In this document: positions 1 through 64,000 of the stretch, piece after piece | Layout: the number at the start of each line of letters is the position of its first letter | How positions within the stretch are numbered: position 1 is the first letter of the stretch | Assembly (NCBI GenBank): GCA_963734545.1 | Contig: CAVTHO010000003.1 | Span: 96,001 to 160,000, forward strand | Origin: an uncultured Spirochaetota bacterium | GTDB lineage: Bacteria; Spirochaetota; Spirochaetia; SZUA-6; Fen-1364 | DNA: 64,000 bases | Direction of reading: 5' to 3' | Made by a program: the position numbers and the translations under genes | The notes under the pieces: model-generated | What the model saw: the letters and a program-made list of their open reading frames with translations, nothing else | Database searches by the model: none | Told to the model about the DNA's origin: nothing

Positions 1-558
1 CACCGCAACGACGAGGAGGAAGACGATGGACAACATTCGCACGGGCAGCCCGCGCGCCTTCGCGGCAGTCGGGTCGATCGAGGCGAAGAGAAGCGGCCGG
101 TACACGATGGCCAGGGTCACCAGGGCAATGGCTCCGCTCACGAGCATGCGCAGAATGTCCTTCCATTGGATGCTGAGCATGGACCCGAAAAGTACGGCAA
201 CGGCCGTGTTGGCGTGTGAGCCGCTGGTGCGGGCGGAAATGCCGAGGAAGAGGACGCCGAGCCCCAGCGCAAAGGAGAGAACCATTCCGATCTCCACGCT
301 GCGGCCCCGGGCGCGCTCCCCGAGCGCTCCGAGGCTCAGGGCGGAGAAGACGGAGAAGAGAATCATGCCGAGCAGAGGCGCCTGGCCGAGGAGACCGGCG
401 CCCGTGGCTCCCGCAAAGCAGATGTCGAGGAATGCCTCGGCGGCGAATGCCTGCGCCCGCAGGACCAGGAAATACCCCACCAGTGCGGCCATGATCGCCG
501 CGGCGGTGCCTCCGAGGAATGCCCTCTGGAAGACGTCGGATGACAACAGATCGAACAT
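1..558 (-). CDS. Metal (Zn/Mn) ABC transporter permease, second copy; runs off the left edge
   Basis: Not in ORF track. Read manually from ATG 558: [53 protein letters not shown]. Hydrophobic paralog of 558..1370; ATG overlaps that gene's TGA. Confidence 0.8.
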   Translation of the reverse strand, partial: MFDLLSSDVFQRAFLGGTAAAIMAALVGYFLVLRAQAFAAEAFLDICFAGATGAGLLGQAPLLGMILFSVFSALSLGALGERARGRSVEIGMVLSFALGLGVLFLGISARTSGSHANTAVAVLFGSMLSIQWKDILRMLVSGAIALVTLAIVYRPLLFASIDPTAAKARGLPVRMLSIVFLLVVAV

Positions 559-1370
559 CAATGGGCCTCCCGAAGCACGGGAGAGAGGAGGCGTACCGGG
601 AGATACACGAGGAAGGAGAGAGTGGCAATGAAGAAGCTGACCGGAATCGTGCCGCTCACGGCCGCGAAAAGCACGCCGAGCCACACGTATGCCAGGCCGA
701 GCCCGGCGGAGAGAAGGATTGCCACGAACGGGCGCTTGACGAGCCGGGTCGCCGTGGCGGCCGGGCCAACGAGGAGAGTGAAGACGAGGAGGGCGCCCAT
801 CATCTGTATCGACAAGGACACGGTGACCGCAACGATCACCATGAGCGCAACGGAGAGCAGCTTCAACGGCACGCCGCGCGCCTCCGCGGCAAGGGGGTCG
901 AAGGTGCTGAAAAGCAGGGGCCGGTAGAGGAAGACGATCGCGGCGAGGATGATGAGCCCGCTGAGAGAGGTCACCACGACGTCGTGCGCGCTGATGCCCA
1001 GGATGCTGCCGAAGAGGATGGCGTACACGCGCTGCGCGTAGCCCGCGTAAAGGGCGAGGAAGAGAAGCCCGATCCCGAGTGCAAGCGTCATGAGAACACC
1101 GATCGCGACGTCGCGCTCGCGCACGTCGGTTCCGATCATGCCCATGGCAACCGCGGCAGCCGTGGAGAACGCGAATAACCCGTATACCGGGTCGACACCC
1201 AGAAGAACCGCCCCTGCCGCGCCCGCGAATCCGATGTTCGGCAGGGCATGCCCCGCGAATGTCAGACCCCGGGATACCAGAAAATAGCCGCTCGCGGCGG
1301 CGAGCACCGCGACGATCGACCCGGTGAGAAGCGCGTGCACGATGAACGGGTAGCCGAGGAGCTCGCGCAT
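558..1370 (-). CDS. znuB: Metal (Zn/Mn) ABC transporter permease, ZnuB/ABC-3 family
   Basis: Multi-TM protein with LFGSILG, FDP.AA.A.G and MGALLV motifs. Confidence 0.85.
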
Positions 1371-1371
1371 C

Positions 1372-2162
1372 TCAGATCTGCGCCCCCACCACGAATACCC
1401 TCCCCAGCGCCTGCACGACCTCGACCGGCGCTCCGTACAGGGCGGTCAACGTCCGGCTCGTGATGACTTCCGCTGTCGTGCCGATTGCGCTGTGACCGTT
1501 GGCAAGGTACAGGACGCGGTCCACGTGGGAGAGGAGGGGGTTGATGTCGTGGGTCACGAACAGCACGGCGGCCTTGTCGAGACCGGCAGATGCGGCGGAC
1601 CAGCGCGATTATCTCCTGCTCGCGGGAGATGTCCAGATTGGCGAGCGGCTCGTCCAGGAGGAGGAGCCGGGGATCCGTCAGCAGCGCCTGCGCAATGAGA
1701 AGGCGCTGCCGCTCTCCGCCGGAGAGCCGTCCCATCGGCTCGTCGGCAAGGTCCTCCGCATCCACTTCCCGAAGGACCTTGTCAATGGCGGCCCTCGCGC
1801 GCCTTGCTCGGCCATCCGGGTCCCCAGCGGTTCCCGTCCAGCCCGAATCGGACCACTTCCCTGGCCCGGAGAGACATTTCCGCCTCTATCACGCGAAACT
1901 GCGGCACGTAGCCGATTCTCGCGTTCCCTTTCCCGGGTGCCCCGCCGAACACCTCGACCCGTCCGGCATCGGGCTTCAGGAGCCCGAGCAGGACCTTCAG
2001 CAGGGTGCTCTTGCCGGCACCGTTGGGGCCGAGGACGGCAATGAATTCGCCGTCCTCGATCGTGAAGGTCATGTTCTCCTGGATCGTGCGGCCTCCCAGA
2101 CTCACCTTGACGCCTTCCAGCGAGGCAACGTGGGACGCGCGCGGCTGGGCTTCGGCTCCCAT
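1372..2162 (-). CDS. znuC: Metal ABC transporter ATPase, ZnuC-like (split over three frames)
   Basis: Walker [30 protein letters not shown] and VTHD found across ORFs 1782..2162, 1262..1765 and 1372..1566. Confidence 0.85.
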
Positions 2163-2168
2163 CGCGCC

Positions 2169-3067
2169 CTACTTTCCCAGGGCCTGCGCGAGGGCCGTGA
2201 GCTGGCTCAGCATCCAATCCTGGTAGTTCATGGCCGAGGGCATGGTCTCCGTCACGGGCTACGATCGGTATGCCCGCAGACTGCGCCTCTTCCTGGAGTT
2301 TCGTGGTTATGGGCGAAATGGTCTGCTCATTGTAGACCAGTACCTTGATCTTTTTCCCCTTCACCTGATTTTCCGCAGCAACGACCGTGTCGGCGGGCGG
2401 ATCATTCCCCTCGGCAATCGCCTTCTGGAACTCGAGCGGCGTCAGGACGACCAGCCCGAGAGGCTTTGTCTGATAGAGGAATATTGTTTCGGTCAATCCG
2501 ATGGGGGTTCCGCTCCACCTGGCCCTGATGTCCGCCATCTTCTGGCGCACCTTCATCAGAGACTTCTGAAAGTCCTGGAGGTTCCGCGCAAAGAGAGCCG
2601 CGTCCGCCGGGGCGAGCTTCTGGAGGGCACCGGCAACCGACTGCGCGATCCCCTGCACGTTGTCGAGGTCGTACCACACATGCTCATTGTCGGGAAGCTT
2701 GTTGCCGGCAATATCGTATGCCTTCAGCAGGATACGCTTGCCGCTGCGGCGACCCTGAGAGCAGCTTGTCCATCCAGTCGTCGTAGCCGCCGCCGTTCTC
2801 GATGACGAGGTCTGCCACGGCAACGGCCTTCGCGTCGTTGACGCTGGACTCGTACTCGTGCGGATCCAGGTTCGGGTCGGAGAGGATGCTGGTGACGTGG
2901 ACGCGCTCACCGCCCAGCTGCTCCGCGATGTTGCCGTAGAAGTTCTCGGCGGCTACGACGTTGATCAGCTTCGCGCTGCCTGCAGCCCCAAAGGCCGCGC
3001 CGCCCGCGATGAGAAATATGAGCGCGGCAAGCCCGCGCCAAACACGAACTGAAGTCGTTGACGTCAT
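2169..3067 (-). CDS. znuA: Metal ABC transporter substrate-binding protein, ZnuA/TroA-like (frameshifted)
   Basis: Signal peptide, VVAAENFYG, DPHEYE and NEHVWYD motifs; RBS AAGGAGGT upstream. Confidence 0.85.
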
Positions 3068-3110
3068 GCGTCACCTCCTTGAAATATATGGAAAATCCCA
3101 TTTGCGTGCA

Positions 3111-3182
3111 AATGAGACAGAGTATCCATAAGCCAAAGGTAACCAATCAGCCGCTTATCGTCAATGAGACTCTGTATCAATA
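3111..3182. promoter_or_regulatory. Two Fur/Zur-family-like operator boxes upstream of the metal importer
   Basis: AATGAGACAGAGTATCCATA (3111-3130) and AATGAGACTCTGTATCAATA (3163-3182): 16/20 identical, each an imperfect inverted repeat. Confidence 0.55.
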
Positions 3183-3261
3183 GGCGGGTTCGCCGCGCAC
3201 CCGGCCCATGGCGGCTGCAGACCTTGCACTCCCTTCGCCGGCTGATATACTTGGGGATACG

Positions 3262-3735
3262 ATGAAACGGATCATCATGCTCGGCGCCTGCATCGCCGTC
3301 GCGATGTGTGTGACGGGCTGTGACGCGATGAACTACCTCTGGCAGAGAATCATGGGACGCGGCTATTCGCAGATCGACATGACATCACTTGAGAACGCGC
3401 AGGACCGCGCGTCCGCCATGACGCTTTCCGGAAGCTCCCTCGCGGCGAATACCGTGCTCGGATACAAGACGCGCCATGGGAACCTCGGGAAGCTCGTGAT
3501 TCTGGCTTCCCCGACCGGTTCCAGCATGACTTTCCAGTTCACGACCTACAGCATTCTGGACGGGAGCATACTGAAGAGCTCCCGCGCGGTGACCCTCACC
3601 GGCAACACCCGCTATGATCTGGAGGAGGGGATTCCGGCGGACAGCTTCAGCGCGAGCGATTTCCTGTGGCAGTCCGACGCCGCGCTGGTCCCCCAGGGTG
3701 CGCCGATCAGGGCCGAGTTCTTTACCTTGCCGTGA
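3262..3735 (+). CDS. Hypothetical lipoprotein
   Basis: MKRIIMLGACIAVAMCVTG-C lipobox; promoter-like TTGCAC (3224) and TGaTATACT just upstream. Confidence 0.65.
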   Translation: MKRIIMLGACIAVAMCVTGCDAMNYLWQRIMGRGYSQIDMTSLENAQDRASAMTLSGSSLAANTVLGYKTRHGNLGKLVILASPTGSSMTFQFTTYSILDGSILKSSRAVTLTGNTRYDLEEGIPADSFSASDFLWQSDAALVPQGAPIRAEFFTLP

Positions 3736-3740
3736 GAGAT

Positions 3741-3768
3741 GCGGCCCCCGCCGCAAGGCGGAGGCCGC
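3741..3768. terminator. GC-rich hairpin between convergent genes
   Basis: GCGGCCCCCGCC-GCAA-GGCGGAGGCCGC stem-loop between stops at 3735 and 3787; no U-tract. Confidence 0.5.
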
Positions 3769-3786
3769 GTGAGGATCCGTTCTGCT

Positions 3787-5312
<1,526 letters not shown>

Positions 5313-5407
5313 TATTGAATCCTCCTGTCCCTCAAGATACCTACAATAGATTATGAAATGGTTGGACGATTGTTAATTTTCCTTAATCTGGTATCATACC
5401 GCCGCGC

Positions 5408-6203
5408 ATGAACAACGACCAGATCAAAAGGATTCTCCTGTCCCTGCGGAAGACCGGGCACGACTTCACCGTCATCCTCTCCGGAAAGAAGAGCAGGAAG
5501 GTCCACGGCCTGTACAAGCCGGACAGCCGCGAGATCATCATCCACAACAGGAACTTCAAGAACGACAACGAGCTGATGTACACCGCCATCCACGAGTACG
5601 CGCATCACATCCAGTTCACCACCGTCCGCCACGCCCGTGTCCGCGCGCACGCATACCACGGCGTTCTGGAACCTTCTCCATACCCTGCTCTTCGAGGCGG
5701 AAGCAAAGGGAATCTACACGAACCCCTTCGAGTCCATCGAGGAGTTCCGGGCGCTGACCCGGCGGATCCGGGAGAAGTTCCTGTCGGAGAGCGGCGCCCT
5801 GATGAAGGAGCTGGGGAGGCTCCTCGTGGAGGCGCACGAGCTGTGCGAGAAGCACGGAACGAGCTTCTCCGGACTACCTGGACCGGGTGCTCGCGCTGCC
5901 GCGCACGAGCGCCCAGGTCATCATGAAGGCGCACACCCTCGACCTGGATCCCGCGGTCGGCTTCGAGAACATGCGCTCGCTCGTCTCCATCCGGGACGAA
6001 CGCTCGCGGGCAGGGCGCAGGAGGAGCTCCGGGACGGGCACAGCCCCGACATGGTGAAGGCCGCGTACATCAGCCCGAAACCTCCCCGCAGCCGCCGCGA
6101 GGCGCTGCAGGAGGAGCGCGAGCGGATCGAGAAGAGCATCGAGCGCCTGAAAAAACGGCTGAAGGAGATCGAGAAGCGGATCGCGGAAACAGGGGAGGAG
6201 TAG
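5408..6203 (+). CDS. Hypothetical protein with HExxH zinc-binding motif and C-terminal coiled coil (frameshifted)
   Basis: AIHEYAHH motif, then H...FW..LH; C-terminal ERERIEKSIERLKKRLKEIE. Confidence 0.6.
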
Positions 6204-6209
6204 GGCAAG

Positions 6210-6723
6210 ATGGAAGTCTATGACGCAATGCGCACGCGCAAGAGCGTGCGGGCATTTCTCCCCCGCCCGGTGCCGGATGACCTCCTGCGCCGTGTCCTCG
6301 AAGCCGCGCGCGGCGCGCCGTCGGCGCGCAATGCGCAGGAGTGGCGCTTTGTGGCCGTGCGCGAGAGCGGGACACGGGAAAGGCTGGCGCTGGAGGCGGC
6401 GCGGCAGCCTTTCATCGGCACCGCCCCCGTGCTCCTTGCCTGCTGCGCGGAGACGGACGGCAGGATCATGCGCTGCGGCCAGCCCGCATACCCGATCGAC
6501 GTGGCCATCGCCATGGATCATCTCACGCTGGCCGCCACCGCGGAGGGTCTCGGCACCTGCTGGATCGGGTCATTCGACGAGACCCTGGTGAAGGAGATTC
6601 TGGGTATTCCCGCCGGCGGTCAGGGTGGTCCAGCTCATGCCGCTGGGATACCCCGCGGACCCGTCAGCGGTGGGCAAGAGCCGGCTGGGCCTGGATACGC
6701 TCCTGCACTACGAAAGGTGGTAA
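6210..6723 (+). CDS. Nitroreductase family protein (frameshift near 6620)
   Basis: RKSVRAF, APSARNAQEWRF and GLGTCWIG motifs; LGYP in the shifted frame, stop TAA 6721-6723. Confidence 0.85.
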
Positions 6724-6751
6724 GGGGCGCTCCGGGGAGACACCATCGGCT

Positions 6752-7237
6752 TCAATGACTGTGCGCGGACGGGCCTTCATGCGGGTGCCCGTGCTCGATT
6801 TCATCCGGGGTAGCCTCCCGCACCTCCACGATGTCCACGTCGAAGTGAAGCGTGAGCCCTGCCAGGGGATGGTTCCCGTCCACCGTGACCTCATCTGCGT
6901 CCATGCCGATCAGCGTGACCATGTGTCCCTCCCCATCGCCCTGTACCTGGAACTGCATGCCGACCTCGAGGTTGTCCACTCCCCGGAACTGGGCGCGCGG
7001 GACGCTGAAGACGATCGAGTCGTCGCGCGCCCCGTAGGCCTGATCGGGCGCGACGGTGACGGAGACATGGTCGGCAGGCGCTTTCCCTTCCAGGGCCGTC
7101 TCCAGCCCCTCGATCATGCTGCCCGTGCCGTGGAGGTATGTCAGCGGCTCTTCGCCTTTCGAGCTGTCGAGGATCGTCCCGTCCTCTCCTGTAAGCGTGT
7201 AGGCGATCGAGACCACCCTGTTCTTGGAAACGATCAT
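6752..7237 (-). CDS. slyD: FKBP-type peptidyl-prolyl isomerase SlyD
   Basis: VVSIAYTL, PLTYLHG, VDGNHPLAG motifs and His-containing tail. Confidence 0.9.
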   Translation of the reverse strand: MIVSKNRVVSIAYTLTGEDGTILDSSKGEEPLTYLHGTGSMIEGLETALEGKAPADHVSVTVAPDQAYGARDDSIVFSVPRAQFRGVDNLEVGMQFQVQGDGEGHMVTLIGMDADEVTVDGNHPLAGLTLHFDVDIVEVREATPDEIEHGHPHEGPSAHSH

Positions 7238-7332
7238 GCGCCACACTTGCCGAACTGCGGGAGGGTGTCAAGGAGGGGCGCCTGCACTCGCTCGAGGTTG
7301 ACGCCGCTGCCGCGTTGCGTCAATCATGACGG

Positions 7333-8043
7333 ATGCCGAAGCTCGAGATCAGCAAGGTCCACGATGCATACGCCGGCGGCGGGGAATGCCCTCTCTGCAC
7401 CCTGATGGAAGGAGCGGAGGAGACATACCTGCGTTCCTTCCAGCATTCCCGCGTCATGGAGCCCCGGGTCCGGGTCAAGACCAATGAGACGGGCTTCTGC
7501 CCCGATCACTATCGCAAGCTGTACGCGCGGGAGAACAAGCTCGGTCTCGGCCTCGTCGTGCACACGCATCTTCGGGAGAAGCTGCCCGAGCTGCGCGCGG
7601 CGTTCGATACGCTGCGGGCGGCCGGCCGCAAGGGAAAAAAGATGGACGAGGCCGCAGCCTCCCTCGCGCGCCTCCATGACCGCTGCTTCATCTGCGAGCT
7701 GCTGCAGGGAGATCTGGACCGCTACGCCTTCACGATCCTGTTCCTGTGGAGCAAGGACGCGGAGTTCCTGCCGAGGTTCCGTTCTTCACGCGGCTTCTGC
7801 CTGGACCATTTTCTTTCGATCCTTGCCAGGGGCCGCGTGATGCTGAGGCCGGACAGGCTGGAGCGCTGGCTCGGTGACGCTGCCGCCCTCATGACGGACA
7901 GCCTGGAGCGCCTGGAGCGGGAGCTCGAAGCGTTTACCCAGCTTCATCACGACGCAAACAGGAGCCTGGGCACCGACGAGGAGCGCACGGCGCTCGCCCG
8001 TACCATGCAGAAGCTCGCCGGGGGCCGGTTCCGGCTGGAATGA
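7333..8043 (+). CDS. Hypothetical protein with duplicated CxxC...GFCxxH motif (DUF6062-like)
   Basis: CPLC...GFCPDH and CFIC...GFCLDH; family name from recall. Confidence 0.6.
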   Translation: MPKLEISKVHDAYAGGGECPLCTLMEGAEETYLRSFQHSRVMEPRVRVKTNETGFCPDHYRKLYARENKLGLGLVVHTHLREKLPELRAAFDTLRAAGRKGKKMDEAAASLARLHDRCFICELLQGDLDRYAFTILFLWSKDAEFLPRFRSSRGFCLDHFLSILARGRVMLRPDRLERWLGDAAALMTDSLERLERELEAFTQLHHDANRSLGTDEERTALARTMQKLAGGRFRLE

Positions 8044-8052
8044 GCGGGCCCC

Positions 8053-9015
8053 TCATTCCAGCCGGGAGAGGATTTCCAGAAAATCGCGGGGGATCGGTGC
8101 GGTGATCGTAACGGCCGCGCGCGTCATGGGGTGGATGAACGTGACGCGTTCCGCGTGCAGGCACTGCCGGGAGGGGAGGGAGTCGTCGAGGACGCCGGCG
8201 TTCCTCTGGTAGCGGAGGAAGAGCTCCTCGTCCTTGTACAGCAGGTCTCCCCAGACCGGGTGGCCGAGGGCGGCCAGGTGCACCCGTATCTGGTGCTGCC
8301 GGCCGGTGAGGGGGAACGCGGAAAGCAGCGTGTGCGCGGGCAGCCTGCGCCGCACGCGGTATTCGGTGACCGAAGGCAGGCCGTCCGGGCGCGCAGCCAT
8401 CTTGACGCGCACGGTGCTGGCCGCATCCCTTCCGATGGGAAGCGTGATCCTGCCCCCGTCCTCGGCGACTCTCCCCTCGACGCACGCCGCGTACTCCTTC
8501 GATAGGAGCGCGCGCGCGGTGAGGTCCTGCAGGGCCAGCAGGGCGTCCCGGACCTTCGCGATCAGCACGATGCCGCTCGTGAAGGTGTCCAGCCGGTTGA
8601 CCAGGCTCGGATAGAAGCCGCCATCTCCGTGATTCAGGCTGTCGCGGATGCTCCCCGCGTAAAGCTGGCGCGCGGACTGGATGACGGTGCCTGATTGCGT
8701 CCTGCCCATGGGGTGGGACGCGATGCCCGCCGGTTTGTTCACGGCCAGGAGATACTCGTCCTCGTACAGTATCTCGAGCTCCGGCTGAGGGCCTCTGTCG
8801 GGAACGCCTCGCCACTCGAGGGTGATCTCGTCCCCTTCCTTCAGCCGCGTGGAGGAGGCGTAGCGCCTTCCATTGAGAAGGGATTCTCCCATCTGGATTT
8901 TCTGCCTGATGCGCGTGCGGGAAAGGAAGGGAAGCTCCCGGCACAGGAATGCCACCGCGCGCATCCCGGCGCCGGCACCGTCAACGCGCAGCCGGGCGGG
9001 GGGTAGATCAGGCAT
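8053..9015 (-). CDS. RluA-family RNA pseudouridine synthase with S4 domain
   Basis: NKPAG, NRLDTFTSG, TGRQHQIRVH and GDLLY motifs. Confidence 0.9.
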   Translation of the reverse strand: MPDLPPARLRVDGAGAGMRAVAFLCRELPFLSRTRIRQKIQMGESLLNGRRYASSTRLKEGDEITLEWRGVPDRGPQPELEILYEDEYLLAVNKPAGIASHPMGRTQSGTVIQSARQLYAGSIRDSLNHGDGGFYPSLVNRLDTFTSGIVLIAKVRDALLALQDLTARALLSKEYAACVEGRVAEDGGRITLPIGRDAASTVRVKMAARPDGLPSVTEYRVRRRLPAHTLLSAFPLTGRQHQIRVHLAALGHPVWGDLLYKDEELFLRYQRNAGVLDDSLPSRQCLHAERVTFIHPMTRAAVTITAPIPRDFLEILSRLE

Positions 9016-10921
9016 GCTTCCGGGCGTCCAGGACTTCGCGCACCTTCAGCAGCAGGGCTGCGGGGCTGAACGGCTTCTGCAGAAAGGCGATGCCCGCGTG
9101 GAGCACGCCGTGATTGTCGATCACGTCCCGGGTGTAGCCGGACATGAACAGGGCCGGAACGCCGGGATGGGCAGCCGCCAGCCGCTCAACGAGTTCTCTG
9201 CCGCTCATGCCGGGCAGGACGACGTCGGTGATGATGAGGTCGATGTCTCCTCCCCGGGCCTCGATGATATCTTCCGCGTGTTCCCCATCGTCCGCCTCAT
9301 GGACGACATAACCGTAGCCGCCCAGCACGTTGGAGACAAGGACCCGTATCATGGACTCGTCTTCCACGAGGAGGATCGACTCCCTGCCCCCCCGTACCTC
9401 CGCGGGGGCCGTTTCCTTCGGCGCATCCGCTTCTCCCCGCACCCGGGGGAAGTAGAGATCGAAGGACGTTCCTTTTCCCGGCTCGCTCTCTGCCCAGATA
9501 TAGCCGCCGGTCTGCTTGACGATCCCATACACCGTGGAAAGCCCCAGCCCGGTGCCTTTCCCCACCTCCTTGGTGGTGAAGAAAGGCTCGAACAGATGGG
9601 CCTTCACATCCTTGTCCATGCCGCTCCCGGTGTCGCTGATCCGAAGCCGCACGTAGTCCCCCCGTGTCACGGTGTAACTGTTCTCCCGCCGGGAGGAATC
9701 CAGGAGGACGTTGCTGGTGTCCATCGTGATCCGCCCTCCCCGAGGCATGGCGTCACGCGAGTTGATGCAGAGGTTCATGATGACCTGCTCGATCTGACCG
9801 GGGTCGGCAAGGATGCTTCCCAACTCCGGGGTGAACCGGGTTTCAAGGGCAATGTCCTCCCCCAGAAGCCTCCTCAGCAGCTTCTCCAGCGTCGAAATGA
9901 GAATGTTGAGGTCGAGAATCCTCGGCCTCATCACCTGGCGCCTGCTGAAGGCCAGGAGCTGCTGGGTCAGGGAAGCCGCCCGGTTGCCCGCCTTCTTGAT
10001 CTCTTCCAGGTTTTTTTTCAGCGTCCCGGAATCGTCGAGGCTCAGCATGGAGTAGTCGCAATAGCCGATGATCGCGGTGAGCAGATTGTTGAAGTCGTGG
10101 GCAACCCCGCCGGCCAGCCTTCCCACCGCCTCCATTTTCTGCGCCTGGTTGAGCTGCTCGAGGAGCCGGGCGCGCTCCGAGACATCGCGCGCGACCCCGT
10201 AGACCTGCCGCTTTCCCCCCGGACCGGTGTCCGCGGTCAGGTGCGCCTCCATGGTCATCTTCCTTCCGTCAGAGGCGAAGAACTCGAACTGGGTCTCCCT
10301 GTCCACCCTGTACTCTCCCTCGAGGAGCTCCCGGAGAACGGCCCGCGCGCTCTCCTGCTCGTGCGCGGGGAGTCTGTCGATGATGAATGTGCCGATGTAG
10401 CGCGACGGCACATAGCCCGTGATGGCCTCGAGGCGGGTGCTGAGATACGTGATCATTCCATTCTCGTCGAGGGTGAAGATAATGTCGTTCACCCGCTCCG
10501 TCATGAGCCGGTAGCGGCGCTCGGATTCGACGAGCTGCGCCGTGCGTGCCTGCAGGCTTTCCACCATGGAATTGAAGGAGTCCGCGAGCCCACGGACCTC
10601 GTCTCCTCCGCGGATGCTGATGCGGTAGTCGAGGTTGCCGGCGCTGATGGTGCGCGTGCCGTGGAGGAGATGCACGAGCGGCCGCGTGATGGCCCTGCTC
10701 ACGAAGAGGCCCAGCACGAGTGAGAGCCCGATGCCGAGACTGGCCAGAAGGAGGGACTCGCGGAACAGCACGCTGGCGGTAAGCGGATCATCCGCGGCGG
10801 GCTGCCGCACGGTCAGGAAGAACAGGCTGAGCATTGAGACGGCAATGCACGCCAGGGACACCCCGACGAGGGCGGCGAATATCTTCACCGTGATGCTCTT
10901 CCAGAACGGCGCGATCTTCAC
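9008..10921 (-). CDS. Hybrid sensor histidine kinase (2 TM, HAMP, PAS, HisKA, HATPase, receiver)
   Basis: GTG 10921 overlaps the upstream TGA; [30 protein letters not shown] and receiver LLVEDE...TDVVLP...KP motifs. Confidence 0.9.
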
Positions 10922-11196
10922 GTCCGCGCTTCCTCTTTCTTCCTGCGGTAGCTCAGCTTCAGGCTTTCCGTCACGCCGTATTCGACGGAGCGCCGGGAGC
11001 AGAAGAGCGCAGAGGGATCCCCGTAGCGGAGGTACGCGGCGAACAGGCAGCCATCGCCGCAGATCGGCACCCACGCAATGGCGGCGCGCAGCTCGTCGTC
11101 GATGATGACCTGGGCGCGCGTCAGCGTGTGGAAGAGAAGGTGGGAGCCTTTTGCCGGGAAATCGGAGATCGAGGTGGTGAACCGGGAGGCTGTCAT
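10918..11196 (-). CDS. 92-aa protein resembling the N-terminus joined to the SPASM C-terminus of a peptide-modifying radical SAM enzyme (core absent)
   Basis: RBS AGGGAG; N-half HLLFHTLTRAQVIIDDEL; C-half WVPICGDGC...YGD....FC; no CxxxCxxC. Confidence 0.55.
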   Translation of the reverse strand: MTASRFTTSISDFPAKGSHLLFHTLTRAQVIIDDELRAAIAWVPICGDGCLFAAYLRYGDPSALFCSRRSVEYGVTESLKLSYRRKKEEART

Positions 11197-11205
11197 TGAC
11201 TCCCT

Positions 11206-11301
11206 TTACGCTCCCGTCCCGCTGAAGATCAGGCTGCAGCAGCTGATCGCCACGACGCCATCGGACACGCGTGAGCCTTCCTCGATGATTTCCAGGATCA
11301 T
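11206..11301 (-). CDS. 31-aa putative RiPP precursor peptide with Cys-Cys motif
   Basis: Read manually: MILEIIEEGSRVSDGVVAISCCSLIFSGTGA*. RBS-like AAGGAAG upstream; fills the gap between two operon genes. Confidence 0.7.
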   Translation of the reverse strand: MILEIIEEGSRVSDGVVAISCCSLIFSGTGA

Positions 11302-11306
11302 GTGTC

Positions 11307-12863
11307 TCACTTCCTTTCCAGATACCAGTTGTGCATACGGCCGCCCAGAGACGAGATCTCCTCCGGCGTGACACCGCGCAATCGGGCGGAACAGGCCGCG
11401 TACCGCTTCCCGAAGAAGAGGAAAGCGGCCGGCGCATCGTCCGCGATCAGAGCGTACATTTTCCTGTAGATGTCTCTCCTGTCATTGAAATCCGAGGCGA
11501 CCTTTCCCCTTTCGATCAGTCGGTCCACATCCGGATTGCGGTAGCCGGTGATGTTCCAGCCGCCGATCGATGAGGAGTGCCAGAACAGGCTCGCGGAAAG
11601 ATCGGGATCGGTGAACATGTTGAACTGGATGAGCGCCGCCTGGAACTCGCCCGCGGGCATCCTCTTCTCCACCATCTCATGCAGAGGGAGGACCACGACG
11701 TCCATCCGAATACCGATCTGGAGCAGCTGCCACTGCAGCCTCTTTGCGAGGGCGCCCTTCAACCTGTCTTCACCGCATTCGAGGACCGTGAACTGCAGAT
11801 TCCTGCCTTCCTTGTCCAGGATCCAATCGTTGTCGCTGTCTCTCCATCCCAGGTCTGAAAGGATCTTCGCCGCCTGCCGGGGATCGTACGCCTGCAGGTG
11901 GGGATCCGGATTGTAGGGCCAGGTCCCCGGTTTGAATGGACCGCTTGCCGCAAGTCCCTTTCCGCGCAGGACCGTGTCCAGGAGATCCCGGCGATCGATT
12001 GCCATGGCGATTGCCCGGCGCATGGCGCGCTGCGCGAAGAGCGGGTCCCGGGTGTTGAACAGGAGGGAGGAACAGAAATTTTCCAGGAACTCGTATCCCC
12101 TGAAGCGCCCGTCATTTTTGATCAGCACGTAATCGTCGTAGTCGACATCCGGGACCAGGTCCACCTGGCCTTGCAGCAGCGAGACCCACGCTTTTTTGTT
12201 GTCGGAGAAGAATTTGAAGACGATCCTGCCGAGCCGTGGTCTTCCCATGAAATAGCCGGGGTTGGCGTCCAGCGTGATCTGGCCGGGTGTCCAGCCGGAA
12301 AGGGTGAACGGGCCCGTCCCGATCGGGTGCCTGTCGAACTCGGCACTCGCGCCCCCTGCTTCCCGGAGCAGATGCGCGGGGACGATCGGCCGGCCGAGCA
12401 GGGCGGGGAGCAGCCGGTAGGGGGTTTTCAATTCAATCCTGAAGAAGTCCGCGCCGTCCGAGCGGAAAGACTTTACGACCTGCGAAAAATCACTGAATCG
12501 ATTTCCGTACTTCGGGTCAAAACCCTTCTCGTAAGTGAATGCCACGTCCTCCGCCGTCACCGGCGTGCCGTCGGAAAAACGAACCCCCTTTCTCATGCGG
12601 AAAGTCCAGGACAACCCATCCGCGGAAATCTCCCAGCTTTCCGCAAGGTCGGGTCCGGGCGCCGAGCCTCCGGCGAATGCGACCAGGCCGTCCGTGAAGC
12701 AATTGATGATCACATTTGCGAAGCCCTCGGGAGCGAACAGGGGGTTGAGGCTCGCCGGCTCGTCATAGTATGCAAGGACGAGCGTCCCCCCCCTGGGTGA
12801 CTGGTCAGAGTACGCGGCGCCGGCGACAAGCAGCAGGAGGAGCCCGGGTAAGAATCGCCTCAA
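11307..12863 (-). CDS. Peptide ABC transporter substrate-binding protein, family 5 (OppA/DppA-like); no permease or ATPase nearby
   Basis: Signal peptide, PASLNP, PDLAESWEISADG...F..RKGVRFSDG and PIGTGPF motifs. Confidence 0.9.
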   Translation of the reverse strand: MRRFLPGLLLLLVAGAAYSDQSPRGGTLVLAYYDEPASLNPLFAPEGFANVIINCFTDGLVAFAGGSAPGPDLAESWEISADGLSWTFRMRKGVRFSDGTPVTAEDVAFTYEKGFDPKYGNRFSDFSQVVKSFRSDGADFFRIELKTPYRLLPALLGRPIVPAHLLREAGGASAEFDRHPIGTGPFTLSGWTPGQITLDANPGYFMGRPRLGRIVFKFFSDNKKAWVSLLQGQVDLVPDVDYDDYVLIKNDGRFRGYEFLENFCSSLLFNTRDPLFAQRAMRRAIAMAIDRRDLLDTVLRGKGLAASGPFKPGTWPYNPDPHLQAYDPRQAAKILSDLGWRDSDNDWILDKEGRNLQFTVLECGEDRLKGALAKRLQWQLLQIGIRMDVVVLPLHEMVEKRMPAGEFQAALIQFNMFTDPDLSASLFWHSSSIGGWNITGYRNPDVDRLIERGKVASDFNDRRDIYRKMYALIADDAPAAFLFFGKRYAACSARLRGVTPEEISSLGGRMHNWYLERK

Positions 12864-12907
12864 GTAAGCTACCTTTCGTAAGGCGGGGACTAATCTTTAA
12901 TAGGGCC

Positions 12908-12936
12908 ATTTTAGTCAAAAACGTTACTCTTGTCAA
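12908..12936 (-). promoter_or_regulatory. Sigma70-type promoter of the binding protein-peptide-kinase operon
   Basis: TTGACA-N17-TAAAAT on the minus strand. Confidence 0.7.
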
Positions 12937-12956
12937 GAAAAACCTTAACTCCACTA

Positions 12957-14909
12957 TCAGGTGTTTTCCGCGAGCGGGAGCTTGAACAGGTCGACGAGGA
13001 CCGACAGGTTCCGCGGGTTTTCCATTATCGATCCTTCCTTTGTATACGCATATTCGATGAGGTCGGCGTGAACCTCCGTTATCCTGTGCCGCACCAGCTT
13101 CATCGTGGAGTTGACCGTGCCGTTCTTCTCGCTGAAAGGTTCGGCGACGAACTGGAACACGGAAGGAACCCATGCTGCCTGCACCTTTTTTGCCTTGGGA
13201 TCGGCCTTGAACCTGTACAGCTCGTCTTTGAGGATCGGCAGGAGCGCCTCGGCGCTGCGGATGCCGCGGCTTCGAATCAGCCGTTCGACCTTGCCCGTGT
13301 CCAGGCAGACGAGGGCAACCGTGTATTTCCTGTGGTCGCAGTACGCCATCACCTGGTCGATCACGTCCGTCGAGAAGCCTATTGCCTCTTCGATCTCCTC
13401 GGGGCTGTACTTCTCCCCGTCTTCCGTGATGAGCAGGGCCTTCTCCCGGCCGACCACGACGAGGAAACCGTCCGTGTCCCAGTAGGCGAGGTCTCCGGTG
13501 TACAGCCACCCGTCGCGCAGCGCGCGCGCGCTTGCATCGGGGTTCTTGAAATAGCCCTTCATGACATTGCCGCCGCGAATGACGATTTCTCCCGTCTCCT
13601 TCGGCCCCGCCGGACTGCCGTCCGCTTTCACCAGACGGCACTCGATGGAGTCGAACACGATGCCGGACGTTCCGAACTTGTGCTTCGCGGGGGTGTTCGC
13701 GCAGATGATGGGCGCCGCTTCGGTCAGACCGTAGCCCTGGTAGACGGGCACTCCGAACGCGGCGAAGAACTCCTGCTGCTTGACGTCGAGCAGCGCCCCG
13801 CCGCCGATGCAGAAGCGTATCGAGCCTCCGAAAACCATCTTCTTGATCTTGTTGAATATCAGGAGCTTCGCGATTCCATAGGGGAGCATGTTCTTCAAGC
13901 GGACGCCCAGGCGCGGCGCCGTGAACCCGTTTCCATTGAGCGATACGCCGGCCGCGATGCCTGCCTTGAAGAGCTTTTCGATCAGCCCGCCCTTCTCCTC
14001 CACGCCGGCGACGATCTTCTTCATGAGGTTGCCGCTCAGGGAAGGGACAGTGAAGAGAAAATGAGAGCGGGACTCGACCAGGTTGACGGGGATATTGCGG
14101 AGCGTTCCGATGCCGCCGCCGCGCGAGTCCACGAAGTACAGTGTCACGCCGCACACGAGTCCCGTGTACAGGCCCGCCGTGTGGGCAAAGGAGTGGTCAA
14201 CCGGAAGGATGATCAGGGAGCGCCACCCCGGCGGCAGGGGAATGGCTTTCACCGCGTCATGGCAGTTGGTCCAGTAGTTGAGGTGTGTCAGCATGATGCC
14301 CTTGGGGTTTCCCGTTGTCCCCGAGGTATAGCTGATCGTGACCGTGTCATCCTCTTCCACGGAGTCAATGCACTGGTCGAGCCTGGCACCGAGTGAGGGG
14401 AGGGCGGCCCGGCCCGCGGCGCGCGCCTCGTCAAAGCCGATCACGCGGTCCGCGCTCACTCCGTACTCAGCGGCGGTAGAGCGCGCCCACTCCGGGTCAT
14501 CGTCGAGGTAGATGACCTGGATCTGCCGGTTTTCGGCCCGACTGAAAGAACCGAGAACCTTCTTGAGCTGGTTCCTCGTGGTGAGTATCGCGCGCGCCTC
14601 GGAATGATCCAGCCGGAAGGGGATTTCCTCCTCGAGCAGCTTGATGGAAAGGGGAACAGACACGCACCCTGCCATCAGCAGGCCGAACTCTCCCACGATC
14701 CATTCGGGACTCCCCTCCGCCAGCACGGCAATGCGATCGTTCCTGCGGACGCCCGTGGAGAGCAGCCAGGCCGCGAATTCGCGCGCACGCTCCCGGGCCT
14801 CTCTGAATGAAACGGGAACCCAGCCGGCGTCGGTCTTCCTGTACGCGTAGGCGGCAGAGCCCCATTGGAGAGCCGCCTCATCCAGCATTCTCAGTACCGT
14901 TTTCTTCAT
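12957..14909 (-). CDS. Long-chain fatty acid-CoA ligase (AMP-binding)
   Basis: YTSGTTGNPKG, QGYGLTE and WLYTGD motifs. Confidence 0.9.
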   Translation of the reverse strand: MKKTVLRMLDEAALQWGSAAYAYRKTDAGWVPVSFREARERAREFAAWLLSTGVRRNDRIAVLAEGSPEWIVGEFGLLMAGCVSVPLSIKLLEEEIPFRLDHSEARAILTTRNQLKKVLGSFSRAENRQIQVIYLDDDPEWARSTAAEYGVSADRVIGFDEARAAGRAALPSLGARLDQCIDSVEEDDTVTISYTSGTTGNPKGIMLTHLNYWTNCHDAVKAIPLPPGWRSLIILPVDHSFAHTAGLYTGLVCGVTLYFVDSRGGGIGTLRNIPVNLVESRSHFLFTVPSLSGNLMKKIVAGVEEKGGLIEKLFKAGIAAGVSLNGNGFTAPRLGVRLKNMLPYGIAKLLIFNKIKKMVFGGSIRFCIGGGALLDVKQQEFFAAFGVPVYQGYGLTEAAPIICANTPAKHKFGTSGIVFDSIECRLVKADGSPAGPKETGEIVIRGGNVMKGYFKNPDASARALRDGWLYTGDLAYWDTDGFLVVVGREKALLITEDGEKYSPEEIEEAIGFSTDVIDQVMAYCDHRKYTVALVCLDTGKVERLIRSRGIRSAEALLPILKDELYRFKADPKAKKVQAAWVPSVFQFVAEPFSEKNGTVNSTMKLVRHRITEVHADLIEYAYTKEGSIMENPRNLSVLVDLFKLPLAENT

Positions 14910-14966
14910 GCCCGGGACGATACCATGGAAAGCCCCGCGCCGCCACTTGCCTGCGCGGGGGAATGC

Positions 14967-15848
14967 ATGCTTGAATCACTCACTTCAGCGGAACAGGGGC
15001 GGGGGCAACGGGTGGCAATTCTTCTTGCGGGGCTCTCTGCGCTCATGTACGGCGCGGCCGACTTCTGTGGCGGGCTGGGCACCCGGAAGAGCCCTCTCGT
15101 GACCGTGCTGGCGCTCTCACAGTTCGTCGGTCTCGTGCTCGCGCTGGGCATCTCGCTGCTGGAGGGGCAGGCGCTTCCGATTGCCGGGGACCTGGCCTGG
15201 GGCGCGATATCCGGGGTGTGCGGAACTGCCGGGCTTGCCGCGCTCTACACGGCCCTGGCCACCACGCCGGTTGCCGTGGCGTCCCCCGTTGCCGCTGTGG
15301 TCGGCGCGGTTATTCCCGTCCTGCTGGGCGTGACGCTGGGCGATCGGCCCGGCTCCCTGGCCTGGACCGGGATCGCGCTGGCCGTTCCCGCAATCGTCCT
15401 GCTCAGCGCGGGACCGGCCGCGAGCGTGAAGACCGGGCCGGTGCGGCGCGCGGCCCTTCTGGGCACGGCGGCAGGAATCGGCTTCGGCTTGTTCTTCTTC
15501 GCGATCTCCCGCACCGCGCACGCATCGGGGCTGTGGCCCCTGGTGACTGCCCGGGCGTCCACCATTTCGATCGTCGCGCTCTTCGCTCTCTTCTCCGGCC
15601 GGTCCCTCCGGCCGGCGCGGTCCGGGCTCCCTCTCATTCTGGTCTCCGGTGTGCTCGACATGGGCGCGAACATCGCGTTCCTGCTTGCAAGCAGGGCAGG
15701 CATGCTGTCCACCGTTGCGGTTGTCTCTTCGCTCTACCCCGGCCCTACCGTGCTTCTTGCCTGGCTGGTGCTGCGGGAGCGGCTTACGCCTCTCCGCGTC
15801 TGTGGCCTTGCCCTGGCCCTTGCGGGGGTCGCTCTCATTTCCGTCTGA
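14967..15848 (+). CDS. EamA/DMT family transporter
   Basis: About 10 hydrophobic helices; YGAADFCGG and SSLYP.....LA..VLRERL motifs; start uncertain (14967 or 15012). Confidence 0.85.
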   Translation: MLESLTSAEQGRGQRVAILLAGLSALMYGAADFCGGLGTRKSPLVTVLALSQFVGLVLALGISLLEGQALPIAGDLAWGAISGVCGTAGLAALYTALATTPVAVASPVAAVVGAVIPVLLGVTLGDRPGSLAWTGIALAVPAIVLLSAGPAASVKTGPVRRAALLGTAAGIGFGLFFFAISRTAHASGLWPLVTARASTISIVALFALFSGRSLRPARSGLPLILVSGVLDMGANIAFLLASRAGMLSTVAVVSSLYPGPTVLLAWLVLRERLTPLRVCGLALALAGVALISV

Positions 15849-15871
15849 CTAATCCCCGCGATTTTTTTGCC

Positions 15872-16066
15872 TCAGGATGCGCCTGCCTGCGTGTGCCGGT
15901 AGTCGAGGTATTTCTTGATGGCGGCGTCATTGATGTATCCCAGCTCGATGGCAATCTCGCCGAACATTCTGGAGTCCCCGCCTTGCTGTGCCCGAAGCAC
16001 GTCGTCGATCTGGTATTGCTGCATGGCCCCGATCCGCACGAGAAACTCTCCGATCCTGTTTTCCAT
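15872..16066 (-). CDS. Stand-alone MshEN-like (c-di-GMP-binding motif) small protein
   Basis: MENRIGEFLVRIGAMQQYQIDDVLRAQQGGDSRMFGEIAIELGYI fits the tandem RLGxxLxxxG...LxxQ pattern. Confidence 0.65.
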   Translation of the reverse strand: MENRIGEFLVRIGAMQQYQIDDVLRAQQGGDSRMFGEIAIELGYINDAAIKKYLDYRHTQAGAS

Positions 16067-16117
16067 GAGAACGCCTCCGCCGCGCCGTGATATGCCCTTT
16101 CCCGCCGTGATACCTTC

Positions 16118-16151
16118 CACGGTACTCCGTGGAGTTTCACGGTATCCCGTG
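16118..16151. repeat. Two copies of the CACGG-N4-CCGTG palindrome, 20-bp period
   Basis: CACGGTACTCCGTG at 16118-16131 and CACGGTATCCCGTG at 16138-16151. Confidence 0.7.
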
Positions 16152-16220
16152 CAGTTTCATGGATTCTTTTTCAATGATAGGCACAATCACGGCGGGATGG
16201 AAGCTCAATCCGGCAGGGTG

Positions 16221-16340
16221 GGAGAATCCACCGTGCCGCCATGCGGCCTGGTGCCGGACAGGAAAATCCTTTCTGCCGCCATGCGGCAGAGAAGTGCGCA
16301 TGAAAAAGCCTCCGTGCCGTCACGCGGCCCGGAGGCTCGG
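16221..16340 (-). terminator. Three related hairpins at 40-bp period downstream of flaB; the flaB-proximal one is an intrinsic terminator
   Basis: Shared core TGCCGY-CAY-GCGGC; the copy at 16303-16337 is followed by T5 on the minus strand. Confidence 0.65.
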
Positions 16341-16366
16341 GGGTGTCTCAGCGTTCCGGGGAACGC

Positions 16367-17227
16367 CTATTTGAGAAGCTGGAGCACCGTCTGCGGCTTC
16401 GCATTCGCCTGGGCGAGCATTGCCGTGGCCGCCTGTGTCAGGATGGCGTTCTTGGTGTACTCCACCATCTCGGTGGCCATGTCCGCGTCGCGGATGCGGG
16501 ACTCCGCCGCCTGCAGGTTCTCCGCCCCCACGTCCAGGCCCCTCACCGCGTACTCCAGCCTGTTCTGGTACGCTCCCAGGTCCGCCCGCTGCTTGTTGAT
16601 CACCTTCAGCGCCGAATCCAGGGTGCCGATCGACTGGTTGGCCCCGTCCGGGGTGGACAGGGAGATGATCTCCCGGGTGCCGATGTTCCTCATCTTCAGG
16701 GCCCCCGCGGTCATGGTGCCGATGAACACGCGCGTGCGCTGGTCCATGTTGGCCCCGATGTGCAGCCACATGGAGGCGGTGATCACGTTCGCCCCCTCCA
16801 GGCGCGCAAAGCGTCCCGTGAGCATGTTCATGCCGTTGAACTGCGCGTGAGAGGCGATGCGGTCCACCTCGTTGACCAGGGCGGAAACCTCGACCTGGAT
16901 CTGCATCCTGTCCTCGTCGGTGTAGATGCCGTTGGCCGCCTGCACGGAGAGCTCGCGCAGCCTCTGGATGATGTCCTGGCTCTCCTGGAGGTAACCCTCG
17001 GTGGTCTGGATGAAAGAGATGCCGTTTGCGGCGTTGGAGCTGGCCTGGCGGAGACCGCGGATCTGGGAGCGCATCTTTTCCGACACGGCGAGACCCGAGG
17101 CGTCGTCACCGGCGCGGGTGATCCTGCTTCCCGAGGAGAGCTTCTCCATGCTCTTGCTCAGGGAAAGGTCGTTCAGCTTGAGCTGCCGATCCGCGAAAAT
17201 CGCGCTCATGTTGTGATTGATGATCAT
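16367..17227 (-). CDS. flaB: Periplasmic flagellar filament core protein FlaB
   Basis: [42 protein letters not shown] and [12 protein letters not shown] motifs; RBS AAGGAGG. Confidence 0.95.
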
Positions 17228-17338
17228 GAATTCCTCCTTGCGAATTCCCTCAGGCAGTCCTTTTCCCATGCCGAAAAGAAGACTAAGGGAAGAAATAAAA
17301 GGAGCGCGGCCGCGAGGCCAGAACTACCCTCACTCCTT

Positions 17339-17366
17339 GTTTCGACAGACTGAAGTTTAAAAATAA
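17339..17366 (-). promoter_or_regulatory. Possible sigma28 (FliA) promoter of flaB
   Basis: TTAT-N16-GTCGAAAC, an imperfect match to TAAA-N15/16-GCCGATAA. Confidence 0.3.
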
Positions 17367-17396
17367 GGTGATTTTTGAAAAAAAATCGCGGGAGCG

Positions 17397-18041
17397 CTAT
17401 TTCAGTCCCAGCTGAGCTTTCAGCCGGTCGACCTCTTTTCTGGTTGCGGCTGCCAGCGGCTTGTACCGGACTTCACGATAGAGAAATATCTCCGGATCCT
17501 CCGTCTGCAGCAGCTTTTCTTCCGTTGCATCATATTGCCGGCACATGGCGGCGGCCTGTTCCTTCTTTCCCACGACAAGATAGAATGAGGCGAGCCCTTT
17601 GTAGGCGGGGAGCAGGAACGGATCACAGATCAGGGCCGACAGGTAGGCGATTTCCACCAGTCCAATGGCCTGGCTCTGGGCATCGGACCCCTGGGAGAGG
17701 TCTCCCAGGTGCTGGATGATGTCACCGGCGAGCCCGACGAGCGTCGCGCCGAAGGCGGAAAGCGCCAGCCGCGGGTCTTCCCAGATCTTCGCCAGCTCGA
17801 CGAAATTGTTCTTCACGCAATCATAGTATTCCGAGACGAACACGAAACGGCTGATCTTCAGGACATCGCCGTTCGCGTTGCCGATCAGCATGCGCAGGAC
17901 TTCGGGGCGGATGGAGCTCCAGAACTTGCGCTCTCCGAGAGAGCGCAGCAGCTCCTCGACGTCCGTGATATTGAAGAGTCTATCGCTGCCGAATAAGGCC
18001 GTAATGAGCTCCCTGCGGAAAACCTCCGCGTCCGTCCACAT
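17397..18041 (-). CDS. Hypothetical helical protein, possibly TPR-like C-terminus
   Basis: 214-aa ORF with protein-like composition; no motif recognised. Confidence 0.55.
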   Translation of the reverse strand: MWTDAEVFRRELITALFGSDRLFNITDVEELLRSLGERKFWSSIRPEVLRMLIGNANGDVLKISRFVFVSEYYDCVKNNFVELAKIWEDPRLALSAFGATLVGLAGDIIQHLGDLSQGSDAQSQAIGLVEIAYLSALICDPFLLPAYKGLASFYLVVGKKEQAAAMCRQYDATEEKLLQTEDPEIFLYREVRYKPLAAATRKEVDRLKAQLGLK

Positions 18042-18100
18042 TCATTCCTGGGGCGCGTCCATTGCGCACGAGGATATCATTGCGCGGGCAACCGTGGAAA

Positions 18101-18186
18101 GCAGGGTGCCCGAAGCCGCGGAACGCACGGAGTACCGTGCAGGGTGCCCGAAGCCACGGAATGCACGGAGTACCGTGCAGGGTACC
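18101..18186. repeat. 38-bp tandem repeat (about 2.3 copies) containing the CACGGAGTACCGTG palindrome
   Basis: GCAGGGTGCCCGAAGCC(G/A)CGGAA(C/T)GCACGGAGTACCGT at 18101 and 18139; partial copy at 18177. Confidence 0.85.
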
Positions 18187-18258
18187 GCGGCGGAGGGCGA
18201 TTTACGCCGCGCGCCGGAGTGCTACTATCAGCGGGAAGCAGATTGAGAGGTGTGAGAA

Positions 18259-18465
18259 ATGAAATGCATGGCCTGCGGGCACGAAGAGACCACAGGCGAA
18301 GAGTTCCTCCAGATCCAGGTCCTCGGCGCAGCGCCAATGGCCGGCATCCTGGAGTCCCTGGCAATCGTCAGTGAAAAAGGGGTGAGGCATCATGTCGATC
18401 TTTATGCCTGCCCGCGCTGCGGGACGGTCCGGCTCGAGAAGTCGCAGGAGCGGAGCGGCCATTGA
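18259..18465 (+). CDS. Small zinc-ribbon protein
   Basis: CMACG...LYACPRCGTV; RBS GAGGTG. Confidence 0.7.
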   Translation: MKCMACGHEETTGEEFLQIQVLGAAPMAGILESLAIVSEKGVRHHVDLYACPRCGTVRLEKSQERSGH

Positions 18466-18514
18466 ATAAGATCACGAAATAGAACAAGCTTGATGGGAAG
18501 GTGAGGAGGCGGGA

Positions 18515-18805
18515 ATGAAGAAGAGAGTCGGAGCAAAGAAAGCAGCCCCCCGCAAGGCAAAGAAAGCCGTAAAGACGGTGAAGGCCGGAAAGAAGGCAGC
18601 GGTGAAACGCGCGTCCCGCGCGTCAAAGCGTGTCGTGCAGAAAGCCGTGAAGAAGCCCGTGCAGAAGCTCGAGCAAAAGAGGGAAGAGGTAAAAGTGGCG
18701 GCCAAGGCGCCCGCGGCTGAAAAGCGCCCTTTCTGGGGCTTCCTGGGCATTGGCAGGAAGCAGAAGGCGAAAGTTTCCATAATGGATCTGCAGGGGAAAA
18801 AATAG
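18515..18805 (+). CDS. Lys/Ala-rich histone H1-like basic protein
   Basis: KKAAPRKAKKAVK-type repeats; RBS AGGAGG. Confidence 0.65.
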   Translation: MKKRVGAKKAAPRKAKKAVKTVKAGKKAAVKRASRASKRVVQKAVKKPVQKLEQKREEVKVAAKAPAAEKRPFWGFLGIGRKQKAKVSIMDLQGKK

Positions 18806-18818
18806 ACGCGCGGCCGGG

Positions 18819-19845
18819 CTAAGAAATCTCCATGAGCCTCCGCGCGGCATTCACGATGCGCACGGCGTCCGGGACATAGAACCTTTCCATCGGCGGAGAA
18901 AAAGGGGCCGGCGTGTCCGGCGCCGCCACCCGAGTGATCGGGGCCACGAGAAAGTCGATCATTTCTTCCGCGAGGGTGGCGGCGATCTCCGCTCCCAGAC
19001 CGCCGCGCCTCGGGCTTTCCTCCACCGTGATCACCCGCCCTGTTTTGGCCACGGACTCCTTCACCAGCTCCCAGTCGAATGGAACGATCGAGCGCGGATC
19101 GATCACCTCCGCGCTTATTCCCTGCCCGGCCAGGAGCGCGGCGGCCTCCATGGCCCTGTGCATCATGAGCAGCGTCGCGATGATCGTCACGTCGCTGCCT
19201 TCCCGCCGGACAATGCCCTTTCCGATCGGTACGAGATAATCCTCGTCGGGAATCATGCTCGACGCATCGATCGTGCCGGATTCGGAGCGCGGGCCCTTGG
19301 AGCCGTACAGGAGCTTGTGCTCGAAGATCAGCACGGGATTGCCGTCCCGGACCGCGGATTTCAGCAGCCCTTTTGCGTCATACGCCGTTGCGGGGGCCAC
19401 GAGCTTGATCCCCGGGCAGGGGAAGGAAAAAGGGCTCCATCATCTGCGCGTGCTGCGCTCCGCGACCCGTGACTCCCACGGGGGCGCGCATCACCATGGG
19501 CGTCGTGAGCTTCCCGCCCGACATGTAGCGCATCTTGGCCACCTGGTTCCCCACCTGGTCCATGGCGCAGAAAAGGAAATCGGAGTACTGCACGTCCGCG
19601 ATCGGCCTCATTCCCATGAGGGAAGCGCCCAGCGCCGCGCCCATCAGGCCCGCCTCCGAGATGGGAGTGTTCACCATCCGGTCGGGGAACTCCTTCTCCA
19701 GGCCGAGCGTCACGGTGAACGCGCCCCCCCACCCGCCGGGGATCCCGATGTCCTCGCCGATGCAGAACACACGCTCGTCCCTGCGCATTTCCTCCGCAAT
19801 CGCCTCCCGCAGTGCTTCCGCTATCCCGAGCCTGTGTGCCGTCAT
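18819..19845 (-). CDS. 2-oxoacid/acetoin dehydrogenase E1 beta subunit (frameshift near 19420)
   Basis: GEDIG..GG.F.VT, NTPISE and FEHKLLY motifs. Confidence 0.9.
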
Positions 19846-20811
19846 ACGAACATGTCCTCCAGCGCATCCTCCGGGGCGGGCTCGGGATCGGCAATCGCCT
19901 TTTCCACTGCCGCCTCGATCTCGGTCTTTACCCCGGCCCTGATTTCCTCGAGCGATTGCGGGTCTGCGATCCCCTCCGCCGCGAGCCAGCCGGCGAACCT
20001 TCCGATGGGTTCGTTCGCCACGGCCTGCTTCTTCTCTTCCTCCGGCTGGTACAGACCGGGGTCCCGCCGCGAATGGCCGGTGATCCTGTACGTGAGGAGC
20101 TCCAGCAGCGTGGGGCCTTTCCCCGCGCGGGCCCGCGCCACCGCCTCCCGCGCCGCCTCGTAGACGGCCAGCACATCGTTGCCGTCCACCGTCACTCCGG
20201 GGATGCCGTATGCGCAGGCCCTTTCAGAGACGTGCGCAACCTTCATGGAGAGCTTCACCGACGTCGAGGCCGCGTAGAGGTTGTTTTCAACGACGAAGAG
20301 CGCGGGCAGGTCCCAGACGGACGCCATGTTGAGGGACTCGTGGAAAGTTCCCTCGTTGGTGGCGCCATCTCCCATGAAGGCAACCGCAACGCGCTTCTGG
20401 CCGCGCATCTTGAAGGACAGGGCGATCCCGGTGGCGATGGGAAGCCCGCCGCCGACGATGGCAACCGCGGGCACGATCCCTTTCGAGAGGTCTCCCATGT
20501 GCATGGAGCCGCCCTTGCCCTTGCAGCACCCCGTTGCCTTGCCGAAAAGCTCGGCCATCATGCTCGCCACGTCCAGATCCCTTGGCAATGCAGTGCCCGT
20601 CCGGACGATGCGTGGAGGTGATGACGTCCTCCGCCTCCAGCGCGGCGCACACGCCCACGGCGCACGCTTCCTGTCCCTGGCACTGGTGAATCGTGCCGGG
20701 CATGATGCCCTCCAGGAACAGGAACTTCACGCGGTCCTCGAACTCGCGAATCAGGACCATTCTGCGGTACAGCCCCCGCAGCCAGGCGGTGTCGTACGAT
20801 GGTTTCTTCAC
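19842..20811 (-). CDS. TPP-dependent dehydrogenase E1 alpha subunit (frameshift near 20580)
   Basis: GQEA, STHR, GKGGSMH, GDGATNEG...ENN and TYRITGHS motifs. Confidence 0.9.
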
Positions 20812-21974
20812 GCAAACTCTCCGTTCTCCAGTATCTGCTTCATGCGGGCCAGAAAGCGCGCGGCCGCCGCTCCGTTGACCAGACGGTGGTCCACCGAGAG
20901 GGTCAGGTGGACCACGGGCACCACCCGCACGCCCTCTCCGTCCGCGACGGGACAGCGCGTCACGGCGCCGACGGCGAGCGCCGCGGCGTGCGCGGGGTAA
21001 ATGATTGCCTCGAAGCTTTCGACGGGAAACATTCCGAGGTTGCTCACGAGAAAGCAGCTGTCATCCACGTCCCGGGGGGAGAGCGCACGGGACTCTGCCT
21101 TCTCCACCAGGGTGCCGATCTCCCGGGAAATGCCCGCCACGCTTTTCCTTTCCGCGTTCCGCACGGCGGGGGCGTAGAGCTCGTCCCCAATGCCGAGCGC
21201 GACGGCGATGTCGATGGCTCCGTGCTCTTTCACCTCGTCTCCCGCAAGGAAGGCTCGAAAGACGGGTGACTGGGCAATGGACACGGCCGCAGCCTTGACG
21301 AAAAACGCGTCGAAACGTGGAGCCTGTGCTCCGGCGCTCGCGTCGCTCCGTCGCGCCGCGACCACCCGGCGCATGTCGACGAGCGCGTGCACGTGGTAGA
21401 CCGGCTTCTCGCGGTGGCTCTGGCTCACCTTGGCCGCGATGATGGATTGCGCCGGAGGGAGCGGGCGGGCGGGCCGCGCGGGCGCCGCGCCGCCGGACGC
21501 CTGCGCCGCGTTCCGGCTCCGCAGCACGTCATCCCGGGTCACCGCCCCGCCGGGACCGGTTCCCGCAACCGTGTCGAGGTCGACACCCCACCTGGCGGCG
21601 AGCGCGGCGAGCGCCGGTGCGATCCTGCGCGCGGCGCGCTCCGAGGACAGCGGTGCCGGCCCGGCGCGGCCGCTTTCTCCTGCGGCCGCTGCCGCTGCGG
21701 CATCCGCGGCGCCGCTCCCGGCAGCCGTGTTTTCCCCGTACCTTCGGATCCAGGCGATTGTCTCCCCCGAGGCAACGCGCGCTCCTTCGGCGGCAACGAG
21801 TCTTTCCAGGGTTCCCGCCATCGCGGCTTCCACCTCGCTCACGCCCTTGTCGGTCTCCACTTCGAAAAGGGGCTCGCCGAGCGCAACGGCATCCCCCTCG
21901 GATTTCAGCCACCTGACCAGGGTGACCTCTCCTTCGACCGTCCCCAGGTCAGGCATGCGGAGCGGCACCGCCAT
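20808..21974 (-). CDS. Dihydrolipoamide acyltransferase E2
   Basis: Lipoyl motif VETDKG, E3-binding GTGPGG and catalytic DHRLVNG. Confidence 0.9.
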   Translation of the reverse strand: MAVPLRMPDLGTVEGEVTLVRWLKSEGDAVALGEPLFEVETDKGVSEVEAAMAGTLERLVAAEGARVASGETIAWIRRYGENTAAGSGAADAAAAAAAGESGRAGPAPLSSERAARRIAPALAALAARWGVDLDTVAGTGPGGAVTRDDVLRSRNAAQASGGAAPARPARPLPPAQSIIAAKVSQSHREKPVYHVHALVDMRRVVAARRSDASAGAQAPRFDAFFVKAAAVSIAQSPVFRAFLAGDEVKEHGAIDIAVALGIGDELYAPAVRNAERKSVAGISREIGTLVEKAESRALSPRDVDDSCFLVSNLGMFPVESFEAIIYPAHAAALAVGAVTRCPVADGEGVRVVPVVHLTLSVDHRLVNGAAAARFLARMKQILENGEFA

Positions 21975-21988
21975 ACAATCCCCCCTGC

Positions 21989-22138
21989 TGAGCATCTGCT
22001 CAATCGGAACTTTATGCTCATTCTAAGCCGTCCCTTCCCCCGCGGTCAACGAAAAGTTTTGCCTGTTCCGCGCTGTCTTGACGGCGCGGTGGGCGCGTGA
22101 TAGCGTAAGCATATGGAAGAAGTTGGGCATTTGCTCAA
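21989..22138. promoter_or_regulatory. Divergent control region: palindromic operators and a sigma70 promoter
   Basis: TGAGCA-TC-TGCTCA (21989-22002); TTGGGCA-TT-TGCTCAA (22123-22138); TTGACG-N17-TAGCGT (22078-22106). Confidence 0.6.
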
Positions 22139-23170
22139 TGGACCTCTCCCCCGACGCCCCGCGCGCACAGCGGACCTGGACCAGGACAGGCTCCTGATCA
22201 AGGCGGCGCGGCTCTACTACGAAAGCAGCATGACCCAGGCGGTGATCGCGGACCGCATGCGCCTTTCCCGCCAGAAAGTGCAGCGTCTCCTCGACCTGGC
22301 AAAGGAGAAAGGGGTCGTCCGCATCGTCATCGAGCCCCTCATGGGCATTCACGACGACCTGGAGAGGGCCCTCGAGGAACGCTTCGGCCTCCGCGAGGCG
22401 GTGGTGGTGGAAACCTCCGCCTACGACCAGGAATCCACCGTGGCCCGCGAGGTGGGGGTCGGAGCTGCCGAATACCTTCTGCGGGTGCTCCGCCCGAAGG
22501 ACCGGATCGTCATCAGCTGGGGCGGCGCCCTCCTGGGAATGGTGAACGCCCTGCGCCGCCACCCGCATCGCGACATGCGGGGCATCGCGGTCATCCAGGG
22601 TCTGGGCGCCGTGGTGGATCCCAGCCGGGACACGCATTCCACCGAGCTGGCGCGCCGGCTGGCCCACTTCCTCGGCGGGCAGGCGGTGCCTCTTCCCGGC
22701 TCCCGGCGTGGCCGGCAGCAGGCAGGCCAGAAACGCGTTCCTGCACGATCCGCCCGGTGGCGCGGGTGCTGGAAGAGGCCCGGTCCGCGGACCTCGCCTT
22801 TGTGGGCATCGGCGCGCCGCGCCAGGACTCCATCCTGATCCGCGAGGGCAGCATCGTGAGCTGGGCGGAGCTGGAGGCGCTGAAGAAAAAGGGCGCGGCG
22901 GGCGACATCAATCTCCGCTTCTTCGACAGCGAGGGCCGGGCCATCCCATCGGACCTCGACGACCGGGTGATAGGGCTGACGCTCGAGGATTTTCGCAGGA
23001 TCCCCCACGTCGTGGGCGTCGCGGGCGGCGCCGCAAAGCTCGGCGCCATACGGGGCGCGCTGGAGGGGAAGCTGATCCACGTCCTGATCACGGACAATGT
23101 CACCGTGCTCAAGCTGCTGGAGCAGAGGGCCGCTGCCTCTCCTCCGCGGCCAAAAAGGAGAAACAGATGA
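22113..23170 (+). CDS. SorC/DeoR/LsrR-family sugar-binding transcriptional regulator (frameshifted)
   Basis: AARLYY...TQ..IA....SRQKV HTH, ISWG, AFVGIG and GAAGDI..RFFD motifs. Confidence 0.9.
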
Positions 23171-24410
23171 GCAGGAAAACCATCGCCGTGCTGGCCACGC
23201 TGGATACAAAGGGGCGCGAGGCGGAGTTCCTGCGTGACCAGATACAGAAACACGGACAGAAAGCGCTCGTCATCGACGTGGGGGTGACCGGGACGCCGGG
23301 CGACCCGGGCGGATGTCACCCGTGAAGAGGTGGCGGAGGCCGGAGGCACCCCCCTTTCGCGTCTTCTTGCGAACCCGTCCCGGGAGGTGGCCGCGCCCGT
23401 CATGGCGGACGGGGCCACGAAGATCGTCGGCAGGCTCGCGGCGGAGGGGAAGATCCACGGAATCGTGGGACTGGGCGGAACCCAGGGCACGACGCTCTGC
23501 ACAAAGGCGATGCGCGCGCTGCCGTACGGATTTCCGAAGGTCATGCTCTCCACCATGGCCTCGGGGAACGTTTCGCACTGGGTCGACATCCGTGACATCA
23601 CCATGATGTTCTCGGTGACGGACATCATGGGTCTGAATCCCGTCATGCGGAAGATGCTGGCCAATGCCGCCGGGGCCGCGTGCGGCATGGCATCCTCGGA
23701 GGTGACCCTCTCCACCGGAGGCCAGCCCCTGGTCGCCGTCACCACGGTGGGCATCACCACGAAGGGCGCAATGAAGGCCGTCGAGGTGCTGGAAGCGGCC
23801 GGCTACGAGACCATCGTGTTCCACGCCATCGGCGCCGGCGGCCGCGCAATGGAGCAGATGATGAAGGAAGGGATCATCGGCGCGGTGCTCGACTATTCCA
23901 CGATCGAGGTGTCCAACGAGATGTTCCACGCGCTGCTGGCGGGCGGGCCCGACCGCTGCACGACCGCGGGCTCACTCGGCCTGCCGCAGGTGATCGCGCC
24001 GGGCGCCATCGAGGTCCTCGTCTATAACGAGCCGGAGACCGTGCCTGCTCCCTACAACACCCGCACGTTGATCCGCCACAGCCCCCAGATCACGGACGTG
24101 CGGCTCAACGGAACCGAGATGGCCGCGGTGGGCAGGGAGCTTGCCCGCCGCCTGCAGTCCACGCGCGAGCCGGCGGTGTTCATGATCCCTACCGCGGGCT
24201 TCGACAGCTACGCGGTGAAGGGAGGCGGTTTCCACGATCCTGAATCCGATGCCGCGTTCGTGAAGGAGCTGAAGGCCCACCTGCCCGCCTGCATCAGGGT
24301 CGAGGAACGGAACACGCTACATCGATGACCCGGCATTTGCCACGGAAGCGGCCCGGACTCTCATCCAGCTGATCGAAGCGGGCGGGAAGCGCCGTCCGGC
24401 CGCGTCCTGA
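23167..24410 (+). CDS. Tm-1-like ATP-binding domain protein, UPF0261 (frameshifted)
   Basis: ATLDTKG.E, GLGGTQGT, LPYGFPKVMLSTMASG and VFHAIGAGG motifs. Confidence 0.85.
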
Positions 24411-24426
24411 GCAGGGAGGAAGCGGA

Positions 24427-25302
24427 ATGGCGAAGCGATACACGCGGAAGGATTTTCTCGAGCGGCTGCGCGCGGAGATCGCACGGGGCAAGCCCCTCGT
24501 GATGACCGGTGCCGGCAACGGCATCGCCGCGAAGTTCATCGAGAAGGGCGGGGTGGACATCCTCGGTGTGTACAACACGGGATATCTGCGCATGCAGGGC
24601 TACGGCTCGCTCGCCGGCATGCTGCCCATCGCGGACGCCAATGAGATGGTCTACACAATGGGGCGACGGGAGGTCCTGCCCCAGGTGAAAGAGGTCCCCG
24701 TGATCGCGGGGCTGAACGGGGTGGACCCCCTGCGCGACATGCGTCTGTTCCTGGAGGACTGCCGGCGGATCGGATACTCGGGCGTGCACAACTTCCCCAC
24801 CGTGGCGTGGTTCGACGGAGAGTTTCGAAAGACGCTGGAGGGAACCGGGCTGGGCTACCAGCACGAGATCGACATGCTCGTCACTGCCCGGGAGCTGGAC
24901 ATGCTCGCCATCGGCTACGCCTTCAACGAGCAGGACTGCGAGCGCCTGATGAAGGAGGCGATGCCGGACATCTTCATCTTCCACGCGGGCATCACGCGGG
25001 GCGGCTCCACCGGCTACGCCGGGGGAAGCGATATCGCCGACACGGCAGCGCGCAGCCAGCGTCATTACGAGATTGCCCGGAAAATCAAGCCGGATGTCAT
25101 CCTCCTGGCGCACGGAGCGGCCCTCGTGAATCCGGAGGATGCCCAGTACATGCTCGATCATACGGACTGCCACGGCGTGCAGCTCGGCTCCAGCATCGAG
25201 CGCATGGCCATCGAGAAACCCCTGGAGGAGCGCTCCGCCGCGTTCAAATCGATACGCTTCACGGGGCGCGGCAACGGACCACTGCGCCGGCAGAAAGGTT
25301 GA
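24427..25302 (+). CDS. Tm-1-like TIM-barrel protein (PEP-hydrolase-like / TIM-barrel signal transduction family)
   Basis: GAGNGIAAK, YNTG..RM.G.GSLAG..P..DAN, GVHNFPTV and GSSIER motifs. Confidence 0.85.
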   Translation: MAKRYTRKDFLERLRAEIARGKPLVMTGAGNGIAAKFIEKGGVDILGVYNTGYLRMQGYGSLAGMLPIADANEMVYTMGRREVLPQVKEVPVIAGLNGVDPLRDMRLFLEDCRRIGYSGVHNFPTVAWFDGEFRKTLEGTGLGYQHEIDMLVTARELDMLAIGYAFNEQDCERLMKEAMPDIFIFHAGITRGGSTGYAGGSDIADTAARSQRHYEIARKIKPDVILLAHGAALVNPEDAQYMLDHTDCHGVQLGSSIERMAIEKPLEERSAAFKSIRFTGRGNGPLRRQKG

Positions 25303-25304
25303 GC

Positions 25305-26249
25305 GTGGCGAGGGCGGTATTCTTCGGAAGCTCGGACAGCGTGTTTTCCCACCGGCACTTCCAGGCGCTGCTCCAGGCGGACTGCCGGATCGTGGGCGTC
25401 GTGGACGTGCCCCCGGCACGCCGCGGAAGCACGAACGCGGCGCGGCCGGACAGTGAGAGCTTTCCCGACGCAGCGATGCGCATGGGCATTCCGACTTTCG
25501 AGCCTGAGAATCCGAACACCCCGTCCTTCGTCGAGGAAATGCGGCGACTCACCCCTGATTTCTTCGTGGCAGTCGGCTACATGCTCCTGCTGAAGAGCGC
25601 TCTTCTGTCCCTCCCGCGCGTGGTTGCCGCCAACTTCCACGCGTCCCTGCTTCCCGCGTACCGGGGGAAACACCCGGTGTTCTGGGCGCTTCGGCACGGC
25701 GAGCCCTGGTGCGGGCTGACGGTGCATGAGATGGGCCCCGGCCTGGACACGGGGGACATCATCTTCCAGGTCCGGGTGCCGACACGGGAAACGGACTCCG
25801 TGTCTGCCCTGTATGAGCGAATCATGGCGGAGAGCCTGCCCCTGGTGCCCCGGCTGGCGGCGTGCGTCGAGGCGGGGAGCGTGCCCCGCGCTCCCCAACC
25901 GTCGGAGGGGGCGTCGTATTTCGGGGCGACCGTGGAAGACGACTTCCGCCTGGACTGGTTCATGGAGGCGGCGGTGCTCGCGCGATGGATTGCCGCCACT
26001 CCGGGACAGTGCTTCGCGGACTGCCGGCGCGAGCGGATCTTCTTCCTGGACGCACGAGTGTCGGAGGACGGGGGCGGCAGGGAACCCGGGACAGTCGTCA
26101 GGATGGCCCCGGAATGCTGCGAGATTTCCGCCGCGGGCGGAAATCTCCGCGTCTGCCGGGTGCGCACGGCGGACGGGCACGAGATGAGCGCGCGGGAGGC
26201 GTTCCTGAAGCTGCAGCTCGGGGAAGGCTCCCTCTGGGGAGGGGCGTGA
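25305..26249 (+). CDS. Methionyl-tRNA formyltransferase-like protein
   Basis: NFHASLLPAYRG.HP and GLDTGDI motifs. Confidence 0.8.
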   Translation: MARAVFFGSSDSVFSHRHFQALLQADCRIVGVVDVPPARRGSTNAARPDSESFPDAAMRMGIPTFEPENPNTPSFVEEMRRLTPDFFVAVGYMLLLKSALLSLPRVVAANFHASLLPAYRGKHPVFWALRHGEPWCGLTVHEMGPGLDTGDIIFQVRVPTRETDSVSALYERIMAESLPLVPRLAACVEAGSVPRAPQPSEGASYFGATVEDDFRLDWFMEAAVLARWIAATPGQCFADCRRERIFFLDARVSEDGGGREPGTVVRMAPECCEISAAGGNLRVCRVRTADGHEMSAREAFLKLQLGEGSLWGGA

Positions 26250-27160
26250 TGGCGAGGGTGAGCTTCGGGCGCCTCATGGCGGATGCCGAGCGGCGCGGGT
26301 ACGCGGTGGGCTACTTCGAGAGCTGGAACATGGAATCGCTGCTGGCGGTGGCGGACGCGGCCGAGGCGGCGCGCTCACCCGTCATCCTGGGTTTCAGCGG
26401 GATCTGCGCTGCCGCACCCCGCGCGCACGGTGCAGGAGCACCTCTCCGACTACTACGCGCTGGGCGCCGCCGTATGTGACAGGCTCTCCGTGCCGGCGTG
26501 CCTCCTGTTCAACGAATCGGCCCGGTTCGACTGGGTGGTGGAAGCGGTGCGGCTCGGATTCGGTCTGGTGATGTTCACCGACGAGGAGCTGGCGTACGCG
26601 GACCTGGTGGCGCAGGTGAGACAGGTGTCACGCATTGCGCACGCGGCGGACGCGGCCGTGGAGGGAGAGATGGACTCCCTGCCCGGGCGTGGGCGGCACC
26701 CTGCACACGCCGCCGCCGGATACCGCCTCTGACCGATCCCGAGAAGGCGCGCGAGTTCGTTCAGGCAACGGAAGTGGACTCCCTTGCGATCAGCGTGGGC
26801 CAGGTCCACCTGCACGGCCGCAGCCCGGTACGGCTGGACCTGGACCGGGTGACGGCGCTGAAGGCCGCGGTCACGGTTCCCCTTGTCCTGCACGGGGCAA
26901 CCTCCGTGACGCGCGCGGACCTGGCACGGGCAATTCAGCGCGGCGTCCGCAAGGTCAACGTCGGGAGCATTCTCAAGCGGACATTCTTCGAGGCCATGCG
27001 CGCCGCCAGCACCCGGGCGGGGGACTCCTACAATCCGTACGAAGTGATCGGCTCCGGAGTCTCGCGGACGTGATGGCGGCAGGCCCGCGCCGCCATGCAG
27101 AGGGTCGTGCAGGAGTACATGGAGCTGTTTGGCAGCGCGCAAAAAGCCGTCGGCTTCTAA
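26249..27160 (+). CDS. Class II fructose/tagatose-bisphosphate aldolase-like protein, atypical (frameshifted)
   Basis: GYAVGYF, SPVIL, VEGE, LAISVGQVH, PLVLHG and KVNV motifs. Confidence 0.8.
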
Positions 27161-27195
27161 GCGCGCCCGGGCGAATGCTGCACAGAGGAGGGAAT

Positions 27196-28029
27196 ATGGT
27201 TCACATCGGGATCAACACGGACAACTGGCGTCATGAGGACAAGCCGCTGGACTACTGCTTCGGCGTCATTGCGAAACTGGGCATCGAGTACACCGAGCTG
27301 GAAGCAACAGGCGGCACCGAGTTTTTCGAGGGCCTGGGGTTTTCGCCGTTCGTGCCGCTGGACAGCGATCCGCTGGAGCTGCGGAAGAAGATCGACGCGC
27401 ACCATCTGAAGGTCTCCCAGCTCGACGTTTCATTCCCCATCAACCGCTGGGAGTGCATCGATTTCATACGCCGCGGCATCATCTTCGCGGGGCTGCTCGG
27501 CGTGCCGTGCGTGGACACGACGGACGGGAAATACAAGGTCCCCGGCATGTCGGACAAGGAGCAGGTCGACCGGATCATCTACCACCTGTCCCAGTGCATC
27601 TCGGTGGCGGAAAACCACAAGGTGATCATCAACGTCGAGCCGCACGGGCCGTTCACCACGAACCCGGAGACGCTCCTGCAGATCGTGGAGCACTTCCAGT
27701 CGCCCTGGGTCAAGATCAATTTCGACACGGGGAACAGCTTCATCGCCGGCCAGGATCCCCCGAAGTTCCTCGAGCAGGTCGCGAAGTACGTGACCCACGT
27801 GCATTGCAAGGACGTCAGCCACGAGCTCGCCGCGGCCGTGCGGGGCAAGGACACCGGTATCTCGGCCTCCGTCGTGCCCATCGGCAAGGGCGCCAACGCG
27901 GACAACATCTCGAAGTGCATCAAGATCCTGGAGGCGCGGAAGTGGGACGGGGTCTTCTGCATCGAGAGTGATGGGGAAAAGAACGTCATCGACTCGGTGG
28001 CGTGGCTGAGGACGCAGATCAGGAAATAG
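27196..28029 (+). CDS. Sugar phosphate isomerase/epimerase (xylose-isomerase-like TIM barrel)
   Basis: VEPHG, NFDTGN, HVHCKD and IE metal ligands; RBS GAGGAGG. Confidence 0.85.
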   Translation: MVHIGINTDNWRHEDKPLDYCFGVIAKLGIEYTELEATGGTEFFEGLGFSPFVPLDSDPLELRKKIDAHHLKVSQLDVSFPINRWECIDFIRRGIIFAGLLGVPCVDTTDGKYKVPGMSDKEQVDRIIYHLSQCISVAENHKVIINVEPHGPFTTNPETLLQIVEHFQSPWVKINFDTGNSFIAGQDPPKFLEQVAKYVTHVHCKDVSHELAAAVRGKDTGISASVVPIGKGANADNISKCIKILEARKWDGVFCIESDGEKNVIDSVAWLRTQIRK

Positions 28030-28088
28030 CGCCCGCGGGCAGGACGCGGCAGGGGCCCCCGGCGGTTCCCTGCCGGCATTTGTCCGGC

Positions 28089-28556
28089 TTACTTGACCGC
28101 CGGAGTGACGCTTCCGTTCAGATAGATCTCCTTGATGAACCAGTCGGTGTCGATCTGCACCAGAACGAACTTCGCAGGAATCGGACCGCCGACCGGCCAG
28201 GTCACGTCGAAGTTGTAGAATGTGGGCGGTCCGTAGATGTCCACGGTGACATTCGCCGGGTCCACATAGTCGTGGACGGAGAGGCTGTAGGTCTGGAAGG
28301 CTCCGGGCAGGACCACGCCGATTGCGTCCCAGTAGGCCTGCGTGCCCACGAGGGCGTAGTCCGCGGTCTGCCCCGGGGCGAAGTTCGCGCTCATGAGTGA
28401 CTTGTCGCCGCTCAAGTCGGCGCCGAATTGCGAGAGGCGGTCCATCTTTGTGACGCCCAGCATCTGGCACGTCCCCAGCCCGAGCGCGACAATCGCCCCC
28501 ACGGCAACAGCCAGCACGAATCGCGGCGCTGTCTTGAGAATCCTGCCCCGTCGCAT
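28089..28556 (-). CDS. Hypothetical lipoprotein
   Basis: Basic N-terminus, hydrophobic stretch and LGT-C; RBS GAGGAGGT. Confidence 0.65.
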   Translation of the reverse strand: MRRGRILKTAPRFVLAVAVGAIVALGLGTCQMLGVTKMDRLSQFGADLSGDKSLMSANFAPGQTADYALVGTQAYWDAIGVVLPGAFQTYSLSVHDYVDPANVTVDIYGPPTFYNFDVTWPVGGPIPAKFVLVQIDTDWFIKEIYLNGSVTPAVK

Positions 28557-28619
28557 ACCTCCTCAATTTTAGTCCTTTTTCGGGCGTTTGTCCGTCCCTT
28601 TTGCTCCGCGGCGCGAATC

Positions 28620-28689
28620 CACGGAGTACCGTGGCGCAGAATCCGCCGGGTACGGCGGCGCGAATCACGCAACTGCACGGAGCACCGTG
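28620..28689. repeat. Three copies of the CACGG-N4-CCGTG hairpin family
   Basis: CACGGAGTACCGTG (28620), CCGCCG-GGTA-CGGCGG (28643) and CACGGAGCACCGTG (28676). Confidence 0.7.
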
Positions 28690-28745
28690 AAGGGGGCACC
28701 GCTGCGCATTGACCTGCCTGCCCCGCGCCTCTATCCTTTCTGCTC

Positions 28746-29450
28746 ATGGCGGACATACTGGTTTTCGGGGCCCACCCCGACGACGCGGAATTCGGGATGG
28801 GCGCAAGCCTCGTCAAGTTCGTGCGCGGCGGGGCCTCCGTGGCGGTGTGCGTCCTGTCCCGCGGGGAAGCAGGCACTTTCGGCACACCGGAACAGCGCGA
28901 GGCCGAGATGAGGGCGGCCTCGGACAAGCTCGGGGGAGAGCTGGAAGTCCTGTCGTTCCGGGACTGCCAGATCCTCGACACCTATGAGGCGCGGGTGCGC
29001 GTGGCCGCCGTGGTGAGGAAGTTCCGGCCGAAGCTCGTTTTCGCGCCCTATCATACGAACCCGGGCAGTCACCGGGACGGCAGCGCCCATCCCGACCACA
29101 TGGCAACAGGCGCAATCGTCCGCTCCGCCCTGCGCTATGCGCGGTTCTCCGGTCTGAAGGAATTGAAGGAAGAGCCATGGAATGCCGGGCATTTGCTGTA
29201 CTACATGGTTCCCCTGTCGCGCGCACCCACACTGCTGAATGACGTATCGCCCTTCATGGAAGAGTGGGAAAGCGTCGCGCGCTGTCATGAGTCGCAGACA
29301 AAGATCCGGGAAGGATTGATCCTGCAGGTCCTCAGGGGCATTCGCGTCTCATATGGAATCATGATGGGCGTGGCCTTTGCGGAAGCTTTCCTCAATGAAG
29401 AGCCGCTGGCGTTCGACCTGGGGTCTTTCCTGCAGACAAAGGGAGCGTGA
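28746..29450 (+). CDS. PIG-L/BshB1-family N-acetyl-sugar deacetylase
   Basis: GAHPDDAE, GEAGT.G...R..E and HPDH motifs. Confidence 0.85.
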   Translation: MADILVFGAHPDDAEFGMGASLVKFVRGGASVAVCVLSRGEAGTFGTPEQREAEMRAASDKLGGELEVLSFRDCQILDTYEARVRVAAVVRKFRPKLVFAPYHTNPGSHRDGSAHPDHMATGAIVRSALRYARFSGLKELKEEPWNAGHLLYYMVPLSRAPTLLNDVSPFMEEWESVARCHESQTKIREGLILQVLRGIRVSYGIMMGVAFAEAFLNEEPLAFDLGSFLQTKGA

Positions 29451-29454
29451 AAAA

Positions 29455-31478
29455 ATGAAAACATGGTTGACGGCAGGGCTGCGGCCGGTCCTTTCGAAAC
29501 GATATCTCACGGTTGTCCTGATCGTCGCTGCCGTGAACATGCTCTACCTGCTTGTCGTATCGTTGAACCCGCTCCTCTTGTACCTCTCCCTCGTGTTCCT
29601 CGTCCTCTACGGTGTTTCCCGCCTGTTGAGGGACCCTGCCGAGGACGCCGAAGGAGCAAAAAGGCCGGCAAGTCGAAAAGCCCTGCTCCCCCTGGCCGCG
29701 ATCCTGCTCGTCTCATTTGCCCTGCGCGCCATCGGGGCGAGCTGGGGTTTCCCCCTCTTCGGGCACCCGGATGAACCTGCCGTGACTGACCCCGCTGTGG
29801 AGATGATCGGCCGGGGGACCATTCGATCCCGGCTTTTACAGCCGTCCGAACCACATCAGCATCTACGCGAGTGAGATCCTGTACCCCGTCATCGACAAGG
29901 CGCTCCCTCACGACGGAAACCTCCCCGGCTTTGCCCGGGACATGAAGCCCTTCTATCTTGCCTCCCGCCTCGTCACGGCGTGCGGGGGTGTGCTCCTGAC
30001 TGCTGCCGCGTACCTCGTCGGAAGCATGACCGGGCCCGTTGTGGGTGTCATTGCCGCGGCGCTCTTTGCCCTGCTTCCGCCGTTCGTCGAGAATTCTCAT
30101 TACATTACTCCGGACATACCGGTGACGGCGATTCTCACGCTCGTTCTTCTCTTCTGTATCCGGTACCTCCGAGACGGCCGTGTGCGCGATCTTTTCCTTG
30201 CCCTTGTCTTTTCATGCGTCGCAATCGCCGAGAAGTACCCGGCATTCCTTACTCTCCCTCTTCTCCTGGCGATCGTGGTTTTCCGCGCGCGTGAGGGAAG
30301 CTCCGCGGTGTTCTCAGCCGGGGGGAATGCGCCGCTTCGAGACCGGAAGGCCGTCATTGCCATGCTTGTGATCGCGGGGGCGCTCATCGCAGTGGGTGCG
30401 TATGTGTATCGACACCCCGACTTCTCCCCGGCGTTTCAAGGAATACTTGAGCTCGGCTCTGCACAGGCCGGTCCCGGCCAACTTCGTGGCGCGGGTCCTC
30501 ACGATTGCGAAGCTGGTCGTGGCGGGCGGACTGCTCCTCGGCGCGTTGGCTGTTTTCCTCCGGTTCCTCAGGGGCGAGAAGTATCGGCTCTCATTGTTCG
30601 TCCTCGTCGGGATGCCCCTCGTCCTGTTTCTCATCACGCCGTACCTCTTCATCAATTTCAGCGGTGCCTTGTCGGCCATCAGCCGCGAGTCGAAAAGCGC
30701 GCACCTGGGAGCGGACAACCTTGGATACCTTGGAAACCTCTTCTTCTACGCAAGGGTCTATCTCGATGCGGCCGGAATCGTCTCCCTTCTTTTCCTGGCG
30801 ATAGGGATTGCCTGTATCTTCCGGGAAAGGTCCCTTCTTCCCCTCCTTTTCAGCTTTTTCTACTGGGTGTGCCTGTCGGCGCTGGGTCTTCACTGGCCGC
30901 GATGGGCACTGCCGATGTTCGTGGGTCCCCTCCTTCTCGTGTCTCTCGGGCTGCACCGCGCGTACCTGCTGCTGCGGGAGAAGATCGGCCGCGGCGGCGC
31001 TCTTGCGGTGCTGGGTGTGCTCTGCGCGGTTCCTGCGGCGAGCCTGGTTCTCACGAGCGTCACCACGACGTATCAGCTTGCACGGGAAGATACGCGGGCA
31101 GTCTCGCTGCGCTGGTGCAACGATCATGGCCTGACCGCGCAGAATACGGTGTATGACGGGTATACGCCCTTCAGGGCAAGCGGCGCACAGACCGTTGACT
31201 ATCCTGGATCCGCGGACAAGGAGTATGTCGTTGTTTCTTCGGAGATATACGACCGGTATCTGTCCGAGAAGACGCGCTACAAGGCACAGGCGGACATGTA
31301 CGCGCGCATCTTTGCGCTGCCGCTCCTGGCTTCCTTCACGCCGGTGACAGCCGGGGTTTCCACGTCCTTCGAGCTGGGCAATATACCGGCGCAGTGGGAT
31401 CTGCTGAAGAAGCTCGGCGGCAGCAACGGCCCTGCGTACGGGGGTCCGACGATCCTGATCTATCGAAAATCGCCTTGA
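29455..31478 (+). CDS. GT-C fold membrane glycosyltransferase, ArnT/PMT-like (frameshifted)
   Basis: HPDE in the first loop, SHYITPD and KYP motifs, many TM helices across three frames. Confidence 0.75.
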
Positions 31479-31903
31479 TGTCCGTCGGAAGCCGTGAAGC
31501 CGCTCTTTCTTTCGGGCCTGAACGAAATGAGCTTGTTGCCCGCGAAGTTCAGGCCGGTATAGACGACCATGGCAAGCACCTGCGCCAGCAGTTTCGGCGT
31601 GTGGAGCTTCTCCACCATGAGCGCGAGAGCGCCGGACTGAACGAGGTAGCAGACGGCAAACACAACGAGAAAGGACGCGCCCTCCTTCAGCAGGGGACGG
31701 CTGCTCTTGAACGTCCAGAGCTTGTTCCAGATGAAACTGTTGACGAGCCCCAGCGCATAGCCGCACACGTTTGAAAGAAGATAGTTGAGCCCCGCGACCT
31801 CCATGAGGATGAAAATGGTGGCGAGCGTGACCAGGGTGTTCATGATGCCGACCAGCCCGAATCTCACGAGCTGTCCGGAGGCTGCGTACCAGCCCGGCTT
31901 CAT
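31460..31903 (-). CDS. GtrA-family flippase-like protein
   Basis: RFGLVGIMNT and NSFIWNKLWTF motifs. Confidence 0.85.
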   Translation of the reverse strand: MKPGWYAASGQLVRFGLVGIMNTLVTLATIFILMEVAGLNYLLSNVCGYALGLVNSFIWNKLWTFKSSRPLLKEGASFLVVFAVCYLVQSGALALMVEKLHTPKLLAQVLAMVVYTGLNFAGNKLISFRPERKSGFTASDGHQGDFR

Positions 31904-32859
31904 GTCCCCGGGTCCTCCGGGGCATTGATGCTTTCCTGAATTATGTATTGCGGCCGCTTCTTGACCTCGTCAAAGACGATTGCAAGATAGGAGCCCAGGA
32001 TACCGAGACAGAGAAGCTGGACTCCGCCGAAAAAGATGATCGAAATCACGGTCGATGCCCATCCTGGCACGAGGGAAACCTCTTGCGAGAAATACGTCAC
32101 CAGGACGTAGACCGCCAGCAGAATGCCGACTGCAATCGAGACAAGCCCGACGGTCGTCGCCAGCTTGAGAGGTTTTGCGCTGAAATACTGGACGCCGTGA
32201 GAGGCGAACTTCAGCATCTTGCGGAAGGGGTACTTGGTCTTCCCGGCGAATCTTTCCTCCCGCTGGTAGGGCAGCGCCACCTGCTTGAAACCCATCCAGT
32301 GGATGAGGCCGCGCAGGTACTCCTTTCTCTCCGGCATTTTTTTGAAGGTATCGATGATTCTGCGATCGATCAGTCGGAAGTCTCCCGTGTCTTTCGGCGG
32401 CTTCTGCGTATCAGACAGGAAGCTGAGGAGGCGGTAGAACCAATATGCGCTCAGTCTCTTGAAAATGCTGTCACCCTTTCTCGAGGTGCGAAGGCCGTAG
32501 ACGATATTTGCCTCCTGCGTGAGGTGGACTCTGACCATGTCGCCTATGAGCTCAGGAGGGTCCTGAAGATCCGCATCTATGATGACGGCAACGTCGCCGG
32601 TACAGTTCTCGATGCCGGCGGCGACGGCGGGCTGATGACCGAAATTGCGGGAGAAGCTGAGGACCCGGACGTCCGGGTCTGCGCGGGCTATCGCGCGCAG
32701 TATTTCCAGGGTGCGGTCCCTGCTTCCGTCGTTGATGAACAGGATTTCCCGGCGGGAGGCCCCCGCATCCTTCAGGGAACGATCCACCCGCGCGTACGTC
32801 GCGGCGATCACTTCCTCTTCGTTGTAGCAGGGAATGATGACGGAGAGCTTGAGATCCAT
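31900..32859 (-). CDS. GT2 polyprenol-phosphate glycosyltransferase, GtrB-like
   Basis: IIPCYNEE, NDGSRD, SRNFGHQ, DADLQDPP and DTGDFRL motifs; two C-terminal TM helices. Confidence 0.9.
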   Translation of the reverse strand: MDLKLSVIIPCYNEEEVIAATYARVDRSLKDAGASRREILFINDGSRDRTLEILRAIARADPDVRVLSFSRNFGHQPAVAAGIENCTGDVAVIIDADLQDPPELIGDMVRVHLTQEANIVYGLRTSRKGDSIFKRLSAYWFYRLLSFLSDTQKPPKDTGDFRLIDRRIIDTFKKMPERKEYLRGLIHWMGFKQVALPYQREERFAGKTKYPFRKMLKFASHGVQYFSAKPLKLATTVGLVSIAVGILLAVYVLVTYFSQEVSLVPGWASTVISIIFFGGVQLLCLGILGSYLAIVFDEVKKRPQYIIQESINAPEDPGT

Positions 32860-32972
32860 GATGGATTCCGGTTGCACGCCGAAATCAGTATAGGTCAGGC
32901 TCATCTGCCTGTCAAATTGAGCCGCGGGGGGGCGTACCGACTTTCGCAGGTTCTGATATACTCACCCGGATC

Positions 32973-34466
32973 ATGGAAGCAGAGCTGGCGATAAACCCCG
33001 CGCGCGTCCTCGGACAGAGAGACCCGAAGATATACGGGCACTTCATCGAACACTTTCACCGACAGATCTACGGCGGCATCTACGCTCCCGGATCCCCGCT
33101 GTCCGACGCGGCAGGCCTTCGACGCGACGTGTGTGAGGCGATACGGGCCCTGCGGCCGCCGATCATCAGATGGCCCGGCGGGTGCTATGTCTCGGCATAC
33201 CACTGGGAGGACGGGGTGGGTCCCACCCGTTCCCCGCGCTTCGACAAGGCGTGGAGGGTCGAAGACAGCAACACTTTCGGCACGGACGAGTTCATCGGCT
33301 TCTGCAGAAAAGTCGGGGCGGAACCCTACATCTGCACGAACGCGGGATCAGGAACGTCCGAGGAGATGAGCAACTGGGTCGAGTACTGCAACCTGGCCGA
33401 TCAGGGCAGATGGGCGCGTCTGCGGAAGGACAACGGATCCGCGGCGCCTCACGGTGTCAGGTACTGGAGCATCGGCAACGAGAACTACGGGGACTGGGAA
33501 ATAGGGGCAAAGACGGCCGAAGAATGGGCCCGGTTCGTCAAGGAATCCGGGAAGATGATGAAGGCCGTGGACCCTTCGATCCAGCTCATGGCCGCGAGCG
33601 TTGCCGAGCTCGACTGGAACCTCCGGCTCCTGCGGGAGGCGGGCAAGGTCCTGGACTGGATATCCATTCACGGCTACTGGGATCCCCTGTGGGAGCGCAA
33701 TGATCTCAGCTCGTATGAAACGTGCATGGCCTTCACGACCACGATCGAGGAGAAGATCACCACGACGGAGCACATACTCGGCGCGCTCGGATTGCTCGGC
33801 AGGATCAGGATCGCGTTCGACGAGTGGAACCTGCGCGGATGGCATCATCCGAACCGCTGGTCGTCGACGGAGGATTTCCTGACTCCCCGGGACAAGAATG
33901 ACCTGAACGCCAGCTACACGATGGCGGACGCCGTTTTCACCGCTTGTTTCCTGAACGAGTGCCTGCGGCACTGCCGGACGGTCGGAATGGCGAATTTCGC
34001 TCCGCTGGTGAACGCACGGGGACTCATTTTCGCGCACGATGCCGGGATCGTCCTTCGATCCACGTATTTCGTCTTCCAGCTTTTCACCCGGCACATGGGG
34101 GACGTGGTCCTGGATTCCTGGCTCAGTCGAAATGCCGATTTCTCCGTGACGCGGCCTGAGGGAGATGTTCTGGTCCCTGCAATCGATGCGGTGGCCACCC
34201 GATCCACCGGCGAAGATGCGCTTCGCATCGCAGTCGTGAACAGGCACCCGGAAATGCCGGTCAGCCTGACGATCAGCGGCACCGCTGTCCACCGATTCTC
34301 GAAGGCGACCGTGCACACCCTCGGCGCGCCGTCAAAGGACTCGTACAACGATACGGACAAGCCCGACGTCGTGGCCCCGGGCCAGGATTCGTACTCCCTG
34401 AAAGAGAGCGACCGGACTCGTCTGGACATCCCGCCGCACTCGGTCTCCGTGATCGTGCTTGCATAG
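32973..34466 (+). CDS. GH51 alpha-L-arabinofuranosidase
   Basis: IYGHFIEH, RWPGG, FGTDEF, IGNE and FDEWN motifs. Confidence 0.9.
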   Translation: MEAELAINPARVLGQRDPKIYGHFIEHFHRQIYGGIYAPGSPLSDAAGLRRDVCEAIRALRPPIIRWPGGCYVSAYHWEDGVGPTRSPRFDKAWRVEDSNTFGTDEFIGFCRKVGAEPYICTNAGSGTSEEMSNWVEYCNLADQGRWARLRKDNGSAAPHGVRYWSIGNENYGDWEIGAKTAEEWARFVKESGKMMKAVDPSIQLMAASVAELDWNLRLLREAGKVLDWISIHGYWDPLWERNDLSSYETCMAFTTTIEEKITTTEHILGALGLLGRIRIAFDEWNLRGWHHPNRWSSTEDFLTPRDKNDLNASYTMADAVFTACFLNECLRHCRTVGMANFAPLVNARGLIFAHDAGIVLRSTYFVFQLFTRHMGDVVLDSWLSRNADFSVTRPEGDVLVPAIDAVATRSTGEDALRIAVVNRHPEMPVSLTISGTAVHRFSKATVHTLGAPSKDSYNDTDKPDVVAPGQDSYSLKESDRTRLDIPPHSVSVIVLA

Positions 34467-34487
34467 CGTGCGGGTGAAGGAGGAGCC

Positions 34488-35267
34488 ATGGAAAGGCTGG
34501 AAGGTCGGACGGCTCTGGTCGCGGGGGGCGGGAGCGGCATCGGACATGCAATCGCCAGCCGGTTTCACCAGGAAGGGGCCTTTGTTTTCATCTGCGGCCG
34601 CCGGGAGGCGAAGCTCGTGGACGCATGCACCGTCATTTCCCCCTCCGGCGAGCGGATAGCCGGAGTCCCGGCCGACGTGACACGGGATGCGGACATCGGC
34701 AGGGTGGTGCGGGAGGTGGGGGCAAGGGCCGGGGGGCTGGATATCCTGGCCAACTGCTCCGGCATGATGCGATTTGGAAAGCTCGAATCCCTCGATCCCG
34801 CCCTGCTCGGCGAGATGTTCAATGCCAATACGTTCGCTCCCTGGAGATTGTCTTCGGCCGTGCTCCCCCTCATGAGGGCGCGCGGAGGAGGCTCCATCGT
34901 GAACATTTCTTCGATCTCGGGGCTGCGCCCGTTCGAAGGAAGCGGCGCCTACTGCATGGCCAAGGCCGCCCTTATCATGATGTCCCAGGTGATGGCGCTC
35001 GAGCTCGCTTCGGAGAATATCAGGGTGAATGTGATCTGCCCCGGGATGGTGGAGGACACGGAGCTGGGGGACGCCATATTCTCCCCGGACCAGGTCCGTG
35101 CGTCCTACGAGAGGTTCCGCCCCCTGCATCCTCTGGGCCGGAACGGGAAACCGGGAGACATCGCGGAAGCGGCTCTTTTTTTCGCCTCGTCGGAAAGCTC
35201 CTGGGCAACCGGATCCGTTCTTCCCCTCGACGGGGGCAGGCACCTCACCACCAACAAGCCGGGCTGA
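34488..35267 (+). CDS. SDR-family oxidoreductase
   Basis: GGGSGIG, NISS, YCMAK and RVNVICPG motifs. Confidence 0.9.
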   Translation: MERLEGRTALVAGGGSGIGHAIASRFHQEGAFVFICGRREAKLVDACTVISPSGERIAGVPADVTRDADIGRVVREVGARAGGLDILANCSGMMRFGKLESLDPALLGEMFNANTFAPWRLSSAVLPLMRARGGGSIVNISSISGLRPFEGSGAYCMAKAALIMMSQVMALELASENIRVNVICPGMVEDTELGDAIFSPDQVRASYERFRPLHPLGRNGKPGDIAEAALFFASSESSWATGSVLPLDGGRHLTTNKPG

Positions 35268-35390
35268 CAACGAAGCTGTTCGGCCTGGCGGTCTGACCGC
35301 GGACAGGGACAGGGGAAGCTCTGCGTCAGCGCGGCCTTCGGCTGTCATCTTTCTCCGGGAAAGGCCTTTTTTGGTCCTGGCCGATTATAG

Positions 35391-35456
35391 TTGACAACTC
35401 TCGATCCGGCGCGATAGGATGGTTCTCGTGGTCTGACAGCTATACCAAGACCATCC
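35391..35456 (+). promoter_or_regulatory. Sigma70 promoter and GntR/FadR-like inverted repeat at the head of the large gene cluster
   Basis: TTGACA-N18-TAGGAT; overlapping inverted repeat GGATGGT...ACCATCC with inner TGGT/ACCA. Confidence 0.55.
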
Positions 35457-35473
35457 AACCGATTGAGGAGAGC

Positions 35474-36200
35474 ATGTTCGAACGCCTGCATTCGCAGAAG
35501 AACTACATGCAGATCGCGCGGCAGATCCGCAATCTGATCCGTGATGGAACCTTGAAGGTGGGGCAGCAGCTCCCGCCCGAACGGGCCCTCGTGGAGCAGT
35601 TCGGCGCTTCCCGGGCGAGCATCCGGGAGGCGTTGAGCGCGCTGGAGATGCTCGGGCTGATCGAGTGCAGGAGCGGACAGGGCAACTACATCAAGGCGGA
35701 CGGCTCCACCGGCACGATCGACGGGGAGATGCTCCGCACCCTGCTGCTGGACCACGACCCCTACGAGATTTTCGAGACCCGTCTCGAGCTGGAGCCCAGC
35801 ATGTCCGCCCTTGCGGCGGAGCGGGCTACCGACGAGGAACGGGACAAGCTGAAGGCCCACGTGGAGACACTGGCCGCGCTCGGCGAGCCGGATCCGCGCC
35901 GAGGGTTTCAAAGACGCGACCATCGAAGAATACATGGAAGAAGACAGGAAGTTCCACCTGCAGATCGGCAGATGCGCCCACAACAATGTGCTTTTCACGG
36001 TTTTTTCAGGGGTGAACCTCATGATGAAAGAGACCCACTGGAAGGCAATGAAGAGCAAAGGGTTGATGGACGAGAGCAATATCACTGCATACGCGGTCGA
36101 GCATGAGGCCATCCTGGCCGCCATATTGTCGAAAGACCCCCGGGCGGCCCAGCGGGAAGCGAAAAAGCACATCCTCATGCTGAAGAAGACTCTGTTTTAA
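35474..36200 (+). CDS. FadR/GntR-family transcriptional regulator (frameshift near 35890)
   Basis: LPPERAL..QFGASRASIREAL HTH; FCD motifs R..LE and D..FH..I. Confidence 0.9.
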
Positions 36201-36228
36201 GAACCGATTTCAATACGGAGGAAGGAAA

Positions 36229-37122
36229 ATGCTTTCAGGGAGCGAAGTCAAAGGAGTCATCCCGGCCCTTGTCACACCGTTCACGAAGAACGACCAGGTG
36301 GACCTGAAGGGCGTGGAGACGATCACGAAGTTCCTCGTGGAGAACGGCGTGCATGCCCTGATGCCCGTGGGCGGGACGGGGGAGTTTCCCAGCCTCCTGC
36401 GGGAGGAAAAGCGGGACGTGGTCGCGGCCGTGGCACGCGTGGCCAAGGGGAAGGTCCCCATCATCCCGGGAACGGCCGCCTGCAGCACGCGCGAGGTGAT
36501 CCTCCTCAGCAACGAAGCGTACGAAGCGGGGGCCGACGCGGTGATCGTGACCGCGCCCTACTACTTCAAGCTCCCCGATGAGTCGCTCATCCAGCACTAC
36601 ACGACCGTGGCGCACAACGTCGACTGCCCTGTTGTCGTGTACAACAATCCCCTCTATACCGGCAATCCCATGAGCCCGCAGCTCATCGCGGGGCTCATGG
36701 CGGTGAAGAACATCATCGGCGTGAAGAACAGCGCCTCTGACATGGGCCAGCTCATCGAAATGATCCGTCTTTCCCCCCAGGGGAAATCCCTGTGCACCGG
36801 CATCGACAGCCAGTTCTACCCGGCGCTGTGCGTGGGGGCCTCGGGTCTCTACTCCACTGCCGCCGGAATCATTCCTGCCCAGATGGTGAAGCTGTACGAG
36901 CTGTTCCTCCAGGGAAAACACGCGGAGGCGCTTGCGCTCAACATGAAGCTCCAATCCTTGAACAGGTACCTCGAGTACGATCCGGGGTACGTGGCCCCGG
37001 CCAAGGAGGCGCTCAATCTGCTGGGTCTTCCCGGCGGGTGCCTGCGCGCGCCCCTGCCCCAGCTTACCGCGGCGGAAAAGGCGGGCGTGAAGGCCGCGCT
37101 CACGACCATCGGGGTCTTATGA
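36229..37122 (+). CDS. DapA/NanA-family class I aldolase/lyase
   Basis: PALVTPF, GGTGE, YNNP and Schiff-base GVKNS motifs. Confidence 0.9.
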   Translation: MLSGSEVKGVIPALVTPFTKNDQVDLKGVETITKFLVENGVHALMPVGGTGEFPSLLREEKRDVVAAVARVAKGKVPIIPGTAACSTREVILLSNEAYEAGADAVIVTAPYYFKLPDESLIQHYTTVAHNVDCPVVVYNNPLYTGNPMSPQLIAGLMAVKNIIGVKNSASDMGQLIEMIRLSPQGKSLCTGIDSQFYPALCVGASGLYSTAAGIIPAQMVKLYELFLQGKHAEALALNMKLQSLNRYLEYDPGYVAPAKEALNLLGLPGGCLRAPLPQLTAAEKAGVKAALTTIGVL

Positions 37123-39189
37123 AGCTCCGAATGGGTGTCGACACCGGAGGCACTTTCACCGACGGTGTGGTGATCGACGCACACGGCGCCATCCACAACT
37201 TCAAGGAGCTGTCCACGCCGAAGGATCCCTCCATCGGCCTGTACAATGTCATCCGCAAGGCCGCCGCGCATTTCGGCAAGGACGTGAAAGGCTTTCTCGG
37301 GGACCTCGACTTCTTCGCGCACGGCACCACCGTGGCGACCAATACGCTTCTCACGGGAACGGGAGCATGCACGGGGCTCATTCTCACGAAAGGGTTCCGT
37401 GACACGCTGGAGATGCGGAGGGCCCACAAGGAAAACATCTGGGACCTCTACCTGCCCGTGGCCCCGCCCCTCGTGCCCCGGCGCCTGCGCATCGGCGTGC
37501 GGGAAAGGATCGACTGCGCGGGGCGCATCGTGCAGCCCCTCGAGGAGCAGGACGTGCGGGACGCGTGCGCGATTTTCAAGCGGGAGGGCGTGAAGGCGGT
37601 GGCCGTGTGCACCCTCTTCTCCTTCCTCAATGACGCGCACGAAAAGGCCATCCAGGCCATCGTCCGGGAGGAGATGCCCGACGCGTTCATCTCCATCTCC
37701 TCCGAGGTGCTTTCCCAGATACGCGAGTATGAGCGCATGTCGACCACCGTGGCGAACGCCTACGTGGGACCCCGGCTGACCGTCTACCTGTCGACCCTCG
37801 AGCGGAAGCTGAAGAATGACGGGCTCTCCCGGGCCTTCTACATCACTGCCTCGAACGCCGGGGTCATGACGGCGGAAACGGCCATTCGCCACGCATCCGC
37901 GACCCTGCTCTCCGGCCCGGCCGCCGGCGCCGTGGGGGGCATATTCTTCGCCGAGCTGCTCGGCCGCGGCAACCTCATCACCATGGACATGGGAGGTACC
38001 TCGTTCGACGTGACCCTGGTGAGCGAGGGCAAGGTGACGCTGAGCACCGAGGGCTCCATTGCCGGCTACCGGATCGCCAAGCCGATGATCGACATCAACA
38101 CGATCGGCGCGGGAGGCGGCTCGATCGCCTGGATCGACGCCGGCGGGATGCTCAAGGTGGGGCCGGCCTCGGCAGGCTCCGACCCCGGGCCCGTCTGCTA
38201 CGACCTGGGCGGAGAAAAGCCCACGGTGACGGATGCGAACCTCCTCCTCGGGTTCCTGGACAAGGACTACTTCCTCGGGGGAGAGATGAAGGTCAACGAG
38301 GGGCGGGCGCGGGCAGCGATGCAGAAGCTGATCGCGGAACCGCTCGGAATGTCCGTCGAGCAGGCGGCCGCGGGCGTGTTCCGGATCATCAACCAGAGCA
38401 TGGCGGATGCCACCAAGGTGGTGTCCGTCCAGCGCGGCCACGATCCGCGCGAGTATGCGCTGGTGAGCGCCGGCGGGGCGTGCTCCATCCATGCGTGCAA
38501 GATCGCGGAGGAGGTCGGCTCCACGACCGTCATTGTGCCGCGGGCGGCCAGCGTCTTCTGCGCGCTGGGCATGCTCGAGTCCGACATCCGCCTGGACACC
38601 TTGAAGACCTGTCACGCGGTGATCCCGGGAATCGATCTGGACGAATTCAACCGGATCATTGCCCAGGCGGAAAAGCAGGCCCTCACGGAGCTGCTGCAGG
38701 AGGGCGTGGAACGGGAGCGCGCGCGGCTGGTCAGGCATCTGGACATGCGCTACGTGGGCCAGCATCACGAGGTGAGCGTCGAGATTCCCTCCGGCTGCCT
38801 CATCGAAGAAAAGCACGTCGCGACAATCTCGGACGCCTTCCACAAGGCCCACGAGAGGCTCTATACGTACGCCACGCCGGAGAATCCGCAGGAGATCATG
38901 AATCTCCGCATCACTGCCGTCGGCGCGGTGGACAAGACGGGGCTTTCCCCGCGCCCCCTCGGAGGGCAGGACGCCTCGAAGGCGCGCAAGGGAACGCGGA
39001 AGCTGCGCTTCCAGGACAGCGACAAATGCGTCGAGGTCCCGGTCTACGACAGGGACCGCCTGGCGCCGGGAAACACGGATACCGGGTCCCGCGGTCATCG
39101 AGGAGCGGATTACCACCATCGTGGTGCACCCCGGCTGGGACGCGCAGGTGGATGCGTTCGAGAACGTGGTGATGGAGGCGCGGGCATGA
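37119..39189 (+). CDS. Hydantoinase/oxoprolinase subunit A, ATP-dependent (frameshift near 39075)
   Basis: DTGGTFTD, HGTTVATN, SGPAAG and DMGGTSFD motifs; true C-terminus GPAVIEE..TTIVV.PGW lies in the shifted frame. Confidence 0.9.
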
Positions 39190-40958
39190 GCGTCGCAGAG
39201 GCAGAATCCGCGAAGAAGGAATTCGAAGGGGCGCGGGACCCCATCACCCTCTCCGTCATCTACAATCGCCTGCTCACGATCAACCAGGAGATGGGGATCA
39301 CCATGATCAACACCTCCATCTCCCCGATCTTCGCGGAGGTGCACGACTTCTCCTGCGCAATCTGCGACTGGGCGAACAGGATCGTGGCGCAGATCGACGG
39401 GGTGCCGTCCCATACCGCCTCGGTCATGGAAGCGGTCAAGGCAGTCGGCCGGGAGTTCGGCGACGACATACACCCCGGCGATGTGTTCGTGCTCAATGAC
39501 CCGTACCTCGGCGGCACGCACCTGCCCGACATCACCATCATGAAGCCCGTCTACTACGAGGGGAAGCTCCAGTTCATCGCCATCAATCGCGCGCATCACG
39601 GCGACGTGGGCGGCATCGAGCCGGGCTCCTACGCGCCGAGCGCCCGCGAGCTCTTTCACGAGGGAATCAGGATCCCGCCGCTGCGCATCTATCGGGACGA
39701 AAAACCCATCATGGACGTGGTGAACATGATCCGCATCAACACCCGGATGCCCGACGCCCTGTGGGTGGACATGAAGGCGCAGGTGGCCTCCTGCCGCGTG
39801 GCGGAAAAGCGGATCCTCGAGCTCCTGGCCAAGTACGGGGTCGAGAAGACGCGCGCGACCATCGAGGACATCCACGGATACGCGGAGCGCCGGATGCGCC
39901 GGGAGATCGAGCGCCTGCCGGACGGCGTCTACAACGGGGAGACATTCCTCGATTCCGACGGATTTACCGACACGCCCATCAGGATCAGGGTGTCCATCCG
40001 CATCAAGGGCGACGAAGCCTGGGTGGATTTCGACGGGTCGGATCCCCAGGTGACCGGATTCGTGAACTCCCCGATGGCCAACACGGCCACCTGCGTGTAC
40101 GTGGCTTTTCTCACCACGGTCACGACACCCGACATTCCCCACAACGAGGGCGTGTACCGGCCGGTGCACATCAGCGCGCCGGAGGGAAGCATCGTGAATC
40201 CCCGGTTCCCCGCGCCGGTGGCCTCCTGCACACTGGACACCGCGTGCGCCATCCTCGAGGCTTGCTGGATGGCGCTTTCCCAGGTGCTGCCGGACAGGGT
40301 CCCCGCCGGCTGGAACAGGTGGAACGGTCCCACGATCACCGGTGTCGATCCGAGGACGAACAACTTCTACGTCATGTTCGGGTTCAATGGGTTCGGCGGC
40401 GCGGGCGGCATGCCCGGCATGGACGGCCGGCACTATATCGGGGACGGCATCGACCTCGGCGGATTGATCGCGCCGAACATCGAGACGAACGAGAGCGACT
40501 ATCCCCACCTCACGGAGTTCAATGAGCTCACCACGGATTCCTGCGGCGCCGGAAAGTGGCGCGGCGGCTGCGGAGCGCGCTACAGGGTGACGCTGCATGA
40601 CGCGAGCCCCACACTGGTGATGTTCGGAGACGGCAAGAAGACGGCGCCCTACGGGCTGTTCGGCGGCCGGCCGGGCTCGTGCAACCTCGCGTTCATCAAC
40701 GAGGGGAAGCCGACCCAGCGGGAGCTCAAGGCCAAGGAGACCGTATCCCTGGCCAGGGGGGACACCTACACGTCCTACCCTTCAGGCGGCGGGGGGTGGG
40801 GGAACCCGTTGGAGAGGGACCCCGAGAGCGTGCGGGACGATGTCCGCAACGAGATCATCTCCCCGCAGAGCGCGGAAAAGATCTACCGTGTGGTCCTCGA
40901 GGGGCCCGCATACACGATCAACAGGGAGCGGACCCTCGCGCTTCGCGGGGCGCGGTAG
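39186..40958 (+). CDS. Hydantoinase B/oxoprolinase subunit
   Basis: ATG overlaps the upstream TGA; DFSCA, NDPYLGGTHLPD, HHGDVGG and GGGGWGNP motifs. Confidence 0.9.
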   Translation: MSVAEAESAKKEFEGARDPITLSVIYNRLLTINQEMGITMINTSISPIFAEVHDFSCAICDWANRIVAQIDGVPSHTASVMEAVKAVGREFGDDIHPGDVFVLNDPYLGGTHLPDITIMKPVYYEGKLQFIAINRAHHGDVGGIEPGSYAPSARELFHEGIRIPPLRIYRDEKPIMDVVNMIRINTRMPDALWVDMKAQVASCRVAEKRILELLAKYGVEKTRATIEDIHGYAERRMRREIERLPDGVYNGETFLDSDGFTDTPIRIRVSIRIKGDEAWVDFDGSDPQVTGFVNSPMANTATCVYVAFLTTVTTPDIPHNEGVYRPVHISAPEGSIVNPRFPAPVASCTLDTACAILEACWMALSQVLPDRVPAGWNRWNGPTITGVDPRTNNFYVMFGFNGFGGAGGMPGMDGRHYIGDGIDLGGLIAPNIETNESDYPHLTEFNELTTDSCGAGKWRGGCGARYRVTLHDASPTLVMFGDGKKTAPYGLFGGRPGSCNLAFINEGKPTQRELKAKETVSLARGDTYTSYPSGGGGWGNPLERDPESVRDDVRNEIISPQSAEKIYRVVLEGPAYTINRERTLALRGAR

Positions 40959-40972
40959 GCAAGGAGGGAGAC

Positions 40973-42109
40973 ATGCAGCAGATCCGCAGGATCGCGGTGC
41001 TGGGTGCGGGAAGCGGCGGCTTCATGTGCGCGGCGGACCTTGGCAGCATGGGGTACGAAGTTGCCCTGTTCTCCCGGGAGCTCGACCGCATACGGGGTGT
41101 GAAGGAAAGGGGGACCATCGAGGTCCTCGACATAGATTCCCGGCCCACCGGGATGTGCGGCAAGGTGGCGCTTGCCACCAGCGACATCAGGGAGGCGGTG
41201 CGCGGCGCGCAGGTAATCCTCAATCCGATTCCCTATTTCGCCTGTGAAGAGTATGCCCGGATGGTGCTGCCCCATCTCGAGGAAGGGCAGGTCGTGATCT
41301 ATCTCGGAAAGGGCGGAGCCTGCCTCACGTGGGCCAAGGTGATGCGCGAGCTCGGGATCCGCAGGAGAGTGTATCTTGCCGACACGAACACCCTTCCGTA
41401 CGGCGCGTCGCGGATGGGTGATCACCAGGTCAGGCTGGAGAACAGGACCCAGAATCTCATCCTCGCAACATTTCCGGGCAGGGACGTCGACGCCGTGGCG
41501 GCAGTGGCGGAGCAGCTGTTCACGAAGGCGCATGGCTATGACATCCGCAGGGGCCAGAACGCCATCGATTCGATCCTCGTGGACTACAACGCCATCACCC
41601 ACACTCCGCCCATGGTCTGCAACGCGGCGCGCATCGAGCTGGGGGAGAAGCCTTTTTTCCTCTTCGGGAAGAGGGAGAACACCCCGTCGGTGGTGCGGCT
41701 GATCGAGCGCATCGACAGGGAGCGAATGGCCATAGGCGAAGCCCTGGGGCTGAAGCAGTGGACGCTCGAGGAAGAGATCAAGATGGTGAAGTGGAATCCA
41801 CACGGCGAGGATTTCGTGCTTCCGCTGTACGAGGCCATCCACACGCCGTTTCTCGAGGTGTGTGAGGGCCCCTACACGCTGGACACCCGGCACCTCAAGG
41901 AAGACATACCCTACGGGCTGGTCACCTATTCGTCCCTGGGCCGGATGCTGGGAGTGCCGACGCCCGTGACAGATGCCATCATCACCATGTCCGAGGTGCT
42001 TCTCTCGAAAGATTTCCGCGCCATGGGCCGGACCGTGCAGTCCATGGGCATCAATCCTTCCTGGTCGCGCAGGAAACTGTCGAAATACCTGCGCGAGGGA
42101 GCAGCGTGA
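40973..42109 (+). CDS. NAD/NADP octopine/nopaline (opine) dehydrogenase family protein
   Basis: IAVLGAGSGG, TNTLPY, ID.ER and EDIPYGL motifs; RBS AAGGAGG. Confidence 0.85.
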   Translation: MQQIRRIAVLGAGSGGFMCAADLGSMGYEVALFSRELDRIRGVKERGTIEVLDIDSRPTGMCGKVALATSDIREAVRGAQVILNPIPYFACEEYARMVLPHLEEGQVVIYLGKGGACLTWAKVMRELGIRRRVYLADTNTLPYGASRMGDHQVRLENRTQNLILATFPGRDVDAVAAVAEQLFTKAHGYDIRRGQNAIDSILVDYNAITHTPPMVCNAARIELGEKPFFLFGKRENTPSVVRLIERIDRERMAIGEALGLKQWTLEEEIKMVKWNPHGEDFVLPLYEAIHTPFLEVCEGPYTLDTRHLKEDIPYGLVTYSSLGRMLGVPTPVTDAIITMSEVLLSKDFRAMGRTVQSMGINPSWSRRKLSKYLREGAA

Positions 42110-42137
42110 ACCACGTTCATACAAGGGGGAAACGAGC

Positions 42138-43139
42138 ATGAAAGACTTGAAGGGTCGAGATCTGAAGGGAATCGCCGATTTCACCGCCGAGGAGATCGAG
42201 TTCACGCTCGAAGTCTCCCGGCTCCTGAAGCTCGAGCAGAAGATGGGAAAGCCCCACCGGCTGCTGGAGGGAAAGACGCTGGCAGCCATCTTCGAGACGC
42301 AGTCCACCCGGACGAGCATTTCCTTCGAGACGGCCATGACCCAGCTCGGCGGCCACATGATCTACCTGGACGAGAACCGGATGTGGGTCGGCACCGCGGC
42401 AGAGGAAGACTGGCACGACACGGTGAAGACCATCGACCGCTACGCGGACGCAATCGCCTACCGGGCGATCCGGCGTGATATGCTGGAAAACGCCGCGGAG
42501 TACGCCCGCATCCCTCTCATCAATGCGTCCTGCCCCGTGGAGCATCCCTGCCAGGCATTCGCGGACGTCATGACCATGATCGAGAAGAAGGGCCCGGTGA
42601 AAAAGGCCAAGGTTGCGCTCCTCTGGGGCTACCGGACCGCGAACCCTCCGGCAGGCCTGACCAACTCGCTCATGCTGATGGCGGGAAAGCTCGGGTTCCA
42701 GCTCGACGTGGCGTGCCCGGTGGGATTCGATCCCGACATGGGCGTCAAGTCGGAGGCGGACCGGGAGGCCGCAGCGAGCGGAGGGAGCGTGAAGATCGTC
42801 CGTTCCTACGAGGAGGCGGTGAAAGACGCCGACTTCGTCAGCATCTACTCGTGGGTGTCACCCGAAGTTTTCGCCAAGGGACTGGAGACGCACTTCAAGG
42901 GAGACCCTGAGTTCCAGGAGAAGAAGAAAAAGCTGAAGGACGCCTGGTGCGTGAACAAGAAGACCATGAGCATGGCCCCCCGGGACAGCAGGGTGATGCA
43001 CTGCATCCCGGTGTCGAGGAACAACGAGGTGACGGACGAGGTACTGAACTCTCCGCAGAGCATCATCTTCGACGAGGCGGAGAACAGGCTGCACACCGAA
43101 AAGGCGATCCTGGCGCTCCTCATGGGCGGCTACAGGTAA
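42138..43139 (+). CDS. Carbamoyltransferase (OTC fold; ArgF'/YgeW-like, substrate unknown)
   Basis: STRT, HPCQ, MHCIP and AENRLH motifs; lacks the ornithine-binding DxxxSMG. Confidence 0.85.
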   Translation: MKDLKGRDLKGIADFTAEEIEFTLEVSRLLKLEQKMGKPHRLLEGKTLAAIFETQSTRTSISFETAMTQLGGHMIYLDENRMWVGTAAEEDWHDTVKTIDRYADAIAYRAIRRDMLENAAEYARIPLINASCPVEHPCQAFADVMTMIEKKGPVKKAKVALLWGYRTANPPAGLTNSLMLMAGKLGFQLDVACPVGFDPDMGVKSEADREAAASGGSVKIVRSYEEAVKDADFVSIYSWVSPEVFAKGLETHFKGDPEFQEKKKKLKDAWCVNKKTMSMAPRDSRVMHCIPVSRNNEVTDEVLNSPQSIIFDEAENRLHTEKAILALLMGGYR

Positions 43140-43154
43140 GGCAGGGGCTTCGTG

Positions 43155-44462
43155 ATGAGAATCGTCCACTATATCAACCAGTTCTTCGCGGGAATCGGGG
43201 GGGAAGAAAAGGGCGGCTCCCCCCTCGAGCACTGCGATGGCCCCAAGGGCCCCGGCGTGGGCCTGCTTCCCCTCATGGGCGGCGAGGCCGAGATCGTGCG
43301 CACGATCTGGTGCGGTGACAACCTGATCAACCAGGAGCAGGAGCGGATCCTCGGTGAGATCGAGAAGCTGATCCGGGAAGTGAAACCCGACGTCGTGGTG
43401 GCCGGCCCGGCCTTCAACGCGGGCCGGTACGGGCTGGCGTGCGGCATGGTGGCGAAGCTGTGCACGGAAAAGCTCGGGATCCCCGCGCTCATCGGGCTGT
43501 TTCCCGAGAATCCCGCTGTCGAGATCTACCGCAAGGACGCCTATATCTATCCCTGCGCGGAGACCGCGGTGGGCATGCGCAAGGACCTGCCTGGCCTGGC
43601 GAAGCTCCTCGTGCGGCTGGCAAAGAACGGGAAGCTCGGGCCCGCGGCAGTGGAAGGTTACCTTCCCCGGGGGTACCGTTACAACGAGATCGTGGCAGCG
43701 AACGCCGCGGTGCGGTCCATCGAAATGCTGAAGAAGCGCCTCAAAGGGGAGAACCCCCTGACCGAGGTGCCCCTGCGGACCTTCGAGAAGGTTCCCCCGG
43801 CCGCGCCGGTGCGCAATCTCCGGGAGGCAACTGTCGCGATCGTTACCGGCGGCGGCATGGTGCCGAAAGGAAACCCGGACAAGCTGAAGCAGGCATTCGC
43901 CGATTCCTTCGGCACGTACTCGATCGCGGGAATGAACGAGCTGCCCGCGGGGGACTTCAAGGGCATTCACGGCGGCTACGACTCGACCTGGGTGGACGAG
44001 GACCCCGACAGGGTCGTTCCCGTCGACGTGCTGCGCGGCCTCGAGAAGGAAGGCAGGTTCAAGCGCCTCCTGAATGAGTACGTGGTGCTGTGCGGCATCG
44101 GCACCAATGTGGCCATGAGCAGGAAGCTCGGCGCCGACATCGCCGAGCAGCTCAAGAGAAGGGAGGTATCGGCCGCCATCTACACCTCCACATGAGGAAC
44201 CTGCACTCGTTGCGTGTCAACGATGCAGAAAGAGGCTGAAAGGGCCGGTATCCCCACAGCCTTGATCACCGCGATACCGTCCGTGGCGAAGTCGGTCGGG
44301 GTGAGCAGGATCATCACCGGAGGCGGCATCCCTTATCCGGTGGGCAACCCCTCCCTGCCCCGGGAGCGCGAGATCGAGTTCAGGAAGCGCCTCGTGGAAA
44401 AGGCGCTCGAGGCTGTCAGCACGGAGGTCAAAGGGCCCACCGTGTTCGATGTGAGCCTGTAG
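43155..44462 (+). CDS. grdB: Glycine/sarcosine/betaine reductase selenoprotein B (Sec at TGA 44193-44195)
   Basis: HYINQFFAGIGGEE, GPAFNAGRYG and HGGYD motifs; in-frame TST-U-GTCTRC continues into ORF 44214..44462. Confidence 0.92.
44201..44228 (+). promoter_or_regulatory. Putative SECIS hairpin of grdB
   Basis: CTGCA-C-TCGTTG-CGTGT-CAACGA-TGCAG, starting 5 nt after the UGA. Confidence 0.65.
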
Positions 44463-44474
44463 GCGGAGGGACAG

Positions 44475-45792
44475 ATGAGGCTGGAACGTGGTTACTTCCG
44501 CATCCGCAATCTCCTCTTCGGCGCGGAGACGTCCCTGGCGGACGGCGTGCTCACCGTGAACCGGGACGAGCTCACGCAGCGCGCTGCTGACGGAGGACCA
44601 GAACACCCAGGTCGCGTCCCTCACACTCGAGATCGTGAAGCCGGGTGAGGACGCGCGGATCGTGCACGTGCTGGACACGCTCCAGCCGGGGGTGAAGGTC
44701 GAGCGGGGAGGGCGAGTTCATGCCCGGCCAGCTCTGCGACCCGACGATCGTCGGGAGCGGCGACAACGCACCTGTTCGACAATCTCGCCGTGATGGAGTG
44801 CGCCGAGCTTCCGTGGGCGGGCAAGTCCGCGCTGCTGTACGCGCGGGATGCCATCGTCGACATGGTCGGCCCGGCCGCGGCCTACTCGCCGTTCTCCGAG
44901 ACCTTCAACCTCGTGCTGCGCATGACGATGAAGGACGGGGCAAGCGATGTGGAATACGACGAGATCGGTGCGGCACGCGGGGATCCGCGCGGCGCGATAT
45001 CTCGGCGCGGCTGCTCAAGGACCGCGCGCCCGAGGAGACCGAGACATTCGATTTCACGCGCCGGTGGACCCGAAGCTGCCCCGGGTGGCCTACGTGACCC
45101 AGTGCCAGAACCAGGGCACGTATTCGAACACGTTTCTCTACGGCAAGGAAGTGAGCAACCTCGTGCCCGTCAGCCTATTCGCCCACAGAGGTCATGGACG
45201 GCTGCATCGTGAGCGGCAACTACGTGTGGCCCTGCTTCAAGATTCCGTCCTTTCTCCAGGCGAACCTGCCCGTGGTCATGGAGCTCTCCCGAAGGCACGG
45301 CAAGAACGCTCAATTTCGTCGGCGTGGTCTTCGACAGAGGCCACAACAACTCCCACTTCGAGAAGCAGCGCGTTGCCAACCTGGCCGCCTCGCAGGTGCG
45401 GAGGCTCGGCGCGCAGGGCGTGGTCATTTCCTGGGAAGGCGGCGGCAACGCGGCAACGGACGCGATGCTCACGCTCCAGACCTGTGAGAAGTGGGGCATC
45501 AAGGCAGTGGCGTTCACCTTCGAGTTCGGCGGACCCGACGGCACAGAGGGCGTTCTTCTCGTGGACGACGTGCCCGGAGGCGAAGTACCTCGTGTCCGGC
45601 GGCTCCATCGAGAAGCCCACGCTGATCCCGAAGGTGAAGCGCGTGGCCGGCGGGGACGTGCTTCGGCTGCGCAAGGAAACGGGCGGAGAGCCCGAGCCGG
45701 CCGACGTCGAGCGGACACTGGACAACATCACCCCCTTCTATTGCGGGGGAAACCAGAGCGGAATCGGAAGGCTCGCGGGGGTGGGCTACTGA
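44475..45792 (+). CDS. Reductase component B proprotein, GrdE/GrdG/GrdI family (multiply frameshifted)
   Basis: IVKPGEDARI, IVDMVGPAAAYSPFS, LPRVAYV, DGCIVSGN and EGGGN..D motifs. Confidence 0.85.
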
Positions 45793-46959
45793 TGGACACC
45801 TGGGACATCGTGATCATCGGCGCGGGCACGGCGGGGCTCTCCTCCGGAATCTACGGGGCGCGCGCGAAACGCACGACCCTGATCCTGGACAGGAAGCGGC
45901 CCGGCGGCCAGACGGCACGACCGAAAAGATGGAGAACTATCCCGGCTTTCCCGAGGTCATCGGCGGGAGAGAGCTCACCGAGCGCTTCCGCAGGCACGCG
46001 GAGGCCATGGGCGCCCGCATCGAGCGCGGGGAGGCGGTCTCTTTCAGCGAGGACGACGGGGCGTACGTGGTCGGCACCCGAAGGAAGGCGAATCCTGTCG
46101 GGCGCGCAGCCTGATCCTGGCCCCCGGATGCGAGCCGCGCGCGCTGGGCATCCCGGGGGAGAAGGAGTTCGCGGGAAGGGGAGTGTCATCCTGCGCCACC
46201 TGCGACGCGGAGCTGTACGAGGGGGTGCGCGTCGTGGTCGTGGGAAGCGGTGATACGGCAGTCGAAGAGGCGGGCTTCATCAGCAGGTTCGCGGACGAGG
46301 TGGTGATGCTGGTGGTCCATGACGAAGGCACGCTGGACTGCAACCGGACCCAGGCCGAGACCGCGTTCGCGAACCCGAAGATCACGTGGATGTGGAACCG
46401 CTCGATTCTCGCGATCGAGGGAGAGGAGGCGGTGACGGGGGTGCAGGGTGAAGAACCTGCGCACCGAAGCGGAGGAGGCCGTGTCCTGCAGCGGGGTCTT
46501 CATTTTCGTGGGCACCGTGCCGCAGACGGCTTTCCTCGGTGACTTTGTCAGCCTTCGAAACGGCTTCATCGCCACCGACGAGAAGATGGAGACGAACCGG
46601 CCGCGCGTGTTCGCGGCCGGGGATGCCCGGGTCAAGGTGCTGCGCCAGGTGGTCACGGCAGCCTCCGACGGCGCGATCGCCGCGTTCCACGCGGACAAGG
46701 CGCTCACGGAGATCGACGAGTACGGGCGTTCGGTGCAGCGGGCGGGAAAAGAGTACCTCCTGTACTTCTACTCCCCGCCGGTGCAGAGGAGCCTCGACCT
46801 GTTTCCGCGCATGGAGGAAGAAGGCCGAGGCGCTCGGGCCTTCCCCTGATCAAGCTGGACACCTTCCGCTACCGGAGCGTGGCCGCGCGGTGCGGCGTGA
46901 CGGAGGTGCCGTGCCTGGTGCGGATGGAGAATGGTGACATGAAGGAATGCTGCGCTTGA
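45792..46959 (+). CDS. trxB: Thioredoxin reductase with C-terminal thioredoxin-like extension (frameshifted)
   Basis: IIGAGTAG, ENYPG, CATCD, GSGDTAVEEA, FAAGD and RQVVTA motifs. Confidence 0.9.
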
Positions 46960-46997
46960 AGCGCGCTCGACCTGAAATGGAAAGGAGGTGAATCAGC

Positions 46998-47459
46998 ATG
47001 CTGGAAGGAAAGAAGATCATTATTCTCGGGGACCGGGACGGGATACCGGGCGGCGCCATCGAGGCGTGCCTCGCGGGGAAAAACGTGGAGATCGTGTTCT
47101 CCACGACCGCGTGCTTTGTCTGAACGAGCGCCGGAGCAATGGACCTGGAGAACCAGAAACGGGTGAAAGCCCTGGCGGAGCAGATCGGCAAGGAGAACAT
47201 CGTCGTCCTCCTTGGCGGCGCCGACGCCGAGGCGAGCGGGCTGATCGCTGAAACGGTGATCGCCGGCGATCCCGCGTATGCAGGTGCATTGACAGGAGTC
47301 CAGTTGGGACTCCCCGCGTATCACATTCTCGAGCCCGAGATCAGGCAGGAGATCGATCCTGCCGTGTACGAAGCGAACATCGCAATGATGGAGATGGTGC
47401 TGTCCGTGGCCGACATCGTGAAAGAGGTGTCGTCCATCAGGAACAAGCTCCTCTCCTGA
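46998..47459 (+). CDS. grdA: Reductase selenoprotein A (Sec at TGA 47121-47123)
   Basis: RBS AAGGAGGT; MLEGKKIIILGDRDGIPG...ACFV-U-TSAGAMDLENQ, in frame with ORF 47139..47459. Confidence 0.93.
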
Positions 47460-47471
47460 CGGAGACGTGAA

Positions 47472-47792
47472 ATGACCGAGCTGGACAAGGACAACTTCGA
47501 CCAGACCGTGCTCGCGCACAAGGGCGTGTACCTGGTCGATTTCTGGAGCGAGACGTGCGAGACATGCCTGGACATGATGCCGCAGATCGAGACACTGGCG
47601 CGCGACCTCGAGGGTCGGGTCGGCTTCGGCAAGGTGAACATCCAGGGAAACAGGCGGCTGGCCATCCGTGAGAAGGTGCTCGGCCTTCCCAATATATCGA
47701 TCTACAAGGACGGGCAGAAGATCACCTCCTTCTCCCAGACATTCACGGCAGACCAGGTGAAGACGGCGGTGGAGGCGCTGATCGGTGGCTGA
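47472..47792 (+). CDS. trxA: Thioredoxin (Grd-associated type)
   Basis: VDFWSETCETC and NRRLAI..KVLGLP motifs. Confidence 0.85.
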   Translation: MTELDKDNFDQTVLAHKGVYLVDFWSETCETCLDMMPQIETLARDLEGRVGFGKVNIQGNRRLAIREKVLGLPNISIYKDGQKITSFSQTFTADQVKTAVEALIGG

Positions 47793-49334
47793 GCCCTTTG
47801 CCGTGGTCACGGCATGCTCCTACAATCTCTTTCCACTGCCCGTTCTTCACCGTGACGCACGGCACGACGCCCGGCGGCAGAGCGCGAGGCCGGTCCGGAT
47901 TCCGATTTTCTCAAGGCGCTTCCGAACCGCCTGCGCAGCTTCGCGGAGGCGAGCAGCTACGCGCCGAACCAGGTGTTCATAGGCAACCTGGATCCCCGGG
48001 ACCTGCCGGCCCGGCCCTGGCATTCGGCGCATACGGCGGGGTCCCGGGCCGAGGGAAGATTCGGCCGGATTCTCCAGGAGAAAAAGCTCTACGCTCTCGT
48101 GAAATTCGCGGACACCTTCGACCTCGTGCACCTCGCGGCCGATTTTCTCGACGAGGCGGCGGAGCTGCTCCGGGCCGACGATGCCCTGGGAGGCGCCGAC
48201 CTGTCTCGATTCAAGAACCCTGTCGACCCGGCCGCGCTCCGTGACGAGCTGGCCGCGGGCGCCCTTCCCCTCGTCAGTGACGGGAAAACACTCGGGTGCA
48301 TCAAGGCGGCGCATCCGCGCGACGTGAACCTCGCCGCGCACACGATGCTGGAGAACCTGAGCTCCAAGGCCACGGCGGTCTACGCGCTGCGCCGGCTCCT
48401 GGCAGACAATCGAATCGATCCGCGGAGCATCGACTACATCATCGAGACTTCCGAGGAGGCCTGCGGGGACATGAACCAGCGGGGCGGCGGCAACTTTGCC
48501 AAGTCCATCGGCGAGCTTGCCGCGCTCTCCAACGCGACGGGGTGCGACGTGCGCTCCTTCTGCGCGGGCCCCGTGCACGGCCTGCTGCAGGCCGCCTCGC
48601 TCATACGGGCCGGCTCCGTCGCAGCGGGTGGTGGTCGTGGCAGGCGGCACCACCGCCAAGCTCGCCATGAACGCGAAGAAACATCTGGAGAAGGGATTTC
48701 CCGTGCTGGAGGACTGCATGGGCTCCTTTGCCGTCTGCTGGAAGGGGGCGCCCCGTCCGGACTGCGCGTGCGCAATGACCTGACCGGGATGCTCCAGCAT
48801 CGGGTCCGGCTCCTCCCCCCAGGCGGTGATGCAGGACCTCGTGGCCGAGCCCCTGTCCCGGGCCGGTCTCCGCTTCTCGGACATCGACTGTCTACGCGCC
48901 CGAGCTCCAGAACCCCGAGATCACGGAGGCAGGCGGGCGCGGGCAACGTGACCCTCGCGAACATGAAGATGATCGCGGCCATGGCGGTCATGAAGAAAGA
49001 GATCGAGAAGCCGGACATGGACGCCTTCATTGCGGCGCACGGCACGTCCGGCTGGGCTCCGACCCAGGGGCATATCCCCTCGGGCATTCCCGCCCTCGGA
49101 TGGTTTCTCGTGTGGGCCCGGGCGGGCTCGCTGCGCCGCGGCATGCTCATCGGCAAAGGCAGCCTCTTCCTCGGACGCATGACCGGTCTTTTCGACGGGG
49201 TGTCGATTCTCCTGGAGGCAGGCCCTCAGGCCCGCGAGGAATCGGCGGCCGGGCAGAGCATGCGCGCGCAGCCGGCACGGCAGGCCGGAGCGCAGCCGGC
49301 GCCTGCAGGGGGCGGCCCCTGCGGATCGGCCTGA
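47785..49334 (+). CDS. grdC: Reductase component C beta subunit (frameshifted; possibly fused to grdD)
   Basis: SEEACGDMNQRGGGNFAK, NATGCD.R.FCAGP, APTQGHIPSG and GKGSLFLGRMT motifs. Confidence 0.9.
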
Positions 49335-50394
49335 CGATTCCCGGCTCGGAGAGCGGATACGCGGAGCTCAAACGCGGTGCCGAAGAGGCGCGCGCTCTCG
49401 AGCCCGACATCGAGCCTGTCCTCTTCGGGGAAGAAGGCGGGGACCCGGCTGCGGCGCACCGCGACATGGAGAAGGCGCTTGCAGAGGGCGCAATCCAGGC
49501 CGCGATCACTTTCCATTATCCGTTTCCCATCGGCGTGGCGACCGTCGGCCACATGAAGGCGCCGGGAAACGGAAATGACCTTTTCATCGCCACGACTACG
49601 GGCGCCTCCTCCTCCGACCGGGTGGAGGCGCTCGTGAAAAACGCCATTGCCGGCAACGCCGTCGCAAAGACGTTCGGAATCGCCCGGCCGAGCCTCGGGT
49701 TCCTCAACCTGGACGGGGCCGCGCGCGCCTTGAGCGTGATGCGGGACCTGGAGGCAGGCGGTTACCCGGTCAACCTGGTTCCGTCCATGCGGGGAGACGC
49801 CCTGCTCCGGGGGAACGACATCCTTGCCGGGACAGCGGATGTCCTGGTGTGCGATTCCCTCACAGGGAACGCGATCGTGAAGCTGCTCTCCGCGTTCTCG
49901 ACCGGCGGCAGGATCGAGACTGCCGGCAGCGGCTACGGACCCGGTGTCGGCGAAGGGGCGCCCCTGGTAGGGATCATCTCCCGGGCCACGGCCGGTCCAG
50001 TCGTTGCAGCCGCCATGGCGCTCATGGCCGGAATGGTCCGCGGAGGCCTCCGCACGGTGTACGGGGAGGAGGCGGCCCGGGCGGAAAAGGCGGGGCTTGC
50101 CGGGCTGCTTCGCACATTACGGCAGAAGTCCGCTGTTCGGGAACCCGCCTCCGCGCCGACGGCACCTGCTGCGGCGCGCCTGCTGCGGCCGCACCGGCCG
50201 GGCCCGCGAAGAAGGTCGTGCATCACGAGATCGAGGGCATCGATGTCCTCGAGATCCAGGACGCGGTGAGTCTCCTGCTCGCCGCGGGCATCTACTGCGA
50301 GCCGGCCATGGGCTGCACCGGTCCCGTCGTGCTCGTATCCGCGGAGGACGCGGACGCGGCAGCGGGGCGCCTGAGGGCAGCCCGATTCATATAG
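49319..50394 (+). CDS. grdD: Reductase component C alpha subunit (no clear own start codon; frameshift near 50180)
   Basis: AH..ME, HYPFPIGVATVG, IATTTG, RGND.L, GYGPG and MGCTGP motifs. Confidence 0.88.
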
Positions 50395-50480
50395 GAGCGT
50401 GTAGGGCAATGGCAGGCAACAAACAGTCGGGTAAGCGCGTGGATAGCCGCGCTTCGCGCGGCACGGGCTAGAGAGGGGTC

Positions 50481-51315
50481 ATGCAGTACCGCGCCGTACA
50501 AACCGTTGAAGAGGCCCTCACGCTGCTCGGCTCCGCGGAAAACGTGAGGCCCATCGCGGGCGGAACCGATCTCAGCGTGGTCATTGCCGACGGTCTTGTC
50601 GAGCCGGAGATGCTGCTTGACGTCAGCGCCATTCCCGCTCTGTGCGGGATCCGCCGGTCGGCGCAGGGGCTCGCAATCGGCGCGGCCGTCACCATCGCCG
50701 AGATCGCCTCGCGGAGTGACCTTCCCGCGTGCCTGGTGCAGGGCGCGCGCTCCATCGGCTCGCCCCAGATCCGGAACCTCGCCACCATCGGGGGCAATAT
50801 CTGCAACGCATCCCCCTGCGGGGACACGCTTGCGCCCCTCGTGGCGCTCGACGCCTCGTTCGTTCTCGCCTCGGCGGCAGGCCCGCGCACGGTCCCTGCC
50901 GAAGAGTTCTTCCTCGGCCCGAAGAAGACGGTGCTGCGGCGCGGCGAGCTTCTCGTGGAGATACGCATCGGCGCGCCATGCCTGGCAGGCAGGTCGGCGT
51001 TCCGGATGATCGGCAAGAGGAACGGACAGGCAATCTCGCAGGTCAATGCCGCCGTGTGGCTCGCCCTGCAGGAGGGACGCATCGGAGAAGCCAGGGCAGC
51101 GGTCGGCTCGGTGGCGCCGGTGCCGCTGCGGCTGCGGGAGACCGAGAAGCTCCTGAGGGGGAGTGATCCGACCGGGCATCGAAATCCGGAAAGTCCTGGA
51201 ATGCGTGGACCGCGAGATCGCGCCCATCAGCGACGTCCGCGCGAGCGTGGAATACCGCAGGCTCGTCACGGGAGCGCTCTTTCGGGAGGCGCTTCTCGAG
51301 GCGCTGGCAGGCTGA
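50481..51315 (+). CDS. Xanthine dehydrogenase family FAD-binding subunit (frameshift near 51180)
   Basis: AGGTDL, QIRNLATIGGN..NASP.GD and DVRAS.EYR motifs. Confidence 0.9.
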
Positions 51316-51325
51316 GGGAGGGGCA

Positions 51326-51787
51326 ATGCGCATCGAGTTCACCTGCAACGGACAGAATGTGGCCGTGGACGCGGAGCCCGACATGCGGGTGCTCGATCTG
51401 CTGCGGGACATCCTCGGTCTCACGGGGACCAAGGAGGGCTGCGGCAGGGGAGAATGCGGCGCGTGCACGATCCTGCTGGATGATGCGCCGGTAAATGCGT
51501 GCCTCCTGTACGCGGCAAAGCTGCAGGGCCGGTCCGTGGAGACGATCGAAGGGATTGCCCGGCAGGATGGAGAGCTGCACCCGATCCAGGAAGCGTTCCT
51601 CGATGAGGGCGCGGTACAGTGCGGATACTGCACCCCCGGAATGGTCCTCAGCACGAAAGCTCTATTAATGAAGAATCCGACACCGGATGTCGCGGACATC
51701 GAAGAGGCGCTGAGCGGCAACTTCTGCCGGTGCACGGGCTACGGGAAGATCGTGCGGGCGGTGCAGAGGGCGAGCGGCACGCCATGA
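51326..51787 (+). CDS. Xanthine dehydrogenase family 2Fe-2S subunit
   Basis: GCGRGECGACT, QCGYCTPG and CRCTGY motifs. Confidence 0.93.
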   Translation: MRIEFTCNGQNVAVDAEPDMRVLDLLRDILGLTGTKEGCGRGECGACTILLDDAPVNACLLYAAKLQGRSVETIEGIARQDGELHPIQEAFLDEGAVQCGYCTPGMVLSTKALLMKNPTPDVADIEEALSGNFCRCTGYGKIVRAVQRASGTP

Positions 51788-54059
51788 GCAGCGAAAAACT
51801 GCATGTGGTCGGCGCGCGCGTGCGAAAGGTCGACGGCCGTGAGCTCGTGACGGGCCGGGCGAGGTTTGCCGGGGACATGAAGCTGCCCGGGCATGCTGCA
51901 CGGGTGTGCCGTCCGGTCGAATGTCCCGGCCGGCACGATCACCCGCGTCGACACGCGCGCAGCAATGCAGCAGCCCGATGTCCTCGCCGTGCTGACGGGC
52001 GGGGACATACCGGGGCCGAACATGATCGGGATCCTTCCGCCCTTCGACCAGCCCGTCCTGGCAACCGAGGTAATCCGCTACGCCGGAGAGTCTGTTGCGC
52101 TCGTCGTTGCCCGGACCCACGGCGCGGCCAGGAAAGCAGCGCGCCTGGTGAAGCTCGAGATCGAGCCGCTGGAGCCGCTCCTCACGATAGACGCGGCGCT
52201 GAAGGAAGGCGCCCGCAGGATACATGAGAAGGGCAATGTGACCTGCCGCGAGAATCTCGTGAAGGGGGACGTGGAGAAAGGTTTTCGGGAGGCTGACCTC
52301 GTGGTGGAGGGCACATTCGAGACCTCCCACCAGGAGCACGGATACATCGAGCCCGAGGCGGCCCTTGCCGTGCCGGTGCCGGGCGGGCGGGTCACCGTGT
52401 ACGCATCCTGCCAGTCCCCGTTCCACCTGCGCGGTCACATCGCGGCCAATCTCGCCATCCCCGCGGCGCGAGTCAGGGTCGTGCAGGCGTACACCGGCGG
52501 CTCCTTCGGCGGCAAGGATGACGTGGCCACGGAGATCGGGATCCTGGCCGCGGTGGCCGCGCGCAGGCTCGACAGGCCCGTCATGATCGCGCACGAGCGG
52601 GAGGAGTCGATCATCGGATCCAACCTGCGGCACGCCTCGCGCATCCACATCGCCACGGCGGCGAGGAAGGACGGGACCATCGTCGCCCGCCGGATAGAGG
52701 TGCTCCTTGACGGCGGCGCATACGCCTCTGAAAGCCCTTTTGTGACGACGAAAACCCTGGTGCACGCGGCGGGGCCGTACCTGATCCCGAACGTGCTCGT
52801 GCGAGTCCACCGCGGTCTACACGAACAAGACCTACTGCGGCGCGTGCCGGGGCTTCGGCGTGCCCCAGGTCACGTTCGCCTCAGAATCGAACATGGACGA
52901 GCTTGCGCTGAAGCTCGGCATCGATCCCCTTGAGCTGCGCCTGAAGAACGCCTTGAAACCGGGAGATGCAACGGCCACGGGGCAGACCTACGACCGGTCC
53001 GTGGGCCTCGTGGACACGATGCGCGCAATCGAGGCCCGCAGGCGCGAGCTCGTGCTCCCCCGCGCGCGGTGACGACCAGTGGCTCTATGGCCGCGGCGTT
53101 GCCTGCCTGCTCCAGGGCATCTCCAACGGCGCCGAAGGCGTGGACGTGGTGGGCGCGAGCGTGCAGGTCTCCCAGGACGGGAGCGCGCTCGTGAGCGTGG
53201 GGCTTGCCGACATGGGGCAGGGGGCGCGCACCGTGTGCACCCAGATCGTGTCCGAGATCCTCGGCATCTCCCTCTCGAAGATCACGGCCGGGCAGGTGGA
53301 CACGGACCTTGTGCACGACTCGGGGCCCACGGTCGCCTCGCGCAACACCACGGTGGGCGGCATGGCGGTACAGATGGCGGCTGCCGAGGTGAAGAAGTCC
53401 CTCGTCGTCCATGGCCGCCCGGATGTTCAAGGTCGAGGAATCGCTGGTCCTTTTGCAGCGACGATTTCGCGGTTCTTTCGGTCGACCGGAATGCCCGCAT
53501 TCCACTGAAAGACGTGGCCACTGCCGCCTACTGGACGGGGTATCCCCTCATGCACCTCGCTTTCTCCAAGGCGCCGGATGCGGTGTTCGACCACGAGACC
53601 CACCAGGGCAGCGTCTATATCGCCTACAATTTCGGCACTCACCTCATCGATCTGCGGATCGACCGGCACACGGGAAAGGTGGAAGTGCTGCGACACCTGG
53701 CCTGTCACGACGTGGGGAAGGTGATCAACCCGCTGGGTCTGGAAGGCCAGATCGAGGGAGGCTCCCTGTTCGGGTTCGGGCTGGCGCACATGGAAGAGGT
53801 GCTGTTCCGCGACGGCCGTGTGCTGAATGCCAATTTCGCGGACTACGCGCTGCCCTCGATCAAGGACCGGCTTCCGACCGAGGCGATGACGGTGGAAGAC
53901 TTCAATCCGACCGGCCCCTTCGGCGCCAAGGGCGTGGGGGAGCCGCCCGTGGCAGGGGCGGCAGCGGCTTTCGCCAATGCGGTGGCGGATGCCACGGGCA
54001 TCCGTTTCAGGAGACTGCCCATCACGCGGCAGGAGATACTCCTGGGGCTCAGGAGGTAG
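51784..54059 (+). CDS. Xanthine dehydrogenase family molybdopterin-binding subunit (multiply frameshifted)
   Basis: QEHGYIEPE, GGSFGGK, RGFG, MGQG, ASR and GAKGVGEPP motifs. Confidence 0.9.
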
Positions 54060-54063
54060 GAAA

Positions 54064-55443
54064 ATGGCGATGCTCATCAAGAACGGGCTCGTGGTGACCT
54101 TCGCTCCGGACGCGCTGCAGGGCGCCGTCATAGAGAACGGGGCCGTGGCGGTGGAAGGCGGCACGATCGTGGCTGTCGGGGAGACCCGGGATCTCGTGTG
54201 CCGGTATCCGCGCGCGGCGCCCGTGCTGGATGCATCCGGCAGAATCGTCATGCCGGGATTCATCATGACGCACACCCACATGCCGTACGTGCTCGGGCAC
54301 AACATGCCGGTGGACTTCAGCAAGCTGCGGAGCTTCTGGGACATGCTGCAGAAGATGGGGTGGGAGTGGCTGGAGGACATCACGACGCCGGAAGGCATCC
54401 ACGCGGCGACCCTGTACGCGGCAATGAAGATGCTCAAGACCGGGACGACGACGGTGTGCGAGCTCGTCGAAGGCCCGCATGCCATCCCCGGCGCGCTTTC
54501 CGCCAGCGCGCGCGCCATCGAGCAGGTGGGCATCCGGGCACAGCTCGGTTTCGAGGTCACCGAGCGGATCCCGGGCGTTTCGATACTGGAGAAGCTGGAC
54601 AAGGGGCAGGCGGACAAGGCGTTCGAGGAAAACCTCGGTCTCCTCGCGCGCTATCCCGCGGGAGGGAAGAATCGGATACAGGGAAGGCTCGGCGTGCACA
54701 CGGCGTTCACCAATTCCTTCGAGACGCTGAAGAAGGCCCGGCGCATCGCCGACGACGCCCGGTGCGGAATCCAGATCCACGTGGCCGAAATCCCCCGCGC
54801 ATTCCTGGTGGAGAAGTACGGCAAGTCGGCGCCCATGGTGCTGGAAGAACAGGGCGTCCTGGGGCCCGACGTGGTGGCGGCGCACTGCATCGATCTCTCG
54901 GACGAGGACCTCGAGATACTCAGGCGGAACCGGGTGAACGTGTCCCACACGCCCATGACGAACTCGCTGGGCGGCAACGGGGTGGCACGAATTCCTGAAA
55001 TGCTGAAAGCCGGAATGAACGTGAGCATCGGTCATGACTGCTTCTTCACCCTGGACGCATCGGAATACATCCGCTATGCCTACCTGCTGCACAAGGCCCA
55101 CAACGCGAATCCCGGGCTCATTCCGCCGTTCCAGGCCCTGGACATGGCCATGGGCAACGCGGCGCGCGCATTGGGGCTGGGGGACAGGATCGGAAGCCTT
55201 GCCCCGGGGAAATGCGCGGACATCCTCATCGTGCAGCCGGACAGCCCGTCGCCCGTGGTCCCTTCGTCGGTCATGTCGTGGTTCACCATGACGTTCCAGG
55301 GCAGGGACGTGGAAACGGTGATCGTGGACGGGCAGATCGTGGTGAAGGAACGGAGAATGACCACGGTGAACGAGGACGACGTGCGGGCCGGGTGCGGGGA
55401 GCAGGCGCGCCTCCTCTGGCGCAGAAACGGGATACAGGTGTGA
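54064..55443 (+). CDS. Metal-dependent amidohydrolase, SsnA/Atz/Trz-like
   Basis: PGFIMTHTH, GTTT, HVAE, AAHC and GHD motifs. Confidence 0.9.
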   Translation: MAMLIKNGLVVTFAPDALQGAVIENGAVAVEGGTIVAVGETRDLVCRYPRAAPVLDASGRIVMPGFIMTHTHMPYVLGHNMPVDFSKLRSFWDMLQKMGWEWLEDITTPEGIHAATLYAAMKMLKTGTTTVCELVEGPHAIPGALSASARAIEQVGIRAQLGFEVTERIPGVSILEKLDKGQADKAFEENLGLLARYPAGGKNRIQGRLGVHTAFTNSFETLKKARRIADDARCGIQIHVAEIPRAFLVEKYGKSAPMVLEEQGVLGPDVVAAHCIDLSDEDLEILRRNRVNVSHTPMTNSLGGNGVARIPEMLKAGMNVSIGHDCFFTLDASEYIRYAYLLHKAHNANPGLIPPFQALDMAMGNAARALGLGDRIGSLAPGKCADILIVQPDSPSPVVPSSVMSWFTMTFQGRDVETVIVDGQIVVKERRMTTVNEDDVRAGCGEQARLLWRRNGIQV

Positions 55444-56649
55444 AGGAAGCTCGCGTGGCGGTGGATTTGAAGACCGAGTTCTGCGGGCTCTCGTTCAGGA
55501 ACCCGCTCATTGTTCCTGCCGGCGTGCACGGCAGGGACGGGCCGACGATCGCCGCGGTGAGCAGAAGCGGTGTTGCCGGCATCTGCACGAAGACCATCGT
55601 GTCGCGGCCTGCTCCGGATGTGCTGCCCTGCTTCACCGAGGTGAAATCAGGCATGCTCAATGCCGTGTTCGGCTCGGACAGGACCGCCTCGTACTGGTTT
55701 ACCGAGGGGATCAAGCGGGCCAGGGAAGGGGAAGCGCTCGTCATTGCCAATCTGGCGGGCTTTTCCCCCGACGAGGCCGCGGAGCTCGCGGGCAAGGCAG
55801 CGGCGGCAGGCGCGGACATGATCGAGATCCCCACCCATTGCCCGCACATGGGCGAGATCCTCATGGCGATGTATCCGGGCCTGCGAGATGCCGGAGCCGA
55901 AGCTCACCGACCTGGAGCCCATGAAGCTCTCCGTGAAGCTCGTGAAGAAGGCCGTGAAAATCCCCGTGGTCATCAAGCTTTCCGGTACCTTCTCGCACAT
56001 CGTGAAGGAGTGGGCCGTCGGGGTGAAAGAGGCGGGCGCGGACGGGATCGCGTGCTCGGACGCGCTCGGTCCCGGCCTGAGCATCGACATCCGCACGGGG
56101 CAGCCCTCCCTGGGAGGTCCGCGCGGCGTGGGCGGCCTGACCGGGCCTGCCATCATGCCCATCACGCTGCGCATGGTCCTGGAGATCGCCGCGAGCGTCG
56201 ACCTGCCGATCATCGGCGTGGGCGGCGTGCAGACCGCCGCCGACATGGTGCAGTACATCATGGCCGGCGCCACGCTGGTCGGGGTATGCACGGCCGGACA
56301 CATGAACGGTCCGGGCCGCTACACCCGCATCCTGCGGGACCTCGCACAGCTCCTGGCCGAGCTCGGCGTCCGTTCCCCGGCGGAGCTGCGCGGGCTCACC
56401 CTGCGGAGGATCCGGGAACGCGGGGAAAAGAGTCAGGCCGCCGTGACGACACCTGTGCCGCCCGTGGTGGACGAGGAGAAGTGCACGGCGTGCGGCAGGT
56501 GCCAGGAGGTATGCGCGTATGACGCCATGCGCGTGAACGGCAAGGCGCACGTCGAGCCGCGGACCTGCATCGGGTGCGGGCTCTGCGTAAGCGCGTGCCC
56601 GGTGGACGCGCTCTCACAGGACTACTACATTTCCGAGGGTGGCGCGTGA
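55440..56649 (+). CDS. Dihydropyrimidine/dihydroorotate dehydrogenase-like flavoprotein with C-terminal 2x[4Fe-4S] (PreA-like; frameshift near 55885)
   Basis: CPH, VIKLS, GGLTGPAI.P, IIGVGG, CTACGRC...C and CIGCGLC...CP motifs. Confidence 0.85.
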
Positions 56650-56713
56650 GCGTTGATTCCGGTTTTCATCACGGCTTTGTTAAGGCCGTCTTCAGTTTGC
56701 GGAGGAGGTCGAT

Positions 56714-57730
56714 ATGAAGAAGAGACTCGTGTGTGTCGTGGTCGCGGTCTTCAGCATCATGCTGGCGGCGCCGCTGTTCGCGGCGCCGGTCAGCCTCGCC
56801 ATCTTCGTCCCGGGCGTGGCGGCGGGCAGCCCCCTGTACGAGCAGATGGTAAGCGGCGCGCAGAAGGCGGCCGCGGAGTATCCCGACATGACCCTGAAGG
56901 TCGTGGAGGCCGGGTTCAACCAGGCGGAATGGCCCGAAAAGATGACGTCCCTCGCGGCAACGGGTGAGTACACCTACATCCTCACCTCGAACCCGTCGAT
57001 GCCCTTCATCTGCGCGGACGTGGCAAAGAGCTTCCCGCAGCAGAAGTTCATCGTGATGGACGGCTACCTTCCTCCCGGCAATCCGCAGTTCTACACCCTG
57101 ATGTACAACCAGGTGGAGCAGGGCTACTTCGCCGGCTACCTCGCGGGGCTCGTGACCAAGAGCAAAATGAAGGGCGCGACGCCGGACCTGAAGGTGGGCG
57201 CGATCGTGGCGCAGGAATACCCGGCGCTCACCAAGGAGATGATTCCCGGCTACACGCAGGGCTTCAAGGCGGTGGACCCGAAGATCACCCTCGACTACCG
57301 GGTGGTCGGCAACTGGTATGACGCCAACAAGGGCGCCGACCTGGCGAACAGCATGATGGATGCCGGCGTGGACGTGATCCTCGCGATCGCCGGCGGGGCG
57401 GGGCAGGGCATCATCAAGGCGGCGCAGGAGCGCGGGCGCTACGTCGTGTACTTCGACAGCAACGCGTACGCGATCGCCCCGGGGACGATCGTCGGGTGCG
57501 CGACGCTGGACCAGAACCGGGCCGTCTACGAGACCCTGAAGAAGGCCCTGCAGGGGACGCTCGCTTTCGGCACGGCCGACGTGGTGAACGCCAAGGCGGG
57601 GTACGTGGATTTCGCGGACAACGACCCGCTGTACACGAAGAATGTCCCGGCGGACGTGCGCGCAAAGATGACGGATCTCATGAAGAAGTTCCGCTGCGGC
57701 GCCATGAGCCTTCCGGTTCCCCCGATGTAG
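56714..57730 (+). CDS. BMP-family (nucleoside-type) ABC substrate-binding protein
   Basis: Signal peptide; EQGYFAGYLAG, GNWYDANKG and GVDVILAIAGGAG motifs. Confidence 0.88.
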   Translation: MKKRLVCVVVAVFSIMLAAPLFAAPVSLAIFVPGVAAGSPLYEQMVSGAQKAAAEYPDMTLKVVEAGFNQAEWPEKMTSLAATGEYTYILTSNPSMPFICADVAKSFPQQKFIVMDGYLPPGNPQFYTLMYNQVEQGYFAGYLAGLVTKSKMKGATPDLKVGAIVAQEYPALTKEMIPGYTQGFKAVDPKITLDYRVVGNWYDANKGADLANSMMDAGVDVILAIAGGAGQGIIKAAQERGRYVVYFDSNAYAIAPGTIVGCATLDQNRAVYETLKKALQGTLAFGTADVVNAKAGYVDFADNDPLYTKNVPADVRAKMTDLMKKFRCGAMSLPVPPM

Positions 57731-57794
57731 AGAGGACGATTCCGATCGTGCGGGGGAGCAATCCCCCGCACGCTCCGGAACGCGCGAGGGACTG

Positions 57795-59349
57795 ATGCCG
57801 TACCTGGAGATGCGGGGCATATCGAAGCTCTACCCGAATGACCTTCTGGCCAACGATGCCATCGATTTCTCCGTGGAGAAGAACGAGATCCATGCCATCG
57901 TCGGCGAGAACGGAGCGGGCAAGACGACTCTCATGAAGATCCTCTACGGCCTGGAGCAGCCGGATGCGGGCTCCCTCACGCTCGCAGGGAACCCGGTCAC
58001 GATCCGCAGCCCCCTGGACGCCAACCGGCTCGGGATCGGCATGGTCCACCAGCATTTCAAGCTCATCCCGGAGTTCACGGTCGCGGAGAACGTCGTTCTG
58101 GGCATCGAGCCGCGAAAGAACCTCCTGTTCGTGGACAGAAGCGCCGCCGCGGAGCGCATCCGCGAAGTGATTGCGAGCCACGGGTTCAGCATCGATCCGC
58201 GCGCGCGCGTGCTGAACCTGACCGTCGGCCAGATGCAGCAGGTGGAGATCGTCAAGATGCTCTACCGCAGGGCGGACCTCCTCATCCTGGACGAGCCCAC
58301 CTCGGTGCTCACCGAGCAGGAGATCCACAAGCTCTTCGAGACCCTGCGCAGCCTCCAGAGGAACGGGAAGACCTGCATCATCATCACGCACAAGCTGCAG
58401 GAGGTGATGGAGATCTCGGACCGGGTCACCGTGATGCGCAAGGGGAAGGTCGTCGCCGTCCGGGAGACCGCGGAAGTGGACAAGGCGGAGCTGTCACGCC
58501 TCATGGTCGGCAAGAGCGTGCTCTTCCAGTTCGAGCGGGCCAGGAAGGCGTGCGGGGACGCCGTGCTCGAGCTGGTGGACGTGACCCTGAAGCAGCGCGG
58601 CAGGGACCGGGCGCTCCTGGACGGGATCAACCTCACGGTCCGCTCGTGCGAGATAGTCGGGGTGGCGGGGGTCAGCGGAAACGGGCTCGGCGAGCTGGAG
58701 GACGCGGTGGCGGGCCTGCGCCGGATCACCAGCGGAAGGATCCTTCACAATGGGGAGGACATCTGCCGGTCTTTCTCCTGCCACGCTGCGCGAGCGGGGG
58801 TTCGCGTACGTCCCCGCCGACAGGCTGCGGCGCGGCTCGAGCCTCCAGTCCACGGTCACGGAAAACATGATCGTGACCAGCCACCACCGTTTCCTTCGGG
58901 CGGGGTTCCTCAAGGGGGGAAAGATCCAGCAATTCGCGGAACGCCTGACAAAAAGCTTTTCGATCGACGGGGCCCCCCGGGCGCCCATCGGTACTCTTTC
59001 GGGCGGCAACATCCAGAAGGTGATCCTCGCGCGCGAGCTCGCCACTGCCTCCAATCTCGTCATCGTGTCCGAGCCCACGTGGGGGCTGGACGTGGCGAGC
59101 AGCCAGTTCGTCTACGAGAAGATCCTGGAGATGCGCAAGGGGGGTGCCGGGATTCTCTTCATCTCCTCCAACCTCGACGAGATACTCGGCATCGCGGACA
59201 GCATCGCGGTGATGTACCGGGGCCGGGTCGTCGCGTTCCTGCCGAATGTCCCGGACCTCACCAAGGAGCGGATCGGGGAATACATGCTGGGTCTGCGGGA
59301 CGATTTCGCCCCCGAGGGCGGCCCGCAGAAGAAGGATGCGCAGCCGTGA
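57795..59349 (+). CDS. CUT2/nucleoside ABC ATPase with two ABC domains (frameshift near 58770)
   Basis: GENGAGKTT, GMVHQHF, LSGGNIQK and EPTWGLD motifs. Confidence 0.9.
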
Positions 59350-60392
59350 AGGAAAAGAGGAATCTCGGCGCGCTGTTCACCGGGTTCACCGGCCTGGCGC
59401 TCACGCTCCTGCTCTCGTTCGGGCTGGTCATCGGGCTCGTCTTCCTGCTCAGCAGGACGCCGGGCCGCACCCTCTACTACTTCTTCGTCGGCGCGTTCAC
59501 CAACAAGTACTACCTGGGAAACATGCTGAACGTCGCCGTTCCGCTCGTCTTCACCGGCCTCGGGATCTCTGTTGCGTTCAAGTCGTCCGTGTTCAACCTC
59601 GGGGGTGAGGGGCAGATCTACGCCGGGGGCCTTGCCGCCACGGCCGTCTGCCTGGCCCTGCCCGCGGCCAATGGCTACCTCGGCGGGTTCACCGCGCTGG
59701 CGGGGGCAGTGGTGCTTTCCGGGGGCATCGCCGGATTGTCGGGGTTTTTCCGGATGAAGTGGAACACGGATGAAATGATCTCCTCGTTCCTCCTCTCCTC
59801 CGCGGTCGTCCTCGTCGTGAACTATTTCATCACGGGCCCCCTCGACGACCCGAAGAACAATCTCCTTGCCACGCTGGCCATCGGACCGCAGTACGGGCTC
59901 CTGAGGATATTCCCTCCGTCGAAGCTCAATGTCAGCGCCTTCTTCGCCCTTGCGGCGGCCCTGGCAGTGTTTTTCTTCATGTACAAGAGCCACGCGGGAT
60001 ACGAGATGCGGATGTGCGGGCTCAACCGCGAGTTTTCCCGCTACGGCGGCATCAACGTGTCCAAGTACCTCGTGCTTCCCATGATCATGAGCGGCGCCCT
60101 GCACGGGCTGGGGGGAGGCCTCATGGTGCTCGGCACCTACGGGGCGACGATCGAGGGCTACTCCTTCGGCATGGGCTGGAACGGGATCGCCGTGGCGCTC
60201 ATTGCGAAGAACAACCCGCTCGGCGTGATCCCCGCCGCATTCCTGTTCGCCTATCTCGACGCCGGGGCAAAGGCCGCGATGCTCAACTCGGACGTCACGT
60301 TCGAGATCGCGGCGATCGCCCAGTCGTTCATATTCTATTTCGTGACCGCGCAGGCCCTCTACGGCTTGACGCGAAGGCGGAGAAGGGCATGA
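59346..60392 (+). CDS. Nucleoside-type ABC permease 1
   Basis: FNLGGEGQ and GWNGIAVALIA.NNP motifs; GTG overlaps the upstream TGA. Confidence 0.9.
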   Translation: MKEKRNLGALFTGFTGLALTLLLSFGLVIGLVFLLSRTPGRTLYYFFVGAFTNKYYLGNMLNVAVPLVFTGLGISVAFKSSVFNLGGEGQIYAGGLAATAVCLALPAANGYLGGFTALAGAVVLSGGIAGLSGFFRMKWNTDEMISSFLLSSAVVLVVNYFITGPLDDPKNNLLATLAIGPQYGLLRIFPPSKLNVSAFFALAAALAVFFFMYKSHAGYEMRMCGLNREFSRYGGINVSKYLVLPMIMSGALHGLGGGLMVLGTYGATIEGYSFGMGWNGIAVALIAKNNPLGVIPAAFLFAYLDAGAKAAMLNSDVTFEIAAIAQSFIFYFVTAQALYGLTRRRRRA

Positions 60393-61300
60393 GCGGCAAC
60401 TCTCCGTTCTCCATTCCCCTCATCCACAACGCGGTGGACATCATGACGCCGTTCCTGCTCGCCGGGATCGGCGGGCTCTTCACGGAGCTGGCCGGGATGC
60501 TGAACATCGCGCTCGAAGGGCTCATCCTGACCGGAGCCTTCTTCAGCATCGTGTTCGCGGCCGCCACCGGCAACCTGCTCCTGGGGATCCTCCTCGGGAT
60601 CCTGTGCGCAATGGCGCTTGCCTGGATGTTCGGGGCCGTCACCCTGTACATGCGGGCCAACGTCTTCATCACCGGTCTCGCCACGAATCTCTTCGCGTCC
60701 GGGTTCACCATCGTGCTCGCTTTCCAGCTCTTCAAGACAAAAGGGGTCATCCAGTTCCCGGGGATTCCGAAGCTTCCCGCCCTCGTTGTTCCCCCGTTTC
60801 TCCAGAAAATACCGGTGGTGGGAGATGTCCTCTTCGGGCACAACGTGATCGTCTACCTCACCTGGGCCATCGTGCTGCTGTCCGCCCTGGTCATCTACCG
60901 TACGCCGTTCGGGCTTCGACTCCGCGGCACCGGTCTGAATTCCGCCACGGTCGTGTCTCTCGGTCTCAATCCCAAACGCTACCAGATGGCCGGCATCCTG
61001 ATCTCCGGCCTGACCTGCGGCCTGGCCGGCGCCATGCTCACCATCGAGCTGGCAGCATTCGTGCCCGAGATATCCTCGGGCCGGGGATGGATCGCCCTGG
61101 TGGCCATCTATCTGGGCAACAAGACGCCGTGGGGGATCTTCATCGCTTCGTTCGTGTTCGGCCTGGCGGAGAGTTTTTCGAACTACGCCCAGGGCGCCAT
61201 CAAGGTGCCGGTGGACTTCATCCTGGCCCTGCCGTACGTCATCACGGTGGTCGCAATGATCATCTATTCCATGTTCCGCCATTTCCGCTCGCGGGGATGA
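60389..61300 (+). CDS. Nucleoside-type ABC permease 2
   Basis: E.AG.LNIALEG, GRGWIAL and LPYV.T motifs. Confidence 0.9.
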   Translation: MSGNSPFSIPLIHNAVDIMTPFLLAGIGGLFTELAGMLNIALEGLILTGAFFSIVFAAATGNLLLGILLGILCAMALAWMFGAVTLYMRANVFITGLATNLFASGFTIVLAFQLFKTKGVIQFPGIPKLPALVVPPFLQKIPVVGDVLFGHNVIVYLTWAIVLLSALVIYRTPFGLRLRGTGLNSATVVSLGLNPKRYQMAGILISGLTCGLAGAMLTIELAAFVPEISSGRGWIALVAIYLGNKTPWGIFIASFVFGLAESFSNYAQGAIKVPVDFILALPYVITVVAMIIYSMFRHFRSRG

Positions 61301-61333
61301 GGCGGCCGACAGCCGAGTGAGAGGAGCTACGAT

Positions 61334-62360
61334 ATGAAAGCAGCCGTCCTGACCGCGCCGGAGAAGATCGAGATACAGGACATCGAGAAGCCGGTCCTCA
61401 AGGGGAACGAGATCCTCGTGAAGCTGAAGAACTGCGGCATCTGCACCCTCGAGCAGAGGCTCTACACGGGGGCGGTCAAGATCCGGTTCCCCATCGTTCC
61501 CGGACACGAGGCATCCGGGGAGGTCGTCCAGGTCGGCAGCGAGGTGAACTCCGACATCGCCGTCGGGACCCGCGTGGCGCTCGACCTCGTCCTGCGCTGC
61601 GGCGAATGCTACTACTGCCGCACCGGGCAGTCGAACATGTGCCTGAACCGGTTCAAGAAGGACGCGAAGGTGCTCGGCGGCTTCGGGGAGTACGTCGCCG
61701 TGGCCGCGACCCAGGTATTCCCCATCCCTGCCTCGCTCTCATTCGAGGAGGCCGCCTTTGCCGAGCCGCTTTCCTGCTGCGTCCGCTCGCTCAAGAAAAT
61801 CGGGCTGCACCTGGCGGAAGACCTCCTCATCATCGGGGCGGGACCCATGGGGCAGATGCACCTGCAGGTGGCCCTCTGCATGGGGGCCCGGGTATTCGTC
61901 TCGGATCCTGATACATCCCGCCTGGCCATGGCGAAGAGGCTGGGCGCATTCGCCGCAATCGACCCCGGCAGCATGGATCTCATCGGCATCATCAAGGAGC
62001 ACACGGAGGGCCGCGGCGTGGACGCGTGCGTCATCACGAGCGCCGCGCACGTTGCCCTCAACACGGCGTTCGAGTCGATCTGCAAGAACGGGCGGGTGAA
62101 CATCTACACCTCCTACACGGACAAGCCGTCGATTCCCGTCGACGCGAATACCCTTCACCGGACCGAACAGACCATCACCGGGCAGCGAGGGAAGGACGGA
62201 GCAGGATTTCCTCCAGGCGGTGCGCCTCCTCTCCTTCGGAAAGGTGGACGTGAAGCCGCTCATCAGCGGCACGGTGGGGTACCCGCAGCTGGTGAGCGGC
62301 ATCCTGGCAGCGATGACGCCGAAAACCTACCGGGTGCTCCTGGAACACGAAGGCGGCTGA
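61334..62360 (+). CDS. Zn-dependent alcohol/polyol dehydrogenase (frameshift near 62180)
   Basis: CGIC, GHE, CGECYYC...C and GAGPMG motifs; TGA at 62358-62360. Confidence 0.88.
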
Positions 62361-63805
62361 TGATACTTGCAGTCGACGTGGGGACCTCGGTCCTCAAGGG
62401 GGGGCTGTTCGACAGGCACGGTGAACCCCGGTCCCGCGCCGAATCGCCCCTCGAGCTCCTGGCGCATCCCGATCCGCTGTGGCACGAATCCGACGCGAGG
62501 GAGTGGGTCACCGCGCTCCGTCTGGTCACGCGTCGTCTCCGCCTGTCCCATGCCGGTCCGCTCGATGCCGTCGTGGTGAGCGGCAATGGCCCGACCCTGC
62601 TCCCCGTCGGCGCGGACGGGATGCCGTTGACGCCCGCGATGACGTGGATGGACAGGCGGGGCGTGGCAGAGGCCGGAATCATCTCCGAGAAGAGCGGCCT
62701 GCCGACGGACCCCACCTTCTATCTTCCCAAGGCGTTCTGGCTGTACCGGAATCGACCGGACGTGTACGAGAAGACCCGCTGGTTCTTCTCGTGTCCCGAG
62801 TTCATCGCGTACACGCTCACCGGGGAGGCGGTCACCTTCCTCCCGACTCCGCAGTACACGCGCCTGATCTGGGAGGAGAAGCTGATCCGTGATCTCGGCA
62901 TGGCGCCGGAGAAGTTTCCGCCCTTTATCCGGTCCGGCAAGGTGCTGGGCAGGGTGAGCGCGGCGGGAGAGAAAGCCACGGGAATACCCGCCGGCGTTCC
63001 GGTCGTGGCGGGAGGGCCCGACTTTCTCGTCTCCCTTCTGGGCACGGCCACTGTCCTGCCGGGCCGGGCGTGCATCAGGTCCGGCACGTCGGAGGGCATC
63101 AACCTCTGCTCCCGCATCCCGACCGCGGATCGGCGGCTCCTGTGCTTCAGTCACATTGCGGAGGGTTTCTACAACGTTTCCGGCATGATCTCGACGTCGG
63201 GCAAGGCACTCGAGTGGCTCAAGGACACGATCGGCAGGTCCGCGGACAGCTACGAGAGGGTCTTCGAAGACATCGAGCAGGTGCCGCCCGGGGCCGACAG
63301 CCTCCTGTTTCTCCCCTACCTGGCCGGAGAGAGGGCGCCGCTCTGGGACCCCTGCGCGCGCGGCGCCTTCATCGGGCTCACTCTGAATCATCACGGCCGC
63401 GAGATGACGCGCGCCGTGGTCGAATCAGTGGCGTACGCGATCCGCGACGTGGTCGAGGTCATGGAGGATTGCGGGCAGTCCGTGCAGGACCTGCGCATCA
63501 CGGGCAACCCTTCGCGGAGCCGTCTCTGGAACCAGATCAAGGCGGACGTGACGGGACGGCGCATCCTCGTCCCCGTGCTGCAGGATTCGGATCTCGCCGG
63601 CGACGTGTGCCTCGCGCTGCATGCCCTGGGCGAATACGAATCCGCCGCCGCCGCCTCCGAGGCCATCGTGAAGATGGGAATGGTCTTCGAGCCGAACGCG
63701 GAGAACAAGGGCCTGTACGATGATATGTTCCGCCTCTACCGCGAATCCTACACCGGTCTCCGCGCAGTGTTTCAAAAACTTTCGAGCCTCAGGAGCACAC
63801 CATGA
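62360..63805 (+). CDS. FGGY-family carbohydrate kinase (xylulokinase-like)
   Basis: AVDVGTS, WMDRR, FLPYLAGERAP and QIKAD motifs. Confidence 0.9.
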   Translation: MILAVDVGTSVLKGGLFDRHGEPRSRAESPLELLAHPDPLWHESDAREWVTALRLVTRRLRLSHAGPLDAVVVSGNGPTLLPVGADGMPLTPAMTWMDRRGVAEAGIISEKSGLPTDPTFYLPKAFWLYRNRPDVYEKTRWFFSCPEFIAYTLTGEAVTFLPTPQYTRLIWEEKLIRDLGMAPEKFPPFIRSGKVLGRVSAAGEKATGIPAGVPVVAGGPDFLVSLLGTATVLPGRACIRSGTSEGINLCSRIPTADRRLLCFSHIAEGFYNVSGMISTSGKALEWLKDTIGRSADSYERVFEDIEQVPPGADSLLFLPYLAGERAPLWDPCARGAFIGLTLNHHGREMTRAVVESVAYAIRDVVEVMEDCGQSVQDLRITGNPSRSRLWNQIKADVTGRRILVPVLQDSDLAGDVCLALHALGEYESAAAASEAIVKMGMVFEPNAENKGLYDDMFRLYRESYTGLRAVFQKLSSLRSTP

Positions 63806-64000
63806 CAGTCGGCAAGAGCATCAGAGAGTCGTCCCTCTTCAGGCGCGCCACGGGCAGGACCGTCATCGTGGCCCTCGATCACGGCGGCATCGCGGGCCCC
63901 ATCGCGGGAATCGAGCGGCCCGCCGAGGTCGTCCGGGCCTGCCGCGAGGGAGGCGCGGACGCGATCCTCGCCACGCGCGGCGTGGTGACGGCCTCCCAGG
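63802..64000 (+). CDS. Class I DhnA/LsrF-family aldolase; runs off the right edge
   Basis: Read manually: MTVGKSIRESSLFRRATGRTVIVALDHGGIAGP...GGADAIL. Confidence 0.75.
   Translation, partial: MTVGKSIRESSLFRRATGRTVIVALDHGGIAGPIAGIERPAEVVRACREGGADAILATRGVVTASQ

Follow-up and report, generated by a model that had tools for sequence, protein, structure and literature searches.

A geopeptide-like precursor gene beside a probable maturase remnant in an uncultured spirochaete

The peptide gene and the genes around it

The stretch of DNA analysed here, which we call the window, comprises 64,000 nucleotides (64.3% G+C) from the assembly of an uncultured Spirochaetota bacterium. On its minus strand, positions 11301..11206 translate to MILEIIEEGSRVSDGVVAISCCSLIFSGTGA followed by TAA, and we describe this 31-aa product as a geopeptide-like precursor on the strength of its conservation and of the matches that the corresponding peptides of its relatives make to the geopeptide model TIGR04229. 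The ATG of the peptide gene (11206..11301) lies 5 nt past the stop codon of a binding-protein gene (TGA, 11309..11307), and the next ATG, at 11196, which opens a 92-aa ORF, lies 9 nt past the peptide TAA. Both ATGs are preceded by purine-rich ribosome-binding stretches, GGAAAGGAAG in the case of the peptide gene, with 8 nt from its end to the ATG, and AGGGAG in the case of the 92-aa ORF. The peptide itself can be divided into a leader that is acidic and beta-prone (MILEIIEEG), a linker that varies (residues 14–18) and a conserved core of the form ISCCS.(I/V)F.GTGA. When all six reading frames of the window were scanned for the motif, no further peptide of this type turned up, the sole other match being antisense to the kinase gene described below.

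Related loci were sought with the binding protein as query in a collection of species-representative genomes, in which 81 pattern matches gave three confirmed ones. Two of these are an uncultured Spirochaetota MAG (L001) and an uncultured Spirochaetaceae MAG (L002), with binding-protein identities to the window of 89% and 81%, respectively; the third, from Undibacterium (L003), has an unrelated binding protein (30% identity over 95 residues) and was left out of the comparisons. A preliminary description made from the window had given the coordinates of the peptide gene, its 31-aa Cys-Cys product, the ribosome-binding site and the 5-nt and 9-nt spacings, all of which proved correct on re-translation, and its placement of the DNA in a spirochaete is consistent with a FlaB-type flagellin in the window and with the two Spirochaetota relatives.

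Judged from its sequence, the locus is an operon in which a promoter is followed by the genes for the binding protein, the peptide, the maturase (in the window, what we interpret as a remnant of it) and a hybrid histidine kinase. The genes are tightly packed in the window, with gaps of 5 and 9 nt and then an overlap of the nucleotides GTGA. Upstream of the binding-protein gene, on the same strand, stands a sigma-70-like promoter sequence, TTGACA-17-TAAAAT (12908..12936), which agrees with the consensus at 11 of 12 positions; two sites of the promoter type were observed in the searched region, against 0.8 expected. Neither hexamer is altered in L001 or L002, and over its 111 nt the promoter region has a mean column identity of 93%, compared with 81–88% over the flanking alignments, so that this site is likely to be the operon promoter. 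The A+T-rich region at 12908–12960 (minus strand) is itself more conserved, at 93% column identity, than the surrounding coding DNA and may include an operator for a regulator fed by the kinase.

The binding-protein gene (11307..12863, minus strand) encodes a secreted solute-binding protein of family 5, the oligopeptide/nickel type, 518 aa in length (Pfam SBP_bac_5, E 2e-79), with an N-terminal hydrophobic leader, no transmembrane segment and a dN/dS of 0.12–0.14. The NikA and Opp models of NCBIfam score far under their cutoffs on it, and its closest solved structure is the nonapeptide-binding AppA of B. subtilis (1xoc, E 1.3e-59). No gene for an ABC permease or ATPase lies beside it in the neighbourhood, and the 11–13 kb shared by the window and its relatives hold neither a protease nor a dedicated exporter.

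The hybrid histidine kinase (9008..10921, minus strand) has the order TM-loop-TM-HAMP-PAS-HisKA-HATPase-REC, as seen from Pfam domains and hydrophobic segments. The latter fall within residues 8–40 and 51–79 and leave an outside loop of only ~15–20 aa, too small for ligand binding by the kinase alone. The gene starts with a GTG that overlaps the TGA of the 92-aa ORF (GTGA), an identical overlap is found in L001 and L002, and its dN/dS is 0.11–0.13. An RluA-type pseudouridine synthase gene (8053..9015, minus strand; PseudoU_synth_2, E 1.4e-24) overlaps the kinase stop by 8 nt, is present at the equivalent position in both relatives and may close the transcript. Just beyond the operon, at 7333–8043 on the plus strand, a divergent gene encodes a Cys-rich DUF6062 protein (E 3.7e-52) and occupies the same place in L001 and L002.

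Farther away in the window are glycine/sarcosine/betaine reductase genes at 43152–44195 (+) and 47139–47459 (+), and a thioredoxin gene at 47472–47792. The GrdB ORF stops exactly at the end of the GRDB profile (347/347) and the GrdA ORF covers only profile positions 47–147, a pattern of truncation such as in-frame TGA selenocysteine codons within both genes would produce.

Conservation of the peptide gene

Since the window has ~64% G+C, a bare open frame of 31 codons means little, and it is the conservation of the frame in position, length and residues among relatives that lifts it above chance. A 31-codon ORF is found at the equivalent position in L001 (MILEIIEEGSRVSADPVPISCCSLVFSGTGA) and in L002 (MILEIIEEGTRVSAAAVPISCCSMVFNGTGA), with 23 of the 31 residues invariant among the three sequences and the differences clustered at residues 14–18. 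When 1.84 billion representative proteins were searched with a profile, three matches at E <= 0.001 came back, one of which, P0044 in the protein library, is a fourth allele of 31 aa that is one residue away from the L002 peptide; the other two, stretches of 14–18 residues in proteins of 719 and 5998 aa, were taken as spurious. Across the four alleles residues 1–13 and 19–23 are invariant or nearly so, and Cys21-Cys22 is present in all four, while Pro at residue 18 is found in the other three and is replaced by Ala (P18A) in the window. A search of the ESM Atlas gave a top score of 0.79, under the level of a lead. The small ORF is thus conserved and has both a leader and a Cys-bearing core, as is looked for in precursors of the sactipeptide or ranthipeptide kind.

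There are no indels inside the ORF, and the spacer after its stop varies from 9 nt in the window to 70 nt in L001 and 14 nt in L002. An in-frame GTG, 9 nt upstream of the ATG and overlapping the binding-protein stop, is a candidate for an alternative start; the ATG is the likelier of the two because the three codons that the GTG would add are different in each relative (RH, RP, TT). By the Nei-Gojobori method the peptide gene has a dN/dS of 0.27–0.42, a value that rests on small counts, compared with 0.11–0.14 for the binding protein and kinase. One-sided Fisher tests give an excess of synonymous change in the peptide between the window and L002 (p = 0.012) and between L001 and L002 (p = 0.034), the p value for the pair of the window and L001 being 0.19, and the distribution of variable sites over the codon positions (5/4/9) is by itself not significant. 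The view that the frame is a functionless accident of G+C-rich intergenic sequence could draw on this last result and on the fact that short ORFs are common at 64% G+C, but it would have to account for a start, a stop, a length and three quarters of the residues being conserved while indels fall only outside the ORF, for the synonymous excess in two of three comparisons, and for the family match and the position ahead of a gene for a maturase with a predicted RRE, both described below. We find a chance frame hardly credible, and on its sequence record we take the 31-codon ORF to be a real, conserved small gene.

In L001 the longer spacer reflects a 61-nt insertion (7622–7682), past the peptide stop and ahead of the maturase gene, that is absent from the window and L002 and contains a ~23-nt tandem duplication, each copy with a hairpin GCACGG-TACT-CCGTGC. 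We considered this hairpin as an attenuator and rejected it, its folding being no better than that of shuffled sequences (z = 0.05). It bears on the question of whether the small ORF acts as a regulatory upstream frame, for example a sensor with tandem Cys codons that tunes translation downstream, a role for which the two adjacent Cys codons, the close spacing of the next gene and the duplicated hairpin of L001 would all be suited. Amino-acid identity, however, is kept along the entire leader and core and so extends beyond the Cys codons, the relatives' peptides match the geopeptide precursor model, the hairpin is lacking in two of the three loci, and Rfam has no match at all in positions 8000..15000 of the window, which together make a regulatory frame very improbable.

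The maturase of the relatives and the geopeptide family

In both L001 and L002 the gene directly after the peptide encodes a 439-aa enzyme composed of a predicted RiPP recognition element (RRE), a radical SAM domain and a SPASM domain. Pfam recognizes the Radical_SAM domain in both proteins, with the cluster motif CNF(R/G)C(G/T)YC. In an alignment of 34 maturase sequences (those of L001 and L002 plus 32 homologues) C100, C104 and C107, which form the CX3CX2C motif, are invariant, as are C353, C384, C387, C393, C397 and C413; C333 is nearly invariant, which completes a seven-Cys SPASM pattern for two auxiliary clusters. An AF2 model of the L001 maturase (pLDDT 90.3, pTM 0.88) has, ahead of the barrel, strands at residues 7–11, 18–23 and 29–33 followed by helices at 34–41, 50–61 and 69–85, and these three predicted strands and three predicted helices have the layout of an RRE. 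The best folds for the model in the PDB are CteB (TM 0.66–0.69), then TigE and SuiB, and the model aligns over its full length with CteB, which bears an RRE. CteB is also the best PDB match by sequence (E 1.1e-11), although the sequence identity in the fold alignment is only ~18%. A tblastn search of a plasmid collection with the maturase gave 85 records, all under 60% identity with the best listed at ~30%, none of them of the family.

Among NCBIfam models the top match of the relatives' maturase is the geopeptide maturase, TIGR04280, with 244.2 bits for L001 and 227.8 bits for L002, and the match runs end to end (maturase residues 1–426, profile positions 1–421 of 428); the next-best models are TIGR04463, then CefB and then PapB. 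The relatives' peptides in turn have a single NCBIfam match, to the geopeptide model TIGR04229, at 15.1 bits (E 0.016) in L001 and 16.0 bits (E 0.008) in L002, and the 22 positions of this model span residues 3–26 of the peptide, from the acidic leader through the Cys-Cys pair. For the window peptide, neither NCBIfam nor Pfam yields a match, even with the threshold relaxed to E <= 10. NCBI's curated cutoffs stand at 400 bits for TIGR04280 and 30 bits for TIGR04229 and are reached by none of the sequences of the window, L001 or L002, and because both peptide and maturase fall under them the system is by the NCBI rule a relative of the geopeptide family and not a member. It resembles the computationally defined geopeptide pair in that TIGR04229 and TIGR04280 are the best models for both partners in the relatives and in that a precursor of ~30 aa is encoded directly upstream of the maturase, and it differs in its host phylum, here Spirochaetota, and in its scores below the cutoffs. 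On these sequence comparisons we regard it as a sister family to geopeptide, a label that marks the nearest neighbour only. The geopeptide family itself has apparently never been characterised and appears to be known only as database models: as a whole word, alone or with "radical SAM", "geopeptide" is absent from the searched literature (texts other than subscription-only ones), in which "gageopeptide" accounts for the within-word matches and any one of the three model accessions is cited in a single paper.

The peptide had been proposed in the preliminary description to resemble geopeptide precursors and to be the substrate of a radical SAM maturase. The reading frame and the Cys-Cys motif are both kept in L001 and L002. 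The resemblance stands for these relatives, in which the geopeptide models are the nearest for both partners and the peptides match TIGR04229 at 15–16 bits, with the reservation that all scores lie below the cutoffs; it was not recovered for the window peptide, which matches nothing. The role of substrate finds similar backing in L001 and L002, where an intact maturase gene adjoins the peptide, and falls short in the window, where the adjoining gene, whose nature the preliminary description did not recognise, is a remnant only.

The association of binding protein and maturase seems to extend to at least four other contigs, as inferred from equal contig sizes alone. When the lists of maturase and binding-protein homologues were compared for pairs of equal-sized contigs with parallel identities, four pairs from the same source were found: a 6794-nt contig (binding protein 84%, maturase 84% identity), a 14094-nt contig (54% and 57%), a 676614-nt contig (56% and 53%) and a 6149-nt contig (47% and 43%). 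A fifth pair of 2922 nt (52% and 51%) is less certain, as its members come from different source databases, and a sixth of 2010 nt, with mismatched identities (34% and 81%), was taken as coincidence. A contig of 6–7 kb leaves the two genes no room to lie far apart. Named homologues of the binding protein, at 34–35% identity, include "peptide-binding proteins" of Geobacter pelophilus, Geoalkalibacter, Trichloromonadaceae and other Deltaproteobacteria; the Deltaproteobacteria, and Geobacter among them, are what we take to be the group in which the geopeptide family was defined.

The maturase remnant and its meaning

In the window the place of the maturase gene is taken by the 92-aa ORF at 10918..11196 (minus strand), which alignment and tblastn identify as the product of an in-frame deletion in a radical SAM/SPASM maturase. 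It corresponds to maturase residues 1–41, with the three predicted RRE strands, joined in frame to residues 389–439, with the equivalents of the last three SPASM cysteines (C393, C397 and C413) and the C-terminal helix. Searched against the window by tblastn, the L001 maturase matches only with residues 1–44 (11196..11065) and 388–437 (11076..10927); the next-best match has an E value of 0.63, and there is thus no second copy in the window by this method. The remnant gene is 1041 nt (347 codons) shorter than the L001 maturase gene. Missing from it are most of the predicted RRE, the entire radical SAM core, CX3CX2C motif included, and four of the seven SPASM cysteines. Its odd match to TIGR04280, 11.3 bits to the C-terminus (profile positions 383–417 of 428), and the absence from the library of any relative but itself in the size range of 50–161 aa are both explained if it is a deletion product. 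Maturase homologues down to 36% identity measure 435–460 aa, for which reason we consider the full-length enzyme ancestral and the window form a deletion. The window is collinear with L001 and L002 over 11–13 kb, and the deletion is the sole large difference besides the 61-nt insertion of L001.

The junction of the deletion lies within 11065..11092 (minus strand), at about 11074|11073, and is located by blastn and by comparison with the intact genes to a precision of a few codons: the blastn segments flanking the deletion overlap at 11092..11076, and the exact junction codon is uncertain because MAFFT sets four junction residues across the gap. A 9-nt word, GCTGCGCGC, occurs in the intact genes 12–15 nt upstream of each breakpoint, but the join has a blunt appearance. 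Peptide and remnant are in one reading frame in the window, and a read-through fusion was therefore considered; this was rejected, and the shared frame is a coincidence, because the frames differ in L001 (starts at 7527 and 7693) and in L002 (starts at 4966 and 5076). The loss being in frame and the GTGA overlap being retained, we read the deletion as having occurred under selection for translation of the kinase. A test for relaxed constraint on peptide plus remnant in the lineage of the window is not significant (p = 0.76), with 11 lineage-specific changes in the window and 5 in L001, against 70 and 24 in the binding protein and kinase. The deletion is recent, or else the test, on 123 residues, has no power.

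Several other genes of the window look frameshifted, and the quality of the assembly is for that reason not above suspicion. Split, overlapping ORFs occur at 18819–19400/19378–19845 (−), 22113–22838/22757–23170 (+) and 46183–46542/46448–46849 (+), and ORFs that are split or short at the N-terminus at 19842–20588 (−) and 1782–2162 (−). The genes affected are those for the beta and alpha E1 subunits of a pyruvate/2-oxoacid dehydrogenase, a SorC-type sugar-binding regulator, a thioredoxin-reductase-like flavoprotein and an ABC ATPase, and their state points to indel errors in a long-read assembly or to genuine pseudogenes.

Split ORFs of this sort are typical of indel-prone assemblies and raise the question of whether the deletion is an artefact of assembly, or else a minority strain variant in a population that carries the intact precursor-maturase pair, as the lack of any significant excess of lineage-specific change in the peptide and remnant would also allow. 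Errors of the indel type, however, do not take out 1041 bp, and the only repeat near the junction, the 9-nt word, is too short for an assembly collapse. The flanks are moreover collinear with both relatives, and a loss that is exactly in frame and retains the GTGA coupling resembles a selected natural allele. An artefact or minority variant therefore appears distinctly unlikely to us.

If the deletion is natural, the window peptide may still work, either through a second radical SAM maturase encoded outside the window or by acting unmodified. Its ORF, its ribosome-binding site and the putative operon promoter are intact, no decay is detectable, and the 64 kb covered are only part of the genome. 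Against this, a Radical_SAM domain is lacking from all 53 probable genes of the window, tblastn shows no further maturase copy there, P18A has lost a residue that the other three alleles retain, and maturases that depend on an RRE usually have their substrate encoded next to them. Continued function of the peptide in the window organism is, in our estimation, quite improbable.

The explanation that we prefer, and consider probable as a whole, is that the ORF is a genuine RiPP precursor gene of a sister family to geopeptide whose maturase was lost by deletion in the window, leaving the peptide stranded. In the intact relatives the four genes, from binding protein through precursor and maturase to hybrid kinase, would be transcribed as a single unit from one conserved promoter. 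The acidic, strand-forming leader (ILEIIEE) would dock on the N-terminal RRE of the maturase, and the radical SAM core, with its two SPASM auxiliary clusters, would then modify the core peptide around Cys21-Cys22. In the window the 1041-bp in-frame deletion would have taken the catalytic part of the maturase and left the precursor, binding protein, kinase and translational coupling of the kinase intact, and the peptide would be a stranded substrate, probably still translated and left unmodified by its cognate enzyme.

The chemistry of such a modification can be suggested from known systems. CteB (SCIFF/thermocellin), PapB (ranthipeptides) and CrpC (TIGR04463) likewise combine an RRE, a radical SAM domain and a twin-cluster SPASM domain, and their Cys-containing precursors are encoded next door, as in the relatives' loci; their substrates differ from the present core, which has two adjacent cysteines and no Cys-rich repeat. 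Thioether formation is reported for CrpC, a member of TIGR04463, as well as for PapB and CteB (PMC13692751), and because all of these characterised near relatives make thioethers, sulfur-to-carbon thioether cross-links would be the most likely product here.

A wider reading takes the binding protein, peptide, maturase and kinase as one self-signalling circuit. In methanobactin operons MbnE, a protein related to OppA/AppA, binds Cu-methanobactin (PMC7558416). Those operons resemble the present one in encoding a binding protein of the family-5 OppA/AppA type with a RiPP precursor and a maturation enzyme, and differ in an unrelated maturation chemistry, in a TonB receptor and exporter that are not seen here, and in having import genes where the binding protein of the present operon is paired with a histidine kinase. 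The pairing itself has its likeness in LuxP/LuxQ, TorT/TorS and ChvE/VirA, in which the kinase senses its signal through a separate periplasmic binding protein; here too an orphan binding protein shares an operon with a kinase that is nearly without a loop, although the binding proteins of those systems are of sugar or TMAO types and the present one is of the oligopeptide family. In such a circuit the cross-linked peptide would be released, caught outside by the AppA-like binding protein and read by the kinase, and the deletion in the window would have ended production of the signal while the receptor kinase continued to be translated. The organism of the window would in that case be a non-producer still able to listen, and signal-negative cheaters do occur in other quorum-sensing systems. 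The absence of an exporter and of a leader protease from the neighbourhood weakens the self-signalling reading, which we put forward as a conjecture, by analogy with these systems, to which we give rather little probability.

The system belongs to a known class, that of Cys peptides modified by radical SAM/SPASM enzymes. As far as sequence can tell, this is the nearest thing to a geopeptide system in another phylum, with an unusual natural allele in which the maturase is deleted. The four precursor alleles, the ~35 near-full-length maturase homologues and the confident model of the enzyme define a second, spirochaetal branch of a geopeptide-type family, and the sequences and model now available suffice for the design of a co-expression experiment on the fate of the two adjacent cysteines. 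For annotation, the locus offers a 31-aa gene of the size that length filters miss and a 92-aa ORF that is better named a maturase remnant than a hypothetical protein. The window allele amounts to a natural knockout of the maturase, with the substrate and the putative receptor left in place. The linkage to a binding protein of the oligopeptide type, and here also to a kinase, suggests a role in sensing or re-capture rather than killing, and a self-signalling circuit, if true, would be a RiPP pheromone sensed by a binding-protein-dependent kinase in spirochaetes.

Follow-up and report, generated by a model that had tools for sequence, protein, structure and literature searches.

A spirochaete gene cluster with a divergent selenocysteine Grd system and a candidate role in anaerobic riboflavin breakdown

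The best explanation for a cluster of about 29 kb from a wetland spirochaete is that it degrades riboflavin, or an N-ribityl flavin or lumazine much like it, in the absence of oxygen; this reading, made by analogy, is given about an even chance (0.5). The cluster comprises 25 co-oriented genes on the + strand, from position 35,474 to the end of the window, the 64,000-nucleotide stretch analysed here (Table 1). An earlier note on this DNA had reported more than 20 co-oriented genes there, and the gene families that it named were all recovered in Pfam and NCBIfam profile searches. Its logic largely stands, with the importer type and the creatinine and urate analogies revised.

Layout, integrity and conservation of the locus

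Just past the window end, after the aldolase gene, lies an MFS gene, and beyond it a convergent selB-selA-selD set flanks the cluster. Gene junctions are tight or overlapping in G044, a relative with intact genes, and a GntR/FCD regulator gene is conserved upstream of HyuA in relatives. The single promoter proposed earlier is present to the letter, but a scan found three such sites per 20 kb against 2.0 +/- 1.6 by chance, and it is therefore weak evidence for a promoter.

Table 1. Features of the cluster in window coordinates
Feature	Position	Strand	Remarks
Promoter-like site	35391..35420	+	TTGACA-18-TAGGAT; upstream of regulator gene
GntR/FCD (FadR-subfamily) regulator	35474..36197	+	Pfam GntR+FCD over two frames; break near 35885
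DapA-like (DHDPS-family) class I lyase	36229..37122	+	profile matches; accessory
HyuA, ATP-dependent hydantoinase/oxoprolinase subunit A	37119..39186	+	last ~37 residues in other frame, break near 39075
HyuB, hydantoinase/oxoprolinase subunit B	39093..40958	+	profile match; no frame break
Opine dehydrogenase (octopine-DH family)	40973..42109	+	closest solved structure Arthrobacter CENDH, 1bg6
Non-canonical OTC-like carbamoyltransferase	42129..43139	+	NCBIfam 272.5 vs cut-off 280.85
GrdB*, selenoprotein B, distinct clade	43152..44462	+	in-frame Sec TGA 44193-44195
SECIS-like hairpin directly after GrdB* TGA	44196..44233	+	Rfam SECIS_4
GrdE*, pyruvoyl-less GrdB* partner	44475..45790	+	SGNY for SGNC; 9 breaks; end approximate
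Thioredoxin reductase TrxB	45798..46962	+	5 frame breaks; start approximate
GrdA selenoprotein A	46998..47459	+	Sec TGA 47121-47123, motif CFVUT
Thioredoxin TrxA (clostridial Grd-type)	47472..47792	+	profile matches
GrdC + GrdD (protein C beta, alpha)	47830..50391	+	9 frame breaks
Mo-hydroxylase FAD subunit	50481..51327	+	nearer XdhB than YgfM; break near 51168
Mo-hydroxylase 2x[2Fe-2S] subunit	51326..51787	+	profile matches
Mo-hydroxylase molybdopterin subunit	51887..54059	+	4-6 frame breaks
cog0402-type amidohydrolase (SsnA-like/deaminase-like, Amidohydro_1)	54064..55443	+	profile match 247 vs 455.5
PydA/PreA-like flavin reductase (DHO_dh+Fer4, UacX-like)	55443..56649	+	2x[4Fe-4S] tail; break near 55884
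RfuA-like BMP-family riboflavin-binding protein (predicted)	56714..57730	+	structure matches, signature residues
ABC ATPase, two cassettes (RfuB-like)	57795..59349	+	break near 58764
Two BPD_transp_2 permeases (RfuC-, RfuD-like)	59352..61300	+	profile matches
Zn-dependent polyol/alcohol dehydrogenase	61334..62354	+	break near 62180
FGGY-family sugar kinase	62360..63805	+	profile matches
DhnA-type class I aldolase (DeoC/LacD family)	63799..64000	+	continues ~590 bases past window

Frameshift-aware alignment to the intact proteins of relatives placed 37 frame breaks in the cluster (nine in the GrdE gene and 28 in ten other genes), three of which fall in the leaders of guide ORFs and may be spurious. 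When positions 42000-58000 were compared with short-read contigs from four wetland metagenome runs, nine of the 12 indels listed (from 46) lay no more than 3 nt from a predicted break, with matching direction. The single-base indels of the cluster are absent from those contigs; the breaks are therefore assembly errors and do not mark pseudogenes. Single-frame HyuA-HyuB and ADH-FGGY fusions are likewise artefacts of the breaks near 39075 and 62180, the genes being separate in relatives.

The gene combination proved to be conserved elsewhere. At least five further MAG species of Spirochaetales share its gene order, with full colinearity in G042, G043 and G044 and up to the contig ends in G041 and G005, and at least four species, with GC contents of 49-64%, have all 25 genes in this order; parts of the cluster recur in one Bacillota MAG and 80 metagenome loci. 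Apart from a few metagenome loci, the DapA-like gene occurs only in the host genome (G000), G005 and G041. A core of HyuAB, opine dehydrogenase, OTC-like enzyme, Xdh, amidohydrolase and PydA-like reductase is widespread across metagenomes, whether or not Grd accompanies it: in 37 metagenome loci the gene after OTC was Grd in six, MtmB in seven, Fer4/AFOR in nine and Xdh in four, and other loci carry corrinoid methyltransferase or OFOR+ACD modules. Grd is thus a terminal module that the wider core can carry or lack. In G045, Grd accompanies OTC-amidohydrolase-HyuAB-opine dehydrogenase, with no Xdh, PreA, BMP, ADH or FGGY gene nearby. A carbamate kinase gene, correctly described earlier as missing from the window, is found elsewhere in the genome (C4) and adjoins the cluster in G044 and G045.

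The importer and the divergent Grd pair

The importer had been called nucleoside-type, which did not hold: the best solved relative of its BMP protein is RfuA of T. pallidum (4IIL), with 281 bits, where the match to the nucleoside binder TmpC/PnrA gives 62.6 bits. It also keeps, in the mapping made here, all four residues (Y, N, Y, W) that discriminate riboflavin binders in the available part of Deka et al. 2013, a signature calibrated there on three binders only (PMC3573665). The same four residues occur in 13/13 cluster-linked BMP proteins, nine of them from distant metagenome variants devoid of Grd. By these matches the importer is of the RfuABCD type and a candidate riboflavin transporter. 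Pathogenic spirochaetes use RfuABCD to take up the vitamin, and ribH was not found in the host genome (89% complete) nor in G043, so that the importer could serve an auxotrophy, which speaks against flavin catabolism; G042 and G044, both with the same cluster, do have ribH.

The Grd genes form the only GRDB-family locus of the host genome. The SECIS_4 match at GrdB* reaches 31.2 bits (E 0.0023), below the gathering threshold of 38, and 45.4 bits at the homologous place in L017; GrdC and GrdD form one continuous ORF in the relatives L015 and L016. With the GrdB equivalog model (cut-off 602.2), GrdB* and five members of its clade score 435-453 bits, whereas 24 of 26 other GrdB proteins from several phyla exceed the cut-off and two stand at 601.0. 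The GrdF model (cut-off 800) gives 470.7-488.8 for the five relatives and 471.2 for the window protein, and the GrdH model (cut-off 775) gives 415-433.5 and 405.4 respectively. Additionally, the Cys that forms the pyruvoyl group, present in 69/69 canonical GrdE proteins, is replaced by Tyr in GrdE*, a replacement seen in all five clade members and in 118 of the best 120 database homologues. Judged on these scores and residues, GrdB* and GrdE* are a separate clade, under every GrdB/F/H equivalog cut-off. Partners devoid of pyruvoyl have been reported, GrdI for betaine and FarE for fluoroacetate, and the available text of that report relates this to good leaving groups that make a Schiff base unnecessary (PMC10838667).

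The NY type of GrdE* was found in six among 401 Bacillota genomes, plus G045. In G240, G129 and G430 it stands with just an aldehyde dehydrogenase, an Fe-ADH and an amino-acid permease, which suggests that the clade may take other N-substituted glycines. Other neighbourhoods are richer: G264 has the order GrdB*(TGA)-GrdE*(NY)-Aldedh-FeADH-regulator-aldolase-ZnADH-permease-RibF, its GrdB* being 49.6% identical to that of the window, and G285 has Fer4-AFOR-GrdB*-GrdE*-GrdA-PTS-ZnADH-aldolase. According to the available part of a 2026 study, C. scindens converts riboflavin anaerobically to lumichrome, and its riboflavin-induced fin neighbourhood holds a RibF-like kinase, a class I aldolase, an ADH, an aldehyde dehydrogenase and two Grd-family genes (PMC13492142). 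Entries named C. scindens in one protein cluster turned out to be unrelated short fragments.

A possible flavin route and its rivals

The steps proposed here, and their order, are drawn from gene family, context and analogy. After import of the flavin by the RfuABCD-type system, the Zn-dehydrogenase would oxidise the 4'-hydroxyl of the ribityl chain, the FGGY kinase would place a phosphate on its terminal hydroxyl, and the aldolase would cut between C2' and C3' to give DHAP and formylmethylflavin. An aldehyde-oxidising enzyme (Fer4+AFOR in relatives) would then yield carboxymethylflavin, an N-substituted glycine, whose N10-CH2COO- bond GrdB*/GrdE* with GrdA, GrdC/D, TrxA and TrxB would cleave reductively to lumichrome and acetyl-phosphate. 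The PydA-like enzyme may reduce the uracil-like ring of the alloxazine, the amidohydrolase and ATP-dependent HyuAB may open or deaminate the reduced ring, and the OTC-like enzyme may phosphorolyse the ureido product to carbamoyl-phosphate, with ATP formed through carbamate kinase. The Xdh-type hydroxylase and opine dehydrogenase would convert the quinoxaline/pyrazine remainder to a 2-oxo acid and an aryl diamine. The roles of HyuAB, the opine dehydrogenase and DapA are guesses; the best NCBIfam match of HyuA is the caprolactamase CapA, below cut-off. The OTC-like enzyme is indeed non-canonical, as had been proposed, its DxxxSMG ornithine loop being replaced and about 11 residues longer.

Several observations count against the riboflavin route. 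AFOR is not in the cluster of the host genome, Grd follows OTC in only the six loci given above, the corrinoid methyltransferase and OFOR+ACD variants have no obvious need in it, and variant L179 carries a xanthine/uracil permease.

An unlikely variant keeps the same logic with another N-ribityl or pteridine-type heterocycle as substrate (6,7-dimethyl-8-ribityllumazine, the deazaflavin FO/F420 head group, roseoflavin, pterins or lumazines), in which case Grd* could act on a glycine with an N-aryl or N-pyrimidinyl substituent, formed when the pyrazine ring opens, and not on the side chain. It is favoured by the RfuA-type residues, which on the three calibrating binders predict a ribityl-isoalloxazine-like ligand (PMC3573665, in part), by the fit of opine dehydrogenase and HyuAB to lactam opening to an N-(carboxyalkyl)amine and of the OFOR+ACD modules to 2-oxo acid release, and by a wetland, peat and sediment habitat rich in methanogen cofactors. 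Riboflavin itself is favoured by the C. scindens conversion, the sole experimental result that anchors the context of NY-type Grd (PMC13492142, available part), and by an aldolase gene within a few genes of Grd* in G045, G264 and G285, directly upstream of GrdB* in the first, a proximity that favours a side-chain role.

It is similarly improbable that the cluster is a mosaic, in which a vitamin importer, a pentitol/pentulose module and Grd sit beside a purine-like N-heterocycle core with no single common substrate. The modules vary independently after OTC, G045 combines Grd with a partial core, the core is absent from fin-like Firmicute loci, and promoter-like sites within the cluster are at chance level, all of which would suit such a mosaic. 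The constancy of the 25-gene order across species, the presence of RfuA-type proteins with the riboflavin residues (9/9) next to the core in the distant variants lacking Grd, and the solitary Grd locus oppose it.

Slightly less probable again is a form of anaerobic purine breakdown, a variant of either the reductive urate/2,8-dioxopurine pathway or the clostridial xanthinase route, with HyuAB opening a hydantoin intermediate, ureido groups yielding carbamoyl-phosphate and Grd reducing glycine. Purine fermenters classically channel their products into glycine reductase; Xdh, amidohydrolase and PydA-like reductase together recall XdhD/SsnA/UacX, SsnA is the top NCBIfam match of the amidohydrolase, and the L179 permease would agree. 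The published SsnA network, as far as its available text goes, takes in Spirochaetota, but the same texts name no opine dehydrogenase, oxoprolinase-type hydantoinase or glycine reductase (PMC12507026; preprint 10.1101/2025.05.19.654654). E. coli SsnA and YgeW are matched at just 26% identity, with scores under cut-offs, the molybdopterin subunit is nearer XdhA than XdhD, DpaL is above cut-off in 0/5 genomes, and YgeY is encoded at another genomic location. Moreover, GrdE* lacks the pyruvoyl Cys required for glycine, GrdB* falls under the GrdB cut-off, and the importer signature is that of riboflavin and not of a nucleoside.

Creatinine/N-methylhydantoin fermentation as in Clostridium FS41 and Tissierella (PMC4417704, PMC5364220), with the amidohydrolase as creatinine deiminase, HyuAB as N-methylhydantoinase (ATP-dependent forms belong to this family), the OTC-like enzyme phosphorolysing N-carbamoylsarcosine and Grd as sarcosine reductase, is highly improbable: GrdF and GrdG are the best NCBIfam matches of GrdB* and GrdE*, MtmB-like genes and corrinoid proteins take the place of Grd in some variants, and an MtmB-like gene adjoins the G045 operon, but the scores (471 vs 800; 280 vs 780) are low, sarcosine reduction requires a pyruvoyl group that GrdE* cannot form, and Xdh, PydA-like reductase, opine dehydrogenase, Rfu importer and polyol module would have no role. 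The creatinine and urate links of the earlier note are hence analogies only.

Relation to known flavin degradation

Two further proposals of the earlier note, import of a polyol-bearing N-heterocycle whose arm passes through dehydrogenase, kinase and aldolase, and cleavage of an N-substituted glycine by Grd, gain support, the former from the riboflavin signature and fin-type neighbourhoods and the latter from the GrdB* clade within such neighbourhoods, the order of steps being inferred; the substrate, once held unreadable from sequence, now has a candidate name in riboflavin. Its statement that no such pathway is described has been partly overtaken by work of 2025-2026, as available (PMC13492142, PMC12746152, PMC12507026). 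No organism is known in which such a route has been resolved biochemically. By published gene composition, the Firmicutes GrdB* loci resemble the fin neighbourhood as available; the kinase of the present cluster is FGGY-type whereas that of fin is RibF-like, which counts against a flavin substrate. The aerobic lumichrome pathway, in the accessible part of its description, proceeds by pyrimidine-ring hydrolysis, urea removal, amidine hydrolysis and hydroxylation of the xanthine-oxidase type, and the cluster has anaerobic counterparts of each of these enzyme classes (PMC12746152).

Gene content and integrity of the cluster

The host genome (G000) comprises 5.14 Mb in 10 contigs and is 89% complete. 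All 120 plus-strand stop-to-stop frames with 60 aa or more between 35.3 kb and the window end were scanned against Pfam; together with an NCBIfam scan, this recovered every gene family that the earlier note had named, all on the plus strand (see the table). Past the window end lie the remainder of the aldolase gene, a MFS gene and then the convergent genes selB, selA and selD; the selenocysteine machinery thus adjoins the only GRDB-family locus of the genome and therefore both form one block. Convergent sel genes were likewise observed in loci L103, L104 and L105 and in the Spirochaetales relatives G042-G044. Regarding the single promoter claimed for the cluster, a TTGACA-18-TAGGAT site is present, but the three such sites counted in 20 kb do not exceed the chance expectation of 2.0 +/- 1.6. 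No riboswitch was detected between 30 and 64 kb of the window at E <= 0.1, nor at gathering score in seven related loci. A short-chain dehydrogenase gene located immediately upstream of the regulator is syntenic in the relative G005 (blastn) and could be a cluster member. Elsewhere in the window, a UPF0261 protein is encoded beside a PEP_hydrolase-like protein, near 2-oxoacid dehydrogenase E1/E2 genes and a SorC-type sugar-binding regulator.

Location of the features discussed (window coordinates unless another contig or a fetched locus, L, is named)
Feature	Position	Strand	Remark
5' part: GntR/FCD regulator, DHDPS-like lyase, hydantoinase A, hydantoinase B, octopine-DH family enzyme, OTC-like transcarbamylase		+	Pfam/NCBIfam
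Grd part: GrdB, GrdE-like, TrxB, GrdA, TrxA, GrdC, GrdD		+	Pfam/NCBIfam
Ring part: Xdh-type hydroxylase FAD, 2Fe-2S and Mo subunits, Amidohydro_1 enzyme, DHO_dh+Fer4 (PreA/PydA-like) enzyme		+	Pfam/NCBIfam
3' part: BMP-type ABC system, Zn-ADH, FGGY kinase, start of DeoC/LacD-family aldolase		+	Pfam/NCBIfam
TGA (Sec) codon of GrdB	44193-44195	+
TGA (Sec) codon of GrdA	47121-47123	+
TTGACA-18-TAGGAT site	35391-35420
Short-chain dehydrogenase gene	34488-35267	+
UPF0261 and PEP_hydrolase-like proteins	23288-25302	+
2-oxoacid dehydrogenase E1/E2	19845-22022	-
Breaks in leader parts of guide ORFs	51774, 57770, 61300
Breaks behind apparent fusions	near 39075 (HyuA-HyuB), near 62180 (ADH-FGGY)
Indels matching predicted breaks	44704, 45573, 45918, 47832, 47872, 48619, 48735, 48889, 55883		four wetland runs
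selB, selA, selD	G000:C3:161709-165987		directly after aldolase and MFS genes
rpoC	G000:C9:92395-96472		spread over two frames
YgeY-type peptidase	G000:C6:410893-412056; G042:C26; G044:C40
Corrinoid protein, MtmB-like, MttB-family methyltransferase and OCD/mu-crystallin (SbnB-like) enzyme replacing Grd	L132 12131-16680; L179 17222-21121		metagenome loci
MtmB-family ORF of G045	L106 6845-8245	-	467 aa
GrdC and GrdD as one continuous ORF	L015 13459-16014; L016 14655-17225; L017 14477-17140		852-888 aa
Mannose-family PTS (IIA-IID) of G285	L215 13514-16137	-	between GrdA and the Zn-ADH/aldolase pair

Many of the cluster genes are divided among frames in this assembly, as seen in the Pfam scan. The breaks were located by a frameshift-aware dynamic programme in which intact proteins from relatives were aligned to the window, giving 9 breaks in GrdE and 28 in ten other genes; three of these 28 breaks fall in the leader parts of guide ORFs and may be spurious. 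Break density is high at 44.4-54 kb and low in HyuAB, the opine dehydrogenase, the OTC-like gene and GrdB. The rpoB gene is open in G000 and rpoC carries at least one break, therefore assembly errors are unevenly spread; the rpoC case places indel errors outside the cluster as well, although they are far denser at 44.4-54 kb. Relatives assembled from short reads exhibit single open frames (GrdE of 441-446 aa, TrxB of about 418 aa) with HyuA and HyuB as separate genes. Additionally, positions 42000-58000 were compared with Logan contigs (92-99% alike) from four runs of wetland metagenomes; among the 12 listed of 46 indels, nine are no more than 3 nt away from a predicted break and match its sense (a base left out or put in where the alignment skipped or missed one), therefore the genes are intact in the population. 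A pseudogene reading was rejected since each break is a single-base indel and no in-frame decay is seen, the relatives are intact and the short-read contigs lack the indels. The apparent HyuA-HyuB and ADH-FGGY fusions stem from two of the breaks and are not genuine. The observation of the earlier note is partly confirmed: its genes are real, but their frames are broken by assembly error, the two apparent fusions dissolve and its importer was misnamed (see below); indels in long-read MAGs can mimic pseudogenes or gene fusions, as in this cluster. Wetland metagenomes contain close relatives of the cluster, with k-mer shares of 0.22-0.31 in the best five wetland runs and smaller values in the remaining runs.

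Conservation, modular variants and importer

Of 40 relatives sampled, three have a GrdB-like protein. A scan covering one genome per species gave 600 candidate stretches; 541 of them encoded relatives and 80 loci were kept, with identities of 67-82% in five MAGs with Spirochaet- names, 55% in one Bacillota MAG (G045) and at most 51% in the other 74; the nearest loci belong, by title, to Spirochaetales/Spirochaetota MAGs. By tBLASTn, the full order GntR-(DapA)-HyuA-HyuB-opineDH-OTC-GrdB-GrdE-(TrxB)-GrdA-TrxA-GrdC/D-[Fer4-AFOR]-Xdh(FAD, FeS, Mo)-amidohydrolase-PydA-like-BMP-ABC-permeases-ADH-FGGY-aldolase recurs in G042, G043 and G044, so that the isolated occurrence which the earlier note had named as counting against its proposal is not what was found. 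In the relatives G041 and G005 the cluster order continues to the contig ends, and the GC content of the loci with the cluster ranges from 49 to 64%. AFOR is present in G041-G045, and Fer4 with AFOR is absent from the cluster of G000; DapA and transketolase are accessory genes. G045 harbors aldolase-GrdB-GrdE-TrxB-TrxA-GrdA-GrdCD and, about 12 kb on, OTC-amidohydrolase-HyuA-HyuB-opineDH-AFOR followed by carbamate kinase; the latter gene also adjoins the cluster in G044 and is located elsewhere in G000. The MtmB-family ORF of G045 has no in-frame stop and hence no pyrrolysine codon; it adjoins an IclR regulator and an acetate kinase gene and is divergent from the OTC-amidohydrolase-HyuAB-opineDH operon. 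A GrdC-GrdD fusion, observed here in three loci, was also noted for Clostridium sp. FS41 (PMC4417704).

A metagenome scan with an opine dehydrogenase alignment yielded 80 loci, and HyuA and HyuB were found upstream in all 34 that had enough flank. In 37 loci with at least 2.5 kb past the OTC-like gene, the next known gene was Fer4(-AFOR) in nine, MtmB-like (after a corrinoid protein) in seven, GrdB in six, Xdh and PydA-like in four each, transketolase in two and another gene in five. Further end modules consist of MttB with OCD, or of an IOR-like 2-oxoacid:ferredoxin oxidoreductase with an ADP-forming acyl-CoA synthetase. Grd is thus one among several interchangeable modules on a wider core of HyuAB, opine dehydrogenase, OTC-like enzyme and Xdh. 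Loci L150, L153, L155, L172, L173, L179 and L182 suggest that a 2-oxo acid product is converted to ATP, and the methyltransferase variants L132 and L179 hint at an N-methylated amine, which is outside the explanation of the flavin model set out below. The transketolase-like gene of G041 and G005 was considered as a decarboxylase similar to LumK/L; it passes the transketolase equivalog cut-off (626 compared with 488) and was given little weight.

The importer had been called nucleoside-type, and it is here that the earlier reading changes. The best solved relative of the BMP protein is 4IIL, the TP0298/RfuA protein of T. pallidum (281 bits, E 1e-82), compared with 62.6 bits for the nucleoside binder TmpC/PnrA, which points to a riboflavin-type system instead. 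According to the accessible part of Deka et al. (2013; PMC3573665), Y27, N82, Y157 and W189 separate riboflavin binders from PnrA-like proteins. The equivalents of all four are kept in the BMP protein of the window (mapped with a chain numbering offset of 22) and in all 13 BMP proteins that are linked to the cluster; of these, nine belong to metagenome variants lacking Grd and are only 35-49% identical to that of the window. The ribH gene was found in G042, G044 and G045 and was not found in G000 or G043; its presence in relatives that keep the cluster means that auxotrophy cannot fully account for the place of the importer. Like RfuABCD of spirochaetes, as described in the available text, the cluster encodes a BMP binding protein with the four residues, then an ATPase with two cassettes and a pair of permeases, in matching order; unlike it, the importer sits in a catabolic cluster and not in a stand-alone vitamin-salvage operon, and its riboflavin binding is predicted. 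The variation of the modules among loci would suit a mosaic of unrelated modules, but colinearity over a long stretch and the presence of riboflavin-type binding proteins beside Grd-less cores argue against such an assemblage, which we regard as unlikely.

The NY-type reductase and its possible relation to anaerobic riboflavin conversion

The GrdB of the cluster carries its selenocysteine codon within YTSTUGTCTRC, and TGA was found in 46 of 46 homologues examined. It misses the three NCBIfam cut-offs, with 434.1 for GrdB (glycine, TIGR01917, 602.2), 471.2 for GrdF (sarcosine, NF040794, 800) and 405.4 for GrdH (betaine, NF040795, 775). The five clade members also remain below them (435-453, 471-489 and 415-433 respectively), whereas 24 of 26 outgroup GrdB proteins from Firmicutes, Synergistetes, Treponema, Desulfovibrio, Oceanospirillales and others pass 602.2, the other two scoring 601.0. 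Among 74 aligned GrdE-family ORFs from the 80 kept loci, the Asn-Cys site that forms the pyruvoyl group reads SGNC in 69 of 69 canonical proteins and SGNY in 5 of 5 clade members; the GrdE of the window likewise has SGNY in place of the processing cysteine site and reads VSGNYVWPCFKIP. In a database search, 459 of the 8000 entries scored were homologues at E <= 1e-30, and 118 of the best 120 (51-100% identity) show SGNY. Named members include Spirochaetota MAGs, Tepidimicrobium xylanilyticum, an Oscillospiraceae isolate, Lachnospiraceae KGMB03038, Dorea sp. and Massilistercora. Fragments of 94-104 aa named [Clostridium] scindens ("AAA family ATPase", "hypothetical protein") share a 90% cluster with a NY-type GrdE (P0091); they have no similarity to GrdE and were rejected as a clustering artefact.

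Compared with the canonical systems (GrdB-E, GrdF-G and GrdH-I), the cluster shares the Sec residue in TSTUGTCTRC, a Sec-containing GrdA, GrdC/D, thioredoxin and thioredoxin reductase, all encoded beside the distinct GrdB/GrdE pair; an acetyl-phosphate-forming architecture is therefore expected. A putative SECIS-like hairpin follows the GrdB TGA, where SECIS_4 scores 31.2 bits (E 0.0023) in the window, short of the gathering score of 38, and 45.4 bits in L017. The cluster differs in that its GrdB lies below the three equivalog cut-offs in a separate clade, at most 51% identical to canonical GrdB in the scan. GrdI and FarE are also devoid of the pyruvoyl-forming cysteine, thus pyruvoyl-less partners accompany substrates in which the leaving group does not require a Schiff base. 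Judged from the sequence, the missing site makes glycine and sarcosine less likely substrates. SGNY in the GrdE partner would be the signature of one more substrate class among Grd selenoenzymes, the fourth, which is widespread and has members in cultured Firmicutes, e.g., T. xylanilyticum and Dorea.

A candidate substrate is suggested by Clostridium scindens, for which the accessible part of a 2026 report (J Bacteriol; PMC13492142) describes the first anaerobic conversion of riboflavin to lumichrome, without enzymology. Its riboflavin-induced neighbourhood (fin) comprises a RibF-like kinase, a class I aldolase, an ADH, an aldehyde dehydrogenase and two Grd-family genes. The same text describes F. 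fissicatena as missing the last three fin genes and forming hydroxyethylflavin, and its authors suggest that a triose is released before a two-carbon unit is removed. When 401 Bacillota genomes were searched with a NY-type GrdE, 119 gave some GrdE-family match and six, plus G045, had the NY-type protein; all five Bacillota loci fetched encode the distinct GrdB with TGA and a GrdE with SGNY. In one of them (G264), the order regulator-GrdB-GrdE-aldehyde DH-Fe-ADH-SorC regulator-DeoC/LacD aldolase-Zn-ADH-permease-RibF reproduces the published fin composition, with a GrdB 49.6% identical to that of the window. G285 harbors GrdC-GrdD-TrxB-TrxA...Fer4-AFOR-GrdB-GrdE-GrdA-PTS-Zn-ADH-aldolase, and in G240, G129 and G430 the pair occurs with Fe-ADH and/or an amino-acid permease, along with aldehyde dehydrogenase in G240 and G129. 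The PTS of G285 may be an alternative uptake route for a related substrate. The window itself contains the aldolase, the Zn-ADH and the GrdB/GrdE pair of the fin-type module; the aldehyde-oxidising AFOR is present in the relatives G041-G045 and not in the cluster of G000. No RibF-like kinase (Flavokinase/FAD_syn domain) was found in the cluster by Pfam and NCBIfam, and a FGGY kinase stands in its place.

Proposed route and comparison with known systems

We infer all steps of the following route. The RfuABCD-type importer would bring in riboflavin; the Zn-ADH would oxidise the C4'-OH and the FGGY kinase phosphorylate the C5'-OH, by analogy with fucose and rhamnose logic, and the DhnA-type class I aldolase (PRK07226, 248 compared with 241) would release DHAP and formylmethylflavin. 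AFOR or another aldehyde oxidoreductase would give carboxymethylflavin, from which the distinct GrdB/GrdE pair, with GrdA, GrdC/D and Trx/TrxB, would form lumichrome and acetyl-phosphate. For the ring, the PydA-like reductase, the cog0402 amidohydrolase, the ATP-dependent HyuAB, the OTC-like enzyme and Xdh could, by analogy, match the chemistry of the aerobic lumichrome pathway (Lum) without oxygen, the carbamoyl-phosphate being used by carbamate kinase. The opine dehydrogenase may cleave a N-(carboxyalkyl) aryl amine, releasing an amine together with a 2-oxo acid; such a cleavage would fit the OFOR and ACD modules of the variants. Much of the logic of the earlier interpretation survives to a notable degree in this scheme, i.e., a polyol-bearing N-heterocycle, a N-substituted glycine cleaved by Grd and a yield of carbamoyl-phosphate, and it is thus partly supported.

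The odds that riboflavin is the substrate of the cluster appear even; a different N-ribityl compound or a pteridine would be an improbable substrate. The wider reading, that a free-living anaerobe gains energy by taking vitamin B2 apart completely, through a pyruvoyl-less selenoenzyme that represents a new substrate class within the glycine-reductase family and acts on carboxymethylflavin, and through a reductive alloxazine breakdown with a new transcarbamylase harvesting carbamoyl-phosphate, is more tentative (probability of about 0.35). If true, each cofactor molecule would offer three handles for substrate-level phosphorylation (DHAP, acetyl-phosphate and carbamoyl-phosphate), and the widespread core would be the anaerobic route, so far missing, by which lumichrome, flavins and pteridines are degraded in sediments and guts.

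A reductive, urate-like purine breakdown is suggested by the trio of Xdh, amidohydrolase and PydA-like enzyme and by the 2025 urate papers (PMC12507026 and preprint 10.1101/2025.05.19.654654). The cluster proteins, however, are 26-32% identical to the E. coli urate enzymes overall (26% for SsnA and YgeW) and miss the cut-offs of SsnA (TIGR03314, 247.4 compared with 455.5) and YgeW (TIGR03316, 85.6 compared with 500). The Mo subunit is nearer XdhA than XdhD, DpaL/YgeX (TIGR03528) was above cut-off in 0 of 5 genomes, and the accessible text of the two papers leaves opine dehydrogenase, oxoprolinase-type hydantoinases and glycine reductase unmentioned. Purine breakdown is therefore rather unlikely, slightly more so than a mosaic origin. 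Among solved structures, the amidohydrolase comes closest to atrazine chlorohydrolase and to the MTA and 8-oxoguanine deaminases, and the opine dehydrogenase to Arthrobacter CENDH. The OTC-like enzyme does not reach the ornithine carbamoyltransferase equivalog (272.5 compared with 280.85); aligned to 1pvv, it has STRTS for STRTR, keeps the carbamoyl-phosphate motifs HPCQ and HCIP, and its ornithine SMG loop is replaced by a longer one that reads YSWVSPEVFAKGLETHF. A YgeY-type peptidase above cut-off is encoded elsewhere in G000, G042 and G044, beside a 27%-identical paralogue of the cluster amidohydrolase, which may be a second N-heterocycle locus. Finally, a creatinine to sarcosine reductase pathway, which HyuAB and the methyltransferase variants would fit, is very improbable given the missing pyruvoyl site and the scores below cut-off (GrdF 471 compared with 800, GrdG 280 compared with 780).

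Flavin destruction without oxygen is largely open biochemistry, and the cluster offers a complete, testable scheme with candidate enzymes named. Its relevance extends to vitamin cross-feeding, to flavins as electron shuttles in sediments, to lumichrome in the gut and the ligands of MAIT cells, and to how BMP "nucleoside" transporters and "glycine reductase" genes are annotated. No paper was found that joins three of glycine reductase, hydantoinase, carbamoyltransferase and opine dehydrogenase.

Among known systems, the cluster resembles fin, as far as the accessible text describes it, in its class I aldolase, Zn-ADH, aldehyde-oxidising enzyme and Grd-family pair, a likeness of gene composition. 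It differs from fin by its FGGY-type kinase (RibF-like in fin), the AFOR and ferredoxin of its relatives (aldehyde dehydrogenase in fin), the Rfu-type ABC importer (RibU in fin) and the presence of GrdA, GrdC/D and TrxA/B within the cluster. Additionally, it is joined physically to a ring-degrading core, which fin does not have, and its host belongs to another phylum and habitat than C. scindens and the other Lachnospiraceae. The Lum pathway of Nocardioides simplex, reconstituted in 2025, proceeds in the accessible part of its description through ring hydrolysis, urea removal, amidine hydrolysis, TPP decarboxylation and xanthine-oxidase hydroxylation (PMC12746152). Pyrimidine-ring opening, ureido removal, amidine hydrolysis and xanthine-oxidase-type hydroxylation would be matched in the cluster by chemical task. 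Unlike Lum as described there, the cluster has no P450, Rieske or catechol dioxygenases; the PydA-like reductase, ATP-dependent HyuAB and opine dehydrogenase would stand in for the oxygenases, and urea removal would be phosphorolytic, giving carbamoyl-phosphate. The reductive urate/2,8-dioxopurine system (xdhD-ygfK-ssnA-hyuA-ygeW-ygeY-ygeX in E. coli and the UacX variant in C. difficile) shares the Mo-hydroxylase, a PydA-type Fe-S flavin reductase, a cog0402 amidohydrolase, the opening of a hydantoin-type ring and a carbamoyltransferase feeding carbamate kinase. On the other hand, the relatedness is at the family level only (26-32% identity), the hydantoinase is ATP-dependent HyuAB instead of a D-hydantoinase, the transcarbamylase is OTC-like instead of the knotted YgeW type, YgeX is absent, and opine dehydrogenase and Grd are extra. 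The nearest known systems are therefore fin (2026, unproven), the aerobic Lum pathway (2025) and reductive urate degradation (2025), none of which combines these parts.
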